In this document: piece after piece, positions 1-64,000 of the stretch
How the letters are laid out: every line of letters begins with the position of its first letter
Position numbering within the stretch: the first letter of the stretch is position 1
Source: a virus
Taxonomy: Duplodnaviria; Caudoviricetes
Reading direction: 5' to 3' (one strand)
IMG/VR virus record: IMGVR_UViG_3300027740_000003
Span: 192,001 to 256,000 of that record
DNA: 64,000 bases
Program-made: the position numbers and the translations under genes
The notes under the pieces: generated by a model
Seen by the model: only the letters and a program-made list of their open reading frames with translations
Told to the model about the DNA's origin: nothing
Databases searched by the model: none

Positions 1-705
1 GATGGAGCAGTAGACATCATAGTGAATTTCAAAGGTGGAAACTCCCCAGCCGTCGCCGCTACAACAGGTAGAAAAGCCGTTGTCGTATCTATCTATGAAC
101 CAGAAGGTGGAAAATATAAATTCGGTAATTATTCACAATATGATCATAACTTTATAAATAAAGCAGTAGATACAATCATATCTTCTTTGCAAAAATCTAA
201 TCCAGGCAAAATAATTAAAAGAGGAAAATTAACCATAACCGGCTGGTCGGCCGGAGGCAGTGCATTAAAGCAAGTATTGGCGAATGAGGATAAGGTGAAA
301 GGAGGAGTAGATGAAGTCTTCTTCTCTGATGCCCTCCATTCGGGCCTAGGAGAGGGTTTAGACCCTGGCCTAGCACCAGTGCTAGCCTATGCTCAAAAAG
401 CCGCCACAGACCCTTCTAAACGAATTGTATTGCTATCTACTGGAGTTGTGCCAGGTAATTCAAAAGGACAGCAATATGCATCCACTTATGATACAGGAAA
501 AAGAATAGCGGATCAAGTTGGAGCAAAAGAAGTACAAGATAACAATATATATGCTGGAGGGCACCCTGCGGCCATTAGCCAAACAGGTGGCTTCAAATGG
601 ATTCAATTATTCCCCCCAGGAACAAAAGACGTAAACCAAATGAAGCAGCAACATGGAATTGCTCATAATTGGGGTTTCAATAATCTTTCTGAGCTTTTAG
701 GATAA
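1..705 (+). CDS. Alpha/beta-hydrolase-fold protein, probably 5'-truncated by the window edge
   Basis: Frame open from base 1 (DGAVDIIVNFKGG...); nucleophile-elbow-like G-W-S-A-G (TITGWSAGGSAL); the only credible + strand gene. Confidence 0.5.
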   Translation, partial: DGAVDIIVNFKGGNSPAVAATTGRKAVVVSIYEPEGGKYKFGNYSQYDHNFINKAVDTIISSLQKSNPGKIIKRGKLTITGWSAGGSALKQVLANEDKVKGGVDEVFFSDALHSGLGEGLDPGLAPVLAYAQKAATDPSKRIVLLSTGVVPGNSKGQQYASTYDTGKRIADQVGAKEVQDNNIYAGGHPAAISQTGGFKWIQLFPPGTKDVNQMKQQHGIAHNWGFNNLSELLG

Positions 706-864
706 CATCTGGTTTTCTTCTTTTATGAAGTAAACCTCAACAGACCCGTCTTTAAGAAACTTGGCTGTTAGAATTCCTTTTGAATCTTTTGGCAAATTGC
801 TTCCAGCATGTTCGGCTATAACCACAAGAACTTCTTTTTTATTATAACTTTTTATTAGATTCAT
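697..864 (-). CDS. Small hypothetical protein (55 aa, MNLIKSYNKKEVLVVIAEHAGS...), below the ORF-track cutoff
   Basis: Hand translation; fills the 706-841 gap, overlaps the HAD gene end, and its stop overlaps the end of the convergent + strand gene. Confidence 0.5.
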   Translation of the reverse strand: MNLIKSYNKKEVLVVIAEHAGSNLPKDSKGILTAKFLKDGSVEVYFIKEENQMLS

Positions 865-1489
865 AATAATCTTCGCCCCCTATAAAATATCTACTATAGA
901 TGGCCTTTTTAATATTTGTTAAATCAGGTTTAGTTCCAAAAAATTTAGACAAATCAAATTTAATTGATTTGAGTCCACATTTTGTACCAGTTAATATATT
1001 TTCTTCCCTATCATCAACATAGATACAATCAGAATATCGTGGATTTTGAAGATAAAAACTTTGATAATAAAGCAAGCTAGGCTTTGCAGTACCTACTTCA
1101 CATGATATATGTTGAACATCTGCTAGCTCAAATATATGCTTGAATTTAGTTCTGGCATAATCTATTTCACCAATTCCCATATTAGAAATAAAAGCAATGT
1201 TAAAATTTTTATTCTTTAAATCAATTAAGAATTCTGTCATATATTTATTTTCTTTAATAACATCATTCCAGGAACGAGAAAGCATTTCTGCTTCTTCTGG
1301 AGAAAAGGCGTCTTCCAAATAATCACGCATTGTTGCAGATCCACAGAACTCTTGTCTTTCAATTAGACGAAGATAATGTTCAACATCTTCAACATTAGCA
1401 TCAAGCTCTGAAATTATTTGCCAGAACTCTTTGAAATCCAAATCAAAAATAACATTTCCTAGGTCAAAAGCTATGTATTTTGATGACAT
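842..1489 (-). CDS. HAD-superfamily hydrolase/phosphatase (YihX-like)
   Basis: Motif I FDLGNVI, motif II ISN, motif III KP, motif IV YVDDREEN. Confidence 0.85.
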   Translation of the reverse strand: MSSKYIAFDLGNVIFDLDFKEFWQIISELDANVEDVEHYLRLIERQEFCGSATMRDYLEDAFSPEEAEMLSRSWNDVIKENKYMTEFLIDLKNKNFNIAFISNMGIGEIDYARTKFKHIFELADVQHISCEVGTAKPSLLYYQSFYLQNPRYSDCIYVDDREENILTGTKCGLKSIKFDLSKFFGTKPDLTNIKKAIYSRYFIGGEDYYESNKKL

Positions 1490-2427
1490 ATTACCTCATG
1501 CAGGAACGGTGTGTTTTGTTTGCTTAGAAAATCTCTGCTGCATTCTCTCGACAAAGCTTTTTCAATTGTTTCTAATGCATAATAGTCCATCAATTCTACT
1601 TGTGCCAAGTCTTTTCCAATAGAATATTCTTCCAACAACACCGAATTCAACAACGCCTCCACATCATCTAAAGAAGGAAAAGAACATATATTTTTTCCAT
1701 TATAAATAGCATCTGATATTGAACCTGTATCTCCTTCGGATAATACCTTATTGCATCCATACAGTTCTTTAGCATAATCTTTATTAACAACCTCTACGTT
1801 GTCTATATATTTAATAATATTGGATAATGTTGGTTTTCTAACAGGATCGTTTAAAATTGCAATGTTTTTATCATGATTGCTTTGTTGTTGTTTGATATAG
1901 TATGGAGAAATCCAGTTGTATCCATATTTTATATGTGGACGAAAATTAACATCACCAAAAGGAGAATAAATAAACACTTTATCTGCCTCAGGAAATGAAT
2001 ATAAATGTTTATATAAATAAAACAGTTTAGAACGATAGTTTAATTTAAAATCTTTTTCTATTCCAAGAAATAATAATATAGGAGAGCAGTACCATAATTT
2101 TATATTTAATTTCTTAGCAATATTAGATAAAGTTATTTCGTCATCAATAATTATTAAATCTGGTTCAAATCTTTCTATGTCAGAAATCAAAGACAACAAT
2201 ATTTTATAATTAACACCTAATGTATTTGGTCCTAATATTTCTCTAGACTTATTATATTTGACATTATAATGTAGGGCATCTAAGGTCCAATCTATAACAG
2301 GCAGGTCATAACTAGATTTAATATAAGCCGCTACTTTTATTTCATGTTCTTTTGGCAAAGCATTCAAGAATCTAGATAGTTGAATGCCTGCCCCAACTCT
2401 ATTTCCGGCAACATATATTATTCGCAT
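1471..2427 (-). CDS. Divergent GT-B fold glycosyltransferase-like protein (GT28/MJ1255-like)
   Basis: N-terminal IYVAGNRVGAGIQLSRF...EIKVAA, PDLIIID, and C-terminal SEGDTGSISDAIYNGKNI matching the GT-B pattern. Confidence 0.5.
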   Translation of the reverse strand: MRIIYVAGNRVGAGIQLSRFLNALPKEHEIKVAAYIKSSYDLPVIDWTLDALHYNVKYNKSREILGPNTLGVNYKILLSLISDIERFEPDLIIIDDEITLSNIAKKLNIKLWYCSPILLFLGIEKDFKLNYRSKLFYLYKHLYSFPEADKVFIYSPFGDVNFRPHIKYGYNWISPYYIKQQQSNHDKNIAILNDPVRKPTLSNIIKYIDNVEVVNKDYAKELYGCNKVLSEGDTGSISDAIYNGKNICSFPSLDDVEALLNSVLLEEYSIGKDLAQVELMDYYALETIEKALSRECSRDFLSKQNTPFLHEVICHQNT

Positions 2428-3056
2428 TTAGCTAATTTTTCTCTAACAATAGGTGAACATGTTTCTATGAATTTTATTAAAAGATCCGCTGCCATCCTTG
2501 TATCTGCATCTGCTTTATGTGCTTTTTCTTTTTTTATACCAAAATCTTTTATTAACGATCCTAGGTTGTACTTTTCTCTTTTTCTTCCAATACATATATC
2601 GAAAAACAAAGCTAATTGAATAGTATCAACGATTAGTTTTTTATAATTTGTTAAAAACGGGAACGTATCTAAAGAATTGCAATCTTTCCATAGTGCGGTC
2701 ATATGTTCAAAATCGAATATTGGATTCTGTCCAGCAAAAACCCGATCATGGGCAGACATTTTGTCTTCTGCAATCCAGTCCTCAATTTCAATTACAGCAT
2801 CGGCGGGTTTTTTATAATTATCTCTACCATATTTGGTTTGCCATAGGATATCTTCTTTTTTGTGTCCATTTACAGCTAAAGCATCATCTTGGATAAATTC
2901 TGGTTTGGTGGCTCTTATAAGCCAAGTCCTTTGATCAGATTCAAAACCAGATTCTGTTGATGTCAGCCTCAATAGAGATAATTCTATTATCTCATTAACA
3001 CCAGGTTGTAATCCTGTTGTTTCTGTATCTTGAACGTAAATTATGTAATTCTGCAT
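2418..3056 (-). CDS. DEDDh 3'-5' exonuclease (DNA Pol III epsilon-like)
   Basis: ExoI DTETTGL, ExoII GQNPIFD, ExoIII HKADAD. Confidence 0.9.
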   Translation of the reverse strand: MQNYIIYVQDTETTGLQPGVNEIIELSLLRLTSTESGFESDQRTWLIRATKPEFIQDDALAVNGHKKEDILWQTKYGRDNYKKPADAVIEIEDWIAEDKMSAHDRVFAGQNPIFDFEHMTALWKDCNSLDTFPFLTNYKKLIVDTIQLALFFDICIGRKREKYNLGSLIKDFGIKKEKAHKADADTRMAADLLIKFIETCSPIVREKLAKCE

Positions 3057-3057
3057 A

Positions 3058-3249
3058 TCAATCGGATATCTCTTCCTGAGATCTCTCGACTGATTTCGGA
3101 GGCTCTGAAGAAAGTAGTCTCAGGTAAGCAGATATTAAATCTCCCAGAGCTCTTGGAATAGGTACTGATACCACTTTTCCGTACTCATTAGAAAATACCA
3201 ATAAAGAAGTTTTTTTATTACATGTTTCAATAGAGTTTAGCGTAATCAT
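3058..3249 (-). CDS. Hypothetical protein (63 aa)
   Basis: ORF coupled to both neighbours. Confidence 0.55.
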   Translation of the reverse strand: MITLNSIETCNKKTSLLVFSNEYGKVVSVPIPRALGDLISAYLRLLSSEPPKSVERSQEEISD

Positions 3250-3575
3250 TTTAATCCTAATTTAAATTTGTTAACAGATCTCCATCCTTGTTTATACCCA
3301 TCAATTAAAAATTGAAATCCGGATAATGTTCTCAGGTATTCTTTCTCTTTATTAGTAAGCCTATTTGATGGAATCAATACGGAAATCTTACCATCCTCTA
3401 ATATTTTCCAAATCTCTCCGTCTTTTTTAGTCTGCCTTTTTACTTGAACTAATGGTTGAACTATATAATCTTCATCTTTAAATAGTTCATTGTCGTTCCT
3501 TAAAGGCATTAGTGGATTATTTTCATCCATTGAATACTCTTCTTCCTCTGTTGGCGTATTTTTATAATCTTTCAT
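3246..3575 (-). CDS. Hypothetical protein (109 aa)
   Basis: ORF with SD-like AAGGTG and ATGA overlap with the next gene. Confidence 0.65.
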   Translation of the reverse strand: MKDYKNTPTEEEEYSMDENNPLMPLRNDNELFKDEDYIVQPLVQVKRQTKKDGEIWKILEDGKISVLIPSNRLTNKEKEYLRTLSGFQFLIDGYKQGWRSVNKFKLGLK

Positions 3576-3578
3576 GTT

Positions 3579-4796
3579 TCACCTTAAACAACTATCTATT
3601 GCAATTACTCCCGTTATTGCTGCGTTATTAATGCCAAATAGCCCGGCGCTTTCTCCTGCCACAAACATACCATCAACTTCTGTTTCTAAATTAGAATTAA
3701 TTACAATAGGTGCTGTTTGTGGTTTTATTGTTGGCGCATGAAAATATCCTCTATTTATTAAATTGGGAAGTATATTATTTACTTCTTCAACCGAATCAAT
3801 TAAAAAATTATATTCTGGAATCTGAGACAATATGCTTTCTTTTTTAACTATTGATTTTATTTTTTCCCTGCCAATCCTATCATTAAATAAAAGAAACGCA
3901 AGTTTGGCTAATCTTTCCATTTCTTTTATTCCATTTTCTGGGAAACATTGCTTGCTAATTATATCAAAAACAACTTTATTTTTCCCCATTTTTTTCCATC
4001 TTTCCTCATTAGATCTGAATGCTGATAAAACAACATCAGCGTGATCCTCTGGAATAACAGCTCCGTCCCAACAAAACGGACCAATCTCTAAATTGTCTTT
4101 TATCATAGAACAATGAGTGTGATTAAGCTCTTTCATATATTGTGCAGAACATTCGGCCTTTATTCCCAGATAAGCATAATTGTCTTCTGTTATTAAATCA
4201 AATGATTTATATATGTCATGTGCCCACCGCCAACCACTTCTACCTACCGCAATAATAATCTTTTCGCATTTAAAATCACCAAGCTGTGTTGTTAATTCGA
4301 ATACTCCATCTTTTTTAAGAATCTGTAATACTTCATTGTCAAAAGAAAATGTTATGTTTTCCGAATCTAATGTAATTTCTGAAATTATTTTTGATAATTT
4401 ATGAATGTATTCCGGTTTCCATTGAATATAATCATTTGTCTGTAATTCGAAACCTAAATCATTTGATTTTTTTTGAATTAAAGAATTGGGCAATTTATCT
4501 TTTATTACTTTAATTGGCCCGGCTTCTGATAATACACTTTTTACCCATTTGTCTACGGGTTTTACTTTTCTTCCATCAATTATTTCTAATATTTTTGATA
4601 TATCTGTGTGTATTTTCCCATCACTAAAAGGAAGACAACCAAGCCAAGCCTCTAACTGGCGGCGTCTTTTTAGCATTGGCCGCCCTAATTCTAATACTAA
4701 TACGCTTTCTTTTTTATAGTTTTCAGCAGCCCTAAGAGATGCAAAAACTCCTGCAACACCAGCTCCAATTATTCCAACATCATATATCTTGCTCAT
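3579..4796 (-). CDS. FAD-dependent oxidoreductase (COG2509-like); start placed at MSKIYD
   Basis: Rossmann YDVGIIGAGVAG, internal IIIAVGRSG, C-terminal ETEVDGMFVAGESAG. Confidence 0.8.
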   Translation of the reverse strand: MSKIYDVGIIGAGVAGVFASLRAAENYKKESVLVLELGRPMLKRRRQLEAWLGCLPFSDGKIHTDISKILEIIDGRKVKPVDKWVKSVLSEAGPIKVIKDKLPNSLIQKKSNDLGFELQTNDYIQWKPEYIHKLSKIISEITLDSENITFSFDNEVLQILKKDGVFELTTQLGDFKCEKIIIAVGRSGWRWAHDIYKSFDLITEDNYAYLGIKAECSAQYMKELNHTHCSMIKDNLEIGPFCWDGAVIPEDHADVVLSAFRSNEERWKKMGKNKVVFDIISKQCFPENGIKEMERLAKLAFLLFNDRIGREKIKSIVKKESILSQIPEYNFLIDSVEEVNNILPNLINRGYFHAPTIKPQTAPIVINSNLETEVDGMFVAGESAGLFGINNAAITGVIAIDSCLR

Positions 4797-4836
4797 GCTG
4801 GCATATATAACCAGCAAATGCTTTCGTAAACATTTT

Positions 4837-6051
4837 TTAAGCAGTCAAATGCCATTTTGTTTTCATTGTATTTTTTATTGATTGTTCATGGGCTAATGTT
4901 ATGTTTTTATTTGCAAATATTGCAAATTCTCTTAGTCTCATTGTTGGATAATATGGGGAAGGATACCCTAAATATAAATTAGTAAATGTTAAATTATCAG
5001 CACAATTAGTAGTGGCTAAATATGTGCTACCTATAGATCCTCTATGTGCCGCTTCGTCATATATGTGAGAAAATGTAGCATTCCAATTATTTGCAATAGA
5101 GGTAATAGAATGCTCATAATTTGGTGGGGGATTTTCCCGGTCAAATCTAGCTGATGTAGAGGCAATAACTACTAATTGCATAGCTGTACTTGTACTAGAC
5201 AACGCATACAAAACCTTTGTATTATTTGACACATCAGTTGCTGCCCCAATTACTCCACATTTAGCACCATTATTAAACACACTAACATAATTAGACGCCT
5301 GCATATATTGTGTGCCAAGAAATACTAAACATGGACCAAATCCATCCACCCAATAAATTGGCTGATTTGCAGCTGTAGCTTGTTCCCACCTATGTCCATT
5401 TCTTAAATCTGCCCAATATAATACACGTTTTTGTTCTGTAGTAATATTTTTAATAAGTATCCTGCCATCAACTCCAGTCCCGTCCCAGATCAAATTAGTA
5501 CCGGTTGAGTCATACATATATATTCCTGGCGTATTATATCCTGCTGTCATTATTTTTGATCTCAAAATAACTCTATACCAGCCATCTCCTAAATCAGACA
5601 AATAACCATCACCAACTGGATAGGATGTTTCTAAATTAGTTTGTTGTAAAAATGAACTAGCCCCTGTTGTTAGATTTAACTTTAATTGTACTCCTTGATA
5701 TAACTCAATTTGAATTGTATCTATTGCTGAGCCAGTGTCTTTTTTAAAATCAGCTTGAAATAAATATGGACCATTTACTCTTGATGGTTGTGATGTTAAT
5801 TTTAAATAAACAACATGATAATTATTTGCCGACGTATTAGCCATCACATAACCGTCTCCAGATGCCCCAATTGTGATATTAGATTGGGTCCAAGATGTCA
5901 AAACAATTTGTTCAGCTTGTGCTCCATAAGTAATCCCTCCATAACCATCTGTATAAATTATAGGATCAAAATTAAGAATTAAATCTCTACCAACATCGGA
6001 ATATAAATTAATTCCAGATGAAATATTTACATTTTGAAGAATATTTGTCAT
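4837..6051 (-). CDS. Putative virion tail/receptor-binding protein, beta-rich (404 aa)
   Basis: WADLRNG...EQATAANQP motif typical of phage tail lectin-like proteins; last gene of the fibre operon; 3 DGY. Confidence 0.55.
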   Translation of the reverse strand: MTNILQNVNISSGINLYSDVGRDLILNFDPIIYTDGYGGITYGAQAEQIVLTSWTQSNITIGASGDGYVMANTSANNYHVVYLKLTSQPSRVNGPYLFQADFKKDTGSAIDTIQIELYQGVQLKLNLTTGASSFLQQTNLETSYPVGDGYLSDLGDGWYRVILRSKIMTAGYNTPGIYMYDSTGTNLIWDGTGVDGRILIKNITTEQKRVLYWADLRNGHRWEQATAANQPIYWVDGFGPCLVFLGTQYMQASNYVSVFNNGAKCGVIGAATDVSNNTKVLYALSSTSTAMQLVVIASTSARFDRENPPPNYEHSITSIANNWNATFSHIYDEAAHRGSIGSTYLATTNCADNLTFTNLYLGYPSPYYPTMRLREFAIFANKNITLAHEQSIKNTMKTKWHLTA

Positions 6052-6800
6052 TTGGTTCCTGTTATTTCACTTATCATTCTATCAAAATCTTCTGAATAAA
6101 GTTGTTTTTGAATTAGTTTCATCTCCGTTGGTCTGTCTTCTTCTGGAGTTCCTTTAATTGATTCATAAAGCCGACCACTATAGATGTCTTTAAAAGAATC
6201 ATCACTAAATGGATAAGCATGATTAGCTTTTTTATATCTACAATATATGAAAGAATGCGATGGACCAATCCATTGTTTGTATTGTCGAGTTAAATCCCAC
6301 CACAATTCATCTTCTCCAAATTTGGCCACAACAGGAAAATTGGGAGAAATATCTATTCTTCCAGCTAATGTGGGCCCATGACAAAACTGTCCGTTGCACC
6401 AACATTCTGATACACCTTCTACAAACCATAATTTATCATCACAATTTTTAATCCAACACGAGTTTCTTCCTACTATCTGTGCCCCTTTTTCTATTGTGTC
6501 CTCTATTGTATTAAGATATCTCGACAAATAACGATCATCACAATCAAATTTTGTAAACCAATCATTTTTATTACTATTCTGTCTTGCCCAGTCTAATCCA
6601 ACATTCATTGGTTGACTTACGCCATCATTTGATTCTAAAATAATCTCATCTTCTTTTTTACACCATTTTGCTCCACAGTTTTGCACTACAATAAGTTTTT
6701 TATTTTTATATAGTTGCTGGTTAAAATTATTCCATGCATTTTGTTCAAATGCTTGTTTTGAAAATGGAACAATGCAATAAATGGTCGTATTAACCTCCAT
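6048..6800 (-). CDS. GT-A (GT2-like) glycosyltransferase embedded in the tail-fibre operon
   Basis: N-terminal CIVPF strand, LIVVQN, MNVGLDWA, DxD motif FTKFDCDD. Confidence 0.7.
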   Translation of the reverse strand: MEVNTTIYCIVPFSKQAFEQNAWNNFNQQLYKNKKLIVVQNCGAKWCKKEDEIILESNDGVSQPMNVGLDWARQNSNKNDWFTKFDCDDRYLSRYLNTIEDTIEKGAQIVGRNSCWIKNCDDKLWFVEGVSECWCNGQFCHGPTLAGRIDISPNFPVVAKFGEDELWWDLTRQYKQWIGPSHSFIYCRYKKANHAYPFSDDSFKDIYSGRLYESIKGTPEEDRPTEMKLIQKQLYSEDFDRMISEITGTK

Positions 6801-9621
6801 ATGTGCCTGTCATTAATAATCTGCAACGTATCATAAATCTATAATTTCGTGATGCAGGATCTAATATTAACCTAATTGTAGCAGCATCAGCAGCAGAGGT
6901 TGCCAATGTCCAATGAGTAACTAAACTATTTATTTCTACATCAAGATAATTGGTTCCAAATGTGTGCAATGTATTGTTGCTATCTTTAACGAATGTGGCG
7001 TAATAACGTTGGTACACGCAACCGGATCCCGCATAACCAAGAGGATTGGTAGCAAGTATATCATATATTGCAACATATGTTCTATAACCATCATGTGGAG
7101 CGTCTAAGTTAGAAATGTCTATGTCAAATTCTTGAGCGGTTCCATCTGTCACTTCAGCGGACCACATATATTCTCTTGTATTAATTGGAACGGTTAGAGA
7201 GCCAGGAACAGACATTACAAATGGTGTCAGGTTTTCCTTTGCATAAGCGTTAGAACAAATTATTGATGAGTGTCCTCCAAAATCAGTGCCTGATCCATCG
7301 TCTTGGTTCAAAACAAAAGCCCCTGTAGTGCTGGTAATGTTGTCAGCACCTATAGTTATATTACCATCACCCGCAGTTATATCAATATTACCATTAACAG
7401 GTCCTGAACCAGTGGATATTGATAAGCTGCCTCCATAATCAGATCCGGAACCACATTGTAGTGTAATGGAGCCGCCAATTCTGTGGGGAGCCTCAGAATC
7501 ATTTCCAGTAATTGTAATTATCCCTGGAGAACCCCAAGTAGCTCCACCTCCAGAAATAACCACTTGTCCACCAGTATGTCCAGCAGATCCGTCTCCAGCG
7601 GTAATGGAAATGTCTCCACCATAACCGTCTAAACCTTCTCCTGCGGCAAAAACAAGATCACCACCATCGTTGGCAATTCCAGTCCCACCAGTAATACTTA
7701 CGCTGGCACCAACTGCTACGCTTGAAGTTCCTCCAGTAATTGAAATAGGACCTCCGGTATCAGCCCCACCTCCTGAAATAGATAATGTTCCTCCAGTACC
7801 ATTAGTGGTAGAGGAGCCGGACCTAATAGCTATATTGCCACCAGTAAATCCGTCTCCAGAAGCTGCCCCACCATAAATATATGTGTGCCCAGCATTACCA
7901 ATCGAGCTATTCCCTCCTCTTATTGTAGCGTCGCCAGAAGCAATTAACGCCGTTTGGTTTCCACCATATATATTAATTTCATTTACGCCAAACAACACTT
8001 TGCTCCAAGTATCTATGTACATAGAAACAGTTGAATCAACATGCTGAATTTCTATTCTTCCATCTGTAGAGCTGCCATCTCCAGGTCTTAGAATTACATT
8101 TCCTCCAATGGCTCCATTTCCGCCGGCAACATAGGCAGATCCGCCAGTGCCTAGTGTAGTAGACCCCCCAGTAATTGATGCTGTCCCTCCCAGATAACCA
8201 TCTCCTTCTGCACTTCCTCCCAGAATAGTAATAGTACCTCCATTTCCCAGAACTGTGGAAGATCCTCCCTGGACAACTACTCCACCAGGAGATCCTGGAG
8301 ACGCAGAGTCTGATTCTCCAGTTAAATGTAATGTGCTGTTGCCAACTAAAGAATTGCCTTGGAAATAAGCAATAGTAGTGCCATCTCTATATTGGAAATT
8401 AATTTTACCATCAGTGCTGGATTCCGCCACACCGCCCATCCTCAGGGTAATATCTCCTCCAACCTGACCGGGACCGCCAGTAATATATACAGGACCACCA
8501 GTCCCGCCACCATTAACTCCATCACCACCAATAATATTTATTTCTCCCCCGGTGAAACCATTATGTGCAACACCAGCGGTTATATTTACATTACCGGCAT
8601 TAACCCCTCCTCCAAACTGTAGGGTAGACGCAGCGGTCAGATTGATACTACCAGGTTTAGTATTACTTTCTGGAAGAGTAATATTTAAATTTTCCCCGGC
8701 AGTTGCCGTAATGGAATATCCATCACTTAAAATAACCAAATTATTATGTATATTTACGGCAGTACCAGATGTGCTTAATAGCGTATCTCCGGCATTACCA
8801 ATATTTACACCGTATCCATCTTGTGGATCTATAGTGATATTTTGATTAATTGAGGAGAATATAGAATTTCCAGTAAGATTAACCGTGTATCCGTCAGATG
8901 TATTAGATGTACCCAGGGTAGCCCCCCACCCTACATTTGCATCAGGTAATGTGGTCCAACCACAAGCTCCTGAACCGTTAGTATTTAATACTTGACCGTC
9001 TAAACCTTGTGTGTCAGGTAAAATAAATGAAATGTTACTAGATACATTAGATCCCTTAAATGTTGTATAATTAGTATCTGCTGCATTATATAATCTAATA
9101 TCTTTTTGTTTATAAATGCCAGCAAACAGATCATCAAATACATAGTGTTGGACAGCTGGTGCTCCTGGATTAAATACTATTCTTTCACCATATAGATAAG
9201 TAATGTATCCATCATTTCCATACCTTACAGTATCATTTGAATTAGCTTGAATTAAAATTAAATTAGCCGTATTTTCTACATTTCTAAAATAAATACTCCC
9301 AGCAGAGGGAAGTCTAATATATCCAGATGTAGATGGGTTAGATCCCACTTCTAATCTACCACTAGCAGATAGATTTAAAATACCTGCATCGGATAATGTA
9401 GCTACAGAGTCTTGAATTAATTTACCTGTAGCTAAATTATATCTAGCCACGGCATTGTCTGTTGCAGATGTTGGCCCAACAACATAACCGTTTATCATTA
9501 TAACAACGGCTGTCCCGGCCTGTATTGTCTCTGGAGCATAGGTTCCAGAAAAATCAACAGCACTACTTATCCAAGTAATATAATAACCAGGAACAGATTT
9601 TGCTCTCATTACATACGACAT
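6790..9621 (-). CDS. Glycine-rich tail fibre/spike-like protein (943 aa)
   Basis: GPTSATDNAVARYNLATGKLIQDS fibre motif; many GGxIxIxGG-type repeats; 7 DGY. Confidence 0.65.
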   Translation of the reverse strand: MSYVMRAKSVPGYYITWISSAVDFSGTYAPETIQAGTAVVIMINGYVVGPTSATDNAVARYNLATGKLIQDSVATLSDAGILNLSASGRLEVGSNPSTSGYIRLPSAGSIYFRNVENTANLILIQANSNDTVRYGNDGYITYLYGERIVFNPGAPAVQHYVFDDLFAGIYKQKDIRLYNAADTNYTTFKGSNVSSNISFILPDTQGLDGQVLNTNGSGACGWTTLPDANVGWGATLGTSNTSDGYTVNLTGNSIFSSINQNITIDPQDGYGVNIGNAGDTLLSTSGTAVNIHNNLVILSDGYSITATAGENLNITLPESNTKPGSINLTAASTLQFGGGVNAGNVNITAGVAHNGFTGGEINIIGGDGVNGGGTGGPVYITGGPGQVGGDITLRMGGVAESSTDGKINFQYRDGTTIAYFQGNSLVGNSTLHLTGESDSASPGSPGGVVVQGGSSTVLGNGGTITILGGSAEGDGYLGGTASITGGSTTLGTGGSAYVAGGNGAIGGNVILRPGDGSSTDGRIEIQHVDSTVSMYIDTWSKVLFGVNEINIYGGNQTALIASGDATIRGGNSSIGNAGHTYIYGGAASGDGFTGGNIAIRSGSSTTNGTGGTLSISGGGADTGGPISITGGTSSVAVGASVSITGGTGIANDGGDLVFAAGEGLDGYGGDISITAGDGSAGHTGGQVVISGGGATWGSPGIITITGNDSEAPHRIGGSITLQCGSGSDYGGSLSISTGSGPVNGNIDITAGDGNITIGADNITSTTGAFVLNQDDGSGTDFGGHSSIICSNAYAKENLTPFVMSVPGSLTVPINTREYMWSAEVTDGTAQEFDIDISNLDAPHDGYRTYVAIYDILATNPLGYAGSGCVYQRYYATFVKDSNNTLHTFGTNYLDVEINSLVTHWTLATSAADAATIRLILDPASRNYRFMIRCRLLMTGTYGG

Positions 9622-9640
9622 AGTTCACCTTGCTATAATG

Positions 9641-10333
9641 TCAAATTATTATATTGCCAATAGACCTCATATATTCTTCCATAATCTGATCGTCTGTTAG
9701 CTGGGAATTTATTAGTTTAAAAGACAACATTGTTGTACCAATTGTTAATGGGGTAGCTGCATTTTCTCTTGCACCAATAATAAATGGACCAGTTGTTCCT
9801 CCAGTAGGAGCCGTTAATGTTGTTGAGGTATTTTTTAATATACCATTTATATAAAATTTCAATACTGTGCCAGCAATATTCCTTGTTATAGCAATATAAC
9901 ACAAGCTTGATTTTGGTGGCCTTGCAGAAGAACTATATGTAATATTAACTCCCGTGATATGTTCTGCAAAATAAGAAATTCCCACACCAGAAGATATAAA
10001 AAAACTAAATGCTACATTGCCTGTCTCAAGTTCGTCATTATTTCCATTATCACAAATATATTGACTAGCAGTTGTTGTTGTTGTAAAATTAATCAAAGTT
10101 TCTACTGTTATTTCTCCAAGTGAACACAATGCATCTTCGTGAGTTTTAGTTAGATAAGTTGCCCCATCAAAATAAAAACCAGCAAGATTATTAATCTTGG
10201 CATACATTTCTGTTCCAGATACAGTTAAATTATATCCGTTGCCAGATGAATCATTTAGAGTATTATTAAAATTATATAAAGCAACTGGAGAATATTTGTT
10301 ATCTAAATATGTTATATTTCTGAAAAGGGTCAT
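9641..10333 (-). CDS. LamG/concanavalin-A-like lectin domain protein, paralogue 3
   Basis: ALYNFNNTLNDSSGNG...ITVETLI...YIAITR...LKFYING...IIGA. Confidence 0.8.
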   Translation of the reverse strand: MTLFRNITYLDNKYSPVALYNFNNTLNDSSGNGYNLTVSGTEMYAKINNLAGFYFDGATYLTKTHEDALCSLGEITVETLINFTTTTTASQYICDNGNNDELETGNVAFSFFISSGVGISYFAEHITGVNITYSSSARPPKSSLCYIAITRNIAGTVLKFYINGILKNTSTTLTAPTGGTTGPFIIGARENAATPLTIGTTMLSFKLINSQLTDDQIMEEYMRSIGNIII

Positions 10334-11058
10334 ATAACTCCATATACTGATCCTAATGTTTTATTATATTCGCTGGCAACCTGACTATCAGTTAATTGAG
10401 AATTTATCACTTTAACAGAAAAAAGTATTGTCCCATTTAATAATTGATTACCTCCATTAACATCAGCTCCAACTATTAAATTGCCCAATGTTGTGCTATC
10501 TGCCTCTATTAATATACTTGATGTATCAAATAATTTACCATTCACATAAAATTTTAATATTGTTCCTGCCGAATTTCTGGATAAAGCCGCATGACAAATT
10601 TGACCAACAGGAAAACATGCAGTAGATGTATATGATATATTTACTCCAGCACCATGTTCAACGAAATAATGAAGTCTATTTCCAGAAGAAGCTCCAGTCG
10701 GATTTGCACTAATTAAACTCCACGCTTGGTTTCCTGTTGCTAATTCAGAGTTATTTCCAAATATAACAATAACATTTCCTGTAGGTAGAGCAGTTCCAGT
10801 GGTCCCTGGCAATATAATAATAGTTTCTATTGTTATGGCTCCAAAATTAATAAATGCACTTTCTAGAGTTTTTGTTAAATATTCCGTTCCACTAAAATAA
10901 AATCCAGTAAGACCATTAATGGTTATATATTTTTCAGTACCATCACCCAATGTCAAGTTGTATCCATTTCCAGACGAATCATTTATAGTATTATTAAAAT
11001 TATATAATACCATTGGTGAAAAAGCTGTATCTAAATAATTAAATTTTCTAAGCTTCAT
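10330..11058 (-). CDS. LamG/concanavalin-A-like lectin domain protein, paralogue 2
   Basis: VLYNFNNTINDSSGNG...ITIETII...HAALSR...LKFYVNG...IVGA. Confidence 0.8.
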   Translation of the reverse strand: MKLRKFNYLDTAFSPMVLYNFNNTINDSSGNGYNLTLGDGTEKYITINGLTGFYFSGTEYLTKTLESAFINFGAITIETIIILPGTTGTALPTGNVIVIFGNNSELATGNQAWSLISANPTGASSGNRLHYFVEHGAGVNISYTSTACFPVGQICHAALSRNSAGTILKFYVNGKLFDTSSILIEADSTTLGNLIVGADVNGGNQLLNGTILFSVKVINSQLTDSQVASEYNKTLGSVYGVI

Positions 11059-11765
11059 ACTTCTCCAAAAGAATTTCCAATTGTTTTATAATATTCTAAT
11101 TTTATTTGGTTATCATCTAGTTCCTTATTTAAAATTTTCAAAGATGGCAAAAATCCTCCATTAGGAGTAGAAGTAGTAGCGGCTTTATTAGTTCCAATTC
11201 TAAGAAAACTATTGGTTCCACCAGTAGGAGCATTTAATGTTCCTGAAGTAGCTTTTAGTTCTCCATTTATGTAAAATTTCACAACTGTTCCGGCCGAATT
11301 TCTAGTCATAGCAAGATATGTTAACTGATATGTAGCAAGAGATATATTTGATGTATAAACAACATCTGTTCCGCTGGCTCCCGTATCTGCAAAATAACCT
11401 ATATTACCAGTAGATATCATTCTAATAGAGAAAGAATTGTTGCCGGCAGGAGCGCTAGTGTTAGATCCCATTTGAACTATCCAAAATTCAGAAGATATTA
11501 TTGGAATCATTATTAACATTTCAACAGTTAATGCCCCCAATATTGTTAAAACAGGATCGTTTGATGGTCTGGACCAATATTGTACTCCACCTTTTAGTTT
11601 TAGACCAGTTATGCCATTTTGTTTAGTAAATAATGTGGCTCCGGTTGTTAATGCTAAATCTAAACCATTACCAGATGAGTCAGTTAGAACATCATTAAAA
11701 TTATATAAAGCTACTGGAGAATGTGTTAGATCAAAATAATTTATATTTTTTTTTATGAAGGTCAT
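11055..11765 (-). CDS. LamG/concanavalin-A-like lectin domain protein, paralogue 1 (start at MTFIKK, ATGA overlap)
   Basis: ALYNFNDVLTDSSGNG...LTVEMLI...YLAMTR...VKFYING...LRIG. Confidence 0.8.
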   Translation of the reverse strand: MTFIKKNINYFDLTHSPVALYNFNDVLTDSSGNGLDLALTTGATLFTKQNGITGLKLKGGVQYWSRPSNDPVLTILGALTVEMLIMIPIISSEFWIVQMGSNTSAPAGNNSFSIRMISTGNIGYFADTGASGTDVVYTSNISLATYQLTYLAMTRNSAGTVVKFYINGELKATSGTLNAPTGGTNSFLRIGTNKAATTSTPNGGFLPSLKILNKELDDNQIKLEYYKTIGNSFGEV

Positions 11766-14700
11766 ACAACCCTCCACCTAAAAGAAAATGGATCGTATAA
11801 AATCGTCACCGAATCATTTTCGTTAAGATACAACCCCCCTATTTGTGAAATTATTCTATTATTATCACTACTTGATACATCTTGATGTGAAAGAACAATA
11901 GATTTTGTACCTATATTAATAACTTCTTTTCTTATAATTGCAGCGGCTGCATCAAATCCAGATATAATATATCCATCATCTAAAGCATTTAATCTAAGAG
12001 CAGTAGCTGTGCTAAATCCAGTAGGATTATAATCATTAACATTTGTCGAAAGATCTGTAGGGGTTATAAATGTATCAGCCGTTTCAACAGCAGAAATGTT
12101 AACACGAACATTTATCCTTGACATTGTACAAATAGCATAGTTTATAATGTCGCTTTCGCTTAATCTTATTTGTGCCTCATAAATATTTGAGCCTGATGAT
12201 ATAGTTATAGACTCAGACATGAATGTTGGCATGTATCCATCTACAGTTAATGTACTTCCTATTTGTAAACCTGTAGTTATATTCATCAATCTGACTTCGG
12301 CCTGCAAATAACCGTCAAAAACCCCACTTGTACTGTACAACACTGCTTCAAAATATCCATCCGCAGATGAATAATTTACAGAATTTATTTCAGTTGATCC
12401 AATTGTTTTCCAACCGTCTAGATTATTAAAACCACCACCAATAGAAAATGATATGTATGTTGTTGTGTTGTCAAGAACATTAGCAATATATCCATCAACA
12501 TAATTTCTTGTTGCTGCATCTTGGGTAGCTATTGGATCTGCAAGATTAGTTATATTCAAGCTGCCTGCGCTGTTGCCAGCCACTAATACTTGTGATAATG
12601 TTTGTGTGCCAGACGTTCCTGTTGGCGCTCTTGATTCCCAAATTCTTTCAACAGCATCCCATGTTAAGACATAACCGTCTGTTATCCCACCAATATATGT
12701 CAAGTCTCCACTATTTGTTATTGCAACATATCCATCATTTACAGGATGCGTTAACAAGTCTAAGCTGGCAATATATCCGTCAACATAATTTCTTGTTGCA
12801 GCATCCTGTTGACTAATCGGATTTGATAAATTTGTTATTATAAAACTACCAGCACTGTTTCCTACTGTTAATACTTGTGATAATGTTGGTGTTAATGATG
12901 TTCCTGTTGGGGCCCGTGATTCCCAGATTCCTTCAGCAGCGTCCCAAGTTAAAACATAACCATCTGTTGCTCCACCAATATATATTAAATCTCCATTATC
13001 AGATATAGCAACATAGCCATCATTAACGGGATGAGTTAATAAATCTAAACCAGCAATATATCCATCAACATAATTTCTTGTTGCAGCATCCTGTTGACTA
13101 ATCGGATTTGATAAATTAGTTATTCTTAAACTGCCGGCGCTATTTCCTTCGGTTAGAATTTCAAATAAATTTGAAATAGTTGCTGAACCAGTTCCATTTA
13201 AAACAATATTGTTTCCTGAAGAATCTGTTAAAACAGCATATCCATCTGATTGTCTTATCCAGAATGTAGAATGGCCAGAAGCTGGATTCCCTCCAGGAAC
13301 AGATGATTGCAAATCTAAAACTAATCCAGTAGGATCTATCAGTCCACTTACTGTTAGTTTCCCATCTATGCTAACGTCTCCGTCAAATTCACTATCTCCA
13401 GAAACAAATAATATTGTATATCCGTCATCAGTAAGATTTCCGGGGAAATTTTTAATTATATGGACATACCCATCAAGACCAGGGCCTCCAGCGCCTGGTT
13501 GTAAAAATATACAACCAGATCTAGATATATTACTTACACTTCCTTTTAAGAAAATATTTCCAGCAGATATACTGGTTCCACTTCCAGATTGTAAAACAAT
13601 ATCTCCACCAACACTATTCGCTCCATTTTTAGAACCTGAAGTGATAGTAATATTTCCGGCAGAAGCATTTGATGCACCGGCGTTCCCAGCAGACACAGAT
13701 ATGTTTCCAGATACGGAAGACCCGCCAGAAGCAGTTATAGTAATGTTTCCAGCATTTGCAACTGGATTAGTTTTGATTAATATATCTCCACTATAAGAAC
13801 CAACGCCACCGGTTCCGGTTTCAATTGATATGTCTCCACCAGTAGACGTATTTGATCCGTAAGTTTTTAAAGTAAGAGATCCTGAATTTCCGGCATTTGA
13901 TTGGCCAGCATATACAAGTATACTTCCAGTATTTGACCCTGCCGGACTAGTATAAATATTTATATCCCCCGAGTATCCCGCATTTGCAGGATCTGGAGGG
14001 CCAGTATAAATTGCAATAGTTCCAGTATTTGAGCTACAAGAAGTACCGCTACCTGTAAATATAGATATTTGGCCTGTTGGAGCACTGTTAGTAGCAGTAG
14101 AACCTGTAGATATATAAACAGAACCGCTTGATGTAGCTGTAGAACTAGCCGCTCCAGTAGTTATAGAAACCCCACCACCATCTCCAGAGCTTGTATCTCC
14201 GGTAGCTACTGTTATTACTCCCTGTGCTGGCGATGTAATTAAACTAGAATTAGTAATAACAATATTATAACCGTCTGTAGTATTACCAAGATTTAAAATT
14301 TCAGCTAAAGTTCCTCCACCAGTACCAGTTCCAACAATATGAGTTCTCCAACGGCCTGTTGTTTGGTCATAAATTATAAGAACCAAACCGTTAGGTTCTA
14401 ATATTAAATCAGAACCATCAGATGTAAGAATACGATCCGGAGCACTACTTCCCAGATTTTCATTCATTAATGTTATAGCATAAGAGCCAATATTAACAAC
14501 AATTTTCAACAACATGTCATCGTTTTGCAAAACAGCTAAAAAGCCAGTAATTGTTGCTATTCCCGGACTGTCCAAACGAAGGATTTGTAAACTTGACCAA
14601 TTTGGTGGAGACACATCATTGTTTGCTCCAGCAAACAAAGAATGATTGATAACTTGTTGATAAGCTCCCACTCTAAGAGAAAGGTTGCCTCCGCCAAGAT

Positions 14701-15388
14701 CCAAAATGCCAGCTGTAAGACCATATCCAATCGAAAGTTTACTAGAAAGATATCCGTCAGTTGTATCAATTGCCGACACTTTTACAAATGAATCAGATCC
14801 ACTAACCGTAATTGTTGCAAGATATCCATCACTAACTACTGATTGAACACTATCCCCAACAAAATTTAATGTAGTTATGTCTGTGGAAATAACAGAGCCC
14901 TCATCCATAACTGTAATATATCCATCTCCACCACTAACAGAAATTGTAGCAACATGTCCACCACTAGACACTGCTTGCACATTATCTCCAACAAATTTTA
15001 GTGTTGTTATGTCTGTTGCTACCGTTGTGTTTTCGTCAATAACTGTAGTGTATCCGCCGGAAACAGTTGCGCTTCCAGTACCAGAATCTACTGCCGACAA
15101 AGCACCGGCAAAATGAAGTGTGGTCACTTGATATATTATGGCCGATGTATTATCATCAACAACAGTAATATATCCGTCCCCTCCGCCGCCGTCCCCAAGC
15201 TCCATAGCATCAAGACGCTGCCTTACTGTAAGATAATCGCGGCTGGGATCTATCCCTAGTTCCGTTTCTATGGCAATAATAGCGTCTCGTAATTGATTTA
15301 CTACTTCGGCCTGAACTGGAGTAATTAAATCAATTGCTCTAGGCAGCTCAGTATTCGAATCTATACCGTATGGATATCGTGTGGTCAA
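11762..15388 (-). CDS. Modular long tail fibre-like protein (1208 aa, TTG start)
   Basis: N-terminal TRYPYGID...NQLRDAIIAIETELG, ITVxDExxxxxTTLxFVG repeats, Gly/Ser-rich stack, ITNLxxPxxxQDAATRNYVD repeats; 19 DGY. Confidence 0.75.
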   Translation of the reverse strand: MTTRYPYGIDSNTELPRAIDLITPVQAEVVNQLRDAIIAIETELGIDPSRDYLTVRQRLDAMELGDGGGGDGYITVVDDNTSAIIYQVTTLHFAGALSAVDSGTGSATVSGGYTTVIDENTTVATDITTLKFVGDNVQAVSSGGHVATISVSGGDGYITVMDEGSVISTDITTLNFVGDSVQSVVSDGYLATITVSGSDSFVKVSAIDTTDGYLSSKLSIGYGLTAGILDLGGGNLSLRVGAYQQVINHSLFAGANNDVSPPNWSSLQILRLDSPGIATITGFLAVLQNDDMLLKIVVNIGSYAITLMNENLGSSAPDRILTSDGSDLILEPNGLVLIIYDQTTGRWRTHIVGTGTGGGTLAEILNLGNTTDGYNIVITNSSLITSPAQGVITVATGDTSSGDGGGVSITTGAASSTATSSGSVYISTGSTATNSAPTGQISIFTGSGTSCSSNTGTIAIYTGPPDPANAGYSGDINIYTSPAGSNTGSILVYAGQSNAGNSGSLTLKTYGSNTSTGGDISIETGTGGVGSYSGDILIKTNPVANAGNITITASGGSSVSGNISVSAGNAGASNASAGNITITSGSKNGANSVGGDIVLQSGSGTSISAGNIFLKGSVSNISRSGCIFLQPGAGGPGLDGYVHIIKNFPGNLTDDGYTILFVSGDSEFDGDVSIDGKLTVSGLIDPTGLVLDLQSSVPGGNPASGHSTFWIRQSDGYAVLTDSSGNNIVLNGTGSATISNLFEILTEGNSAGSLRITNLSNPISQQDAATRNYVDGYIAGLDLLTHPVNDGYVAISDNGDLIYIGGATDGYVLTWDAAEGIWESRAPTGTSLTPTLSQVLTVGNSAGSFIITNLSNPISQQDAATRNYVDGYIASLDLLTHPVNDGYVAITNSGDLTYIGGITDGYVLTWDAVERIWESRAPTGTSGTQTLSQVLVAGNSAGSLNITNLADPIATQDAATRNYVDGYIANVLDNTTTYISFSIGGGFNNLDGWKTIGSTEINSVNYSSADGYFEAVLYSTSGVFDGYLQAEVRLMNITTGLQIGSTLTVDGYMPTFMSESITISSGSNIYEAQIRLSESDIINYAICTMSRINVRVNISAVETADTFITPTDLSTNVNDYNPTGFSTATALRLNALDDGYIISGFDAAAAIIRKEVINIGTKSIVLSHQDVSSSDNNRIISQIGGLYLNENDSVTILYDPFSFRWRVV
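12478..13175 (-). repeat. Tandem intragenic repeat, 285-bp (95-aa) period, about 2.5 copies
   Basis: GCAGCATCCTG/GCTGCATC anchors at 13083, 12798 and 12513 (spacing 285); the first two copies are near-identical in DNA. Confidence 0.9.
14790..15175 (-). repeat. Three ~43-aa repeats (GYITVxDExxxxxTDITTLxFVGDxVxAV) near the fibre N-terminus
   Basis: Direct comparison within the translation. Confidence 0.8.
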
Positions 15389-15438
15389 GATAAACCCCTA
15401 TAAAAATAATCAATCACTAAAATACCAAAATATGCAAT

Positions 15439-15471
15439 AAAAAAGCCCGGCCATTTCTGGCCGGGCTTTTT
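15439..15471. terminator. Bidirectional rho-independent terminator
   Basis: AAAAAA-GCCCGGCCA-TTTC-TGGCCGGGC-TTTTT: perfect 9-bp GC stem flanked by A and T tracts, between the wHTH gene and the fibre operon. Confidence 0.92.
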
Positions 15472-15489
15472 ATAACAGTATATAATCTA

Positions 15490-15780
15490 TTAACTATCTC
15501 TAAAGACTGTACGAAGTTTCGTCACAGTCAACTCCCTTAATGTAAGTCGATAACTTGTTTGACCGTTCTCTCTACGACAATGTACTCTAAATGCACCATA
15601 CTCTGGCTTGCGAAGGTCTCGAATACGTGAATCTGCTGAACTAACCCTAATGTTTCGCGTCCTAACCCATCCCTCTCCATCATCAGCATCTACCAATAGT
15701 TGGAACAGTACCTTTTGTACATTATTTGTAAATCTACGTGTATTTACTCTGCTTACATATCTCTTTAACGATTCTCTCAT
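15490..15780 (-). CDS. Small basic winged-HTH-like DNA-binding protein (96 aa)
   Basis: SADSRIRDLRKPEYG...HCRRENGQTSYRL resembles the wHTH recognition helix and wing; strong SD AAGGAGA. Confidence 0.55.
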   Translation of the reverse strand: MRESLKRYVSRVNTRRFTNNVQKVLFQLLVDADDGEGWVRTRNIRVSSADSRIRDLRKPEYGAFRVHCRRENGQTSYRLTLRELTVTKLRTVFRDS

Positions 15781-15793
15781 GGTCTTTCTCCTT

Positions 15794-15815
15794 TGTGGAT
15801 ATCTTGTTATCCACT
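15794..15815. promoter_or_regulatory. Inverted repeat/operator made of two DnaA-box-like 9-mers upstream of the wHTH gene
   Basis: TGTGGATAT-CTTG-TTATCCACT; each half is one mismatch from TTATCCACA; GTGGATA/TATCCAC is a perfect inverted pair. Confidence 0.45.
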
Positions 15816-15835
15816 TATTATTAGCCGTTCTCGAA

Positions 15836-16039
15836 CTATTGTTTCTGCTTTATTATTTTTGGCAACTCTATCCCTAAGTCATTTACAAGTTGCGCAAACT
15901 GATTTATTGTTATCTCACAAGCATTTATTTCAAATTTTAAACCATCATTTCTATTTTTAGCCCCAAGAATTACTGCTACGTTTCCAGGAGAACCAATCTT
16001 TATTTCTATAAAACTTCTATCTTCAAAATCTATTTTCAT
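15836..16039 (-). CDS. Hypothetical protein (67 aa)
   Basis: ATGA overlap with map; SD GGAGAA. Confidence 0.65.
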   Translation of the reverse strand: MKIDFEDRSFIEIKIGSPGNVAVILGAKNRNDGLKFEINACEITINQFAQLVNDLGIELPKIIKQKQ

Positions 16040-16800
16040 AAATTTTCTCCAGTAATTTCTGTTATAATATGGACAACATCATCCATTAATGTTATTGAAT
16101 TTTCAAAATGACATCCAATATCTGGGGTTAATACTCCCCAACCATCAGAAGCAGTTTTTGTGGTTGGATATCCAATAACAATCATAGGCTCAATAGCTAT
16201 AGATAATCCGTTTGTTATTCTTACACCTTCATTTATAGAAGATTTATTTGCTATAAACGGATTTTCGTGCAAATTTGGTCCTATGCCGTGTCCACCATAT
16301 TCTGTAATTAAACCGAATGAAGATTTGGAAACAATTTTATTTATAGCATTTCCTATAGATCCTATTCTGTTTCCTATTTTTACAGCCTCCTGGCCTGCAC
16401 GTAAAGCTTTTTTACATACATCAAGCATTTCTACATGCTGTTTATTTTTCGGCTCTCCACATATCCAAGTTCTAGCCGCATCAGCAATTGAACCTTTATA
16501 AGTGGCACCTACATCTATTGATACTACGTCCCCCGACTGTAGTATATAATCAGAAACAATTCCGTGAACTAAAACTTTATTTATAGAAACGCATATTGCG
16601 CTTGGAAAACCATCATAGTTCAAAAACGTTGGTATACAATTATATTCTTTAAAAGAAGAAAAAGCTATATTTTCTAATTCTTTTAAAGAGAGATTAGGAA
16701 CAATTGCTTCGCCACAACTTTTAAGAATATTAGATACACATTGGCCAGCGTGTTTTTGGTTTGCCAGCCAATCATTATTTTTTAATACAACAAAGTCCAT
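16036..16800 (-). CDS. map: Methionine aminopeptidase type I
   Basis: FPSAICVSIN..LVHGI, metal ligands in IDVGA, DAART, GHGIG, AIEPMI, HFENSI. Confidence 0.93.
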   Translation of the reverse strand: MDFVVLKNNDWLANQKHAGQCVSNILKSCGEAIVPNLSLKELENIAFSSFKEYNCIPTFLNYDGFPSAICVSINKVLVHGIVSDYILQSGDVVSIDVGATYKGSIADAARTWICGEPKNKQHVEMLDVCKKALRAGQEAVKIGNRIGSIGNAINKIVSKSSFGLITEYGGHGIGPNLHENPFIANKSSINEGVRITNGLSIAIEPMIVIGYPTTKTASDGWGVLTPDIGCHFENSITLMDDVVHIITEITGENL

Positions 16801-17295
16801 TTAGGAACTCTTTTTTCTACCCTTCTTTTTCTGATTCTGAGTTTTCTCTGCTTTAGAGATAAGAGCAGCTACGGCAGCCATATCATCGTCAGCATCAAAA
16901 CTTGAAGATAAAGCCTCTACGGTAGGAACGTCTTCTGTAGTGGCAGCTGCCTCTTCTTCCTCATCTTCTTCTAAAGCTAATTGTGCCGGTGTTTTTTCTG
17001 GTTTTGTAGCAACTGGAACTCCTCCAATAAGTTTAGCCTTTTCTTCTTTTACTCTCTTGGAGATATCTACATAATCATCATTATTTAAGTTTACAGATGA
17101 TGCGGTTTGTCCAGGTATTTGTCCAGAAATTAGGACTCTAACAAAAAGCTGGTCTAAAGAGCCGGCTCTAGCAGATACTTGATGTAAAGTTTTTTGATCA
17201 ATTACACCTCTGCCCATATTAAGAATACTATTTATATGATCTCTAACAGCAGCTAAGTTTGCCAAATAATTAAGTAATTCTTTATCCATTTTCAA
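16801..17295 (-). CDS. Hypothetical protein with an acidic linker and basic C-terminus (164 aa)
   Basis: ORF coupled to neighbours. Confidence 0.7.
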   Translation of the reverse strand: MKMDKELLNYLANLAAVRDHINSILNMGRGVIDQKTLHQVSARAGSLDQLFVRVLISGQIPGQTASSVNLNNDDYVDISKRVKEEKAKLIGGVPVATKPEKTPAQLALEEDEEEEAAATTEDVPTVEALSSSFDADDDMAAVAALISKAEKTQNQKKKGRKKSS

Positions 17296-17527
17296 CTACC
17301 TCATCTTTTATAGGATCGGCTCTAACAATAGTGCCGTCTTCTTTAATAACATCTGTTCCAAGCAACAGTCTGTACTTGTTATAAATGCTTATAACAACAT
17401 TAGTTGCTTCCAAATCTGCTACCCTGGCAATAGCAACAAACTTTTCAGCTTCCATCTTTGTTGCCGCTGCCCGAGCCCTGGTAGCACTTACTGCATTTAA
17501 TTCTTCTTGTGTAATTTTGTCAGTCAT
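17282..17527 (-). CDS. Hypothetical Ala-rich helical protein (81 aa, start MTDKIT)
   Basis: SD GAGGT upstream of the ATG at 17527. Confidence 0.65.
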   Translation of the reverse strand: MTDKITQEELNAVSATRARAAATKMEAEKFVAIARVADLEATNVVISIYNKYRLLLGTDVIKEDGTIVRADPIKDEVVENG

Positions 17528-17903
17528 TTTTAACCTCTTCATCAAAGACAGAGCCGAAAAGAACCTCGACATCCATGTAATACTTTTCTTTTTTATTAAT
17601 TTTAGATCGGTCAATACATAATTTATAGTGTGGCTTGTTCCATTTTCCAATCAACTCATTTTCTACATATATCCCAGCCTCACCGTCTTTGTTATCTGAA
17701 ATGAATATTTTATTCGTTTCCAGCGTTTTTCTCATTTTAGCCCGCTGAATAGCAGAAAGTGATTCAGGGTCTCCATCGTCCGGTATACAATCCTCAAAAT
17801 CTACACCCATTTGAGACAATACGCTATATATCCACTGATACATTAATATACGAGCACGATCTTTAGCGTCTTGTCTAGATGCTAAGAAAGACATTGATAT
17901 CAT
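17520..17903 (-). CDS. Hypothetical protein (~127 aa; start placed just downstream of the nrdJ stop)
   Basis: ORF track; the longer start would overlap nrdJ by more than 100 bp. Confidence 0.6.
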   Translation of the reverse strand: MISMSFLASRQDAKDRARILMYQWIYSVLSQMGVDFEDCIPDDGDPESLSAIQRAKMRKTLETNKIFISDNKDGEAGIYVENELIGKWNKPHYKLCIDRSKINKKEKYYMDVEVLFGSVFDEEVKND

Positions 17904-17910
17904 TGTAAAA

Positions 17911-20460
17911 TCAGCCACACCCTTTGCTCCATCCACAAGTACAAGACACGCATCCGTCAAAATATATAAGCTCTTGTTTTCCACAAGTTGGGCACTTGCC
18001 TCCAGCCTTTTCCCCATTCACAATGTATTTTTTAAGCACCCTGGACGTTGCAGAGGCAATATCAACCACGTCTTCAGCAGCTTTACTTAACTGATCTACA
18101 AGGAATTTAATAGGAATACCATGTCTCAGTGATGTTGACACCATTCTGAATAATATCTGTTCTTCACCTGTAAATAATGATCCGAAATTTTCTATTACAC
18201 CATTGGTTCCCAATTCAAGTTTATAATGACCATTCTTAACTTTGATCATCTTGCCTTTTTGAGGAATCTTTATAGAAATAGTATCTGGAATAACCCCTCC
18301 AAACATTTCATACGGGGAGCCTTCTTGAAGACCTACTGCCATCAAGTATTTCTTTCCCCTTACCTTTACCTGATACAAATCTGCGTCTAATTCCTTTTTT
18401 CTCTTTGGAGCACTAGTGCTTGTTTTATTTTCAACGATAAGGTTTAATTCTTTTAATTCGTCTTCAGAGAAATTATTAGTATAAATCTCTACTCCGGCGG
18501 ATTTAAGATTAAACGCTAATGTTTTAAAAGGAATATCAGAAACTATTCCGTACATTTTTTTATCTGGGAAAGCGGCAATGCTTTTAACTCCTTTTTTATT
18601 AGCTTCCAAAATTAGATCATATGTATCATGCCACGAGGCGTCTTCTGGCAAAGCATACGTGACGGATATCGACGAATCAACATTTTTCATCAATTTAGAC
18701 ATTAGATCAAGCTTATCTAACGCTTCGATTTGTGTGGCTTTTTTGAATTTAACACCAACCTCTTCTGCGGCCACATCGATAAAAGCGGCAACAGGCAAAC
18801 CTGTTGCTCCGTCCCATGTGTCTTTTACACAATCAGAATCTATAGGAATATCATAGCCTTTCTCTTTGAAGAAAGACCTGACGGCGCCAGGAATACAGAA
18901 GTAGTATTCGTATTTACCAGAAACTCTGGTTCGTTTCCAAAAATACATTCCAAAAGCAGGCTCAACGCCATATGACATAATAAAATCTCTGAACATCAAA
19001 GACAAAGAACCCGTTGGTGCTGTACTTGAACATGTACAATTTCTCATTGCCTCAAATACAAGCCCTTGTTCCATCATATTTTTTATGAAAGGAGATTGCT
19101 CATATTTTTCTCTAACAAATAATCCAAATGATCCCTTTTCTTTTCCTAATAAAATTGATGATTCATACAAAAAATAATTATATGTTTTGTTAAAATCAAA
19201 CATAGCATTATTAGCTTGTTCTGAACCATATTCTAAATTCTGTTTAAACAACCATGCGGCAACATTGGTAATGCCCGCCCCTGTTCTTCTTAACTTCTCT
19301 ATTGCAATTTTTTGATGAGGAGTAGCATAAGTATTACCAACAATTTCCATTGTATTTACATTATCAAGAAATCTGTTAATAGAATAGGATATTGTATTTA
19401 ATTCTTTTGTATATGTCTCATTGTCTGTAGAAAACTTTCCCACATTAATACTAGCCAATACACAAAGGCTTTCTCTAGACAGATATTGTTCAGAACAAGC
19501 GTTGGTTCCAATAATAGGCGCCCCCACGTAATCACTGTTCGACCAATATCTAGCAAGATCAATTTGTTGAATTCCTGGCTCGCCATTTGATGTTGCGTTC
19601 TTTGCAATAAGTTCCAATAAATATCTTGCCTTAACCGTTTTTACAATATTTTCTTCTGGCCGTGTCTTTTTAGCTATTTTATAATAGCCTATTTTATCTT
19701 TCTGACAATCCATATCAACAGAATGTACATCTACATAAACTTTTCCTCCAGCTTTAACGCCAGGAATTGTAAAAGAAAGTTTCCAATCGCCATCTTCTTC
19801 TACTGCTTCATAGAAAGCGTTATTTGTTTGGACAGATATATTAGCGTTCTGTATTTTTGTATAATCACTCTTTACTTTAATAAATTCTTCAATATCCGGA
19901 TGATCAACAGATAATGAAAATAACATAGCTGGTATTCTACCTTTTTGCCCAATATAATTTCCAAGCGAATCCATCAACTTCATCCAATGAACAACTCCTT
20001 GGCTTTCATTAGATGAATTTTTTACTTGTAATCCGCGGGGTCTTAGTTTAGAAAAATCTATTCCTAGCCCTTGTCTATAAGCAGCGGTTTTAGCTACTGT
20101 GTAAGCTGTGTTCTTTATTATGGATTCTAGATTGTCCCAATCAGTATCTTCTTGACATCCTAATGACAAACAAGTACAATTAGCCATTGACACATTTCTG
20201 CCACAATCAGCACCTTGCATTATTGATCCGGCAGGGTGCCACCAATCATTATAAACTTCGTCAAACCATCTTTCCGACCAATATTTTTTTAGTTCTTCTG
20301 TTTCTTCACAGGAAGCTATATAATCACAAACTCTTTTTAAAGCTCTGGAATAATTTTCTCCATCCTGTGAATATTTTTTATTGAAAATATCTATACTAAA
20401 CTGGTTGTTGTTAAAATATTCTTCTACACTGACGTCTTTAACATCTTCAAACTTTATCAT
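17911..20460 (-). CDS. nrdJ: Class II (adenosylcobalamin-dependent) ribonucleotide reductase with C-terminal TSCPD-like and Zn-ribbon region
   Basis: SMANC, GLGIDFSKLRP, active-site TNACSEQ, RRTGAG, APTGSLS, YGVEPAF; terminal CPTC...GCVSCTCGWSKGC. Confidence 0.9.
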   Translation of the reverse strand: MIKFEDVKDVSVEEYFNNNQFSIDIFNKKYSQDGENYSRALKRVCDYIASCEETEELKKYWSERWFDEVYNDWWHPAGSIMQGADCGRNVSMANCTCLSLGCQEDTDWDNLESIIKNTAYTVAKTAAYRQGLGIDFSKLRPRGLQVKNSSNESQGVVHWMKLMDSLGNYIGQKGRIPAMLFSLSVDHPDIEEFIKVKSDYTKIQNANISVQTNNAFYEAVEEDGDWKLSFTIPGVKAGGKVYVDVHSVDMDCQKDKIGYYKIAKKTRPEENIVKTVKARYLLELIAKNATSNGEPGIQQIDLARYWSNSDYVGAPIIGTNACSEQYLSRESLCVLASINVGKFSTDNETYTKELNTISYSINRFLDNVNTMEIVGNTYATPHQKIAIEKLRRTGAGITNVAAWLFKQNLEYGSEQANNAMFDFNKTYNYFLYESSILLGKEKGSFGLFVREKYEQSPFIKNMMEQGLVFEAMRNCTCSSTAPTGSLSLMFRDFIMSYGVEPAFGMYFWKRTRVSGKYEYYFCIPGAVRSFFKEKGYDIPIDSDCVKDTWDGATGLPVAAFIDVAAEEVGVKFKKATQIEALDKLDLMSKLMKNVDSSISVTYALPEDASWHDTYDLILEANKKGVKSIAAFPDKKMYGIVSDIPFKTLAFNLKSAGVEIYTNNFSEDELKELNLIVENKTSTSAPKRKKELDADLYQVKVRGKKYLMAVGLQEGSPYEMFGGVIPDTISIKIPQKGKMIKVKNGHYKLELGTNGVIENFGSLFTGEEQILFRMVSTSLRHGIPIKFLVDQLSKAAEDVVDIASATSRVLKKYIVNGEKAGGKCPTCGKQELIYFDGCVSCTCGWSKGCG

Positions 20461-20508
20461 ACAAAACCCTTACTAGATGGCAAAGAAGATTACAGATTAT
20501 TAGTTGGT

Positions 20509-21123
20509 TCAACCAAAGTATCTTTGAAGCTTATTTTTTAGTGATTTTTCAGCTTCTACAAGAAGCTTTAGACAAGCAGGTCTTGATATATTTAATTCTT
20601 TGCTTATCTCGCTTATGGCAGTATTGTGATTGCTAAAACCATAATGCATCATTATAACCTGTCTGTGCTTTTCAGAAAGTTCTCCCATCGCCTGTTTTAT
20701 GACTTCCTTGTCCTGTTCTGACTCGACATGTTCAGAGGGGCTACTTAAATCAATCATCAGTGGCAATGAATTTGCTTTATACGGAGGAAGCTCTTTGGCC
20801 TTTTTTATTGGTATTCTTATTGTAGAATGTGCATTGGCCGCTCTAGAAATTCTAGTCTCAATATATTTTGTTGCCCACCAAACGAAACATCCCTTGTCAG
20901 GATTATATGTTTCGAAGGCTAGCATTAAAGCTTCAAATCCGTCCTGCTGCAAATCTATGTAATTAGAAAACTTCCTGTACTTACCAATTTTGCTGTTTAC
21001 CAAAAAACTTAACTTCTTTATACAATATTTTTGATATTCTAAATATTCTTTTTTATTTTCGCCATCTCTTAAATCTAAATATTTTTTTGCTATACTATTA
21101 ATCTCTTCTAAAGTTAAACTCAT
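20509..21123 (-). CDS. Sigma70-family RNA polymerase sigma factor (regions 2 and 4)
   Basis: DLQQDGFEALMLAFETYNPDKG.F.WWA...I (region 2); LSEKHRQVIMMHYG...ISEISKELNISR (region 4 HTH). Confidence 0.88.
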   Translation of the reverse strand: MSLTLEEINSIAKKYLDLRDGENKKEYLEYQKYCIKKLSFLVNSKIGKYRKFSNYIDLQQDGFEALMLAFETYNPDKGCFVWWATKYIETRISRAANAHSTIRIPIKKAKELPPYKANSLPLMIDLSSPSEHVESEQDKEVIKQAMGELSEKHRQVIMMHYGFSNHNTAISEISKELNISRPACLKLLVEAEKSLKNKLQRYFG

Positions 21124-21135
21124 ATTGCTCCATAA

Positions 21136-21450
21136 TTATACTATTTGTTTTAGTTCTTCACCAATTTTATTACAGTTATCCTGGGTCGTATTATAACTAT
21201 CTTCCCCAGTGATATTTGCCCTGAAATTTTCATCAGTAGCAATTTGTTTACGAATCTTCTTTCTCTCTTCTTTAATGTAATTTTTAAGATCTCTGCCTGT
21301 TAGAGATACTCTAATAGCAGGAACCCCAAGTATTACTCTCCTTGCTTTGCCCCCGCATTCCGGGCAAATTGTCGGAGGATCTTGCTTAATAGAATAGGTA
21401 TCCTGCCAAGCGTATTTACATTCATAACACTCATGATCATATTCGGGCAT
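21136..21450 (-). CDS. FmdB-family zinc-ribbon protein (start MPEYDHEC)
   Basis: MPxYxxxCxxC...CPxCGG signature. Confidence 0.85.
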   Translation of the reverse strand: MPEYDHECYECKYAWQDTYSIKQDPPTICPECGGKARRVILGVPAIRVSLTGRDLKNYIKEERKKIRKQIATDENFRANITGEDSYNTTQDNCNKIGEELKQIV

Positions 21451-21626
21451 TATTTTTCCTTCAGATGTTTTCCAATAAGATGTAATGGAACATCTCTCAT
21501 CCAATTATCCTTAATCTTCTTTTTAAATTGCTCGTCAACTACTTCGAATACAATAAATAATTCATCAGTAGTTTCATTTAGTTCTATTCTAACAGCTTTA
21601 GCCACGGTTTTTTCTAAATCCTTCAC
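21450..21626 (-). CDS. Small hypothetical protein (58 aa, GTG start, MKDLEKTVAKAVRIELNE...), missed by the ORF track
   Basis: Hand translation; SD AGGGGG; TAATG overlap with the FmdB start. Confidence 0.7.
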   Translation of the reverse strand: MKDLEKTVAKAVRIELNETTDELFIVFEVVDEQFKKKIKDNWMRDVPLHLIGKHLKEK

Positions 21627-21627
21627 T

Positions 21628-23037
21628 CTAATCGCCCCCTAAAATATCTGATATCTCACCTGAGAGATCTTCATTTGAGGCCCACGAAGTTGCAGCATCG
21701 ACATCATACGGCTTATCTATTATTGAACACTTGTTTAAATTCTTATAAATACTATGACTCTTGTTGGACTGACCATATCTGTTCTTGATTATATGATAGA
21801 TAAAATCATCATGTGTATCCTCATCCTCTCTTGTTTCAATTTGCATAATTAAAGTGGCATGAGTTGCAATTAAAGCTGACCGACCTATCCTATGTAAACC
21901 TATCGATTTTAAACTGGACTTCCTAAAAGTTGGATCGATTCGGTTAAGCTGTACCGCTGTCACTACAGGAATCGCATGTACTCTAGCAAATTCATGTATC
22001 TTGCCCGCCAGCTGGCCTATTGCCAACCAATCATCATTATCATTATCTATATCTTCCATTAATCCCAAATAATCAATAAATACAACATCTGGAATATATT
22101 CTGATTTAATCTCCTCAAACATAATTTCAAGATTCTCAACAGAAAAACCACGAGGAACATCTATAATATCAAACTGATAAGGATATTTCTTCATGAATTT
22201 ACATGCTTGGCTCAAACCTTTCGCTTCGGATTGTCCCAGCTTAGCATCACGAATTCCATATTCTTGAACATCGGCCATCCTAGCCAATGTCCTTCGGAAG
22301 CAATCATCATATGGCATCTCTAATGAAAAATATGATACATTACATCCAGGCCCAAAATTATCAACCATATCAATGCGATTCTGCTGCATATACATCTGAA
22401 TCGCCATATTATTCATCCAAATACTTTTTCCCGCACCTGATTCTCCAGCAATTATAACCAAATCTGCCGGCCTTAATCCGTTTTTAAGATAATCTAACAT
22501 GGAATACCCAGTAAGTATGCCTCTTCCAACATCTGGGTTTTTAACTTTTTCTTTGTAGTTCTTTACAAAAGTATTTACATAATCTTTAACAGGTTTCCTA
22601 TCATAGGTCTTTTGTTTGTTTGCTGTTTTTATTGCGCCTATTTCTCTCTCAATATCTCTAACAGTGCTGGTTATATCAACCAGATTTCCGTCCATTCTAG
22701 TTTTAATTTTATTTAAACACCTTTCACTATAAGCCTGTTTTAATTTTGCTAAATCATATGCATATTCGGACTCTTCATATGAGGCGTTTTTAATCTCATC
22801 ATAAAAAGCATTTATATAAGTGCACAAATCTTTATTATCAGAACGGCTCTCTATTAAAACCCTTCTAGATGGTTTGTTTTTAAATGTTTTTATATAATCA
22901 AGAAAAGTTTTAGCAATAATTCTTCCTTCTGATGTAAGGAAGATCTTTTCATCAACCGAGAATGCAAAATCAAGAGCGATGCTTTTATACTTGGTTATAG
23001 CATTTAATATAGACAGTTCTAAATCATGCATTTCCAT
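21628..23037 (-). CDS. dnaB: DnaB-like replicative helicase
   Basis: Walker A AGESGAGKS, FSLEM, Walker B FIDYLGL, VTAVQLNR, KNRYG; SD GAGGAG. Confidence 0.92.
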   Translation of the reverse strand: MEMHDLELSILNAITKYKSIALDFAFSVDEKIFLTSEGRIIAKTFLDYIKTFKNKPSRRVLIESRSDNKDLCTYINAFYDEIKNASYEESEYAYDLAKLKQAYSERCLNKIKTRMDGNLVDITSTVRDIEREIGAIKTANKQKTYDRKPVKDYVNTFVKNYKEKVKNPDVGRGILTGYSMLDYLKNGLRPADLVIIAGESGAGKSIWMNNMAIQMYMQQNRIDMVDNFGPGCNVSYFSLEMPYDDCFRRTLARMADVQEYGIRDAKLGQSEAKGLSQACKFMKKYPYQFDIIDVPRGFSVENLEIMFEEIKSEYIPDVVFIDYLGLMEDIDNDNDDWLAIGQLAGKIHEFARVHAIPVVTAVQLNRIDPTFRKSSLKSIGLHRIGRSALIATHATLIMQIETREDEDTHDDFIYHIIKNRYGQSNKSHSIYKNLNKCSIIDKPYDVDAATSWASNEDLSGEISDILGGD

Positions 23038-23707
23038 TCTTTTTCTCCTCAATCCTGTAATCGGAGCCAAACAACGGAATTACATCTACGTAGTTTTTCA
23101 AGCTATTTACGCTTTCTTGGATTGCCCCATTGAACGATTCAAAAGGCTTAGACGAATTAGAACATAATATCAAAGGCAATTTGTTCTGGCTTCTATTCCT
23201 AAGAATATCCTCCAAAGTTCTTCCGTAGAAATCAGAAGCATTCTCGGTAGCTATATATCTAGGATCAAACTCATCTACTACAAGGAAATCTACAGTCAAT
23301 ATCTCTTTCCTTGCCTCGTGAGCTTCTTTGCTTTTTATTGCTGACATTATGTCGTTCAAATTAACATATAGACCAGAATAACCTTTTTCTAATGCTCTCT
23401 TCAAGATGTTGGTGACTAAAAACGTCTTACCTCTACCATAAGCTCCTACGAAACAAACAGATTTTCCGCTTTTATAAGCATAAACAACATCTTTGAACAT
23501 TTTATATTGTTCTATAACAGACTCATCCCCAGTAAAATGTTTGTCCATTTCTAAAGACCAATATTTTACAGGGATGTTTGCTTCGAAATATCTGTGATAT
23601 ACTTTTTTAAAGATATTTCTTTTTGTTGGGTCTTCTATTTTTTCAATATCTTCTAGAGCAATATCTAATTTATTTCTTGGAACTGTTCTTAAAGCTTGGC
23701 AAGGCAT
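23024..23707 (-). CDS. DnaC/IstB-like AAA+ helicase loader
   Basis: Walker A GAYGRGKT, Walker B LVVDEF, LCSN; directly upstream of dnaB. Confidence 0.85.
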   Translation of the reverse strand: MPCQALRTVPRNKLDIALEDIEKIEDPTKRNIFKKVYHRYFEANIPVKYWSLEMDKHFTGDESVIEQYKMFKDVVYAYKSGKSVCFVGAYGRGKTFLVTNILKRALEKGYSGLYVNLNDIMSAIKSKEAHEARKEILTVDFLVVDEFDPRYIATENASDFYGRTLEDILRNRSQNKLPLILCSNSSKPFESFNGAIQESVNSLKNYVDVIPLFGSDYRIEEKKNGNA

Positions 23708-24233
23708 AATTGTCCTTTAGTTTAATCAGGTCTTTTCTGTTCATATGTTCTTGAACTGCCTGACGTGTTGATTGGCTCAATTTCTGATATTGTTCGGCTT
23801 GTTGTCTAGCCCTCTCGACAGGATCTAGAGATAACTTCATATCATCACTAGGAGCTTCATCAACAAAAGCTTTTCCTTGTTTAACAATTCTTCTCGTTAT
23901 TGATACGGGCTGAGCTACCTTTTCTATTTCTCCATCATCATTTACGCTTTGTTTGATTATATTATATCCAACAACGTTTCCTTTTTGAGCTTCAACTAAT
24001 CTGTATTGCCCTTTGTCTTCTTTATTTTCTATTAAATATCCATTAGGTTCACTTTTAAGAACATAAAAAACAGATATATCATTCATGTTAATTGTAAAGG
24101 TTTTAGTTTCATCTTTTACAACAGCCCAAAGCATTTCCCACTGAGGAACTCCCCATTCGACAACCTCACCTTCTATTTCTGTTTTGTCTTTCGTAATAAT
24201 ATTAACTACTTCTCCTGCTTTTGGAATAATCAT
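23670..24233 (-). CDS. Hypothetical protein (187 aa)
   Basis: ORF coupled within the replication operon. Confidence 0.7.
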   Translation of the reverse strand: MIIPKAGEVVNIITKDKTEIEGEVVEWGVPQWEMLWAVVKDETKTFTINMNDISVFYVLKSEPNGYLIENKEDKGQYRLVEAQKGNVVGYNIIKQSVNDDGEIEKVAQPVSITRRIVKQGKAFVDEAPSDDMKLSLDPVERARQQAEQYQKLSQSTRQAVQEHMNRKDLIKLKDNYALPSFKNSSKK

Positions 24234-24823
24234 TGCATTTCCTTTATTGCTTTTAAATCTAATCCTAGCAATTCTAAATTACCTAATAATATATATCTTG
24301 GATTTTGAGTGTCTTCAGGTTTTCTTTCTACATCTAATTGAATAAATGCCAAATCACCATATGTATTTACTTCTATTCCAAGATCTTTTGCTATATCTTT
24401 ATAAGATTCTGGCAACGGAGTAGATCTTGTTATTGTTTTTTTCTTCATTCTATTATGCAGGAACTCATTAGCAAATCCCTCAGTTAGAAAGAACCCCACT
24501 TTCCTAAAATGAACTCTTTTAGGTATGATTTTGTTGTCATATACCCAATCAATATATTCCTTAATAGTCCTAGTGTTGGTTGTATTCAACGATGCTATTA
24601 TTCGTTTTACTATATAAATATCAGGAGACTTCCCCGGAGCCCCTTTAATAGCAACCGAAAACTTGTTTTTAAATAACGCTTCATATCTTTTACAAATATA
24701 AGCTAGAAGATGAACCTCTTTCCACTCCAAAGGTTTTAAAGTTTCTATCTCGTTGAATTTATTAAAGAATTTTCTCCAGGCGGCATTTAGTCCAGCATAT
24801 GGATCATTATCTAGGTCGGCCAT
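24230..24823 (-). CDS. Hypothetical protein (197 aa), possibly replication-associated
   Basis: Lies between the SF2 helicase and the DnaC/DnaB genes; function is inference only. Confidence 0.65.
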   Translation of the reverse strand: MADLDNDPYAGLNAAWRKFFNKFNEIETLKPLEWKEVHLLAYICKRYEALFKNKFSVAIKGAPGKSPDIYIVKRIIASLNTTNTRTIKEYIDWVYDNKIIPKRVHFRKVGFFLTEGFANEFLHNRMKKKTITRSTPLPESYKDIAKDLGIEVNTYGDLAFIQLDVERKPEDTQNPRYILLGNLELLGLDLKAIKEMQ

Positions 24824-26295
24824 TTGACTATGAATCCTTCTTCGGTTTCGTATATCTTTTTTCTTGCCTGTGAGTGGCTCTTAAGATATGGAGCATTGTC
24901 CACAAAATCAGCTACTGCGGCAAACTTCTTGGAGCCCCAAGGCCGCAGCACTCGGCCGATTCGTTGCAATGCTCTAACACTGCTCTTGCCAGATGAAGCA
25001 ATAACTAGACCAGATAAACAAGGAATATCAACGCCTAAATCCATAATCTTACTAGCTATTATTGCTTTTATTTTTCCCGTTTCAATATCTTCTTTGGCTT
25101 GATTTCTAATTTTCATTTTATCTTTTCCACTTAATAATGTGCATGGAAAAGATTTGGATAATTTTTCATAAAGAATATCTCCGTGTTTTATTGAATTAAA
25201 TAAAACTAATGGTTTATATCCTTTCTCCAATATCTTATTGACTTCTTCTAATATGAGATTATTTCTAACATCATTTTCTACGATATAGTTTTTATAAATT
25301 GTTTGATATTGTTTATTTAGTTTAGTAGGATATTTGGGAACTTTAATAAATTTTATAATTGGTTTAACCAGATAACCTTGTTCAATAAGAATAGAAGCAG
25401 AAACATCTATAATTTTACGCCCTAGGAAAGCTTCGATAAGCAGATCTTTTCCATCATCTCTCCAAGGAGAAGCAGACATTCCATAAAGATGTTCCGGATT
25501 TATGTTTTTGGATATTTCTACCAGAGTATCTGCTGCCGAATAATGGCATTCATCTAAAATCTGTAGCTTTGCCTCTTTCAATAAACTCTTGATATCATTA
25601 TATTTTTCGGGGGGAAGTTTTTGTTCATCTTTGTCATTTTCGATAAGTATTTTAGATTCATCCAAACCGAGAGCCTGTCCAGCGGTCCAAACAGAAACTA
25701 TATTAATATACCCAATATCACATTGGCCATCTCCAACAATTCCTACACTAATATCTTGAAATATAGATTTAAATAAATAATAAAACTGATATAATAAATC
25801 TTTACCAACAACATATATAATTGTTTTCTTTCCTATATCAGCGGTAATTAAAGCTGCTAAAATTGATTTCCCAGCCCCAGTACCAAGTCTAATAATACCT
25901 AAATCATTATCTCTAACTGCTTGCAAAGAATTAATTTGATATGGACGGGGAACTTTTTCTAATTCTCGAAGCCTAGGAAGGATATCTATAGCCGTTCCTA
26001 GGCTCTTTGGAGGCCTTTGGTCAACTACCTCAAGCTCGGCTCCATTGTTGCTGTAGAAGTCAATTACACGCTTTACAAGGCCGTTCTGGAAACTTAGGTC
26101 TTTACATTCTAGAAGCTTCTCTTTCCCATCCCAGGCTACAAACTTTCCTTCAACAGGATCCATGTAGCCTTTATAGGCCCTAGTAAAATGAGCCCCTTGA
26201 ACATTAAAGGACAAATGTTTATCCAGAGCCCACAATAATCCAACATCACTTTCCTCAATCCTGGATCTTTGAGGTCCAATAATTAATTTAACCAT
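24811..26295 (-). CDS. Superfamily 2 (UvsW-like/DExH) DNA helicase
   Basis: Q motif RPYQ, GTGAGKS, DECH, SAS, GVDIP, QRIGRVLR. Confidence 0.92.
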   Translation of the reverse strand: MVKLIIGPQRSRIEESDVGLLWALDKHLSFNVQGAHFTRAYKGYMDPVEGKFVAWDGKEKLLECKDLSFQNGLVKRVIDFYSNNGAELEVVDQRPPKSLGTAIDILPRLRELEKVPRPYQINSLQAVRDNDLGIIRLGTGAGKSILAALITADIGKKTIIYVVGKDLLYQFYYLFKSIFQDISVGIVGDGQCDIGYINIVSVWTAGQALGLDESKILIENDKDEQKLPPEKYNDIKSLLKEAKLQILDECHYSAADTLVEISKNINPEHLYGMSASPWRDDGKDLLIEAFLGRKIIDVSASILIEQGYLVKPIIKFIKVPKYPTKLNKQYQTIYKNYIVENDVRNNLILEEVNKILEKGYKPLVLFNSIKHGDILYEKLSKSFPCTLLSGKDKMKIRNQAKEDIETGKIKAIIASKIMDLGVDIPCLSGLVIASSGKSSVRALQRIGRVLRPWGSKKFAAVADFVDNAPYLKSHSQARKKIYETEEGFIVKWPT

Positions 26296-26298
26296 AAT

Positions 26299-27666
26299 TT
26301 ACTTGCGGAAGTCTAATTTGCCACCCTGTCCAAAATTCTGAGAAAATTTGCTTTGGTTCTTCTTAATCTTCTCCCTAACTTCATCAGCTTTAGAAACAAC
26401 TTTGTCTTTACCAGTGTCCAGTGTTAGATTCATACTTCTAGCCTGTACTCTTTCTTTGGTCTTTACCTGATCAGATTCTACATCCTTTCTAAGCTGTACC
26501 ACTCGGCCATCGGGAAGACCCAACCCAGAGAACATTGAATAAATCTTAACAATATCCTCATCAATCTCATCATCTACATATGTGCCATAAAAAACAGCCT
26601 CGTGTCCGGGACAATTCTCTTTGATTAATTCTCTAGCATATTCTACAGCGCCTCTTGGAATCTGCTCCCATGCTTTTGAATTAGCAACTATTATTAAACC
26701 AGCGTATTTAGTCTGGGCCAGATTGAAACCAGAAGCTAATAGGCCATTCTCATGGTTCTCAATAACTGCCTGAGCAATTAGAGTATTATCATTTGCATAA
26801 TTGGTAATTGTCATTTCTCCATATACACAAAGCCCTTCCCCATCGGTAAGAATCTTTGCCCACTCCATAGAGTCTAATGGTTTATCTAAAGATGACATTA
26901 CAGAATATGAGTTAAACGCATCAATGGTTTTTACTATAGCTTGGTTGCCTACAGTAAAAAATGACATAACTCCCACATCTGTATAAATCGCCTCTAATTT
27001 CGCATTGTCTACAACAATCAAATTAGAGATAGCTTTGTCTTGCACTAGTTTGGCCAGGCTTGATAATGTCTGCAATGCGTTATTTTTTGTTTTAACATCT
27101 TCCGTGCTCATTGGAAGCACAGACACAACCACAATAGGCTTTCCTGTTGATCCCAAGATATCTATAAAAACATCATGAGAGCCTGCTCCGGAACCACCAC
27201 CAAGAGAGAAACATAATAGGAATACGTCTGTATCAGATAGTTTGTCTGAGATAAGGTTAACAATACCATCCCTATGAGCTTCTGCTGCCTGATGGCCTAT
27301 ATCAAGGTCTTTTGCAGCGCCACCAATTCCGTATTCTAATAGATACTTGTTAGCTTCTGGCAACTGAATTTGTTCTAGGTCTTGTGGGGCGGTATTAAAA
27401 GCAATTGCCGAATATCCTAATTGGGCCCATTGTGAGGCTATTTTTGCTCCGGCATGTCCTGAACCAACTATTCCTAGATTTAAACTTCGCTTTCTTTTTT
27501 CTACAATTCTTGCAGGCATATTATCTTTCTCCTCCTCCTGCTTATTATGCTTAGATAATGCTAGTTTTGCCTTTAATTCTGCCAATTTATTATCAACAAC
27601 TTCTGCTGAAATATCATCTTCTATTTGTTCTTTTTCTGTTTCTACTGTATTGTTTATTACCGACAT
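26299..27666 (-). CDS. Tubulin/FtsZ-superfamily GTPase (PhuZ/TubZ/CetZ-like)
   Basis: IVGSGHAGAKIA, AFNTAPQDL, GIGGAAKD, signature loop SLGGGSGAGS, VVDN. Confidence 0.88.
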   Translation of the reverse strand: MSVINNTVETEKEQIEDDISAEVVDNKLAELKAKLALSKHNKQEEEKDNMPARIVEKRKRSLNLGIVGSGHAGAKIASQWAQLGYSAIAFNTAPQDLEQIQLPEANKYLLEYGIGGAAKDLDIGHQAAEAHRDGIVNLISDKLSDTDVFLLCFSLGGGSGAGSHDVFIDILGSTGKPIVVVSVLPMSTEDVKTKNNALQTLSSLAKLVQDKAISNLIVVDNAKLEAIYTDVGVMSFFTVGNQAIVKTIDAFNSYSVMSSLDKPLDSMEWAKILTDGEGLCVYGEMTITNYANDNTLIAQAVIENHENGLLASGFNLAQTKYAGLIIVANSKAWEQIPRGAVEYARELIKENCPGHEAVFYGTYVDDEIDEDIVKIYSMFSGLGLPDGRVVQLRKDVESDQVKTKERVQARSMNLTLDTGKDKVVSKADEVREKIKKNQSKFSQNFGQGGKLDFRK

Positions 27667-27684
27667 AGTTCTCCAAAAATAGTT

Positions 27685-27945
27685 CTATTTTATTGCATCA
27701 ATTATTACATCCAGAGCTTTAAAAAACCTTTCATCTTCTTCATATATAATATCTTTCTGCATAATTTCGTTAAGAGAATAAGGGCTTTCTAGTCCTTTAG
27801 CGTATCCGCCTAAAACTTCAATAATTTCACCATCTTCCATTTCTAATACTAGAATATTATAATTTTGTCTATAAGCTTTACATTTGCTTCCGGCAGGATA
27901 ATTATAATGTTTCTTTTTTGTTATGTATTCTCCAAGAAATATCAT
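27685..27945 (-). CDS. Hypothetical protein (86 aa)
   Basis: ATGA overlap with the upstream gene. Confidence 0.6.
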   Translation of the reverse strand: MIFLGEYITKKKHYNYPAGSKCKAYRQNYNILVLEMEDGEIIEVLGGYAKGLESPYSLNEIMQKDIIYEEDERFFKALDVIIDAIK

Positions 27946-28352
27946 TGAATTATATCCTTGATTATTGCTTCGTCTTTGGTTAACAAATTTACTTTTGATA
28001 TTAATTTGCTAGGATCTTTTGGTATCCAGAACTGGTTTTCTAAAACACACAGGCCATAAATAACATTCTCAGGAACTAGTTCAGAAAAAACTAATTCTGA
28101 ACCAAAAACATACCAATTTGTAGAGCCTAAATTATTTCTTATCTTTTCCAAGTGTTTGAGATTTTTTCCTACAAACATCCTCCACCTACTATTAAATAAT
28201 ATTACTTTCATTATAATATTCCATTGCTCAATTGCAAATTTTAAATCGATTATAGTTTTAAACAAAGAATCTTCCGAATTAATATAACGATCTTCTATAA
28301 TGTTATCTATATGTGGTTTCAAACTATCAACAAATTCTTTTGTTATTTTCAT
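27942..28352 (-). CDS. Hypothetical protein (136 aa) with a GxxLxFxxxVPENxIY motif
   Basis: Coupled ORF; motif shared with the 29669-31501 product. Confidence 0.65.
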   Translation of the reverse strand: MKITKEFVDSLKPHIDNIIEDRYINSEDSLFKTIIDLKFAIEQWNIIMKVILFNSRWRMFVGKNLKHLEKIRNNLGSTNWYVFGSELVFSELVPENVIYGLCVLENQFWIPKDPSKLISKVNLLTKDEAIIKDIIQ

Positions 28353-28906
28353 TTTCCAAGATTTCCGCCATGTTCTTCTAAATGATCTAGAATAACTTTA
28401 AGCCATAATTCTTTTGGACCAACTCCATTTAATACATCTATTAACAATATACTATATGCATTTCTCCTTTTCCATTCTTTCAATAACTCATCTGATATTG
28501 TTGATACCGTAGATAATAAATCTTTTGCACAATCATCCAATAATACAAATATCTTTTCTTTAGGAAAGTCATCGTCAATAATATTCCCATCTGGTTTAGA
28601 AACATCTTTGACAACCTCTTCATATTTATCTTCTTTGCCTTCATTAACAAATTTACAAAAATTCTTTTTACCCTCTTCTGATTTTAATGCAGTAGTAAAT
28701 AAAGCAATTTTACGATTGTTTGGGGCATAGTCTTTAACTGACTTTTGAAAATCTTGCAAAGTAATAGCTAGTCTAACCCCATCAGAAGCAAGAAACCCTA
28801 ATGTTGGAGGGTCTTCTTCTATATCATCTTTATAGATAACCGTACAAGGATACGCTTTAACGGCATCCACAAACTCTAACACATCAGAATATAGTTTGTC
28901 TTTCAT
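28349..28906 (-). CDS. Hypothetical protein (~185 aa, start MKDKLY)
   Basis: ATGA overlap at 28903-28906; SD AAAGGA. Confidence 0.65.
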   Translation of the reverse strand: MKDKLYSDVLEFVDAVKAYPCTVIYKDDIEEDPPTLGFLASDGVRLAITLQDFQKSVKDYAPNNRKIALFTTALKSEEGKKNFCKFVNEGKEDKYEEVVKDVSKPDGNIIDDDFPKEKIFVLLDDCAKDLLSTVSTISDELLKEWKRRNAYSILLIDVLNGVGPKELWLKVILDHLEEHGGNLGK

Positions 28907-29682
28907 TTGTCCTTTAAAAACCATTGGTTGTTTTGGTACCAATTGATTGTATGAATCAAACCCGATTTGAATTTAAATAGTGGGTCCCAGCCAAGTTCTT
29001 TTATATTCTTGTCGTTCAGATTCAGTTTTGGCCACCTATATACTGGTTCTTTGCTCTGTATAAGTTCATGTCCTCGACCAAAGACATTGCATATTTCTTG
29101 AAACATCTCCAGGTCTGTAATTTCATTATTCGTCGTTATGTCATAAACATCATTATCTTTTCCAGCCTTGAGAATTTTTATAAATGCCGCACACACATCC
29201 TGAACATGCAACCAGTCTCTAATTCGCATTCCTTCAATTGGGATTGGTTTATTATTTAACACACCATCTATGATTTGAGGAACAAGATTATGCTTCTGTT
29301 GTTTTGGTCCAAAATATTCTGGAACACGGATTAGCACAGAGTTTTCTGGAACAAACAATCCTTCATATTGTTGAACAATTAACAGTCGTGTCTTATGTTT
29401 TAAAGACACTTTGTGTATTTCTGGCAGGCCCGTTTTCAACAGATGAATAACAACATCTGGTTTTTCAATTTGGAAAACAACATCTAACAGATGTTCATCG
29501 GACACATTGCCAACATGGAAACTGTGTCCTTTGTTGGAATAAATGGTATTGGCAACATTCGGGTAGGTACAATAGTCTATGCTAGCAACCTTATAATCAG
29601 AATAATTTTTAAGAATATATCTGATTAAGTTGGATCCAAAGCACCCACCTGAACCGGTTATTAATAATTTAGTCTGTGCCAT
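28903..29682 (-). CDS. RmlB-like NAD-dependent epimerase/dehydratase homologue lacking the catalytic segment
   Basis: ITGSGGCFGSN, FGPKQ...LVPQII, RDWLHVQD, LGW.P, TINWY present; no TDE or YxxxK motif. Confidence 0.7.
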   Translation of the reverse strand: MAQTKLLITGSGGCFGSNLIRYILKNYSDYKVASIDYCTYPNVANTIYSNKGHSFHVGNVSDEHLLDVVFQIEKPDVVIHLLKTGLPEIHKVSLKHKTRLLIVQQYEGLFVPENSVLIRVPEYFGPKQQKHNLVPQIIDGVLNNKPIPIEGMRIRDWLHVQDVCAAFIKILKAGKDNDVYDITTNNEITDLEMFQEICNVFGRGHELIQSKEPVYRWPKLNLNDKNIKELGWDPLFKFKSGLIHTINWYQNNQWFLKDK

Positions 29683-31501
29683 ATGTTATATTGTCTTCTT
29701 CTGTCTTTGAAGGCTCGACAGAAGATGTTTTTTCATTTAAATGATCTTCCAAAGCTTTCAACATTACATTCCCGAGGTCTGTCTCTTGAAGATTTGACAA
29801 TGCGTTTTTTAACCGATCAATATTGTCAATATCTCTAATCTTTGCTTGATCTAGAGACGGAATAGGCACAAGTCTATTCATTTCTTTATTTGCTATAATT
29901 GCTTTTCCAATATATTTTTCTGGACAGACTTGCCAATTATCAGAGGCTGCATATATTTCATTTTCTGGAACCCTAGAATCAAAAATTAAATTGGCTCCCC
30001 AAATCGTCAAACGACCAGTATCTTGACATTTACTTATCTGAAATGGGCCTTTGATATTTGTGCTATCTTCTAATAATAATTTTTGTTTATTGTTTGGGTT
30101 CAATAAAAACCAAATAGAAACAGAATCATTACGGTCAACAAGCATTTTAGCTTCAACCATAGTTCTTAATAAACTTTCTTTATTACTGACTTCTACAATT
30201 TGTGTTATTTTTTCATTAAGAATTTGTGTTGCCACATCTTTTGTAGAATCAACATCAGAACATAATGTATTATTTAGTTTGTTTTCTAATTCTGTTGAAG
30301 ATTCATTTGTTAAATTTAAAACATTAATAGACTTTAATATATTAAATATTTTAACCAAATCATTATTGTCTAATTTGATTTCATATTTTTCTAAACCTTT
30401 TTTAAACAGCCTTTTAATTTCATCTTCTTGACAATATTTATGGAACCTGTCTCGTTTTTCTTCTTCGCTGAATATATTAGATTTTTTTACTACCACGACA
30501 TTACTAAGTTTGGACAAATTATCTTTATGTTCTTCTAAATCACAAAGCTCAGGTTTTGATTTTTTTGAAGAAGATAAGGGTTCGTGAAGACCTATGCCGT
30601 CTACAGCTATTCCTAATTCTTTATCTAATTCTTTTTTAAATTGACTATCATATTTTTTAGCTTCTTGACTGACAATTTCTTCAAAAGGTATCTGGTCAAG
30701 TTTTTCCATTGCAGAAACTAAAGCTTTTCGTGCAAATAAAAGTTTTCTATCTAATACAAATTGCTTAGTTGTAAGATCTCCAATAAGTTTTTCTAAACTC
30801 TCCACTGTAGATAATGGAGAAACGGGAGCTTGTAATTCCCAAAAATCTTTTATAATATTCCTCTTATCATCATCTGACACTCTTTCCTCTGGTCTAGAAT
30901 TCATTTGGTTTAGCTCCATATTTTTATGATAAACTTTAGTATTATTTCCGTCTTTTATTATGCCTCCAATAACCGGCTTATTTCTTTTTACATTAAGAAA
31001 CTGCGCTAGTTTATCTTCACCAATAAGATGAGCAATTTCATCAATGCCCTGTGGAGCTTCTGGAACCCTTTTTACTTTTTGACCTTTGAAGGCTTGTCTC
31101 CAAGCTCTTTCATTTTCAGTCTTATGTCTTGCGTTTAGTACATCTACAATGAGCTGTCTTTGTTTTAGATCGGTAAAACTATTAAAATCCTCAAATTGTT
31201 CTTTTAACCAAGATACAACATCTTCAACTTCATCTATTGGAACATCTTCTAGATTTTTTAACTTTGTTGTGTAATCACTTGATCCTTCAGAAACTTTAAC
31301 ATCTTTGCTGTGCTCCAAATAATATTTTACCAGAAGTTTTCTGGTTTTTTCTGATAAAATATCGTAGTTAGTAAATTGTTTCCTTAATGCACAGATTGCC
31401 TCGTCTATTTCATCTTTATAGGACTCATTTACAAATCTCTCTGGTTCCCTAAACTCATTACCGGCCGGTTGGTCAAAATTAAAAGACAGCTGTTCGTTCA
31501 T
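29669..31501 (-). CDS. Large hypothetical, partly coiled-coil protein (610 aa, start MNEQLSF)
   Basis: SD GAGGAG; two weak N-terminal repeats (IDE..LRKQF / IDE..LKEQF); VPEN motif near the C-terminus. Confidence 0.7.
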   Translation of the reverse strand: MNEQLSFNFDQPAGNEFREPERFVNESYKDEIDEAICALRKQFTNYDILSEKTRKLLVKYYLEHSKDVKVSEGSSDYTTKLKNLEDVPIDEVEDVVSWLKEQFEDFNSFTDLKQRQLIVDVLNARHKTENERAWRQAFKGQKVKRVPEAPQGIDEIAHLIGEDKLAQFLNVKRNKPVIGGIIKDGNNTKVYHKNMELNQMNSRPEERVSDDDKRNIIKDFWELQAPVSPLSTVESLEKLIGDLTTKQFVLDRKLLFARKALVSAMEKLDQIPFEEIVSQEAKKYDSQFKKELDKELGIAVDGIGLHEPLSSSKKSKPELCDLEEHKDNLSKLSNVVVVKKSNIFSEEEKRDRFHKYCQEDEIKRLFKKGLEKYEIKLDNNDLVKIFNILKSINVLNLTNESSTELENKLNNTLCSDVDSTKDVATQILNEKITQIVEVSNKESLLRTMVEAKMLVDRNDSVSIWFLLNPNNKQKLLLEDSTNIKGPFQISKCQDTGRLTIWGANLIFDSRVPENEIYAASDNWQVCPEKYIGKAIIANKEMNRLVPIPSLDQAKIRDIDNIDRLKNALSNLQETDLGNVMLKALEDHLNEKTSSVEPSKTEEDNITYGTD

Positions 31502-31533
31502 ATATATTCTCCTCTTTCTTATTGTAATATATC

Positions 31534-32349
31534 TCAAATGGCCAGAATTTGTTCTTTTATTTCTGGTATGCCTAACTTTTCACACAAATCTTTATTTGTT
31601 TCCAAACTTCTGTCGCATTTAGAAGCCTCATATGCAATTATATTTAAATTAAGATCAAACCTCTCATTAAAATATTGCATCATTTCATACTTATTTACAG
31701 CTGTAGGGGAAAATACATGATATAAACCTTGTTTCCACCAATCATTTTCTATAATCTTTTCGCATACTTTGGCAAACTGTGCAGTGGTTATTCCGTTCCA
31801 CAGATGTGTTGTAAACCCGCGAACCTCTTTTCCTTTTTGGGATTTGGCCCACTCTACCAAGCTGGCGTTTTTATGAATCTCCTCTCCGATAATAGAGGTC
31901 CTAATAACCAAAGCATTTGTTGGTTCTCCTAGGGATTTGCTTTTTCCATAATCATCTAAAGCATCATGAGTATCTGTTTCAATATATTTGCCTTTGTTCC
32001 CCGAATAAACACAATCAGTTGTTATATGAATCAGTTTTGATCCATTGTTTTCACACCAGTTAGCTAAATCCCACGGAAACACGGCATTTAGATATCTTGC
32101 AGCTCTTGGGTTGGTTGACATAAATGGTTTAATTGTTCCGATACAATTAATTACATAATCATAAATTCCAACTTCACCTCCAAGGCATAAAAAAGTGGGG
32201 CCTTTTGCCGCATCAAACCAAATACGATTTGTACCAAACGCCACAGACTCATCTCTGTGGGTTAATGTAATATTATGTTTTGTTTGCAAGAAATGCTTGG
32301 ATACAGCATTTCCTAACATTCCAGTGCTTCCTAAAATTAGTATTTTCAT
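31534..32349 (-). CDS. RmlD-like NDP-4-keto-sugar reductase (QnlA/WbvR-type)
   Basis: ILGSTGMLG, VINCIG, IHITTDCVYSG, YGKSK, IRTSIIG. Confidence 0.85.
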   Translation of the reverse strand: MKILILGSTGMLGNAVSKHFLQTKHNITLTHRDESVAFGTNRIWFDAAKGPTFLCLGGEVGIYDYVINCIGTIKPFMSTNPRAARYLNAVFPWDLANWCENNGSKLIHITTDCVYSGNKGKYIETDTHDALDDYGKSKSLGEPTNALVIRTSIIGEEIHKNASLVEWAKSQKGKEVRGFTTHLWNGITTAQFAKVCEKIIENDWWKQGLYHVFSPTAVNKYEMMQYFNERFDLNLNIIAYEASKCDRSLETNKDLCEKLGIPEIKEQILAI

Positions 32350-32801
32350 CGGTAGTCTTCCTTCCAAACGTTTAATGTTTCGTAATCAAATCTATAATCA
32401 TCTCCTTTGCTTTCCTCTAATGTTGAGGTAGAATAAAATGTAATTATCGTACCTTGTTCCAAAGATTTAAACCCATTGGCGTATCCACTTGGAATAAACA
32501 AAACCTTGGGACTAGTATCTGATAATACAAATTTATTTACTTCGTTAGATAAACGATAGCCACTAGGAAACACTTCATCTTCTATTAATTTTGCAATGAC
32601 AATCAAAGCAGATCCTTTGCCTACATAAACATATTTGCTCTCGCACAAATGTCCATGAAAAGCGCGGACATAATTAACCTGATGATCTTTCACATGATAA
32701 ACACGTCTGACACCACACATATAAGGATCAAAATCATTTATGAATCTAATTGTTCCTCTATCGTCAGTAAAAAGGTTGCCTTGAATTATTTTAGGGTCCA
32801 T
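32346..32801 (-). CDS. Cupin-fold NDP-sugar epimerase/isomerase (RmlC/FdtA-like)
   Basis: DDRG, RAFHGH...E, LFIPSGYANGFKSLE, DDYR. Confidence 0.85.
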   Translation of the reverse strand: MDPKIIQGNLFTDDRGTIRFINDFDPYMCGVRRVYHVKDHQVNYVRAFHGHLCESKYVYVGKGSALIVIAKLIEDEVFPSGYRLSNEVNKFVLSDTSPKVLFIPSGYANGFKSLEQGTIITFYSTSTLEESKGDDYRFDYETLNVWKEDYR

Positions 32802-32803
32802 TT

Positions 32804-33748
32804 TTAGAATTTTCCTTTGCCTAGCTTTGAAAGAAATGCAGCATTTGAATATACAGGATCATTCATATCCACTACTCTATTTTGCTCGAAGACTTCTTTC
32901 AATTCTAATATTCCGTCCTCAATAGTATAAAGTGGTTTCCAACCAGTGTTGAGAATTTTAGAATTATCAACCCTATAATTTCTTAAATCTTCAAAACTCA
33001 TATTTTTAAATTCAACCTCTGTCCCTGGAATAATAGATTGTATCTTGGTGGCAATTTCATGAATTCTCATGTTGCTTTCAGATAGATTATATAATCCAGT
33101 TATGTTGTTTTTAAATCCATAAAGAAAAGCGTTGGCAACATCTTTTACATGAAGCAAAGGACGCCACTGGTCCCCACCAAAAACAGATAGCTTTTCCCCG
33201 GCCACAGCTTTCTTTGTAAGAACATTTACCACCAGGTCAAGCCTGAGCCTAGAGTAAGTATCAGAAAGCCCGTAGAGGGTTCCTAAACGGAACACAAGTG
33301 AGTTCTTGTGATTGGCCAGGATATATTGCTCAGCTAGTAGTTTTGTTGAAGCATATGCAGAAAGAGGATTAGGAGCCGCTGTTTCATCTATAAGATCGTT
33401 GTTAACACCATAACAGCTACAAGTGCTAGGGAAATTTATACCGCCACTGTAATTATCCACCAACCATTTAACTGCCTCAAAATTAATTTCATTAGTTAAC
33501 TCAACATTAACTTGGCAAGCACCGTCCCCAACAATTCCCGCCAACCAAATAACAGAATCATATTCTTTTAATACTTTGGAAAGCTTATCTCTATCCCGAA
33601 CGTCCCCATAAATATATTTAACCTCTTTAAGAAACCTAGTTTCATAAAGCAAATTATCATAAATAGCAACATCATAACCATTTTTAATAAACAGATCGGT
33701 TAGATAGCCTCCAACATAACCGGCACCACCTACAATCAATACTTTCAT
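32804..33748 (-). CDS. NAD-dependent sugar epimerase/dehydratase (extended SDR)
   Basis: VGGAGYVG, LAGIVGDGAC, STCSCYG, YASTK, FRLGTLYG, RPLLHVKD. Confidence 0.9.
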   Translation of the reverse strand: MKVLIVGGAGYVGGYLTDLFIKNGYDVAIYDNLLYETRFLKEVKYIYGDVRDRDKLSKVLKEYDSVIWLAGIVGDGACQVNVELTNEINFEAVKWLVDNYSGGINFPSTCSCYGVNNDLIDETAAPNPLSAYASTKLLAEQYILANHKNSLVFRLGTLYGLSDTYSRLRLDLVVNVLTKKAVAGEKLSVFGGDQWRPLLHVKDVANAFLYGFKNNITGLYNLSESNMRIHEIATKIQSIIPGTEVEFKNMSFEDLRNYRVDNSKILNTGWKPLYTIEDGILELKEVFEQNRVVDMNDPVYSNAAFLSKLGKGKF

Positions 33749-34831
33749 TTAATACCTCTTAAGTTGATTACTTAGCAAAAAATTAATAACTTTATCGGAA
33801 ACATTATCTTCTTTATATCCAATTGGGAATTTCCAATCTTTAGATGACGACAATGCTCTATCAAAACAATTTAATATATCACTTGTTTCCAATCCTGAAA
33901 CAATATTACTTCCACATTCTACAGTTTCTGGTCTTTCTGTGGAATCTCTAATGGTGACGGCTGGAGTATGAAATAAACAGCATTCTTCTTGGACCGTTCC
34001 AGAATCTGACACAACACACTTGGCCCAAGATTCCAATTTGATAAAATCAAAAAACCTCATTGGTTCCAACACAATAATTCTATCGTCAAATGTAAAATCG
34101 AATTTTCTTAATTTATTTCTAGTTCTAGGATGACAAGACACCACTACAGTAAACTTTTTTGATATTTGTTCCAAAGCTGTTTTTATATTAAATAGTCTTT
34201 TTGAATCATCTACATTTTCTTCTCTATGAGCCGTCACCAAAACGATATCTTTGCCTTGTATCCCTAGGTTTTTTATAATACTTGATTTAGACCATTTGTC
34301 TTGGTAAAAAGTAATCACCTCATTAATAGGATTCCCTGTTTCAAAAATACAATGTTTTTGTATGCCGTCTCGTAAAAGATTTTCTCTACTACCTGGAGTA
34401 TATGGAAGATTAAACGAAGAGGCTTGATCGATAATACGTCTATTAACTTCTTCTGGAACCTTCATGTCAAAGCATCTATTGCCAGCTTCCATATGGTATA
34501 CTGGATACCCAAGTCTTTCTACAATAATTGCACAAAGAGAAGTGTTAGTATCTCCAAGAATTAAGACTTTGTCTGGTTTATATTTATTTAAAGCAGATTC
34601 AATACCAATAAATATTTTAGCAAGTTGTTGACCTACTGTGTCTGATTTTGAATCAATAAAGAAATCAGGTTGGCGTAGCTGTAAATCTTCAAAGAAAACA
34701 CCATTAAGATTATTATCATAGTTCTGTCCTGTATGAATAACAATATGTTCGCAACATTTATCTAGTTTTGGAATTATTCTAGATAAACGAATTATTTCAG
34801 GACGAGTTCCAAGTATTGTTAATATTTTCAT
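33749..34831 (-). CDS. Non-hydrolysing UDP-N-acetylhexosamine 2-epimerase (FnlC/Cap5G/QnlB-like branch of the WecB family)
   Basis: GTRPEIIRLS, HTGQNYD, LGDTN, HMEAGNRCFD..VPEEVNRR, SDSGTVQEE, ERPE. Confidence 0.9.
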   Translation of the reverse strand: MKILTILGTRPEIIRLSRIIPKLDKCCEHIVIHTGQNYDNNLNGVFFEDLQLRQPDFFIDSKSDTVGQQLAKIFIGIESALNKYKPDKVLILGDTNTSLCAIIVERLGYPVYHMEAGNRCFDMKVPEEVNRRIIDQASSFNLPYTPGSRENLLRDGIQKHCIFETGNPINEVITFYQDKWSKSSIIKNLGIQGKDIVLVTAHREENVDDSKRLFNIKTALEQISKKFTVVVSCHPRTRNKLRKFDFTFDDRIIVLEPMRFFDFIKLESWAKCVVSDSGTVQEECCLFHTPAVTIRDSTERPETVECGSNIVSGLETSDILNCFDRALSSSKDWKFPIGYKEDNVSDKVINFLLSNQLKRY

Positions 34832-35422
34832 TTATTTGCTAGCCTTACAAAATTCCAATTAAATTGATAATCAGAATTCCTCCATTTAATTGAAGGGATG
34901 TCATTTTTTATTATTTTTTTATTTGTACATAAAACAATTTTTTTCCATACGTTCTTTTGAATAAAAGAATTGTTCTCCGTTATTAAAATCATCAACCATA
35001 ACTTTTGTTAAAATACAATCATAATCTATTGTTGAAAATTGAAAAGAAGCAATTCCGATATCTGTTAAATTAATATCATTAAATAATCTTGTTATTTCAT
35101 CCACATGATTATGCTGAAGTACCAAATTGCATAAAACCAAATCTACCGGTTCAATTTCTTTTAATTGATATGACATATATGTTTTAGAAGCCCCTTGTTC
35201 TTTAGCTTCTTCTAATAGAATTTTTGACACATCAACAGCATACACAGTATTGCTTTTACATAGATTTTTTACCTCATCGCTTCTACCCACCCCTAAAACA
35301 ATTATTTTTTTATCAGTTGGAAAGTCTAGCTGATGAAAAGATAATGTTTCTAATAATGATTGAGAGCTTATATATCTATTATTTTTGCCAGCATACTCAT
35401 TCCATTTTTCGTAAATATCCAT
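34828..35422 (-). pseudogene. Class I SAM methyltransferase; in-frame stop at 34919, but a +1 shift in an A7 run extends it to a 197-aa protein ending in an ATGA overlap with the 2-epimerase
   Basis: IIVLGVG, YAVDVS, DLVLCNLVLQH motifs; hand translation of the alternative frame across 34828-34944. Confidence 0.6.
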
Positions 35423-35431
35423 TATATCTCC

Positions 35432-35869
35432 TTATGCTCTTTTTCTCATAATAAGTCTTAACATATCACAATGTGGAACTGAGCTTCTGCTTTCACTTTC
35501 CAATGTAAAAGCTATTTTTGGACCAAAATAATAATCATCTTTTCCTCCACGAAAAATAATTTCAAATGATACCTTTTCTAAAAATGATTTATGATCTATT
35601 TCGTATGTTATACCAACTGGAAACAACAGATCTAGCATTCCATTGTTGGAAAGTTTATTATAACATTCAGATAAAAATTGTATAATTTCATCTTTAGTAA
35701 GGTGTTCTATAAAATGCCAAGCCCTAATTTCATCTAATTTATCGAAAGGCAGTCCATTTCTTACATCTAAAACCAAATCAGGTTCCCAAATTGGGTTTTT
35801 ATCTATATTAACAAACCCATCATATTTATAGGGGCCACAACCAACATTTATTTTTTTAACATTACTCAT
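35432..35869 (-). CDS. Small class I SAM methyltransferase (Methyltransf_11-like)
   Basis: INVGCG, FVNID, DVRNGLPF, HFIEHL. Confidence 0.85.
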   Translation of the reverse strand: MSNVKKINVGCGPYKYDGFVNIDKNPIWEPDLVLDVRNGLPFDKLDEIRAWHFIEHLTKDEIIQFLSECYNKLSNNGMLDLLFPVGITYEIDHKSFLEKVSFEIIFRGGKDDYYFGPKIAFTLESESRSSVPHCDMLRLIMRKRA

Positions 35870-36614
35870 CCATTTCTCCTTCCTTAAAATGATAAACCAA
35901 ACTATCTAATGCAGTAATATGAGAAACCCCAATCTCTTCTAATTTCTTTCCCGTATAAACATCACCATAATCTATAACTTCTTCAAATGTGTTTCCAGCA
36001 AGATTTCCTTCAGGATACATTCCTACTTTTAACATAATGTCTTTATAAATTGCACAAGGCATATAAGCCCCACCTCCCTTTATTTGATTTAAAAGAATAT
36101 TAGATTTTGCAAATTCTTCAAACCCGGCTTTATTAAATGAAGCAGGAGATGCTCCGAAATTTTTAACGATGCAGCCCGGAAAAGCTATTCCGTGGCGGGG
36201 ATGAATTCTTTCTACCAACTGTGAACATACAAATTTGGTTTTATCTAAATGTTTTAGTAAATTTTCTAACCAATTATCTGAGAACATCATATCAGAATTT
36301 ACCAAAACAACAATTTCTCCCTGTGATAACTCTATTGCTTTGTTCCATGCACAATAAACGCCATGTAAATAATTAGGCCAACCTATCCCCATAGCAAATA
36401 ATTCTTCATTTGTTTTTTTTTCATTTGTATGAATGTAATGTTTATAATTTTTCTCTTTAAGATGATTTAAAACTTTATCAGTGGCATCGTTTGCTATAAA
36501 GAAGAATTCCGTATCATTATTCTGTAATAATGGAGTGTGTTCATACAAAGAATTATAAACCGCATCAGCAAAAACGGTTGATTTATATATTAATGATGCT
36601 ATTGAAATTTTCAT
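35862..36614 (-). CDS. GT2-like glycosyltransferase
   Basis: AWNKAI, VVLVNSDMMF, C-terminal YHFKEGE; ATGA overlap start. Confidence 0.75.
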   Translation of the reverse strand: MKISIASLIYKSTVFADAVYNSLYEHTPLLQNNDTEFFFIANDATDKVLNHLKEKNYKHYIHTNEKKTNEELFAMGIGWPNYLHGVYCAWNKAIELSQGEIVVLVNSDMMFSDNWLENLLKHLDKTKFVCSQLVERIHPRHGIAFPGCIVKNFGASPASFNKAGFEEFAKSNILLNQIKGGGAYMPCAIYKDIMLKVGMYPEGNLAGNTFEEVIDYGDVYTGKKLEEIGVSHITALDSLVYHFKEGEMDE

Positions 36615-37435
36615 TGTATACCTATATATCTCTTCCAAAGATTTATTGAAGACTTTCTGTCCCAGTTTAGTTTAAATATATCGTCTCGTGTATTCAATGA
36701 TGGAACAAAATCTTTTTTAATTCCATCTAATATAACCATCGGCAAATTACAAGCCATAGCTTCCCATTCAACCATAAAAAATGGTCTAAGTAGTCCACAA
36801 GATAAAAAGAAATCTGAACAAGCTAATAATTCAGATAGTTGCAACTGAGATACATGAGTAAAATTAGAAGCTCCATCTAAATGTCCAGCCTCTTCTTGTT
36901 GTTTCCAAACCACAATCCAATATATATCAGGATTATCATTTTTATATTGTAATAATTTATTATATCCTTTCATTGGGTGCGTTGTTCCACACCAAATCCC
37001 AATTTTTTTATCAACTGGCAAATTGTATTTTGTTTTTATTTCTAATTTATTATCAATTGGTTTGAACAAATCAGTATCTACGCCTATTGGCAAAACATCA
37101 ATTGTACCAAAGTCTTTATAAAATTCTATCATTATGCTACTAGCTACAGTTCTTTTAATTGATTTTCTAGCACTATCTGCAATGATATTTATAATAGGAT
37201 CTATGGCAGGATCTCCTAAAGCGCGTTTCATTTCAGGATGAAGTTCCCATAATAACGATATTGTATTGTTTGGGAATTTATTTGCTCCCAAAGTAGAATA
37301 TTGCAAAATAATATCATTTGATTTAATACTAGCAGGCAATCCAAAAGATGAAACGTCTCCCATTTCCCTTTTCATCCATGTCCAAAAAGTATCTTCTCCT
37401 AATCCCGAAATCACTTGAGCATTTAAATATAACAT
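36611..37435 (-). CDS. GT4-like (GT-B) glycosyltransferase
   Basis: VLPIGVDTDLFKP, HPMKG, LLACSDFF...EWEAMACNLPMV. Confidence 0.8.
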   Translation of the reverse strand: MLYLNAQVISGLGEDTFWTWMKREMGDVSSFGLPASIKSNDIILQYSTLGANKFPNNTISLLWELHPEMKRALGDPAIDPIINIIADSARKSIKRTVASSIMIEFYKDFGTIDVLPIGVDTDLFKPIDNKLEIKTKYNLPVDKKIGIWCGTTHPMKGYNKLLQYKNDNPDIYWIVVWKQQEEAGHLDGASNFTHVSQLQLSELLACSDFFLSCGLLRPFFMVEWEAMACNLPMVILDGIKKDFVPSLNTRDDIFKLNWDRKSSINLWKRYIGIQ

Positions 37436-38187
37436 TATATTAATTCTCCCCAATTTTTATCAACATTTCTTTTTATAATGCTTTTTCTAGACATAAATAA
37501 TTTTTCATTATATTTATATCTTTCAGCATTATTACCTTCTAAAGTTAATCTTGGATGATACAAATGAACAACTTTGCAATTTACTTTAAAGTGTTTATTA
37601 CCAACGCTACACATTCTCTCTACAATATCATTATCATCATATCCTGTTCCAATAAAATCCTCATCATATCCACCTATATCTACAAAATCTTTCCTATTCA
37701 TTCCCATAAAAAAAGGCAAATGCATATTATATAATGTTTGCAAGGAATTATAATCAGTAGATATTAGCTCTCTACCAGTACGTAATATTCGTAAAAACCT
37801 TCCTATTTCATCATCTTTAATATCAGGTATAGTTAATAGTTTTTTATTAACATTTAATATGTTCAACATGTCCTGTACAGTATTATCCAAATGATACATT
37901 TCAGCACATGAAATAAATATAAAATCACTATCTGTTCTCTTTACCCCATAATTTACAGCGTATCCTGGAATTCTCCATTGTGTAGAATTTTTACCAGTAT
38001 GAAAATATTTTATATTTAATTTATTTTCATAAGACATACATATATTTTCAGTATCATCATTTCCCCCATCATTTAAAACCACTACCTCTATTTCAGATTG
38101 TGAAAAAGATTGTTTGGCCAATGAGGCCAATCCATAATTTAATAGTTCGGATCTGTTAAAAGATGTAATTAATATTGTTGCTTTCAT
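37435..38187 (-). CDS. GT2-family glycosyltransferase with a GT7-like C-terminal motif
   Basis: ILITSFNR, VVVLNDGG, NYGVK, GGYDEDFIGTGYDDND, HLYH. Confidence 0.85.
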   Translation of the reverse strand: MKATILITSFNRSELLNYGLASLAKQSFSQSEIEVVVLNDGGNDDTENICMSYENKLNIKYFHTGKNSTQWRIPGYAVNYGVKRTDSDFIFISCAEMYHLDNTVQDMLNILNVNKKLLTIPDIKDDEIGRFLRILRTGRELISTDYNSLQTLYNMHLPFFMGMNRKDFVDIGGYDEDFIGTGYDDNDIVERMCSVGNKHFKVNCKVVHLYHPRLTLEGNNAERYKYNEKLFMSRKSIIKRNVDKNWGELI

Positions 38188-38792
38188 TAGTATTGTTTCC
38201 CCAGAACCGCATCATAATAATAAATAACCTTATCAATCCGCACTTGATGTTTTATTTTTGGCCAAGCTTGTTTTACCCAAGCAAAATCCTCACCAGTATT
38301 GGTTTGTGGAAAAATACAAGTTTTTGCAATTCTTGATGCCCAAACCATATTGTGAGACGGTTTTCCATACCACAATTCTGGAATTTCATTTTTAACACTG
38401 CAATTTTCTATTGTCCATGGTGCCAATTTGGTATAATCATATTCTATGCCAAATTTGGAATGTATTTTTCTACAGCCACTAATTACACAAATCATATCAT
38501 AAACAATACAATCAGCATTAGGATTGCAATCTATAGCATTTAATATCTCAAATAGAAAGTCCTCGGAAATCCTATCATCATCATCTACAAATACAATAAA
38601 ACTTCCGGAGGCCATATTTAATAATATATTTCTTTTTTCACCTATTGTTTTTTTATAATTGTCTAACAAACCCAAAACCTCAACATCGTTCCTGTTATTT
38701 TTTATAATTTGATTATTTATATTTTCTATCATATTAGTAAAAAACCGCTCGCATCTTTTTGTTGTAGTTGGAACTAATATACTAAGTTTCAT
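38187..38792 (-). CDS. GT2-family glycosyltransferase
   Basis: LSILVPT, IGEKRN, FIVFVDDDD, GEDFAW. Confidence 0.85.
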   Translation of the reverse strand: MKLSILVPTTTKRCERFFTNMIENINNQIIKNNRNDVEVLGLLDNYKKTIGEKRNILLNMASGSFIVFVDDDDRISEDFLFEILNAIDCNPNADCIVYDMICVISGCRKIHSKFGIEYDYTKLAPWTIENCSVKNEIPELWYGKPSHNMVWASRIAKTCIFPQTNTGEDFAWVKQAWPKIKHQVRIDKVIYYYDAVLGKQY

Positions 38793-41566
38793 TTTGCACC
38801 AATATATTTTACTACCTTTCCAATAAAGGTAGTTTTATCTCCGTTTAATGTTGTTATTGTATTTTCTAAATTTGCTGTTTTTGGATGCCCTCCATACCAA
38901 TGAAATCCAATAGCATTATAATAATCCTCTACATTTAAATTATAATTAAGAAAGAAATCAATATTCTGTATCGAATATACGGTCTGTACATTTATATGTA
39001 ATGCATTTTCATTTCTTGTAAACAATTTATTTCCCATACTTTGATAATCTTTTGCTTTAAATTTTTTTATTGCTAAGTTTGATATTTTTTTATAAAAATC
39101 ATTATTTTGACTAGACATCAAAAATCCTATGGCATAAATTCCATCATCATAACAACAAACGCCAGTATGTGTTTTATTATTTAAATCATTATTATCAATC
39201 ATATAATTTATAGGTTGAACATAAAGAATATCCATATCTGACCAAACGCCACCTTCCCCTGATAATAAAATCCATCTCAAAAAATCAGACTTATGTACTT
39301 CATGGGCAGTATTGGAAAATCCATATTTATCAAAATTATGTTTAACAAATTCTACATTTAAATCATGTATTAAATCAAAACAATTACTAACATTATTTTG
39401 AATTGATTTAGATATTTTTTGTTCAAGCGTTTTCCAAGTAGGAACAATTGTTCCTAAAACTTCAGGAATATGTAATTTTATTTTCCAATCCGGATTTTGT
39501 TTTCTAAAAGAATATATACTTAAATATCTTAAAAAAGATAATTTTTCTCCTCCCCAGTAAAAATGGGCTACTTTAGGTATATTTTCAAACTTCCATTCAT
39601 TAGACCTATTTATAATAGCAACATTTCCCCAGCCTTTATTATTTCTAACTATAATATTCTCTCTTTCTTTATATAGTTTTCTATTATAATCTACTCTTTG
39701 TTGAACATATTGATTTTCTATTTTAAGAGTTTTTCCATTTATTAATAATCTTTCATGATATAAATGTATTATTCTGTCATTCGTGTAATGATATTTACAG
39801 CCATATTTTTTTAATCTTTCAGACAAATCGTTATCATCTGCAACAAGTCCAATAAAATCTTCATCATATCCACCAATATCAATAAAATATTGTCTATTTA
39901 AACCTAGAAAATATGGCAGCTGCATTGTTGCTGGATCATTCTCCATTATTTTTTCTTTATTAAAATCATTTTCAATATTTATAGATCCATCTTTCAATTT
40001 ATTTAGAAAGTTTCCAGAACCTTCTTTTCCAACACATGTGGTTATAATTTTCTCATTATTATTTTCTAAAACATTTAACATCGAAGATATAGTATTATCT
40101 AAATGATATATTTCTGCACATGAAATAAATATAAATTTTCCTTTAGCTATTTTGACACCAATGTTTATAGCATATCCGGGAATTCTCGAAACAATACTAT
40201 TTAAATTTCTCTGACCAGTAAAAATATATTTTATATCCAAATCAGTAAATTCTGAACATATTCTCTCAGTATCATCAGGAAGATAATCATTGATAACTAT
40301 TATTTCTACATCGTTTTTATTAAAATCCTGTTTTGCAATTGAAGACAATCCAAACTTTAACAATTCCGATCTGTTGTAGGTACTAATTAAAATTGATGCT
40401 TTTTTACATTCCGTATTGTTATTTACAAACAATGGCACAACAACTTTCCAAGGCAAATTAATATCGAAATTTTGTGTGGTTATAGGTTGTAATGTGTTTT
40501 CATGTATATTATAATTAGAACTACTTGTTTTTACTATTTTTATATTATTTATTACCAAACTTCCAGTAGACATCTTTGCCGGCCGATAAACATTTAATAT
40601 ATACGTCTCCCCATATCCTTTATTTCCAGAATATATATCAACATTTATATTATTATTTCCTACTATGTTTTGATATACTACGCCTACATTATTTAATAAT
40701 TGTACTCCTAACCTTCCATTTCCATTAATAACTCTAGATGAAAGAGAAATATTATATGTTGTGTTTGGTTCTAATAATGCCAACGGGATAGAAAACTTTC
40801 CCATACTAGACATCACTATTCCCCCGGATACTTTATTACACTTTTCTAACGAAGAAGCTAAAGTATCAACGGAAGCATCAATGATTATATTACTCATAGT
40901 TCTCTCTTCATTAACTAACTCACAGACCGTATGTTTTTGTATTGCTTGTTCTTCTTTAACAGCTTGTATCTTTGATGCAACAACAATATCATTTGGAACA
41001 TGATTCTCTATAACAGCGCTGGTGTTCATCGTAATATCAAAAATTCTACATTGATAAATAAATACTATCTTTCCATTCTTCCTAATCCACCCATTAGGAG
41101 GATCTGTCTGCAAATCTAAAATGTCAGCTTCATTATCTATCTCTGCTGCCTCTGAAGCAAATACACCAAAATCTGTTTTGTTTATCCCCGAAGACTTTCC
41201 AATTTTACGCAAAAATAAATCCATATCGTTAGATATAAACGTGGGAATCTCAACAGGCTCACTCACAATAATATCTTCAACAAATAATTTAGAAACAAGA
41301 ATATGTCCCGTTGCTCCACGAGGCCTAGAAATAACTACATCACTGGCCGTCTTTATTAGTGTTGGTTTTGTAGGATTTAATACATGAGTCGCCCCGTTTA
41401 CAATAATGTTTACATCAGATCCTCGGACTCGAAAAAATTCAACAAATCCTTCACGGGGCAATAAAAACCTTACAGAGCTTCTTTCTCCATTTAATCGTAA
41501 ACTGGCACCAACTTTACAACAATATTGCTGAGAAATTATCACACTGTGTAGGTCTAACTGCTTCAC
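38789..41566 (-). CDS. Multidomain glycosyltransferase: beta-rich N-terminus + GT2 + GT32-like (DxD) domain (925 aa)
   Basis: GT2 ILISTYNR...GGYDEDF; GT32-like IPKVAHFYW...KSDFLRW...GGVWSDMDIL. Confidence 0.85.
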   Translation of the reverse strand: MKQLDLHSVIISQQYCCKVGASLRLNGERSSVRFLLPREGFVEFFRVRGSDVNIIVNGATHVLNPTKPTLIKTASDVVISRPRGATGHILVSKLFVEDIIVSEPVEIPTFISNDMDLFLRKIGKSSGINKTDFGVFASEAAEIDNEADILDLQTDPPNGWIRKNGKIVFIYQCRIFDITMNTSAVIENHVPNDIVVASKIQAVKEEQAIQKHTVCELVNEERTMSNIIIDASVDTLASSLEKCNKVSGGIVMSSMGKFSIPLALLEPNTTYNISLSSRVINGNGRLGVQLLNNVGVVYQNIVGNNNINVDIYSGNKGYGETYILNVYRPAKMSTGSLVINNIKIVKTSSSNYNIHENTLQPITTQNFDINLPWKVVVPLFVNNNTECKKASILISTYNRSELLKFGLSSIAKQDFNKNDVEIIVINDYLPDDTERICSEFTDLDIKYIFTGQRNLNSIVSRIPGYAINIGVKIAKGKFIFISCAEIYHLDNTISSMLNVLENNNEKIITTCVGKEGSGNFLNKLKDGSINIENDFNKEKIMENDPATMQLPYFLGLNRQYFIDIGGYDEDFIGLVADDNDLSERLKKYGCKYHYTNDRIIHLYHERLLINGKTLKIENQYVQQRVDYNRKLYKERENIIVRNNKGWGNVAIINRSNEWKFENIPKVAHFYWGGEKLSFLRYLSIYSFRKQNPDWKIKLHIPEVLGTIVPTWKTLEQKISKSIQNNVSNCFDLIHDLNVEFVKHNFDKYGFSNTAHEVHKSDFLRWILLSGEGGVWSDMDILYVQPINYMIDNNDLNNKTHTGVCCYDDGIYAIGFLMSSQNNDFYKKISNLAIKKFKAKDYQSMGNKLFTRNENALHINVQTVYSIQNIDFFLNYNLNVEDYYNAIGFHWYGGHPKTANLENTITTLNGDKTTFIGKVVKYIGAK

Positions 41567-42315
41567 TAGTCTTCCTTATATGATACATATATTGGCAACT
41601 TGCCCTGTGAATATAATGCACAATTATTCCGGAACTCACTAACTTTACTATCATGCTCAAATGTTTTAAATTTCCTATACTCCCCCGTGTCATATTCTCC
41701 TACTCCCAGATGAATTCCCGGCTCTTTCAGATATCCTAGTTTAAATCCAAAAAACCTAGCTCTCATACCATAGTCGCTATCTTCTAAACCATAAAATCCA
41801 GTGTTTTTACCAGGAACATTATATTGTTTAAAAAATCCAAGAGCTTTATGCAACGGTTTCCCAAACACCATACAAGCAGTACCCAAATTCCCCTGAGGCT
41901 TATTCTGAAACTCATGCCCTCCCAGCTTAACCAAAGGATATGTTGTTGCCTCAAAATTGACTCCTACGGCACCGTAAACAGGATTGGCCTTGAGTATCCC
42001 AAGGCACTCTCCAAGCCATCCTGAAGGCACCTCGACATCATTATCAATGGTACAATACCAATCCGCCCCCATCTGGTCAGCTGCCCATAATGCTTGGTTC
42101 CTTCCTTTGCAAATACCTAGATTATCTGAATTTAATATCAACCTACCCTTCCCAACCAAATAATCATTTAGGAATTCCACAGTCCCATCTGTAGAACAAT
42201 TATCAACAACAACTAGCTCATAATCCAAATCTGTATTTTTTTCTAATGAAGCTAATGTTAATTTTGTAAGCTCCAGCCTGTTATAAGTTATCATCATTAG
42301 AACTATTTTTTCCAT
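41566..42315 (-). CDS. GT2-family glycosyltransferase
   Basis: MITYNR, VVVDNCSTDGT, GRNQAL, TIDNDV, YGLEDSDY. Confidence 0.9.
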   Translation of the reverse strand: MEKIVLMMITYNRLELTKLTLASLEKNTDLDYELVVVDNCSTDGTVEFLNDYLVGKGRLILNSDNLGICKGRNQALWAADQMGADWYCTIDNDVEVPSGWLGECLGILKANPVYGAVGVNFEATTYPLVKLGGHEFQNKPQGNLGTACMVFGKPLHKALGFFKQYNVPGKNTGFYGLEDSDYGMRARFFGFKLGYLKEPGIHLGVGEYDTGEYRKFKTFEHDSKVSEFRNNCALYSQGKLPIYVSYKED

Positions 42316-43274
42316 TTTAATACCTCAAACATCTCCAACGGAGTCAAGTTTTTACTGGTTATTATTTTCTTGTTTGGATTTATAAATTTCTTATTTCTTA
42401 TCAAACAGCATTCATTATAAAGTTTTAATGCACATGGCGTTGTGTTCCCAATAAACAACCCCGCCAAAACAAAATCTGGTTCCTTTGATAAAACAAAACT
42501 CGACTCTTTAATCAGATAAACAATATTCTCTACGTCCAACGAAATAGTTAATGCCCCCGTTCCATAATACTTTTGTGGATTAGGTGAGGCTATTATTAAA
42601 TTATAATTTGTTTTAGTTAACATTGCGGCAAATGATCTAACTTCGTTTATCCCCCATGTAAGACTTAAACTGTTATGATCAGACCATCCCGTTATATCAG
42701 GGAATAATAATACAAACCTTTTTTTCAAATCAAACCTAGATGTATTTGCTATCTTTAGTAATTTCTCAGGCAACTCTATCCTTCTTAATTGTGGAATATA
42801 TTTTTCATTCCATGTTATCATTAAATTATTAAATAATTGTTTTAATAATGGCTTGTCATTTCTATATTTAAATTCCCCCCAATAAGTATAAACATCAATA
42901 TAATTATTTAAACAATTCATAATTGCTGCCGTTTTGTTCTTATTAAAAAATACAGGAACAGTATATTGGTGAAGAACAGATGCTGAAATACGTTTGGTTG
43001 GTTTGGCCAAACCCTGAATATCATTAAGTTTTTTAAATAATGAGTTGCCACACCATTCCATTGGATAACGTGAATATATTGTATTCAACGCTTCAAAATA
43101 AGATAATGAAAATAAATTTTCAATAAACCCTCCGTTAAGACAAAGCACGCCGGTTTTATCACGAAATAAATGGTTCCACCTATCAGAGTTCATTTCTGGA
43201 ATAATGAATTTATGATTCCCTAACGTATAAGGAACTCCTTCAGCAAAAGGAAATATCTTAGTGCTTTGGTACAT
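42303..43274 (-). CDS. Divergent GT-B protein, GT9 (heptosyltransferase)-like layout
   Basis: GGFIENLFSLSYFEALNTIY...W, VLLFP...TWG, LIKESSFVLS follow GT9 spacing; weak match. Confidence 0.4.
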   Translation of the reverse strand: MYQSTKIFPFAEGVPYTLGNHKFIIPEMNSDRWNHLFRDKTGVLCLNGGFIENLFSLSYFEALNTIYSRYPMEWCGNSLFKKLNDIQGLAKPTKRISASVLHQYTVPVFFNKNKTAAIMNCLNNYIDVYTYWGEFKYRNDKPLLKQLFNNLMITWNEKYIPQLRRIELPEKLLKIANTSRFDLKKRFVLLFPDITGWSDHNSLSLTWGINEVRSFAAMLTKTNYNLIIASPNPQKYYGTGALTISLDVENIVYLIKESSFVLSKEPDFVLAGLFIGNTTPCALKLYNECCLIRNKKFINPNKKIITSKNLTPLEMFEVLKWKK

Positions 43275-44097
43275 ACAACATGTAGTTTGGATTGTTTTGA
43301 TATATTTCTAAATCCATCTGGAATGTTTTTCCCCACTTATCTTTAAATAGTTTTACATTGCTCTGAACAAATAACTTATTTACAGGGTTTAACTTTAATG
43401 AAGAACTTTCGTTATGATAAAATAACGTATCTCCGCAATAAACAATTTTCTTTCCCATATTATATTTAATTGACAAATTCATATCAATGTCATCAAATGA
43501 CCATATAAATGATTCACACATTCCGGATATTCCAGATTTGTTTGCTGTACATACTTGTTTAAAATATTTAGATTTAGTTAAACAAACGGCAGCAGTACAA
43601 GCCTGAAATTCTCTATTAACATTATCTTGTTTATTTACTTTGTCTCCGCGGCGATAATGAAAAGGCATAAAATTATACTTAGCAGATCCTATTACCCCAA
43701 CATGAGTTATCGTATCTCCATCCGGATATAATATCTTTCCTCCAACTAATCCTACCCAAGAATCCTTTTCCATAATATTTATCATATTCTTTAATGATTT
43801 GTCGTCTATAACCCACAGATCATTATTAAGCAATAAAATATAATCATCATCGGCCGGTCTTGCTAAATCAAAAAGAATATTCATTCCTTCTGCAAAATTA
43901 TGTCTGTTATGTCCAGTATAATATGGAACAATATTGTTTGATTTAATAGATTCTAGAAACTCTTTCGAACCATCATTGCTACCATTGTCTTTTATATACC
44001 AACAATAATCTAATCCTTTTAATGCTGGAAGCAAAGATACATATAATCTTTCCAACAAAGGTTTGGCATTCCAGTGAAGAGTAAATATCTTAATCAT
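43258..44097 (-). CDS. GT2-family glycosyltransferase
   Basis: IKDNGSNDGS, NFAEGMN, LLLNND, FDDIDMNL, YHNESSS. Confidence 0.9.
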   Translation of the reverse strand: MIKIFTLHWNAKPLLERLYVSLLPALKGLDYCWYIKDNGSNDGSKEFLESIKSNNIVPYYTGHNRHNFAEGMNILFDLARPADDDYILLLNNDLWVIDDKSLKNMINIMEKDSWVGLVGGKILYPDGDTITHVGVIGSAKYNFMPFHYRRGDKVNKQDNVNREFQACTAAVCLTKSKYFKQVCTANKSGISGMCESFIWSFDDIDMNLSIKYNMGKKIVYCGDTLFYHNESSSLKLNPVNKLFVQSNVKLFKDKWGKTFQMDLEIYQNNPNYMLYVPKH

Positions 44098-44834
44098 CTC
44101 TTGGTCCACTTTGTTATAAATGTTCTTTTAGATTCTAAATACATATTAGACAAACCTAGCTTTTTAGATGTCATCTTCCCAAAATGAACAACCGGAACAG
44201 GAATAATTTTAAATGGTATTCTTAGTTCTGTAGCACGAAATGACAAATCAACGTCTTCATAATACGAAAAAAATTCCTGTGAAAACGGACCTTTAACAGT
44301 ATTCTCTGTAGGTATAAGTTTATCAAATACTTCTTTTCTAGCGCAAAGGCACCAACCAGACATATAGAAATTGCCGGACTCCATTGTGGTTGTTTCCCTA
44401 ATGAAGTTAAAATGTTCATCCAACAATCCTCCATTAGGCCCAACAATGCTTCCATCAGCAGCTGCATCAATAAGTTTCTGAGTCCATGTAGAATGGTCTT
44501 TCTGTACCCTTATATCGTTATTTAAAAAGAGAACGTATTCTCCTCGGGCTATCTGGTACCCTCGGTTAGAAGCTTCCCCAAACCCCCTATTATCTTTATT
44601 AATAATAGCTATGAGGTTCCTAGGACGATCTAATCCCGTCGGATGATCCGGATGAACACAATCTACCATAATAAATGGATTGGCCCAAAGATGGCAGCTG
44701 TCTTTGGTTCTATCTGTGCTTCCGTTATCTATCAAAATAACCTCATGATCCTCTGGCAACTTGGCAAGATCTTTCAGAGCAGATTTGGTAAAGTTCCAAT
44801 TATTGTGAACGGGTATTATTATACTTAGTTTCAT
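44094..44834 (-). CDS. GT2-family glycosyltransferase
   Basis: LSIIIPVHN, LIDNGSTD, GFGEASNRG, LFLNND, YYEDVDLS. Confidence 0.92.
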   Translation of the reverse strand: MKLSIIIPVHNNWNFTKSALKDLAKLPEDHEVILIDNGSTDRTKDSCHLWANPFIMVDCVHPDHPTGLDRPRNLIAIINKDNRGFGEASNRGYQIARGEYVLFLNNDIRVQKDHSTWTQKLIDAAADGSIVGPNGGLLDEHFNFIRETTTMESGNFYMSGWCLCARKEVFDKLIPTENTVKGPFSQEFFSYYEDVDLSFRATELRIPFKIIPVPVVHFGKMTSKKLGLSNMYLESKRTFITKWTKR

Positions 44835-46035
44835 TTATTTTTCTCATTTCTTTATTATTTTTTCTAGTTTCAATCATTTTTTTATAAGCACAAATAGGAC
44901 AAAAATGTCCTTTTTTTATTGAAGACGGAACTGCGAACCACCTATGCCCAATTTCACATTCCCATTCTAATTTTTGACGACATCCCAAATAAACAGAAGA
45001 AATACATTTTCCACCTTTTTCTTCAGCTGACTTTTTATATTCTTCGAATTTGTTATAATAAATATTGTGCATATACGCCTGCGACAAATCTATTTCTTTA
45101 TTTTCAACATTATACCCAAATTCTCTACATTTATTTATAATAAAATCTTTTAATCTAGGAAAACTTAATTTATTAAATAAGGTTGGAATGACTACAAGAT
45201 TGATTCCTTCTAATTTACACTGTTCTAGTTTTAATTTATCATTTCTTTGAACCTCTTCTAATCTATTATTTGATTTGCCAAATGAATTATTTTCATAATG
45301 ATGAGCTCCCTGATGTTCAAAAGCTAAATTTAATTCTTCACAATATCCGTCCAATTCAAGTTTAAAACCTTTGTCAGAACGCAAACAACCCAACCTAATA
45401 GTTTTAAATTCTTTATTAAAAAGTTGTTCAAAATGAGTCCTGCATACTTCTTCACTTAAATTATTATTTCTAGAACATTTTTGACACCAATGTCCTAAAC
45501 TTACAACATCAAAATATTTAATATAAAAAATATGTCCAAAATTACACATCATTTTTATTTTTGACAAACTTGTGTCATATTTTTTAGACAAACATTTTCC
45601 ACCATATTTTTCGACAATTTTTACCAAAACATCATAGTGTTTTTTATTATAACACTCTCGGCATTTGATCAAATCTCTACTTTGTGAATTAAAACTTTTA
45701 TTAAATTCACATCCACATTTTAAACATTTCCAATTTAATTTCTTTTTATTATAAATGTATTCTTTTGATACACAAATTACACCTGTGTCTTTTAATTGTT
45801 CATTTATATTTTCTATAGATCTTTTTTTATTAGTACAATAATTTTTTGAACAATATTGACATTTTATCAAAGATTTATTTTGACAATCTAAAGTTCTTTC
45901 AAATTCATTATTACATTTGAAACATTTCCATTTAAGCACTTGTCTATTATATTCATAATGATCTGATATACATATTACATCAAAATTTTTAAATTTTTCA
46001 TTTATGTTTTTAATTGTTAATTTATTTTTATACAT
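44800..46035 (-). CDS. Zn-finger-repeat PD-(D/E)xK (Vsr/DUF559-like) endonuclease, probable free-standing homing endonuclease
   Basis: Four CxSxxY..KLxWxCxx(C/H)...CxxC modules around ELDGY...LAFEHQG.HH; Lys/Asn-rich and very AT-rich. Confidence 0.75.
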   Translation of the reverse strand: MYKNKLTIKNINEKFKNFDVICISDHYEYNRQVLKWKCFKCNNEFERTLDCQNKSLIKCQYCSKNYCTNKKRSIENINEQLKDTGVICVSKEYIYNKKKLNWKCLKCGCEFNKSFNSQSRDLIKCRECYNKKHYDVLVKIVEKYGGKCLSKKYDTSLSKIKMMCNFGHIFYIKYFDVVSLGHWCQKCSRNNNLSEEVCRTHFEQLFNKEFKTIRLGCLRSDKGFKLELDGYCEELNLAFEHQGAHHYENNSFGKSNNRLEEVQRNDKLKLEQCKLEGINLVVIPTLFNKLSFPRLKDFIINKCREFGYNVENKEIDLSQAYMHNIYYNKFEEYKKSAEEKGGKCISSVYLGCRQKLEWECEIGHRWFAVPSSIKKGHFCPICAYKKMIETRKNNKEMRKINETKYNNTRSQ

Positions 46036-47233
46036 TTGTTAAACTTGTAATCTGTTGTGCCACATTATCCCAACTCATTATTTTTAACTGTTCTTTAATC
46101 ACTGGTCGGAACCTGTTCATTATGTCATCATAATTGCTAACTGCATATCTGAGTTTAGCAACTGCATCATCTATGTCCGGCTCAAACATCTCTGCAAATG
46201 GAGAATTTGTCCAGTATTGCATTTCTTTTGGAGCACGAATCATTTTGCCATCAATTAAAATAGAGTTGTTATTATTTAGGAAGTCTAGCTGCCCCCCATA
46301 GTTGGAATTAATTACCAAAATATTTGTGGCTAACGCTTGGGCCGAAGGCAGATGGAACCCTTCAGCATGAGTCATCGCAAATAAAATATTACAAGCATTA
46401 TATAGCGGAGTCATTGTGTCTAAGAATTCTGGAATAATTTCAACTTCAGCATGTTTTGGATACTTTTTATAAAAATCTTCTACAATTCTCCAAAAATCAA
46501 TATTAAATGGCATTGCTTTTTCTTTGGTCTGCTCTGGAGAATTCCTTTGATTCAGCTTCTTTGCAGCCCTAAGATTTCTAACCTGTTTCTGAACAATTGC
46601 TTTTGGTGAAGGTTTAACACTTATTTTGCACACCAAACAAACATCATCTTCTTTTGTGAACGCTTTTCCAAACGCTTCAAATAATCCTGGTATATTCTTT
46701 CTTATATGTGGTTGAGCTATATCTGATAATATTTTATATTTCTTTTTAGTCTTTAATTGATAAACCTTTTTGGAAGAATACTCTTCTACATTTATTCCAT
46801 GAGGCACAACTATAAGTTTTTCTTCTGGAATACCACTATTAGCAAATATTCTTTTTGAAAACTCTGAAGAAGGAAGCATCTTATCACAAAATTTATGAAG
46901 TTTAGCAAACCCTTCAGGAATAATCGTGGTTTCATAATTCCATATTCCAAATCTATTTTTATTTCCATTATTAAGATAACGTGGAAAGTTTGTCATTGCC
47001 GTATAAGATAATTGCATATCATAATTTTTATCTATATATTTCCACGGAGTCGAATCCTCTTGCTCTTTCCATTCTCGCAAATATGGTTTTAAATCTTCTG
47101 GAAAATATTTAATTCCATTTGTTGAAAACAAATGAACGTCATGATTTTGTTTTATTAATGCCCTGGCAATATTCGTGCCAACGATTTGCCAGCTGTGATT
47201 TTGAGCTAGGAACTGTTGAATTTTAATTTTCAT
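46028..47233 (-). CDS. GT4-family glycosyltransferase
   Basis: WNYETT, VVPHGIN, RKNIPGL, THAEGFHLPSAQALA, NYGGQLDF. Confidence 0.9.
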   Translation of the reverse strand: MKIKIQQFLAQNHSWQIVGTNIARALIKQNHDVHLFSTNGIKYFPEDLKPYLREWKEQEDSTPWKYIDKNYDMQLSYTAMTNFPRYLNNGNKNRFGIWNYETTIIPEGFAKLHKFCDKMLPSSEFSKRIFANSGIPEEKLIVVPHGINVEEYSSKKVYQLKTKKKYKILSDIAQPHIRKNIPGLFEAFGKAFTKEDDVCLVCKISVKPSPKAIVQKQVRNLRAAKKLNQRNSPEQTKEKAMPFNIDFWRIVEDFYKKYPKHAEVEIIPEFLDTMTPLYNACNILFAMTHAEGFHLPSAQALATNILVINSNYGGQLDFLNNNNSILIDGKMIRAPKEMQYWTNSPFAEMFEPDIDDAVAKLRYAVSNYDDIMNRFRPVIKEQLKIMSWDNVAQQITSLTNV

Positions 47234-47245
47234 AACTTGCCTTCA

Positions 47246-47275
47246 ATAAAAGAAAGGCTAGGACAAGCCTAGCCT
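47246..47275 (-). terminator. Rho-independent terminator-like hairpin after the baseplate operon
   Basis: Minus strand AGGCTAGG-CTTGT-CCTAGCCT (8-bp stem) followed by TTCTTTTATT. Confidence 0.75.
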
Positions 47276-47299
47276 CGAATATTTCTTTCTTTTCTTTAA

Positions 47300-50200
47300 T
47301 TATGGATAGGTTGTTCCAAGACCAGCCATCTCACTTGGCGTTATGGTCAATACTTGGTTCTTCCATCCAGCTTTCTTCAAATATATTACAACCTGTATCT
47401 TGGAAACCATTGTTGCAAATAACGGGTTTTCATCAAGATCCCTTATCGTTAATCTAAGGAAGCCTGTAGAATGATCCATATACGTTCCAACTATATCATC
47501 AATTATTATTCCATAGCCGTCAACTAAGTCATATCCATCTAAAGAAGGAATGAAGCTTTGAATAGAAACATTGAATCTAACTTTGTTCCCAGCCAAATCT
47601 TCTGGCTGCACTGTTGTACAATCAGCATACCTCATGGCTGGATAATTAGCATTAGTCATTCCATCACCACGGTCTGATACAAAATCTCCAAATATATCAA
47701 ATGAGGTTTCTGAAAATATCTGTGTTCCCAGTTCTAAGTTTATTATTCCTACCTCAATATCTACAGGAAGAGGAGTTCCATCAGGACGAATTAAAGAACC
47801 TGACCCAATAATTAGATTACCAGGAACATAGAAATCATTTCTACCAGGATCACAATCCGGAATCTCATTAGACCTTTCGGTACAATCAAATTGTGCAGAT
47901 TGTGTACAGTCTGCCGCATCTATACTTGTAGGATAAGTAAAAGCACATGGCACAGCTCTTGCTTCTGCATTTAATGACAACATCCAATCAGCCCAGAAAG
48001 GAACATATATTATATCATAGTCTACAGAAACAAATGGAGCCACCTGATATACACCAGAATTGTCGTCATCAATTGTAGAAGACGTTATATTTCCATAATA
48101 TGTTTTTTCTATATCTGATAATGAAGACGGATCAACTGTAGTAGGACAAGTATAAATTGGACCATCTGATTTTATATATCCATCACAAGTAAGTGTAATC
48201 GGATTCTCTGTTTGATAGCAAACCCAATATCCATCACTTCTAGCAACGGCCGGTTGAACTTCTAATTCTAAATGTGTAAAATAAGATCCTACTGGGAAAT
48301 ATCTATACCCATCTTCTCTATTAACATATCTTTGAATTAAATCGACATCAATTGCAGAAACAATTCCGTCTCCATCAACGTCAGCTCTGAGTATTTCTAA
48401 AGTAGTAAAATATCCGTCTAGAATATCTTGCTGAGTAGCTGCGCTGGTTATATCGCAGCCTATTAGTTGTGCTGCCCTTGCTACGTCTGCTGATGTAATA
48501 TAACCGTCTCCATTTACATCTCCATAGCCGTCATTGCACAAAGTTTCTTTATATATTCTGTATTCATATGCTGCCGTATTATCTGGTACAATTTTTCTTC
48601 CAACTAATCTGTTTGCTAGAAGATCCCCGTCGGGATTAATAATAATGAAAGAATTATCATTGGCAAGACCTGGATAAGTTTGTGTTTTTGTTATTGTTTC
48701 TCTGGTTTTTGGATTGATATCGGCCATACAACCGATTGTTAAAGGTTCGGAAGTTTGCCTTAATGTAGTTAATGTAGCCGATGTTGCAAAGCTAAAAGAA
48801 GGAACATACTGTTTTCTTGAATAAACATTATTTCCAGTTCTCTCATCTTGTGTAGTAATTGACTTTTCTATTGCTGCCTCTATAACTCCGATATTATTTA
48901 TGCCCTCGCCGTTTGAAACGAAGTTATAGAATCTATTATAATTATCTATAGTTGCACCAGTAGTCTCATCTATTTCGGTTTTCTCTATAGCAATACCATT
49001 TCCTCTATCATATGCTTGGCCAGAAGCAAACTTGGCAGAATTTGACCAAACCTGGAACCACATATCTTCTTCAAGAGAATCAACCCAGATTGCATTAAAT
49101 ACAGTGAGTCTTGAATTGTCTAGAGTGTCAGTGCCCACTTCCATATATATTGTTCCAAGATCAGCGCTTCCACTTCTCCTCACAGTAAAAGCATAATATT
49201 TACCATTCTCAACACCACCAGCGGCAGCAATAACAGAATTAGTAAAAACGAAATCTACAGGCTGAGGAACATCAGTTAACACATAACCTGCATCTCTTAA
49301 CTCTGATTGACTAAAACTAAGTTCAGTTAATGGCCTTTCTTCTGGGTCAAAGTCGATAGCTAATTCGGGGAGAATATCTGTAGGACAAGCTGTAGTTGTT
49401 TGTAGTCTATAAACCGATACAATAAGATCTCCGTTCCAATTAAATCTATCTTCTATATCAGCAGTATAATCTCCAGACACAGACATAAGCAAAGTAATCT
49501 TTTGAATATTATTTGTACTAGCCAAGAATTTTTGACCAATCTGTGTAGTGACGTCATTGGGAAGAATGGCTCTCTGTGGCTGCCTTGATGTAATATTTAT
49601 TTCAAGATCATCTGCGTCATAAGCGGATCCAATACCATTTTGGATAACGTTCCAAATTGACAGGTGGCAATCTGCTGGTCTAATATCACGAATAAATATA
49701 TTAGGTTCGATATCTTGACCAACCACCATTGCGTCTCTGTTTAGCTCAAGAGGCAATGCTTCTCTGATAATTATTCTTCCGCCCCAACAAGCAGAACAGT
49801 TATTGTTTCCATCAAACCCGCTTAATAAAATTGTTAATATATTTGTATAATGTCTAAATGTGGTTTGTGTTTCTTTTTTATGAAACTCGAATCTATCATA
49901 TTGTAAATTACCCTCGAAATCTAAACCTATAATAAGAACTTTAACATTATATCTACCAAAAGCTTTTGCTAAGGAGGGTTTTGTGGTCTGTGCAATACTT
50001 GAATCGGCATATTCTATAGACAATTGATTACCAAGAAGAGTGTCGCTTGGTTGGGTTGCGGGAGAAAGACCTGTTCCATCAAGGTTATTAGCTGCTTGTA
50101 ATTGGGCCTGGACAGCAGATAAATTATCTGTATCAAATAATACAGTTGGTATGGGGTTCTCTAAAAGAACACCAGACCCAAACATATTTTGAACAATAGC

Positions 50201-50311
50201 AGAAAAGTTCCCATTTGTATTATCTTGTTCTACGTTCATATCAGACAGATCCACTTTCTGGCCATCTGCCCAATTATTTTGTAATGATGATACTGGTATT
50301 CTTGTTGTCAT
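47300..50311 (-). CDS. Baseplate/fibre-associated virion protein (1003 aa) containing a dockerin domain
   Basis: Follows the wedge gene; N-terminal WADGQKVDLSDMNVEQ; duplicated Ca-binding dockerin repeats; 8 DGY. Confidence 0.7.
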   Translation of the reverse strand: MTTRIPVSSLQNNWADGQKVDLSDMNVEQDNTNGNFSAIVQNMFGSGVLLENPIPTVLFDTDNLSAVQAQLQAANNLDGTGLSPATQPSDTLLGNQLSIEYADSSIAQTTKPSLAKAFGRYNVKVLIIGLDFEGNLQYDRFEFHKKETQTTFRHYTNILTILLSGFDGNNNCSACWGGRIIIREALPLELNRDAMVVGQDIEPNIFIRDIRPADCHLSIWNVIQNGIGSAYDADDLEINITSRQPQRAILPNDVTTQIGQKFLASTNNIQKITLLMSVSGDYTADIEDRFNWNGDLIVSVYRLQTTTACPTDILPELAIDFDPEERPLTELSFSQSELRDAGYVLTDVPQPVDFVFTNSVIAAAGGVENGKYYAFTVRRSGSADLGTIYMEVGTDTLDNSRLTVFNAIWVDSLEEDMWFQVWSNSAKFASGQAYDRGNGIAIEKTEIDETTGATIDNYNRFYNFVSNGEGINNIGVIEAAIEKSITTQDERTGNNVYSRKQYVPSFSFATSATLTTLRQTSEPLTIGCMADINPKTRETITKTQTYPGLANDNSFIIINPDGDLLANRLVGRKIVPDNTAAYEYRIYKETLCNDGYGDVNGDGYITSADVARAAQLIGCDITSAATQQDILDGYFTTLEILRADVDGDGIVSAIDVDLIQRYVNREDGYRYFPVGSYFTHLELEVQPAVARSDGYWVCYQTENPITLTCDGYIKSDGPIYTCPTTVDPSSLSDIEKTYYGNITSSTIDDDNSGVYQVAPFVSVDYDIIYVPFWADWMLSLNAEARAVPCAFTYPTSIDAADCTQSAQFDCTERSNEIPDCDPGRNDFYVPGNLIIGSGSLIRPDGTPLPVDIEVGIINLELGTQIFSETSFDIFGDFVSDRGDGMTNANYPAMRYADCTTVQPEDLAGNKVRFNVSIQSFIPSLDGYDLVDGYGIIIDDIVGTYMDHSTGFLRLTIRDLDENPLFATMVSKIQVVIYLKKAGWKNQVLTITPSEMAGLGTTYP
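48323..48523 (-). other. Type I dockerin-like domain (67 aa)
   Basis: GDVNGDGYITSADVARAAQLI ... ADVDGDGIVSAIDVDLIQRYV: two DxDxDG loop-helix repeats. Confidence 0.8.
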
Positions 50312-50314
50312 AAA

Positions 50315-53300
50315 TTACTCTATTATATTAATTGTTGCTTTTGCGTGAGCTGGTTTTAATGTCAAAATTAGCTCTCTTAGTATTTGGTTTATTTTTGCAC
50401 TGCCAGAAACAATATCAAAAGAATCAATTACATTAAGAATAAAACTAAATATTCCATATTGTTCATCTCTTAAAATTGCAAAGTCTTCATTTTCTGCAAA
50501 TATTTGGTCAAAGTTCATTAAATATAATGTGTAAAGATCTTCGACCACAGGTCTTACTATATCAATGTTTGATTGATAATTTTCATCTATCGGCACTCCG
50601 GCAGAAACAAGTGGAGCTCTTGCAATATTACTAATCTTCAAATTGTCAAATCTTGCAGCTGCTAGACTATAACTCCGATAAGTTGAACCAATATATAATT
50701 TATTAACCATATCTAGGAAGTCTATATTGGCTATCAATTTAGAACTATCTATACTAGCCCCTTCTCCAAACACAATGCCTGAACCAAATACAAACCCTTG
50801 GCCAAATCTAATTGAAGCTTGTTCCCTTCCATCAACAAACATTCTTAACTCATCAAGGTTATCTCTACGGTTAAATTTAAATGTTGCACAAATTCTGTGC
50901 CATGTATCTCTTTGCCAAAATATTGGTTGTCGTACTTCAAACACATTATTATCCGCATAAACTCTAAAGTTTACGTATCCATATCTATCCTTAAATATAG
51001 AAATTCTATCTCCATTAAAACCACTAGAAATATATGAGATTTTAACTGGTGTTCTTGCAGATGGCAGAGCTGTTCCTAAATGAACAGTCATATAATCATT
51101 AGCAATACTTCCTCCCGCATAATACTCTTTTCCAATTTCATTAACATCAGTTAATAACCTTACACTTAATACTTGGTTTATTCTTCCTGCTGTTTTGATG
51201 GTTGTAGGCGTTAGACTTACGATCTCTTCAATAACAGAAGATGTAGCATCAAAATAATATCTTTCTACCGGATCATTATATGTATCGAACCGCGGGCTTA
51301 TCCAAAATTCTATAGTTCCTTCCGATTTTGTTGACAAATAACCATTATTATCTATAACAAATGGCCTTTCTGTTATTACTAAACTTTGATTGAAATATTC
51401 ATTTAAACTAGCAGATGACTGTAAATATTCTTTATAAAACATTTTATAAATGCTGGCTTCATTTGTAAATAACAAATCATCGAAATGAAGAAGCATTAAT
51501 GTATTTTGATCTGGTCTAAAAGCTCTTAGAGTATTAAAATCGGTCGTAATTGTGTCTTCTGTTGCGGCAGCAGTTTCTCCAATTCTAATATCTGTTAGCA
51601 TGGTGGACAATACTTTAAATTCATCTATTACCGCTTTTGCTTGATTTGTTCCATTAAAGTCAGATCCAATATATCCCATATGTCCATCAACATTAGTAAA
51701 GGGGATCTCTAACCAAGCAGCATAATCAAACTCATATCTTCCTTGAGGAAGATCATATGGGGTTCCAATAGAACCAGCTAATTCAAACATAAAGAAACCG
51801 TTTTGGAACCCCGACCTTCCAATGGTAGCATTATATACTTTAAACACACCGCTGGTAAATACTACTCCAGGAACAGGATCTAATAAAATAGTTCCATCAA
51901 CATACACTTCATCAATTGTATACGTTCCGGCAACAGACAATGGAGAACTGATAACAATATAATTTCCAACATCTGTGTCTATAAAATGTCCACCTGAAAC
52001 AATAGTTCCATCAGCACTAGCTAGATTGTTTCCACTCTTCTCTTGAAATGTAAATCTGATTATTGGGAACGCATTATTACCATCCGGATCAGTTAAAGAA
52101 TAAGCTTCCTTTACCTCAATAGATGTAGTGTATTTATTAATTATAACTGGCACAACGGTTATAGTAATGTCAGAAATTGTCATCCACCAATATGTAGTTG
52201 TTATTGTGGTTGCCGAAGTAAACGCTAGAGTTTCGGTTGCTCCTCCAGAGGACGTTCCTGTAATGACAACTTGTACCGGAGTAGTAAAATCAACATTATC
52301 GCTGGTTATTCTAACAGCTAATCTCCTTCCTTCAACGGTATTAGATACTGCCGTTGGAACAATTCCACTTATTACCGCTGGAGAAGATGAAGCATACCCG
52401 TCATATAAAGGCAATATTATCGAATAAACATCAACCTCGTCAAGGTTTATTGGAGGAGGCATTTGTGTTTTAATAATACTTACATAACCATCACTGCTGC
52501 TTCCCCATAAATAAACATTATCCCTGCACCTTCTATGATTGATTCCGAGCGTTCTTATATATATTTGATCTCCAATATCTGCGGGACCATAAAGTTGTAA
52601 AACCGTTTGTAATAAAGCGTTCTTGTAAACTCTATATGCTGGGAAGTTAGCCCTCTGTCCAGCAATTTCTGTTTCAACATATCCGTCATATAACGAAACC
52701 GCAATATTAGCAGACAAATTTACCTCATCAGATACAACTGCCGAGAAGGGATTAATTGAATATCTGGCATCATTTAGTGTTGTATATGACGGCTGGTCTA
52801 ATGTAAGTGTATGTCCGCTTACAATAGTAATGTTTGCGTCCACAAATCCCAGTTCTAATATAGAAATAGTATTTCCTGGTACAACGCCATCAATAGCAAA
52901 ATTTATTGTTGGAGAATATACTGTATATGTTCCAGCAACTGTTTGTAAATCATCTCCACGGAATATTTGATTTGAAATTGTTCCTACTACGATTTCTGGT
53001 TTGACTATCCTAAACCTATCACCAGTGGCAACAATTGGTCTTCCACCATACTTTAATATATTAGGAACTTCAACTCCATCTATAAATAGATGTAATTCGT
53101 CTGCCCGGTCATATGTATCTATTTTCCAAGCCGTTGAAACCAAATGTGTTTGTCCTGATTGCCAACTTGAAATATCAGCACTTACTTTATATAATCTATA
53201 ATTACTATCAAATACTTCAAAATTAAGATATCCTTTTCCATCTTTATAAATAGACATCCTATTTTTTGCCTTGGTTCTTCTTGCAGATATCTCAGCAGGA

Positions 53301-56300
53301 TGTTCTCTTCGTGAAGTAATGGTTCCAATAAGACCAGTCGGAACCTCTACAGGTTCTGCCATATCAAATAGATAATGAGAATCATCCGACATGAAAGTTA
53401 TTCCGTCAAAAGAATATCCGTCTACATAACCATCTCCAGTCGTATATCCGTCATATGATACATCGTTCCCCAAATTCCATTCAAATTTAATCTCGTTAGT
53501 TATGCTTCTTAAAATATCACCCGATTCTCCAAGATCTTGAATAAACTTGACATCATAAAATTCACCAGACGTAAATACTTTGCCAGAATACTCATGGGAA
53601 ACAGTTGTAATGTCTTTTGCCAAGAAATTCCAGCGTTTAGTTGTATCATCATAATATATAAACACACCACTGTTTGATAGATAAATTGCAGAAGGAACGC
53701 CAACAGGACTTAGATCATCTAATCTATTTACTGTAAAAGATCCATTTGTTATTGTTGGATGATGGCTGCCTGATCCAATATAAATATTATTAGATGACAC
53801 TGCATATCCGTCCAACATCAAATTAACAAAAGTTAATGTCGCATCATTATCTAAACCATCCCATTCTGGGATAACAAACATTTCCATTGTTCCTTCACTG
53901 ATTCTTATATTATCAGAAATTGGAAATGAAATTGTTTGATCTGGTTCGTTTATTAAAATACCGTAATCAAATTTGCCAACTACTAGTTCTGGTTCCCCAG
54001 TATAATTTATTTGATTATTATATAGTGTGCTAATTCCTAGCGTCCAAATATCAAAAATTGATTCTATTATCTCAGGGTCAACTTTTGTTATATTTTTTAC
54101 AAGATTTTTAATTGAAGGAATTGTTGGGCCTTGTGGGAAAGATTGCAAAGCTCCTTTTAATGCATCTCTGTAATTCTCCCTAGGAAGAGAAGTATCAAAA
54201 CTCTGCATTATTGGAAGATCAACTAATGTTCCAAAGTTGGCCAACAAAGCATCACGTAAAGCCCCAACTCTATAAGAGACATAATATTCTGTTCCCTCAT
54301 CAATAGATGTGCTTTCTCTAAAGTCAATAGAGTTATCTCCCCATTCATAACTAACCAATATTTCATCAGCCAAATATGAATAGTCTACGAAATAATCCCC
54401 TCTGTTATAATCAACAACAGGAGTGGACCCTCCATTCAAATTCACATTATAATTAACTGAAACAATGTCCCCAACGACCGGGGCTCCAATACCAGATAAT
54501 GTTAAAACATAGTCAACTATTGTACCGCTTGAATCCCAAAGCTCTACACCATCTGATATTCTTAAAACACTACTTACAGAAACAACACTTATTCCATCAC
54601 TTATAAATGTAAGGTTAACTTCGTTTCCAGCGCTGACAGCACATATTTCTTGAATATTATATCCAGCACTGTCTATTGTTATTATATTGCCACTTATCGT
54701 ACTTCCTGTAGCAAAATTTATCGGATCTGCATTGTTGTTCAAATCATATAAATCAAATATTCCACGGACATCCTTTGGGTTGTCAGAAACAGTTATATTA
54801 TCAGCTACACAAACATATGGCAACGTAGTATCTTCATTTAAAAACCGCTCATCTGATCTGCCAAAAGTATTTGGAATAATTTCTGTATCAGTAAAACTTG
54901 AATAATCAAGCGTAATAGACACTCCAGCATTTGGATTTAAACTATGATAAACTTCAGAAACGCTAATTATATGTTTGTTTTCCGTTGTTATGGCGGCTTT
55001 TTTATAATTAATTGTTCCTAAATCAAAAGTCTGTGCAACAGAAACTCCAACATATACAATGCCATTTATATAATCTACTAAATAATCTCCGACAGTAAGC
55101 TTGTTGATATTTTGAGGAACAGTATATGTTTGACCATCAAAATATAATTCATTTATAAAAATATCATTTCTACTAAACTGTACGCTAGTATTGAAGCTAG
55201 ATCCTATAACATCTTCAGTAGAACTTATTATAGTGTCATTTAATAGCTCTATAGTAAAAATTCTAACCAAAGATACGTTTGTTGTCTCAGAAGATACCAA
55301 AAGCGTTTCATTTAATACATCAAAAAATGTTGCACGTTCTCTGGTTATATCAAATATTCTCGGATATTGATTGGCTGAAAAATATATTGCTGTATCACTG
55401 AATCTATTTACAACATATCTTTCTCCAGTTGTTTCATTATATAATCTAAACACGTTGGTTATAGGATAATGTTCTGTATGTAAAGAAGTAAGAGAATCTA
55501 GTCTATTATCTATTCTTTCATCTAATTCTTCTACATGAACGTTTCCATTGTAATCAGTGCCAGGAACAAAAACCTCTTCGTAATCAAAAGATATGGTTAT
55601 TTCTCTTTCGGCAAGATCTCTTAATGGATTGGCTACTACTTCCATAAGCTCTGGATTATAAGTGTAGTCTAAATTGTTCCTGTATACTTTTCTATAATTA
55701 TAATTCATCACTGGTGGAAATACACCAGTACCATCATTCGTTGTTGCTCCATATACAAATACTCTTCCATTCTCATAATCAATTGCATAATCACCAGGAT
55801 TGCTTGGTAGCCCTTCCATTTTAAATGTAATTTCATTTAAAAAGGCCGGATGTGTTTGTGAGAAAGGAACAACAGATCTTGGATTGAGAAAATCTACGCC
55901 TCCTGAATCTGGTATGTTATCAAGAGTAGTGACTACAGGAGCATAATCTAAAGAAAATTCGGTTATAATTGCGGGAGCAACCTCTCTCAAAACAGGAATA
56001 ACTTCGCTGACAACTACCGTATCTTCACTAATTTCTCTGCCAAGAGACTTGTATTCATATTCTATTATAATTGTATCTCCGGCCACCAGAGGATCTATTA
56101 TGTCTAAAATATCATCACTTAATTTAAATTGATTATTTTCTAATAAAAGATATGTAGAAGCATAATCTGTATCATAAACAGAATTTAATATTTGATAACC
56201 ATACTGTTCAATATCATAATCAACTACGGTTCCATTATAATAATGTATTTCTACTGAAGACAGTTTCGTTGTTGGACTATGATTAACTGTTAACGTCAAT

Positions 56301-57007
56301 CCATCAAATGTTCCAGGTCCAGTACCAGCTATTAGTTGTTCATTTATAACAACCGTCCTCTGTAATGTAATTCTGTCTAATGGGAAACTATCATAATTAA
56401 ATCTTAATGAATTAGAGTAGTTAGATTCATTAAGCCCAACCCTAAGTATTTCAAATGCCCCTTCTTGATTAAGCCTATCAAACGGCCCTGTCCCACGAAT
56501 ATGCTTTTCGTTTTCTACGGTATTATCTAAATAATTGTCGTTTGCTAACTGGCCTATATCACGTAATGCTTTTGATAAAAATTCACCCTGACTCTCTATT
56601 GTCTTTGATACAAGATTTGTTCCATCTAAATTATATATATTGTCTTTTAAATATTGTTTAAGAGTGTCTGTAATTGTATTGTCTTGTGCCAACCCTTGAA
56701 TAAAAGCAATATTATTTTTACCATCTTCTAATAAGAATTCGTTTCCAGATTCCGATCTAAATCTTTGTGTTTGCGAAGACTGAAATGTAATTTTATAAGA
56801 AGCATAAGGTGTAAGATAATTTGTTGTAATATACAATAAATCTTCTTTTACCAACAAATCTAAAACTTCTGGTTTCGGTAATGAAGACAATATTGGTTCT
56901 ACATCTATGTTAGACGTATTTATAAGAGTATCTAATGAAGCAGAAAATTCTGCCCTGACAGCATTGTTAGCATTTACTCTTATTCTGGTTAATCTAAGAT
57001 TTGCCAT
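50315..57007 (-). CDS. Giant baseplate wedge-like protein (P2 gpI/T4 gp7-like position) with LamG segments (2230 aa)
   Basis: Directly after the J-like gene; GPTIPSIKNLVKNIT and terminal LKPAH motifs; EGTIEFW, WHRICAT and LYIGS LamG elements. Confidence 0.65.
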   Translation of the reverse strand: MANLRLTRIRVNANNAVRAEFSASLDTLINTSNIDVEPILSSLPKPEVLDLLVKEDLLYITTNYLTPYASYKITFQSSQTQRFRSESGNEFLLEDGKNNIAFIQGLAQDNTITDTLKQYLKDNIYNLDGTNLVSKTIESQGEFLSKALRDIGQLANDNYLDNTVENEKHIRGTGPFDRLNQEGAFEILRVGLNESNYSNSLRFNYDSFPLDRITLQRTVVINEQLIAGTGPGTFDGLTLTVNHSPTTKLSSVEIHYYNGTVVDYDIEQYGYQILNSVYDTDYASTYLLLENNQFKLSDDILDIIDPLVAGDTIIIEYEYKSLGREISEDTVVVSEVIPVLREVAPAIITEFSLDYAPVVTTLDNIPDSGGVDFLNPRSVVPFSQTHPAFLNEITFKMEGLPSNPGDYAIDYENGRVFVYGATTNDGTGVFPPVMNYNYRKVYRNNLDYTYNPELMEVVANPLRDLAEREITISFDYEEVFVPGTDYNGNVHVEELDERIDNRLDSLTSLHTEHYPITNVFRLYNETTGERYVVNRFSDTAIYFSANQYPRIFDITRERATFFDVLNETLLVSSETTNVSLVRIFTIELLNDTIISSTEDVIGSSFNTSVQFSRNDIFINELYFDGQTYTVPQNINKLTVGDYLVDYINGIVYVGVSVAQTFDLGTINYKKAAITTENKHIISVSEVYHSLNPNAGVSITLDYSSFTDTEIIPNTFGRSDERFLNEDTTLPYVCVADNITVSDNPKDVRGIFDLYDLNNNADPINFATGSTISGNIITIDSAGYNIQEICAVSAGNEVNLTFISDGISVVSVSSVLRISDGVELWDSSGTIVDYVLTLSGIGAPVVGDIVSVNYNVNLNGGSTPVVDYNRGDYFVDYSYLADEILVSYEWGDNSIDFRESTSIDEGTEYYVSYRVGALRDALLANFGTLVDLPIMQSFDTSLPRENYRDALKGALQSFPQGPTIPSIKNLVKNITKVDPEIIESIFDIWTLGISTLYNNQINYTGEPELVVGKFDYGILINEPDQTISFPISDNIRISEGTMEMFVIPEWDGLDNDATLTFVNLMLDGYAVSSNNIYIGSGSHHPTITNGSFTVNRLDDLSPVGVPSAIYLSNSGVFIYYDDTTKRWNFLAKDITTVSHEYSGKVFTSGEFYDVKFIQDLGESGDILRSITNEIKFEWNLGNDVSYDGYTTGDGYVDGYSFDGITFMSDDSHYLFDMAEPVEVPTGLIGTITSRREHPAEISARRTKAKNRMSIYKDGKGYLNFEVFDSNYRLYKVSADISSWQSGQTHLVSTAWKIDTYDRADELHLFIDGVEVPNILKYGGRPIVATGDRFRIVKPEIVVGTISNQIFRGDDLQTVAGTYTVYSPTINFAIDGVVPGNTISILELGFVDANITIVSGHTLTLDQPSYTTLNDARYSINPFSAVVSDEVNLSANIAVSLYDGYVETEIAGQRANFPAYRVYKNALLQTVLQLYGPADIGDQIYIRTLGINHRRCRDNVYLWGSSSDGYVSIIKTQMPPPINLDEVDVYSIILPLYDGYASSSPAVISGIVPTAVSNTVEGRRLAVRITSDNVDFTTPVQVVITGTSSGGATETLAFTSATTITTTYWWMTISDITITVVPVIINKYTTSIEVKEAYSLTDPDGNNAFPIIRFTFQEKSGNNLASADGTIVSGGHFIDTDVGNYIVISSPLSVAGTYTIDEVYVDGTILLDPVPGVVFTSGVFKVYNATIGRSGFQNGFFMFELAGSIGTPYDLPQGRYEFDYAAWLEIPFTNVDGHMGYIGSDFNGTNQAKAVIDEFKVLSTMLTDIRIGETAAATEDTITTDFNTLRAFRPDQNTLMLLHFDDLLFTNEASIYKMFYKEYLQSSASLNEYFNQSLVITERPFVIDNNGYLSTKSEGTIEFWISPRFDTYNDPVERYYFDATSSVIEEIVSLTPTTIKTAGRINQVLSVRLLTDVNEIGKEYYAGGSIANDYMTVHLGTALPSARTPVKISYISSGFNGDRISIFKDRYGYVNFRVYADNNVFEVRQPIFWQRDTWHRICATFKFNRRDNLDELRMFVDGREQASIRFGQGFVFGSGIVFGEGASIDSSKLIANIDFLDMVNKLYIGSTYRSYSLAAARFDNLKISNIARAPLVSAGVPIDENYQSNIDIVRPVVEDLYTLYLMNFDQIFAENEDFAILRDEQYGIFSFILNVIDSFDIVSGSAKINQILRELILTLKPAHAKATINIIE

Positions 57008-57008
57008 A

Positions 57009-60000
57009 TCACCTTTGTTCTATATTTATAACCACATCATTTGCTTGTAGATACTGATTTTTTTGAGCTGATATACTTAATACGTTCCCCGCACTTTCCG
57101 AAGTATTAAAATATAATACCCTGGCCCTATCTACTCCTGCAACGCTTTGAGCAACTGCAATTAAATCAGAAGAATCAACCGTGGTATTTAATGCATTTGC
57201 ATTTAACGCACCAATTATTGCATCCTGAACGTTCTGTTTTACTGTCGCTGTATTATTGGTAAACTCTGATAAAACAACTATATTCATTGTAATGTCTATC
57301 AATATAGCTTGAGCTTCTTTTGTTAATACATCTGCTGTTATTGGTCTTGTATTCTCTATTGCTAATTGACTGTCTCCAATAAGTTTATTCAAATTATATC
57401 TTAATGAAATTCTTTCATTTTGTTTCGGGGCCAAATAGTCATAATAAGACTGGTATCTACTTCCAGTATTTGGTTGGTTTAAAGCATAAACTGTTAAGGT
57501 TGCTGCCTGTGATGCTCCTGAAGAAAATCCACTTGAAATAATTATAGAATTAACTATAGCAAATATTTTATCCGTATATAACGTTCCACTCTTTGAGAAA
57601 GATACATTTTCAATATCGCTATCTAGTGTATAATAAAAAGTAATTCTAACTTTATTACCAGCCTCTGGAGGATTAGCTTCATTTGTAATTGTTGCCGGCA
57701 GTCTGAATTCATTATATGTAAGTACGTTTCTTCCTTGACTTATCGCAATTGTTGTACTATCCTCAATTGATTCACTTCTAAAATATGTATTGTCTCTTAA
57801 AATATATCCTTTAATATCATATTCTTGTTCAACACTAAGAACATCGTTGCCAGTTGTCGCTTCAACCTTTTCTACAGACACAACTCTTGCAACTTTCAAA
57901 TTGCTTGGAATTGATTCTGTAGAATTTAATCCTAAAGACGCTCTTATTGCCACTCCTAGATTTATTGTAAGTTCCTGATTTAATTGCGGAGCCACAGCAA
58001 ATACTGCATCTTTTACTTTATGAATAGTTGTTCCAGTTATTGTAAATATGCCTGGTGAAATTGATCCGGATACGCTTAATACTAAACTGCTTGGTGCTTG
58101 ACGCAAATTTTGTATTGCAACAAATGTTGATGGTTGACACCCTACCCCTACAGCAGTTAATGTATCAAAAGCATTTAAATTCTTTAAAGCAGGAAGATTT
58201 GCTAAAACAGTTGCTGGAAGTAAAGTTTTAATATTTGCTATATAATTTGCCTCAACAATATATCCATCAGCAGCATCTGTTGATGGAACAATTGTAATTA
58301 TATTATTATCAAAACTACCTTGAAGCCCAGTAGCATTATACACATCTATATAATTATAAATAACATCTACTAATTGCCCGCTACTACCTAAACCATCTGT
58401 TGGTAAAAAGATTGTGAACCCAGTAAATGTTCCATCTGCTACGCTAGTATTCCACAAGTCTGTTCCGTCTACTAATCTAACTATAGAAACAACATTTTGA
58501 ACGGCCAGTGGCACAACAACAGCAGACCTTCCATTTATTGACGTAATTATACCAGAATAATTTCTTGTAGTGTTTACAGACACTACAGCAGAAACCGGAT
58601 GAGCAACTGTAGCCAATAACACAGATCCAGAAGCAGACAATGTTGCCTCTTCTCTCCTAACTGCATTAGAATATCCCCAATCAACACTGTCTAATACATC
58701 ACGTGGATTAGGATTAATATTTGATATTCTTCCGTCAAAATCTATAAATGGATCGAATTCTTTAATCCAAGTATAATCAACTTGTAATATATCGCTTATT
58801 GATGGTAAACTGCTTCCGGATATCGTTATCCTTCCAGTATTATTGACATCACCTGTTCCATCTGGGTTCTGACTGGTTATTACGTATCTCTCGCCAGTTG
58901 TTGCATTAAATACTCTGGTGACGTTAGTGATGGGCACATGCGCAAGCTGAATAGACGCTCTATTGGTTCTGTTTACAGAGCTGTTCTCATTTACTACATT
59001 TATCCTTTGTTTACTGGAGCTGATATTAACAATATCAGTAAACGATAACGTATCTTGCCCATTAAATATTCCTTTTGTCTTATCTTCTGATAAATCTTCT
59101 ATAGTATCAGATATCCAACGTAATTTATCAAACCCCCAAGCGGAACCAGCATATGCTCCAGTGTCTTTAACAAGCTCATAATTGCCAGAAATTCTGCCAA
59201 GAGAGTCTACAGATTTCTCTTTAAAATTGTTTCCACTGACAGAACCGCTTATATTAAGAATATTATTTACAGGCTGGTTTGGTAAAATACCCGTTTCTAG
59301 ATCGTCTAGTCTTTTCCTAGTGACGGTTTTACCTGCGTCAGCTGGTATCTGCCCAATAACATAATCATTTGCAATGTTATCAGGGCTTCCAGTGTTGCTT
59401 TTATCTATATAGATAAAACTTTCTATAATTTCTTGCAATCTAGTTCCATAAACAATAACATCTACTCTTCCACCAGTCCCTTCTGATATTATTGTTCTTT
59501 CTCCCGTTTCCGGATTAACATAGACTTGAGTTCCATCTCTGGTCATTAGGTCATCACCAGGCTCAATAACTAAAGCGTCTAAGGCGGCTGGGTCAGTCAA
59601 CACGGCGTTTCTGTATCCTAAAGAGGTTCCCGTATTAGACCCGGAGAAAACCGCTAGCATACGGCTCCTAAACGCCGCATCATCCTCTGCTAATGTCCCC
59701 CCGCTAAACGATACCACATTCGTTATATTCGATATTCCCGTTATAGAAACATTTCTTAAACTATACTTTGATATATTCCCCTGTAATCCGGCTATTGAAC
59801 ATTCTGTTAATACTTCGACGGCATAAATGTCTGTAATTCCAGCGGTATCCAATTCTGCTCTATATTGTGAAGCAATTGCTCGATAATTATTTGCTAAAGA
59901 CTGACTAATAACAAATGATGACTTAATTAAAAAAGATGTTCCATTACGGGCACTTACAACATCTCCTCTATTTACTGGTATATTAGCATCAATAGAATTA

Positions 60001-60281
60001 AAAGTAAGAAGTGCTGGCCCGGTAGATTTTGTACCAGTTTTTCTAGTAAGTCCAAAGTTTGCGCCCAATTTATCTAGGTCAGCACCCAAAGCAAGCCTAA
60101 TAGATTGTAAAGTAGATATCCGTTGTAATTCCTGATATAGTCTAGATAATTGTGCTGCGGGGGCATCTACAAGAAGATCTCTAGAAACAGTTCCAGGTTT
60201 TGTGTCCAAATCCGGCTGAGCTGTTCTAAAAAAATCAAGCAATGATAAAATAATTTCGTTTTGGGACCTAATCCTTACCAT
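57009..60281 (-). CDS. Baseplate J/gp6-like protein with a large internal insertion (1090 aa)
   Basis: PDLDTKPGTVSRDLL, LDKLGANFGLTRK, FSGGTLAEDDAAFRSR, C-terminal DSSDLIAVAQSVAGVD. Confidence 0.85.
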   Translation of the reverse strand: MVRIRSQNEIILSLLDFFRTAQPDLDTKPGTVSRDLLVDAPAAQLSRLYQELQRISTLQSIRLALGADLDKLGANFGLTRKTGTKSTGPALLTFNSIDANIPVNRGDVVSARNGTSFLIKSSFVISQSLANNYRAIASQYRAELDTAGITDIYAVEVLTECSIAGLQGNISKYSLRNVSITGISNITNVVSFSGGTLAEDDAAFRSRMLAVFSGSNTGTSLGYRNAVLTDPAALDALVIEPGDDLMTRDGTQVYVNPETGERTIISEGTGGRVDVIVYGTRLQEIIESFIYIDKSNTGSPDNIANDYVIGQIPADAGKTVTRKRLDDLETGILPNQPVNNILNISGSVSGNNFKEKSVDSLGRISGNYELVKDTGAYAGSAWGFDKLRWISDTIEDLSEDKTKGIFNGQDTLSFTDIVNISSSKQRINVVNENSSVNRTNRASIQLAHVPITNVTRVFNATTGERYVITSQNPDGTGDVNNTGRITISGSSLPSISDILQVDYTWIKEFDPFIDFDGRISNINPNPRDVLDSVDWGYSNAVRREEATLSASGSVLLATVAHPVSAVVSVNTTRNYSGIITSINGRSAVVVPLAVQNVVSIVRLVDGTDLWNTSVADGTFTGFTIFLPTDGLGSSGQLVDVIYNYIDVYNATGLQGSFDNNIITIVPSTDAADGYIVEANYIANIKTLLPATVLANLPALKNLNAFDTLTAVGVGCQPSTFVAIQNLRQAPSSLVLSVSGSISPGIFTITGTTIHKVKDAVFAVAPQLNQELTINLGVAIRASLGLNSTESIPSNLKVARVVSVEKVEATTGNDVLSVEQEYDIKGYILRDNTYFRSESIEDSTTIAISQGRNVLTYNEFRLPATITNEANPPEAGNKVRITFYYTLDSDIENVSFSKSGTLYTDKIFAIVNSIIISSGFSSGASQAATLTVYALNQPNTGSRYQSYYDYLAPKQNERISLRYNLNKLIGDSQLAIENTRPITADVLTKEAQAILIDITMNIVVLSEFTNNTATVKQNVQDAIIGALNANALNTTVDSSDLIAVAQSVAGVDRARVLYFNTSESAGNVLSISAQKNQYLQANDVVINIEQR

Positions 60282-60305
60282 GAATGTTTTCCTCTATTTA
60301 ATGCC

Positions 60306-60737
60306 TCATAATGCAACGTCTAAAGTGGCTTCTGATCCTCTAAGGCCTTTTGATAAAACTTTTACTGTAATTGTCCAATAAGTTGGGTCCGTAATATTTC
60401 TTCTAATAAAAACAGACTGTATTGCTGCAAGCATTTCTCCTGCTGTTATTCTTTGTCCACTGGCAGCCTGTTGTTTTTGTAGCTTTTGTAATGTTTCTAA
60501 ATTAGAACTTATAATTTGTTTAATCATTGTATCGATAAATTTCTTATCTAATACTTGTCCAATTGATGCGTCTGTAAGAGGAGAGCCGTACCAAGGGAAA
60601 GATACATTTGATCCCAGTGGCGTCATAAGTATTTTTAAAATATCTTGAATTAATTTTTCTAAATCATTTATTTGATCAAGATCTCCATCTTGTCCTATTA
60701 CTAAATCACCATTATTAATTCTTAAATCAAATGACAT
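60306..60737 (-). CDS. gp25/GPW-like baseplate wedge initiator
   Basis: DLRINNGDL...KLIQDILKILMTPLGS..PWYGS; immediately upstream of the J-like gene. Confidence 0.82.
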   Translation of the reverse strand: MSFDLRINNGDLVIGQDGDLDQINDLEKLIQDILKILMTPLGSNVSFPWYGSPLTDASIGQVLDKKFIDTMIKQIISSNLETLQKLQKQQAASGQRITAGEMLAAIQSVFIRRNITDPTYWTITVKVLSKGLRGSEATLDVAL

Positions 60738-62446
60738 TATGTTCCCCTAATTGAACCCTTCCGTGCTTTTATCGGGGTTTGAGAAGTGATTATAATTAAA
60801 CTATCTGCAAAGGCTAATATATTAAAAAATATCTTTTCAAACTCTTTAAGACAATCTAAAATTGGTGGCCTATTCCCAGCTAGTTGAGTAAAAACCTCAT
60901 TATTTACCAATTCATGAAAATTTTCATCCAATCTGGTTAATGAATTATTATCCAAAAAACCAATTAGATACTTCATATCTATGGTATATAATGCAGTGTA
61001 TATTGCTAAAATATCAACAATTCCAATTCCGGCTATTTCTCCAGTTATTTTTTCTATTGTTGCTAAATAATTCAAAGCCCTTCTTGCAATCTCATCCTCT
61101 TCTTTTTTTAAATTATCTATTGGGTTTGTTAGATTTTTCGTTAAATCAACAGAAATTCCGCTTACATATGAATTATCACCAACTCTGCTATCTTGTTTTG
61201 AATTTAATCTATTATTAACTAATTCTTTTAATTGCATTAATGCGATTTTTTGTCTTGTTTCTGATGTGTCAGTTAGGCCTCCGGATGTTTTTATCTTTCC
61301 GTTTTGCGGAAATTCCGGGCCGTTTGTTCCAACAATTGGTTGTAAATTTGATTTTGCACGCAAATATTCTAACACTTGAACTGACGCTATCAATTCTAAA
61401 ACTGCTACTTTAATTCCTTTTATTAACGTATTTACTATAGCCACTTCTAAAGTTGTAAAATCTTGTATTGTTTCTATTACCTCTGTCCCTACATTTTCTA
61501 ATGAATCCTTTCCAGATATTGCTAATAAAGTATATTTTATTTCATCACTGGTTTCCGCAGATGTTTTATTATCTAATATATACTTTGCTGATTTTATAAA
61601 AGTATCATCAATCTCTTTTACTTGTAATCTGTTTATTATTATTTGTTCCAAAATTGGACGGGAAACTTTTATATCACTTCCGCCTTCATCCTTTCCTGTT
61701 ATCAATTCTTTTGGAGAACCAAGGAACGGAACAGCAACTCTCCTTGATTGCTCTGGCATAACAGCCAACTCAATAACAGGATCAACAACAAACGGTTTTA
61801 ATATATGAGGAACGTTAGTTATTATATCAGGAATTGTACTTGTAATATTTAAATCATTTAATTCTTGTTTTCTGCTATCAATTGGTGTTCTTTGCTCATC
61901 AATAAAAAAAGGATCTTTGCCAGTTTGAGCAGATAAAAAAGGTCTTGTTTTTCTAAGCAATAACGCATATACAGAAGCCACTTCATCCTGTCTGGCAAAA
62001 ATATCTCTCCTGTCATAGAACTGTGTCTCTCGTTCCGCAGTTAAAATAAAATTAGCCGAACTGCTATATATTTTATTCTTTACAGCTGTTCTGTGTGCTA
62101 TCGTTTCACTCTGTTTAGGATCGTGCCCAGGATTAAAAAATGTTCCATCCGGAGCAACAACAGGAAATCCTACATTCCTATAAAATGCATGACATCGGCT
62201 TTCATTATATCTTAATACGTCTATGCTTCCACCAGACAATGCCTGGCTAGCAAATTGTTCTTGTTCACTTCTGTCAGTTCTTTCATTCTGAGACACCGTT
62301 CCCATTCCAGAAGAGTTCTGAAAAGACCTTATATTTTGATCAATAGGTTTAACAAAAGTATTATACATCTGTTCAACAGAGCTAATGCTTTGTATATCAT
62401 CAGTCTTATCTGTCCTAACAAGATTTGGTTTTACTTTAATTGTCAT
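60737..62446 (-). CDS. Hypothetical protein in the baseplate operon (569 aa)
   Basis: TAATG overlap with the gp25-like gene. Confidence 0.7.
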   Translation of the reverse strand: MTIKVKPNLVRTDKTDDIQSISSVEQMYNTFVKPIDQNIRSFQNSSGMGTVSQNERTDRSEQEQFASQALSGGSIDVLRYNESRCHAFYRNVGFPVVAPDGTFFNPGHDPKQSETIAHRTAVKNKIYSSSANFILTAERETQFYDRRDIFARQDEVASVYALLLRKTRPFLSAQTGKDPFFIDEQRTPIDSRKQELNDLNITSTIPDIITNVPHILKPFVVDPVIELAVMPEQSRRVAVPFLGSPKELITGKDEGGSDIKVSRPILEQIIINRLQVKEIDDTFIKSAKYILDNKTSAETSDEIKYTLLAISGKDSLENVGTEVIETIQDFTTLEVAIVNTLIKGIKVAVLELIASVQVLEYLRAKSNLQPIVGTNGPEFPQNGKIKTSGGLTDTSETRQKIALMQLKELVNNRLNSKQDSRVGDNSYVSGISVDLTKNLTNPIDNLKKEEDEIARRALNYLATIEKITGEIAGIGIVDILAIYTALYTIDMKYLIGFLDNNSLTRLDENFHELVNNEVFTQLAGNRPPILDCLKEFEKIFFNILAFADSLIIITSQTPIKARKGSIRGT

Positions 62447-62449
62447 TTA

Positions 62450-63991
62450 TTAAACCTCAGAAACGTTATTTGCCACATCAGTTGCATCACGACGCACCTT
62501 GCCAACATCAACTCCACCAGCAATACCCTTAACACTACTAACAAATGTATATGGTAAAAATCTTTCTTGTGTTGCTGTGTCTATATCCGGATTGTCTGTG
62601 TTCAATTTCTCTAAAAACATATTGTTCTGCCAAGAAATCCTAAGCTCACCATCTCCACCTTCATCACTTGAAATGTAAGCTTCAAAAACACTTATGTCTT
62701 TATTATATGTGAATTTAGATAGTTCACCCAAAGAAACCTCTCCACTCAAAGCATCAGCTGCTGCCCCTGAACAACTATCTGGAATATTATCAGATAACAC
62801 AACTCCGGCCTTATCCTTTAAAACAACAGATACTTTAATCTTCTCAGATATAAATTGCAAATCTGGTTCGATAGAAAATGTGCTACCATAAACATCAGCA
62901 CCTGCAAATAATGCCCTACAGAAAGTGTCCTCCGCTTCTGTTTTTAATTGTTCCAAACAAGCAATCATATCTGTTTGGGCCGCCCTAACATTATCCGGAC
63001 TAATATCATCTCTTAACTTTTTAATAACATTTGCCACACACTCCTGGGCCCTAGCTATATCAGGCATTGCTCCAACTCTTGTTATAACCGGATCAAATGA
63101 TGAAGCCAATTCATCATTCAACCGGGTCGTCTCTATGGAAATATCTGGAGTACAACCTAATGTTATTAAATTATATCCAAGCAACGATGCGTGGTTTATA
63201 TTTAATGTAAATATAATATCGTTAAAATAATATCCATCATCAAAACTTGGAACGGAACCTGCCTCTCCATAATTATAATGAATTAGATTTTCTATTGTTA
63301 GTTGAACTCCATTGGAAGTAATTGGGGTAATTCCATCTGCTTCATATGCCAACCCACCAACCAAACTTAATGTCCCATATAAATTATCTACTTGTTGGAT
63401 TGCTCCTGTTTCATCTCTTACACCAATATATGGTTTAGATTCAACTATAGCATTTTTAACAATTACTGTTCTGGTTCCAGAATTATCGCCATTATCAAAT
63501 TCATCAACATTCAAATCTATAAATGTAAGATTAACTGTATATGGAGCTTTCCTTAATGATGTTGTTGCACTATAAGTTTGTCCATCTGGCCAGAATATAT
63601 CTCCATATTCAAAATCAGAAGAGTTTGATCTGCTTCCTCCATCAGCATTTCTCTGTGTTGTTGTGTCTTGATATTGTGTAATTATGTCTTTAAATGAATA
63701 AGGCTGCTCCGGATCGTCATTTACAAATTGCCACCATTCCCGGCGCAATGTGTTCCCAGTAATTTTGTCTCCAAAAATAGAAGAAAACATAGGATTATCA
63801 ACTACAGACGGATCTATAATTTGTTTGTAATATATTAGCTTTCCCTGTATCCCTTGTATTCCGTTCGGATTATTCCTTATGAAGGGAGGACAAACATCGT
63901 CTCCACAACAACCAGAATCTTCCTCGCCATCCCTGCCACTGCTACAAATTCCAACTCCACCAAGTTGAGACAAGGCTTCAATGATTGCCAT
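62450..63991 (-). CDS. Hypothetical virion-module protein, frame open to the window edge (may be 5'-truncated); possible C-terminal Ig-like domain
   Basis: No in-frame stop in 63992-64000; IKVSVVLKDKAG...FEAYISS..GDGELRISW resembles Big-type domains. Confidence 0.6.
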   Translation of the reverse strand: MAIIEALSQLGGVGICSSGRDGEEDSGCCGDDVCPPFIRNNPNGIQGIQGKLIYYKQIIDPSVVDNPMFSSIFGDKITGNTLRREWWQFVNDDPEQPYSFKDIITQYQDTTTQRNADGGSRSNSSDFEYGDIFWPDGQTYSATTSLRKAPYTVNLTFIDLNVDEFDNGDNSGTRTVIVKNAIVESKPYIGVRDETGAIQQVDNLYGTLSLVGGLAYEADGITPITSNGVQLTIENLIHYNYGEAGSVPSFDDGYYFNDIIFTLNINHASLLGYNLITLGCTPDISIETTRLNDELASSFDPVITRVGAMPDIARAQECVANVIKKLRDDISPDNVRAAQTDMIACLEQLKTEAEDTFCRALFAGADVYGSTFSIEPDLQFISEKIKVSVVLKDKAGVVLSDNIPDSCSGAAADALSGEVSLGELSKFTYNKDISVFEAYISSDEGGDGELRISWQNNMFLEKLNTDNPDIDTATQERFLPYTFVSSVKGIAGGVDVGKVRRDATDVANNVSEV

Positions 63992-64000
63992 TATAACAGC

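Follow-up and report, generated by a model that had tools for sequence, protein, structure and literature searches.

The tripeptide Asp-Gly-Tyr (DGY) in the outer tail proteins of a soil phage looks like the target of an undescribed protein modification, with a sugar on tyrosine as its most likely form. We put at about 0.4 the probability that an enzyme recognises DGY on exposed turns, probably to O-glycosylate the tyrosine, and treat the modification as a candidate. The window analysed here, a 64-kb stretch of the 435-kb phage genome, holds 48 DGY in its open reading frames, and the excess of the motif, ~15-fold above chance, is confined to outer tail proteins. All features given below with window coordinates lie on the minus strand.

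The 1208-aa tail fibre (11762..15388), assigned as such from Phage_T7_tail (29.3 bits, cut-off 25.2), the tail protein family phrog_1640 and its homologues (2188 by phmmer, with annotated tail fibres matching the C-terminal domain), carries 19 DGY, which take up 19 of its 48 Tyr and 19 of its 25 DG dipeptides. By residue and window position, these lie at 71 (15170-15178), 155 (14918-14926), 187 (14822-14830), 211 (14750-14758), 372 (14267-14275), 639 (13466-13474), 655 (13418-13426), 715 (13238-13246), 775 (13058-13066), 790 (13013-13021), 809 (12956-12964), 870 (12773-12781), 885 (12728-12736), 904 (12671-12679), 965 (12488-12496), 1010 (12353-12361), 1025 (12308-12316), 1050 (12233-12241) and 1138 (11969-11977). 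The composition of the fibre predicts 0.42 such sites, in line with an earlier estimate of well under one per ~1200 aa, and 20,000 shuffles yielded a mean of 0.42 and a maximum of 5. Part of the fibre is a tandem copy (residues 740-840 and 835-935, 84% identical, with part of a third copy behind them); leaving out residues 835-970, 15 DGY remain against 0.36 expected, as the preliminary description had reckoned when it discounted the duplication.

The per-protein tallies of that description (19, 7, 3, 8, 7, 1 and 1) were identical on recount. Besides the fibre, they refer to a Gly-rich second fibre-like protein of 943 aa (6790..9621; 7 DGY vs 0.42 expected), for which Pfam and PHROG searches gave no match; a 404-aa protein (4837..6051; 3 by count); a 1003-aa virion protein (47300..50311; 8) whose residues 596-664 form a dockerin type I domain (39 bits, cut-off 22.9); a 2230-aa baseplate/wedge-like protein (50315..57007; 7, including the run DGYTTGDGYVDGY) with a Laminin_G_3 domain; a 1090-aa Baseplate J-like protein (57009..60281; E 4.2e-20; 1); and a 513-aa protein (62450..63991; 1 by count). 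Two further DGY of the window fall in a 109-aa ORF and a 411-aa DUF4379 ORF, one in each. The motif is absent from three tandem paralogues of 230, 242 and 240 aa (9641..11777) that sit between the two fibres and match the ConA-like lectin/glucanase family Laminin_G_3 (E-values 2.7e-13, 4.7e-9 and 2.1e-13, respectively).

Genome-wide, DGY was found 101 times vs 20 expected and ranked first of 8000 tripeptides by over-representation (z=18). The virion block contributed 80 of these sites against 5.3 expected and a maximum of 14 in 2000 shuffles, distributed over more than 20 unrelated proteins that all belong to one virion module, so that the recurrence of the motif in unrelated sequence contexts, as first described, is borne out, as is its confinement to virion tail proteins. 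No DGY was present in the major capsid protein, the tube-like protein or a 1667-aa internal tail protein, and outside the virion block the count was 21 vs 14.7 expected, i.e. non-virion proteins show no depletion. The absence from these three proteins, as part of the restricted distribution, counts in favour of modification. Two points speak against it: a bare tripeptide read by a promiscuous cytoplasmic enzyme might be expected to be depleted elsewhere, and the capsid too is an outer surface, yet lacks DGY.

The motif is strict. Near-variants occurred at about expectation (DGF 8 vs 5.0, NGY 6 vs 5.5, EGY 0 vs 3.5), other DxY, xGY and DGx triplets at expectation or lower, DGW 5 times vs 1.3, and the five remaining orderings of D, G and Y 5-8 times each vs 5.3; moreover, none of 16 fibre homologues, with roughly 190 DGY among them, contained a single DGF. 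Thus, the Tyr hydroxyl, the Asp carboxylate and their spacing all matter. At the DNA level, the pattern GAYGGNTAY was found 101 times in the coding frame, 3 and 6 times in the two remaining sense frames and 5 times antisense (101 in frame vs 14 out of frame or antisense), and the sites use 11 different 9-mers. Selection therefore acts on the protein, as had been proposed from the varied codons. The preference for I/V/L/T after the motif, reported at the same time, held in the 1208-aa fibre and was weak in the virion block as a whole (V 12/80, I 12/80).

A clade-specific structural micro-motif, in which an Asp-Gly tight turn and a fixed hydrogen bond of the Tyr hydroxyl would, without any modification, stabilise hairpins and strand starts in tail proteins that are long and rich in beta structure, is a serious rival to modification, even if we consider it unlikely. 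AlphaFold2 placed 7 of 7 modelled sites in coil, in hairpin turns or at the very beginning of strands, with one of them in a low-confidence loop (the model of fibre residues 990-1208 has a pLDDT of 92), and the mild V/I preference after Tyr and the lack of depletion in non-virion proteins agree with such a role. Type I' Asx-Gly beta-turns and tyrosine corners share with DGY this placement and a Tyr that Phe does not replace, whereas the classic corner follows LxPGxY. Against a purely structural role, the phage shows no excess of NGY, which forms type I' turns more readily, and the motif, despite its more than 20 unrelated carriers, keeps to one virion module. Judging from alignments, furthermore, the folds that carry DGY can do without it. 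Among the best 160 homologues of fibre residues 640-1208, 104 had no DGY and 41 had four or more, and the DGY-free homologues showed polar and variable residues in its place (DTE, DNL or DTQ at 775, ASR, AAR or GSQ at 1138, PNV at 715, DGS at 790, DGQ at 809), among them non-turn triplets such as ASR, AAR and DTE; within the same fibre, a paralogous domain reads GIA-T where the C-terminal copy reads DDGYI. The sheath carries its DGY in an inserted beta domain, outside the conserved core. The Tyr of DGY sites would be solvent-exposed, although in DGYVLTW-type motifs it lies on the same side of the strand as Leu and Trp and may be partly packed.

The motif is not peculiar to one genome. In a complete 442-kb relative (44% GC, 45% sheath identity), DGY was again the top tripeptide (70 vs 15.5 expected; 52 vs 5.0 in the virion block), and in this distant relative DAY (13 vs 4.2) and DSY (14 vs 4.9) were likewise enriched, the form of the motif there appearing to be D-(G/A/S)-Y. 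This tolerance fits a reader that accepts small middle residues better than a Gly-dependent turn, which would forbid both variants. An outgroup represented by a 46-kb fragment (42% sheath identity) showed only weak enrichment (9 vs 2.9). Across orthologue positions the triplet was kept in 64% of cells for DGY, a figure that would also suit a structural motif, vs 16% for other DGx and 12% for other triplets. Within the clade, DGY is thus ~5 times better conserved than other triplets, indicating purifying selection with turnover, new DGY elsewhere deriving from NGT, TAR, GSD and DAY. Clusters of GT2 glycosyltransferases were present in 7 of 7 large relatives covering the region. Since every DGY-rich fibre examined comes from one clade, however, the pairing of glycosyltransferases with DGY counts as a single evolutionary event, and their association carries no statistical weight.

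Rather less probable than a structural motif is an adhesion patch, in which exposed Asp/Tyr pairs would bind host polysaccharide or matrix weakly and multivalently. Tyr and Asp are typically found where proteins bind sugars, the DGY sites appear exposed, the ConA-like lectin paralogues adjoin the fibres, and fibre residues 990-1095 bear a weak likeness to CBM6/CBM36 and TNF-like lectin jelly rolls (E ~2e-3). Such binding would not explain the strict order of the three residues, given the five unenriched permutations, nor the sites in the sheath and baseplate interior, and Trp, the usual sugar stacker, adds little.

Tyrosine O-glycosylation gains from the setting of the motif. The glycosyltransferase locus previously described beside the fibres is real by Pfam: a 19-kb glycan island (28349..47233; Pfam, NCBIfam) lies inside the tail gene block and encodes the UDP-GlcNAc 2-epimerase WecB (33749-34831; NCBIfam wecB 251 bits, cut-off 210), three NAD epimerase/dehydratases, RmlC-like and RmlD-like proteins and one methyltransferase (Pfam), together with no fewer than 10 glycosyltransferase ORFs (GT2 and GT4/GT1 types, and a multi-domain protein of 925 aa). 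A hydropathy scan of 22 ORFs revealed no TM-like segment in the island, and a search of the genome found neither Wzy_C (ligase/OTase) nor Bac_transf; GT8, the glycogenin-type Tyr glucosyltransferase, was not found either. The island also holds a GT9-like lead, assigned by feature similarity alone. No glycosyltransferase of the island could be assigned to a protein acceptor by sequence. The 401-aa GT4-like enzyme that abuts the first baseplate gene (46028..47233; Glyco_transf_4, 29.7 bits) occurs in 5 of 5 large relatives tested (37-53% identity) and is our candidate for the priming of protein. Alternatively, the island could make a host-surface or other soluble glycoconjugate.

There is a small chance that DGY is the sequon of another Tyr modification, such as phosphorylation, nucleotidylation, sulfation or oxidation/cross-linking, carried out by an enzyme of phage or host. 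This reading would share the sequon-like statistics and need no tie between the island and protein, none being evident. The genome lacks Sulfotransfer_3, no candidate enzyme was found, and the virion block contains no large enzyme set apart from the glycan island. We give a smaller chance still to a docking or assembly tag bound by a phage tail chaperone or decoration protein, which would suit the limitation to one virion module and the modular docking that the dockerin domain of the 1003-aa protein brings to the baseplate; a three-residue epitope across unrelated contexts makes a poor protein-binding site, one fibre holds 19 copies, and no candidate reader was found. Calcium loops (DxDxDG, EF-hand or dockerin type), an alternative raised in the preliminary description, hold in the 1003-aa protein for DGY 602, within the dockerin calcium loop DVNGDGYITSAD, and perhaps for 594, and are refuted as a general account by the lack of Asp/Asn excess at -2 and -4 over the 101 sites (D 1.1x at -4) and of an acidic residue at loop position 12 in most of them.

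Protein-level selection, tail restriction, strictness, dispensability for the fold and proximity of the island together amount to sequon-like behaviour, and on these points the recognition site first proposed gained support; the undepleted non-virion proteins tell against it. In the glycosylation model, DGY would be a short linear motif on exposed turns and strand starts of fibres, baseplate wedge and outer sheath domain across one clade of very large soil phages. A soluble phage-encoded enzyme would read it and act on the Tyr hydroxyl in the infected cytoplasm, and the membrane-free island embedded in the tail genes would build an O-glycan straight on the protein, giving a tail coat of dozens of glycans per subunit set. 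That the Tyr is modified, and that the modification is a sugar, we infer.

Among known systems, the Bacteroidetes sequon D-(S/T)-(A/I/L/V/M/T) is likewise a three-residue Asp-led motif with a hydroxyl-bearing acceptor, often followed by a hydrophobic residue, on many unrelated extracytoplasmic or surface proteins; its Ser/Thr acceptor directly follows Asp, whereas the phage Tyr stands at +2 past a small spacer, and its glycan is lipid-carried and transferred in the periplasm, while the phage island has no membrane proteins. Tyr O-glycosylation is established in Firmicute S-layers, namely Paenibacillus alvei SpaA and Thermoanaerobacter (PMC2943079). These too are self-assembling surface proteins with Tyr as O-glycan acceptor (putative in the phage), and their glycans contain rhamnose and ManNAc, while the island encodes WecB, RmlC-like and RmlD-like proteins; they differ in a lipid-preassembled glycan, a membrane oligosaccharyltransferase, few sites and no defined sequon, whereas the phage motif is a strict tripeptide at dozens of sites and its proposed pathway is soluble. 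The likeness to both precedents, cited at the outset for their Tyr acceptor and Asp-led motif, therefore stops at mechanism: each relies on a membrane oligosaccharyltransferase, and the route would have to differ in a phage lacking Wzy_C and Bac_transf.

Virus-encoded glycosylation of virions in the cytoplasm is known from the chlorovirus PBCV-1 capsid, mimivirus fibrils and the capsid and tail tube of mycobacteriophages. These viruses, like the phage, have their own nucleotide-sugar enzymes, soluble glycosyltransferases beside structural genes and non-canonical acceptor sites (putative in the phage). A phage case of virion glycosylation is mentioned in PMC11256854. In these viral systems the acceptors are Asn, Ser or Thr, mostly on the capsid, in contrast to the putative Tyr on the tail of a phage whose capsid protein lacks DGY. 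Bacterial adhesins, finally, are glycosylated in the cytoplasm by the TibC/AAH autotransporter heptosyltransferases and by GtfA-type GT4 enzymes. Although these use Ser acceptors and are homologous to the island at the family level only, they are soluble GT-B enzymes that modify beta-rich adhesin repeats at many positions ahead of export, and the island has its conserved GT4-like ORF and the GT9-like lead.

The window comprises bases 192,001-256,000 of a single viral contig of 435,004 bp (35% GC), the genome of an uncultured phage from a soil metagenome, and its genes lie nearly all on the minus strand. Read leftward from 64 kb, it carries first a baseplate group, whose products are proteins of 513 aa and 569 aa, one of the Baseplate-J type (1090 aa), a wedge-like one (2230 aa) and one that contains a dockerin domain (1003 aa); next, inside the tail gene block, a 19-kb glycan island (28.3-47.2 kb; 28349-47233); then nucleotide-metabolism genes including ribonucleotide reductase and an M24 peptidase; then the 1208-aa tail fibre (11762-15388); and finally the genes for three lectin paralogues of the ConA-like type, for a Gly-rich fibre of 943 aa and for a protein of 404 aa. 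Directly past the window edge come the genes of the sheath, the tube-like and internal tail proteins and the head. The 1208-aa product is predicted to be a tail fibre both from domain homology (Phage_T7_tail, 29.3 bits for a cut-off of 25.2; tail protein family phrog_1640, E = 6e-15; a C-terminal domain resembling that of annotated tail fibres) and from its location in the tail block, with Baseplate J and sheath genes close by. A sequence search of the PDB returned no match for this fibre, and ten further ORFs bearing the tripeptide Asp-Gly-Tyr (DGY) matched no family in Pfam or PHROGs. Between the two fibres (9641-11777) lie the three tandem lectin paralogues (230-242 aa, Laminin_G_3, ConA-like lectin/glucanase), which are Gly-rich, contain 0 DGY and may be receptor-binding or accessory proteins of the fibre tip. 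The fibre genes are further flanked (842-4817 and 16036-20460) by an FAD-dependent oxidoreductase-like ORF, an RNase T-like exonuclease, the M24 peptidase and ribonucleotide reductase, and the same metabolic set stands beside the fibre genes in a relative's contig, a case of conserved interleaved synteny.

Recounting DGY reproduced every figure of the preliminary description. The 1208-aa fibre holds 19 copies among its 48 Tyr and 25 Asp-Gly dipeptides, where composition predicts 0.42, and the maximum in 20,000 shuffles of the protein was 5. Residues 740-840 and 835-935 form a recent tandem duplicate (84% identity), and part of a third copy comes after them; discounting the duplication left 15 DGY against 0.36 expected, in line with the earlier estimate of about 15. 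A repeat-family artefact was ruled out, given that these 15 sites survive de-duplication and that their contexts are unrelated. The further claim that codon use is varied and that selection acts on the protein also held: codons were mixed, and the nine-base pattern coding for DGY was found 101 times in the reading frame as opposed to 3 and 6 times in the other sense frames and 5 times in antisense, placing the signal in the protein rather than in the DNA. A DNA-level motif, such as a methylation or regulatory site, was thereby ruled out (101 in frame versus 14 elsewhere).

Across 566 crude ORFs of the whole 435-kb genome, DGY ranked first among the 8000 tripeptides for over-representation, with 101 occurrences for 20 expected (z = 18). 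The excess belongs solely to the virion block, 22 of whose 51 ORFs together carry 80 copies (5.3 expected) in contexts that are unrelated; the remaining 515 ORFs yielded 21 for 14.7 expected. Not every virion protein carries it, as DGY was missing from the major capsid protein, the tube-like protein and the 1667-aa internal tail protein. The motif is strict (observed/expected counts in the virion block). Replacement of the Tyr gave DGF 8/5.0 and DGW 5/1.3, with no DGF at all in 16 fibres; first-position variants gave NGY 6/5.5 and EGY 0/3.5; and middle-residue variants gave DAY 1/4.2 and DSY 2/5.2. Rearranging D, G and Y into any of the other five orders gave 5-8 occurrences for 5.3 expected, and this agreement of the permutations with expectation ruled out composition, or an antibody-like richness in Asp, Gly and Tyr, as the source of the signal. 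Flanking residues added little beyond a slight leaning towards V or I in the position following the Tyr. DGT was approximately twofold enriched in the virion blocks of both this genome (22/10.6) and a complete 442-kb relative (27/10.6); since it was likewise enriched outside these blocks (28/17.1 and 39/17.6, respectively), its excess probably represents a general turn preference unrelated to DGY. The next-ranked tripeptides of the genome belong to repeated families, for example at C1:118050-128000: the enrichment of DII, KDI, IKD and IIE stems from a C-terminal IKDIIE ending (71 ORFs end in IIE), and that of KNP and NPS from 22-aa repeats, IKNPS(E/K)E.

A search with the sheath gene retrieved 58 related viral contigs with 41-77% identity, and loci with at least 45% sheath identity were individually enriched in DGY (e.g. 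14 versus 1.2 and 15 versus 1.2 expected). The observation is strong and real, recurring in a distant relative: in the first 400 kb of the 442-kb genome, which has 44% GC and only 45% sheath identity, DGY was again the top tripeptide (70 versus 15.5; 52 versus 5.0 in the virion block). Enrichment was weak in the group at 41-42% sheath identity (9 versus 2.9 in 15,000 aa). Both DAY (13 versus 4.2) and DSY (14 versus 4.9) were approximately threefold up in the virion-like block of the 442-kb relative (260-385 kb), whereas both are depleted in the 435-kb genome. The tolerated middle residue appears to differ between lineages, and the motif thus seems to consist at its core of an Asp and a Tyr with one small residue between them. 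In alignments of tail-protein orthologues, DGY was identical in 64% of cells, and the corresponding value for triplets other than DGY was 12% overall, 16% among DGx and 29% among xGY; the cells are not independent events, and the contrast between DGY and the others is nevertheless large. New DGY arise at other columns in subsets of the relatives. The literature searched for a DGY or Asp-Gly-Tyr motif contained no mention of one in phages.

The folds that carry DGY can dispense with it. When fibre residues 640-1208 were searched without a profile against 1.8 billion representatives, 2188 homologues were obtained, and the best 160 of them were bimodal: 104 were devoid of DGY and 41 carried at least four, with a density reaching 21 per 1000 residues. 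Contigs were inspected for two of the DGY-rich fibres; both share the gene neighbourhood of the window and are thus of the same clade. At the aligned sites, DGY-free homologues have variable, mostly polar residues: TE, NL, TQ, GL or TK after a conserved YVD motif, the Asp of which is ancestral; ASR, AAR or GSQ at fibre position 1138; and PNV at 715, DGS at 790 and DGQ at 809. In a podophage of 41 kb that shares the C-terminal domain, the fibre is free of DGY and reads NNR at the site of 1138, and the internal copy of this domain within the 1208-aa fibre itself is non-aromatic where the terminal copy has DGY.

In an AlphaFold2 model of fibre residues 990-1208 (mean pLDDT 92), DGY 1010 forms the first three residues of a strand, DGY 1025 lies in a lower-confidence loop, DGY 1050 in a hairpin turn, and DGY 1138 has its Asp-Gly in a loop and its Tyr at the start of a strand; residues 990-1095 adopt a jelly roll with weak similarity to CBM6/CBM36 and TNF-like lectins. 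The AlphaFold2 model of the sheath (pLDDT ~80-90 in the relevant domain) places three conserved DGY in coil between strands, in an inserted beta domain outside the conserved C-terminal core. Insertions of this kind face outward in known sheaths. DSSP assigned coil, hairpin or strand start to 7/7 sites in the two models, and from these secondary-structure positions and the polar residues of the homologues we infer that the DGY Tyr is accessible.

These positions are also what one would expect under the chief rival to a modification site, namely a clade-specific structural turn motif with a hydrogen bond from the Tyr hydroxyl, which we consider rather unlikely. The turn positions, the high conservation of DGY and its lack of depletion elsewhere in the proteome speak for it, and all seven modelled sites are placed as a type I' turn would be. 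Such a turn, however, should tolerate exchange to Asn or among aromatics and require Gly, and neither behaviour was seen, given the counts of NGY, which is not enriched, and of DGF, its absence from the 16 fibres, and the rise of DAY and DSY in the 442-kb relative; homologous folds, moreover, exist without DGY. Multivalent adhesion patches, another modification of Tyr and a docking tag share the rest of the probability. Calcium binding, an alternative raised in the preliminary description, applied to one protein and failed in general: the DxDxDG loop, whose acidic ligands occupy positions 1, 3, 5 and 12, was found only in the 1003-aa protein (Dockerin_1, 39 bits), and the DGY sites taken together had no excess of Asp or Asn at -2 or -4. 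The dockerin type I domain itself (residues 596-664 of the virion/baseplate protein encoded at 47300-50311) suggests a cohesin-dockerin-like modular attachment in a phage tail.

The glycan island encodes a UDP-GlcNAc 2-epimerase of the WecB type, which scores above the curated cut-off, together with three NAD-dependent epimerase/dehydratases, a methyltransferase and enzymes resembling RmlC and RmlD. It also has at least ten glycosyltransferase (GT) ORFs of the GT2 and GT4/GT1 types, including a 925-aa protein that combines GT2 with a DXD sugar-binding region. Since none of its 22 ORFs has a membrane-like segment and the 435-kb genome has no match to Wzy_C (PF04932, ligase/oligosaccharyltransferase) or to the initiating transferase Bac_transf, no usual lipid-carrier step is phage-encoded, and the island's make-up, as far as phage genes go, would fit glycan assembly on a soluble acceptor. 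GT8 and Sulfotransfer_3 were absent from the genome, and a protein acceptor could be assigned by sequence to none of the island GTs. Co-occurrence of GTs and DGY among relatives gave no contrast, GT2 clusters being present in 7/7 large relatives covering the region. The GT4-like ORF (46028-47233) beside the first baseplate gene was found in 5/5 large relatives, and the GT cluster of the 442-kb relative occupies a DGY-free gap within its virion block. A 161-kb DGY-rich record has no GT2 and, by synteny, stops short of the expected island position; a 46-kb outgroup fragment with no GT2 and weak DGY is too incomplete for GT comparison. A 323-aa island ORF (42303-43274) has language-model features like those of GT9 (heptosyltransferase-family) clusters (score 0.96), no Pfam match, and counterparts in 3/5 large relatives, and a 622-aa island ORF gave no informative match in the feature-similarity atlas (scores < 0.8).

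We regard DGY as a new short linear motif of phage tail proteins that resembles a sequon, its mechanism being a proposal. It looks like a sequon in combining a strict ordered tripeptide, an aromatic residue specified by its hydroxyl and sites at loops or strand starts that are polar in other lineages, in its restriction to the outer tail of one clade, in its conservation with turnover and in its lineage-dependent middle residue. As sequons generally are, it is over-represented on a target class independently of fold and context. That an enzyme reads DGY as a sequon, with putative Tyr O-glycosylation as the chemistry, has in our estimate a probability of about 0.4; this is the simplest chemistry because a large soluble glycan pathway is embedded in the same gene block. 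More tentative is the full proposal, in which D-(G/A/S)-Y serves as sequon for a Tyr O-glycosylation system that the phage encodes and that works independently of membranes; glycans would then cover the fibres, baseplate and sheath surface, coating the whole contractile tail in a clade of huge soil phages. To our knowledge, no sequon is known for Tyr glycosylation, a chemistry that is still little understood. If true, the proposal would give Tyr glycosylation its first defined sequon in any organism, and viruses their first case of Tyr-linked glycosylation. A modification site would bring together a three-residue tag, candidate writer enzymes and ~80 natural substrates, opening Tyr glycosylation to direct testing. 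Were DGY structural instead, it would still be unusual for a strict tripeptide to have been driven into >20 unrelated proteins of a single machine within one viral lineage; the motif would then help in understanding the stability of beta-fibres and in recognising virion proteins of the clade.

Two known systems had been put forward as precedents. Both are real, but each needs membrane machinery absent from the phage and has a different acceptor geometry. The Bacteroidetes O-glycosylation sequon is D-(S/T)-hydrophobic, or D-(S/T)-(A/I/L/V/M/T), with the Ser/Thr acceptor directly after the Asp, whereas the phage motif is D-G-Y and the 435-kb genome favours neither DSY (2/5.2) nor DTY (6/4.9); that system relies on lipid-linked assembly and membrane transfer, unlike an island free of membrane-like segments in a genome without Wzy_C or Bac_transf. 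Tyr glycosylation of S-layer proteins is documented (PMC2943079). It depends on a WsfB-like oligosaccharyltransferase, a membrane enzyme of the Wzy_C family, which has no counterpart by PF04932 match in the phage genome. Closer analogies are virus-encoded cytoplasmic glycosylation of virions and the soluble adhesin glycosyltransferases: with the former the phage shares, at the level of genes, nucleotide-sugar enzymes and several soluble GTs placed by structural genes, and this soluble set next to structural genes is conserved in relatives. Giant eukaryotic viruses bear glycans on their capsids and fibrils; should the glycosylation reading be true, huge phages would likewise shield or functionalise their tails with glycans.

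Follow-up and report, generated by a model that had tools for sequence, protein, structure and literature searches.

Fibre-adjacent islands of glycosyltransferase (GT) genes in cyano- and pelagimyophages have been interpreted as modifying the host O-chain (PMC7029224, PMC7824862), and analogous glycan islands are thus already published for other large phages. Capsid and tail-tube subunits of mycobacteriophages carry glycans (Freeman 2023, as cited in PMC12619734), chloroviruses and mimiviruses glycosylate autonomously (PMC4691112), and phage DNA can bear "poly"-arabinosylated cytidine, of a length unstated in its descriptions (bioRxiv 10.1101/2023.12.21.572611; PMC13326640). Here, we analysed a window of 64,000 nucleotides from the complete 435-kb genome of an uncultured soil megaphage and found that its glycosylation locus is the expanded form of a small module that is a fixed feature of a large clade of uncultured (mega)phages. 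The expanded-module status, the clade-fixed gene order, the contrast between proximal and distal genes and the clade-wide enrichment of the tripeptide DGY are new. We tentatively read the locus as encoding a membrane-independent route of glycan assembly in the cytoplasm, whose acceptor would be made by the phage itself and would most likely be the outer baseplate and fibre proteins of its virion.

The locus (28903-47233, minus strand) comprises 19 tightly packed ORFs over ~18 kb with overlapping or abutting ends, and an 87-bp gap precedes the WecB gene (Table 1). Ten are GT genes with 11 GT domains, a count of the earlier note that was borne out by Pfam, PHROGs and Atlas matches and by fold comparison, and five encode nucleotide-sugar enzyme homologues. 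The remaining four encode two small methyltransferase-like proteins (167 and 145 aa), also claimed earlier and confirmed, an HNH homing endonuclease and an orphan (622 aa), for which family searches and a search of relatives gave no family and no homologue. The family counts proposed at that time held for the seven GT2-like domains (246-, 283-, 249-, 201-, 250- and 258-aa proteins and the middle part of the 925-aa protein), the GT32-like domain (Gly_transf_sug DXD domain, residues 704-841 of the 925-aa protein) and the GT9-like protein (323 aa); of the two GT4 proteins, the 401-aa one stood, but the 280-aa one gave a weak GT1/GT4-like match only.

Table 1. Features of the locus and its flanks, in window coordinates.
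Feature	Coordinates	Strand	Length (aa)	Basis
Laminin_G_3 protein, gp6-like baseplate wedge, gp25-like protein (flank)	50315..60737	-	2230, 1090, 143	
Virion protein with 8 DGY (flank)	47300..50311	-	1003	Dockerin_1 domain, 596-664
Intrinsic-terminator-like hairpin, 9-bp stem (5 GC), then TCTTTTATT	47254..47276	-		
GT4-family GT-B glycosyltransferase	46028..47233	-	401	Pfam Glyco_transf_4; phrog_2170
HNH homing endonuclease with C-terminal DUF4379 zinc finger	44800..46035	-	411	profile matches
GT2, conserved core	44094..44834	-	246	Pfam, relatives
GT2, conserved core	43258..44109	-	283	Pfam, relatives
GT9-like GT-B glycosyltransferase	42303..43274	-	323	Atlas, AlphaFold2/Foldseek
GT2, conserved core	41566..42315	-	249	Pfam, relatives
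Fusion protein	38789..41566	-	925	Pfam (GT domains), predicted structure (N-terminus)
Short GT2-like protein, DDDD at 70-73	38187..38792	-	201	Pfam, motif
GT2	37435..38187	-	250	Pfam
Weak GT1/GT4-like protein	36611..37453	-	280	Pfam E 0.002 (below cut-off); phrog_2170 E 9e-7
GT2-like protein	35862..36638	-	258	profile match
Small methyltransferase-like protein	35432..35869	-	145	phrog_6636 E 1e-5
SAM-dependent methyltransferase	34919..35422	-	167	Methyltransf_11
Non-hydrolysing UDP-GlcNAc 2-epimerase WecB	33749..34831	-	360	PF02350 E 8e-88; TIGR00236 251 bits, exceeding the model cut-off
SDR NDP-sugar oxidoreductase	32804..33748	-	314	profile match, motifs, structure match
RmlC-like cupin, putative NDP-4-keto-sugar 3,5-epimerase	32346..32801	-	151	profile matches
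RmlD-like NDP-4-keto-sugar reductase, YGKSK	31534..32367	-	277	profile matches, motif
Acidic orphan protein	29669..31537	-	622	
Degenerate RmlB-like dTDP-glucose 4,6-dehydratase homologue	28903..29682	-	259	comparison with orthologues
PhuZ/TubZ-like tubulin (flank)	26299..27666	-		
Helicase, next after tubulin (flank)	24811..26295	-		

The 401-aa GT4 gene, the first of the conserved core, is a clade hallmark. Of its 980 homologues, which sit on contigs as long as 460 kb, at least 120 reach 48% identity or more. The GT9-like gene belongs to the core in expanded forms of the module; a Pfam search with its product gave no match, and the assignment comes from an Atlas feature score of 0.96 to GT9 clusters and from an AlphaFold2 model (pLDDT 81, pTM 0.84) whose top Foldseek matches were WaaF, WaaC and the GT9 structure 3tov, at a TM of about 0.5. 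The resemblance of this fold to LPS heptosyltransferases was counted against virion glycosylation. The HNH ORF is a selfish insert, missing from the corresponding position in most relatives. In the 925-aa fusion, the GT2 domain (391-604) is paralogous to the 250-aa GT2 protein (68% nucleotide identity), and three CBM-like beta-sandwich domains are predicted for residues 1-350, which is a lead only at a model pLDDT of 66 and a TM of 0.3.

The five nucleotide-sugar enzyme homologues of the earlier note were all recovered, but the RmlB-like one is catalytically dead: its catalytic middle is deleted, and with it the S/T-D-E and YxxxK segments kept by the intact orthologues (316-322 aa) of relatives. 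The 314-aa SDR has YASTK and lacks the T-D-E dehydratase motif, and its best solved relative is structure 6vo6 (E 2e-47), which we take to be Cj1427.

Baseplate genes do lie upstream, as described earlier (gp6-like wedge, 57009-60281; gp25-like, 60306-60737). The further description of the locus as one coupled operon downstream of them is too strong, because the array, although tight and co-directional, has a terminator-like hairpin at its head, between the locus and the stop of the 1003-aa gene, and continues beyond 28903 into the tubulin and helicase genes of replication. The GT4 ATG follows the hairpin by about 20 nt only, a proximity that was counted in favour of virion glycosylation; the hairpin before the island, the position of the island where the structural module meets the replication module, and a search that found no promoter or expression-timing motif for the island were counted against it. 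Such boundaries are the usual home of plastic regions. The unbroken run into the tubulin and helicase genes, together with an RmlB-like gene that always abuts the tubulin gene, would also suit a different acceptor, namely, a free or small-molecule-linked oligosaccharide or an intracellular non-virion protein of phage or host, such as a neighbouring replication or tubulin component, and the CBM-like domains predicted in the GT fusion could bind a soluble glycan. We regard such acceptors as improbable: we know of no phage precedent for an intracellular or free-glycan acceptor, and the diversifying turnover of the cassette described below suits an exposed, externally selected glycan better than an intracellular one.

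Across relatives, the module runs in the order dockerin-bearing baseplate protein, GT4, GT2, GT2, (GT9-like, GT2, CBM-like fusion), variable cassette, RmlB-like dehydratase, tubulin and helicase. The site between the dockerin-bearing 1003-aa protein and the RmlB-like, tubulin and helicase genes is fixed in G001, G002, G003, L012, L014, L017, L030/L031 and L032, with tubulin and helicase as the conserved 3' border. The 1003-aa protein lies upstream of GT4, directly or past one small ORF, and baseplate/fibre synteny is kept in all relatives checked whose upstream flank was seen, except L018, which keeps the module but in which no 1003-aa or 2230-aa homologue was found within 5.4 kb upstream of its GT4. 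Core GTs share 30-58% identity with their orthologues, and neighbouring structural proteins share 36-57%; this matching divergence is better explained by vertical inheritance alongside the virion module than by sporadic gain of an accessory gene from a host. In contrast to the core, the distal cassette is exchanged between relatives, with ManNAc/L-sugar genes here and fucose, amino-sugar and sulfotransferase genes elsewhere (GT10, GT11, Gmd, Fcl-like, DegT, WbqC, acetyltransferase and sulfotransferase).

The earlier characterisation of the locus as export-free and soluble extends beyond the window to the whole genome. Transmembrane prediction found no segment in any locus ORF, no 19-residue hydropathy reaching 1.6, and the complete 435-kb genome, all of whose GT2, GT1 and Epimerase matches fall within the locus, contains no priming phosphoglycosyltransferase (PF02397, PF00953) and no protein with >5 predicted transmembrane helices. 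Lipid-linked envelope glycans are ordinarily made with GT2, GT4, GT9, WecB and Rml-type enzymes, such GTs being peripheral and without transmembrane segments, and soluble GT2, GT4 and GT9 enzymes also work on host-made, host-exported lipid-linked acceptors. Because envelope GTs are peripheral and work without such a segment, use of a host carrier lipid and host exporters is compatible with an export-free locus.

The main rival reading, which we hold to be somewhat less probable than virion glycosylation, is one of host-envelope remodelling, in which soluble phage GTs at the inner membrane face would modify host-primed undecaprenyl-linked (or lipid A-core/teichoic acid) intermediates, and the altered glycan would be exported by the host, through its flippases or ABC transporters and its ligases. 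The changed cell surface would block superinfection or stop progeny sticking to debris. O-antigen, ECA, capsule and teichoic acid loci use the same enzyme families, the variable cassettes resemble serotype loci (GT10/GT11 fucosyltransferases, perosamine-type genes, sulfotransferase), and analogous islands are read in this way in the literature (PMC7824862 section 3.4.10; PMC7029224). However, the phage encodes no membrane step, the module is a constant feature of the clade and not an accessory gene that turns up here and there, and the five-GT core diverges like virion proteins even though the phages compared share only 40-58% identity and probably differ in host, so that host-specific acceptors are hard to fit.

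Phage GT clusters related to those for LPS and teichoic acid glycosylate 5hmC and occur near structural genes (bioRxiv 10.1101/2023.12.21.572611), poly-arabinosylated 5-hydroxycytosine occurs in phage DNA (PMC13326640), and the minimal module of L030 and L031 contains an Fpg/Nei-like DNA glycosylase gene. The GTs could thus build an oligosaccharide on a modified phage base against restriction or CRISPR, which we judge very improbable. The absence of a hydroxymethylase for DNA glucosylation, noted earlier, was confirmed for the complete genome, which has no thymidylate-synthase-like hydroxymethylase or hydroxylase, no TET/JBP dioxygenase and no C5-methyltransferase, and by gene content DNA glucosylation appears disfavoured. 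The 11 GT domains and methyltransferases also stand against mono- to trisaccharide DNA glycans (bioRxiv 10.1101/2023.12.21.572611; PMC13326640), and phage G, the nearest cultured relative (Bacillus; wedge protein identity 31%), which is described as having derivatised DNA, gave no homologue to the three locus GTs used as queries.

Virion glycosylation is, in our tentative assessment, the best reading. DGY, proposed earlier as an acceptor motif, is the top tripeptide of the genome (105 observed vs 21.6 expected) and is enriched 5- to 27-fold in baseplate and fibre proteins in all phages examined that carry the module. Phage G, which has no module, showed no such enrichment in its tail block, but this contrast is confounded by phylogeny. 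Several DGY copies are dockerin Ca-loop or beta-turn motifs, so the signal is partly structural and, given also the phylogenetic confounding, a role of DGY as a sequon is speculative. A search for Ser/Thr-rich acceptor tracts in the virion proteins found none, and no protein-directed initiating GT was identified.

From the gene content and conservation observed, we infer each step of a virion glycosylation pathway. Activated sugars (UDP-GlcNAc, NDP-hexose or NDP-heptose) would come from the host, because the 435-kb genome has no sugar nucleotidyltransferase (NTP_transferase), and WecB would convert UDP-GlcNAc to UDP-ManNAc. The SDR, cupin and RmlD-like enzymes may carry out C4 oxidation, C3/C5 epimerisation and C4 re-reduction to an L-configured sugar, by analogy with Cj1427, Cj1430 and Cj1428 of C. 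jejuni. The proximal GT4, GT2, GT2, GT9-like and GT2 enzymes would build a core oligosaccharide on the acceptor, which the CBM-like/GT2/GT32-like fusion and the distal GT2 and GT1-like enzymes would extend and the two methyltransferases would cap. Expression would probably occur by attenuated read-through of the terminator 3' of the 1003-aa gene. Because related phages exchange the distal cassette, the particles of different lineages would differ in outer glycans and share the core.

Compared with known systems, the locus resembles the host recognition cluster (HRC) of pelagimyophages and cyanomyophages, also called their hypervariable island (Zaragoza-Solas et al, 2020, PMC7029224), which is likewise large, poorly syntenic, GT- and deoxy-sugar-rich and variable between close relatives, and which in these big myoviruses lies within or next to the module for tail fibres and baseplate. 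The HRC differs in belonging to a T4-like lineage, between VrlC and gp14, and in being dominated by GT8, whereas the present phage is a megaphage that has phage G as its nearest cultured relative and a conserved five-GT core (GT4, GT2, GT2, GT9-like, GT2) in which only the distal cassette varies. The polymorphic "capsular polysaccharide modification systems" of jumbo (cyano)phages (Iyer, Anantharaman, Krishnan, Burroughs, Aravind, 2021, PMC7824862) also combine paralogous GTs, NDP-sugar enzymes and O-methyltransferases, but often hold sugar kinases and nucleotidyltransferases, both absent here; they are read as host-surface modification, and a fixed position and conserved core are not described there. 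DNA-glycosylating phage clusters share envelope-glycan GT families and sometimes lie near structural genes (bioRxiv 10.1101/2023.12.21.572611; PMC13326640), but need a C5-methyltransferase and a TET-like dioxygenase, or a thymidylate-synthase homologue. The heptose-tailoring trio of the C. jejuni capsule (PMC10680097) matches the phage order of SDR C4-dehydrogenase, cupin 3,5-epimerase and C4-reductase, although GmhA was not found in the phage genome and the phage cupin and reductase match generic RmlC and RmlD only. The glycosylation of mycobacteriophage virions (Freeman et al, 2023, Cell Host Microbe, as cited in PMC12619734) involves soluble phage GTs and a virion-protein glycan without a membrane step, which is the mechanism that we propose here; those systems have few GTs and experimentally shown glycosylation, and mycobacteriophages yielded no sequence relatives of the present GT4, GT9-like, GT2 or 925-aa proteins. 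Chloroviruses and Mimiviridae, eukaryotic viruses of another realm, combine virus-encoded nucleotide-sugar pathways (L-rhamnose, a 2-epimerase homologue) with soluble GTs that glycosylate capsid or fibril proteins without recourse to host membranes, with a glycan composition that varies by lineage (Piacente et al, 2015, PMC4691112).

The phage is an uncultured one recovered from a soil metagenome, and the window covers bases 192001-256000 of its IMG/VR record, a single sequence of 435,004 bp that is rated complete, with a coding density of 93% under the standard genetic code and 589 of its 678 ORFs on the minus strand. Among cultured phages, Bacillus phage G is the closest relative; the first 30% of the baseplate wedge protein matches there with 31% identity. 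The island consists of 19 abutting or overlapping ORFs, and the tally of its glycosyltransferase (GT) and sugar genes, made in the earlier note by inspection, was reproduced by Pfam, NCBIfam, PHROGs, the Atlas and fold search, as listed in the table. All seven GT2 matches of the genome, both weak GT1 matches and all Epimerase-family matches fall within it, and WecB scores 251 bits, over the TIGR00236 cut-off. The two non-glycan ORFs among the 19 are an HNH homing endonuclease and a 622-aa orphan, which is without a match in Pfam, NCBIfam, PHROGs and the PDB and without a homologue among the relatives, and for which the Atlas gave scores no better than chance (0.79, capsid-like). In the related phage contig G001, a 503-aa protein occupies the same position, but it was rejected as a counterpart of the orphan, the two having no real similarity. 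A local duplication is indicated by a stretch of ~330 bp in which the 250-aa GT2 gene is 68% identical in nucleotide sequence to the GT2 domain encoded in the 925-aa gene. Elsewhere in the window, a gene for the large subunit of ribonucleotide reductase is placed between the fibre genes and the replication genes, so that one strand carries structural modules interleaved with metabolic ones.

Features of the island, its surroundings and its relatives (window coordinates unless a contig or the genome is named)
Feature	Position	Strand	Details
Island	28903-47233	minus	19 ORFs
GT4			401-aa protein
GT1/GT4-like, weak			280-aa protein
GT2 (seven)			246-, 283-, 249-, 201-, 250- and 258-aa proteins; residues 391-604 of the 925-aa protein
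GT32-like DXD domain			residues 704-841 of the 925-aa protein
Small methyltransferase-like ORFs			two
Sugar-nucleotide genes			WecB, 314-aa SDR, RmlC-like cupin, RmlD-like reductase, RmlB-like protein
622-aa orphan	29669-31537		
Duplicated GT2 stretch	37435-38187 vs 39876-40197 region		genome 229876-230197 vs 232089-232421
HNH homing endonuclease	44800-46035	minus	phrog_559, E 8e-32; DUF4379
Paralogue of HNH endonuclease	genome 282120-283349		
Homing endonucleases in relatives	L018:8071-9174; L018:18236-19531; L009:10492-11571; L030:12469-13104		both L018 genes are copies of the HNH endonuclease
Hairpin and following tract	47276-47254		
1003-aa protein	47300-50311	minus	Dockerin_1 at residues 596-664
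gp6-like and gp25-like baseplate genes			with the dockerin protein, immediately upstream of the island
PhuZ/TubZ-like tubulin	26299-27666	minus	orthologues L010:4708-6087, L030:16876-18234
Ribonucleotide reductase large subunit	17911-20460	minus	849-aa ORF
Fibre genes	6790-15388		
G001 cassette, first part			GT2, GT11, GT1-like, methyltransferase, hexapeptide acetyltransferase
G001 cassette, rest			PhyH dioxygenase, WbqC, DegT aminotransferase, GDP-mannose dehydratase, Fcl-like SDR
G002 cassette			GT10, GT2, GT11, GT1-like, DegT, sulfotransferase, LAGLIDADG endonuclease
Sulfotransferase (Sulfotransfer_4)	L009:16211-16948		variable cassette of G002
Fpg/Nei-type DNA glycosylase	L030:13198-14052; L031:13198-14052		Fapy_DNA_glyco + H2TH
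2H-phosphoesterase or Acb1-like gene	L008:407-967		G001; anti-CBASS-like

The 323-aa GT9-like protein had no Pfam match at E below 0.01 and an Atlas feature score of 0.96 against GT9 clusters. An AlphaFold2 model built with seven orthologues as input predicted a GT-B fold (pLDDT 81, pTM 0.84), for which the top solved folds were 1psw, 6dfe, 2gt1, 2h1h and 3tov with TM values of 0.49-0.54, the best solved matches of the model being WaaF, WaaC and a Veillonella GT9. For the 925-aa protein, the model of the N-terminal 350 residues comprised three beta-sandwich domains, the predicted folds of which came closest to tandem carbohydrate-binding modules (CBM22 and CBM51); this CBM-like assignment is a lead because the pLDDT was 66 and the TM ~0.3.

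The 259-aa RmlB homologue aligns to the dehydratase profile at positions 1-84 and 176-319, with positions ~85-175 missing, and an alignment with the orthologues in the related loci L007 and L010 indicated that the S-x-D-E and Y-S-A-[ST]-K segments, present in both, are deleted in it. The protein is thus predicted to be a catalytic remnant. The 314-aa SDR retains YASTK and has S-T-C-S where the dehydratase has T-D-E, and its best solved relative is 6vo6 (E 2e-47), which we take to be Cj1427, the GDP-heptose C4-dehydrogenase of C. jejuni. Cj1427, Cj1430 and Cj1428 follow an oxidise, epimerise and reduce logic (PMC10680097), and the phage SDR with the adjacent cupin and reductase has the same logic. 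By analogy, the product of the trio would be an L-configured sugar with a C6 hydroxyl and not a 6-deoxy sugar. The decayed ancestral dehydratase may have been superseded by the trio.

With regard to the borders of the island, the stop of the 1003-aa gene is succeeded by a GC-rich hairpin of 9 bp and then by TCTTTTATT, and the start codon of the GT4 gene lies ~20 nt further downstream. A terminator-like element hence parts the island from the baseplate genes and leaves no room for a promoter after the hairpin. Intergenic gaps of ≥35 bp number only three between 21.5 and 64 kb of the window, and the co-directional array runs beyond 28903 into three small ORFs, the PhuZ/TubZ-like tubulin gene and a helicase gene. 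In view of the upstream hairpin and the continuation of the array past 28903, calling the locus one coupled operon downstream of the baseplate genes overstates the case. A scan for sigma-70-like promoters gave chance numbers (118 vs 113), no motif common to 196 upstream gaps emerged from a k-mer search, and no RNA sequencing run was found to contain this sequence.

Related IMG/VR contigs, of 40 to 459 kb, were recovered with the 1003-aa protein and with aligned GT9-like orthologues; scans for close relatives with the single 925-aa or GT9-like protein gave no result. Six relatives (G001, G002, L012, L014, L017 and L032) show the order Laminin_G_3 giant, ~1000-aa dockerin protein, GT4, GT2, GT2, GT9-like, GT2 and a protein beginning with the CBM-like module, except that the giant is out of view in L032 and that L017 differs after the GT9-like gene. 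The baseplate/dockerin neighbours of the window recur in these six and in G003 and L030/L031, but not in L018, in which the GT core is kept with an endonuclease inserted and neither the 1003-aa nor the 2230-aa protein was found to have a homologue in the 5.4 kb upstream of GT4. The core GTs are 30-58% identical to those of the window and the flanking structural proteins 36-57%. The distal cassette, in contrast to this core, is swapped in G001, G002 and L032, and minimal forms of ~4-7 kb (GT4, GT2, GT2 and dehydratase) occur in G003 and in the widespread L030/L031 type; the 333-aa protein of the minimal L030 locus was ruled out as GT9-like. The sulfotransferase gene in the cassette of G002 suggests that the glycan of that lineage may be sulfated. 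The island closes at its 3' end with an intact RmlB-like gene followed by tubulin and helicase genes in G001, G003 and L030/L031, and tubulin comes right after the RmlB-like gene, then helicase, in every relative with the 3' end seen; in the window, the three small ORFs separate the first two. A GH25 lysozyme gene was also observed within this run in L030. GT4 homologues number 980 in the database at E below 1e-5, on contigs of up to 460 kb, and at least 120 are ≥48% identical over the full length. The pattern among the relatives indicates that a small module is fixed in a large clade of uncultured phages and that the locus of the window is this module in expanded form, conserved in its proximal part and hypervariable in its distal part.

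Homing endonucleases, HNH/DUF4379 in the window and LAGLIDADG in relatives, interrupt the island at differing points, the L018 copies of the HNH gene being at other positions than that of the window. In the minimal module of L030 and L031, an Fpg/Nei-type DNA glycosylase gene adjoins the LAGLIDADG endonuclease gene, and in G001 a 2H-phosphoesterase or Acb1-like gene lies between a fibre gene and GT4.

The whole genome was searched for membrane and DNA-acceptor functions. A hydropathy scan found no ORF among the 678 with more than five predicted transmembrane (TM) segments, so that a polytopic flippase, polymerase, ligase or ABC permease was not seen, and no TM segment in any island protein (maximum 1.52 vs threshold 1.6). 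Six-frame HMM searches of the 435-kb genome gave no match to PF02397 (Bac_transf) or PF00953 (WecA/MraY), which were matched in 10 and 13 of 14 positive-control genomes, respectively, and none to NTP_transferase or the heptose precursor gene GmhA/SIS_2, the controls across these searches giving matches in 10 to 14 of the 14 genomes. A seroconverting GtrABC cassette is likewise not in evidence, all seven GT2 being TM-free and no polytopic protein having been found by hydropathy. These results uphold genome-wide the view of the earlier note that the island is export-free. The main rival reading is that peripheral-type GTs extend lipid-linked intermediates of the host, the product of which is exported by host machinery to the envelope. 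Analogous islands in pelagimyophages, cyanomyophages and jumbo cyanophages have been interpreted in the literature as modifying the host surface (PMC7029224; PMC7824862); for the present island, we regard such a role as possible and rather doubtful. DNA hypermodification is very improbable. The known makers of glycosylatable bases are ThyA homologues (5hmC, 5hmU and 5hoC) or a C5-methyltransferase combined with TET/JBP (bioRxiv 10.1101/2023.12.21.572611; PMC13326640), and PF00303 (thymidylate synthase), PF12851 (TET/JBP) and PF00145 (C5-methyltransferase) are all absent from the genome, so that the lack of a hydroxymethylase for DNA glucosylation, noticed before in the window, holds for the complete genome. 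A hint towards DNA as the acceptor, so far without explanation, is the Fpg/Nei-like gene that L030 has in its minimal module. Transfer to another intracellular acceptor is also unlikely.

Together, the findings speak for an acceptor of the phage's own, and we therefore tentatively rank first, while giving it somewhat less than an even chance, that the acceptors are virion (baseplate/fibre) proteins glycosylated in the cytoplasm, because the core GTs have diverged to the same degree as the virion module with which they are inherited, because the module is a fixed hallmark and not a sporadic accessory gene, because the genome brings neither membrane steps nor a DNA acceptor, and because the replacement of the outer cassette between relatives agrees with a glycan exposed to outside selection. 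The carrier phages probably infect different hosts.

The virion proteins have no Ser/Thr- or Ser/Thr/Pro-rich acceptor tracts of note. The tripeptide Asp-Gly-Tyr (DGY) is the most over-represented in the genome (105 observed vs 21.6 expected) and accumulates in the large proteins of the fibres and baseplate, a 1208-aa fibre protein having 19 vs 0.4 expected. Its contexts are heterogeneous, mostly with a hydrophobic beta-strand after the motif. In the 1003-aa protein, the Dockerin type I domain (E 9e-10, above cut-off), which was also called in the L032 orthologue, holds two DGY, and a possible third, inside its Ca-binding loops; a cohesin-dockerin-style attachment would be unusual in a phage baseplate. 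Seven of the eight DGY sites of this protein are kept in four orthologues at ~50% identity. The motif is enriched 9-fold in G002 and 7-fold in G003, with 10 vs 0.7 expected in L030 and 9 vs 0.3 in L032, amounting to 5- to 27-fold across the clade data sets checked (this genome, G002, G003, L030 and L032), and it does not occur in nine non-structural neighbours in L030. The tail and baseplate block of phage G shows no enrichment (2 vs 2.1 expected), and no homologue of the three locus GTs tested was found in this phage, nor is any GT annotated in the region examined after its wedge gene. The L007 orthologue of the 1003-aa protein has lost most of its DGY sites; a tie between DGY loss and the loss of the GT9-like gene in L007 was rejected, the contig being still 7-fold enriched. 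Thus, DGY does co-occur with the module, as the earlier note had proposed to check, but the correlation is confounded by descent because all carriers belong to one clade and the outgroup is distant. A structural role accounts for at least part of the DGY signal.

For glycosylation of the virion, a fuller scheme may be drawn, which we put forward with considerable doubt: a system that is a hallmark of the clade, in which the baseplate and fibre proteins would receive, in the cytoplasm, a conserved core oligosaccharide built by soluble GTs, possibly attached to the Tyr of DGY, and the swappable distal cassette would give each lineage an outer glycan of its own. The outcome would be a particle-borne "serotype", a phage equivalent of core plus O-antigen.

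Big, fast-evolving sugar-synthesis islands by the tail genes are recurrent in the large phages of oceans and lakes, and soil is now added to these sources. To our knowledge, no one has shown what the glycan islands of large phages glycosylate. Fibre-adjacent hypervariable islands of GT and sugar-nucleotide genes are already known from the literature, and what is new here is an apparently very large clade carrying the module, the absence of membrane and DNA-acceptor parts on a complete genome, the architecture of conserved core and variable cassette, the decayed ancestral dehydratase, and the co-distributed DGY motif, which is clade-wide, position-conserved and present in the candidate acceptor proteins themselves. 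Hundreds of metagenomic contigs are marked by the small GT core (GT4, GT2, GT2, with or without the GT9-like and a further GT2). Should the virion prove to be the acceptor, glycosylation of the particle would be a common and diversifying trait of giant phages that bears on adsorption, soil persistence, and recognition by hosts and immune systems; should it be the host envelope, the conserved core would need a different explanation.

In comparison with the virion glycosylation of mycobacteriophages, none of the locus GTs tested was found to be homologous to those of the glycosylating actinophages. By tblastn, the GT9-like, GT2 and 925-aa proteins had no actinophage homologues, and GT4 matched only Streptomyces phages (~22% identity), in which its homologues have the uninformative neighbourhood of nucleotide-metabolism genes, and a Microcystis phage. 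With the HRC-type islands, the present island shares a place beside the tail-fibre/baseplate module and a content that varies between close relatives, whereas those islands lie in a T4-like context between VrlC and gp14 and this one is bordered on its 3' side by tubulin and helicase genes.
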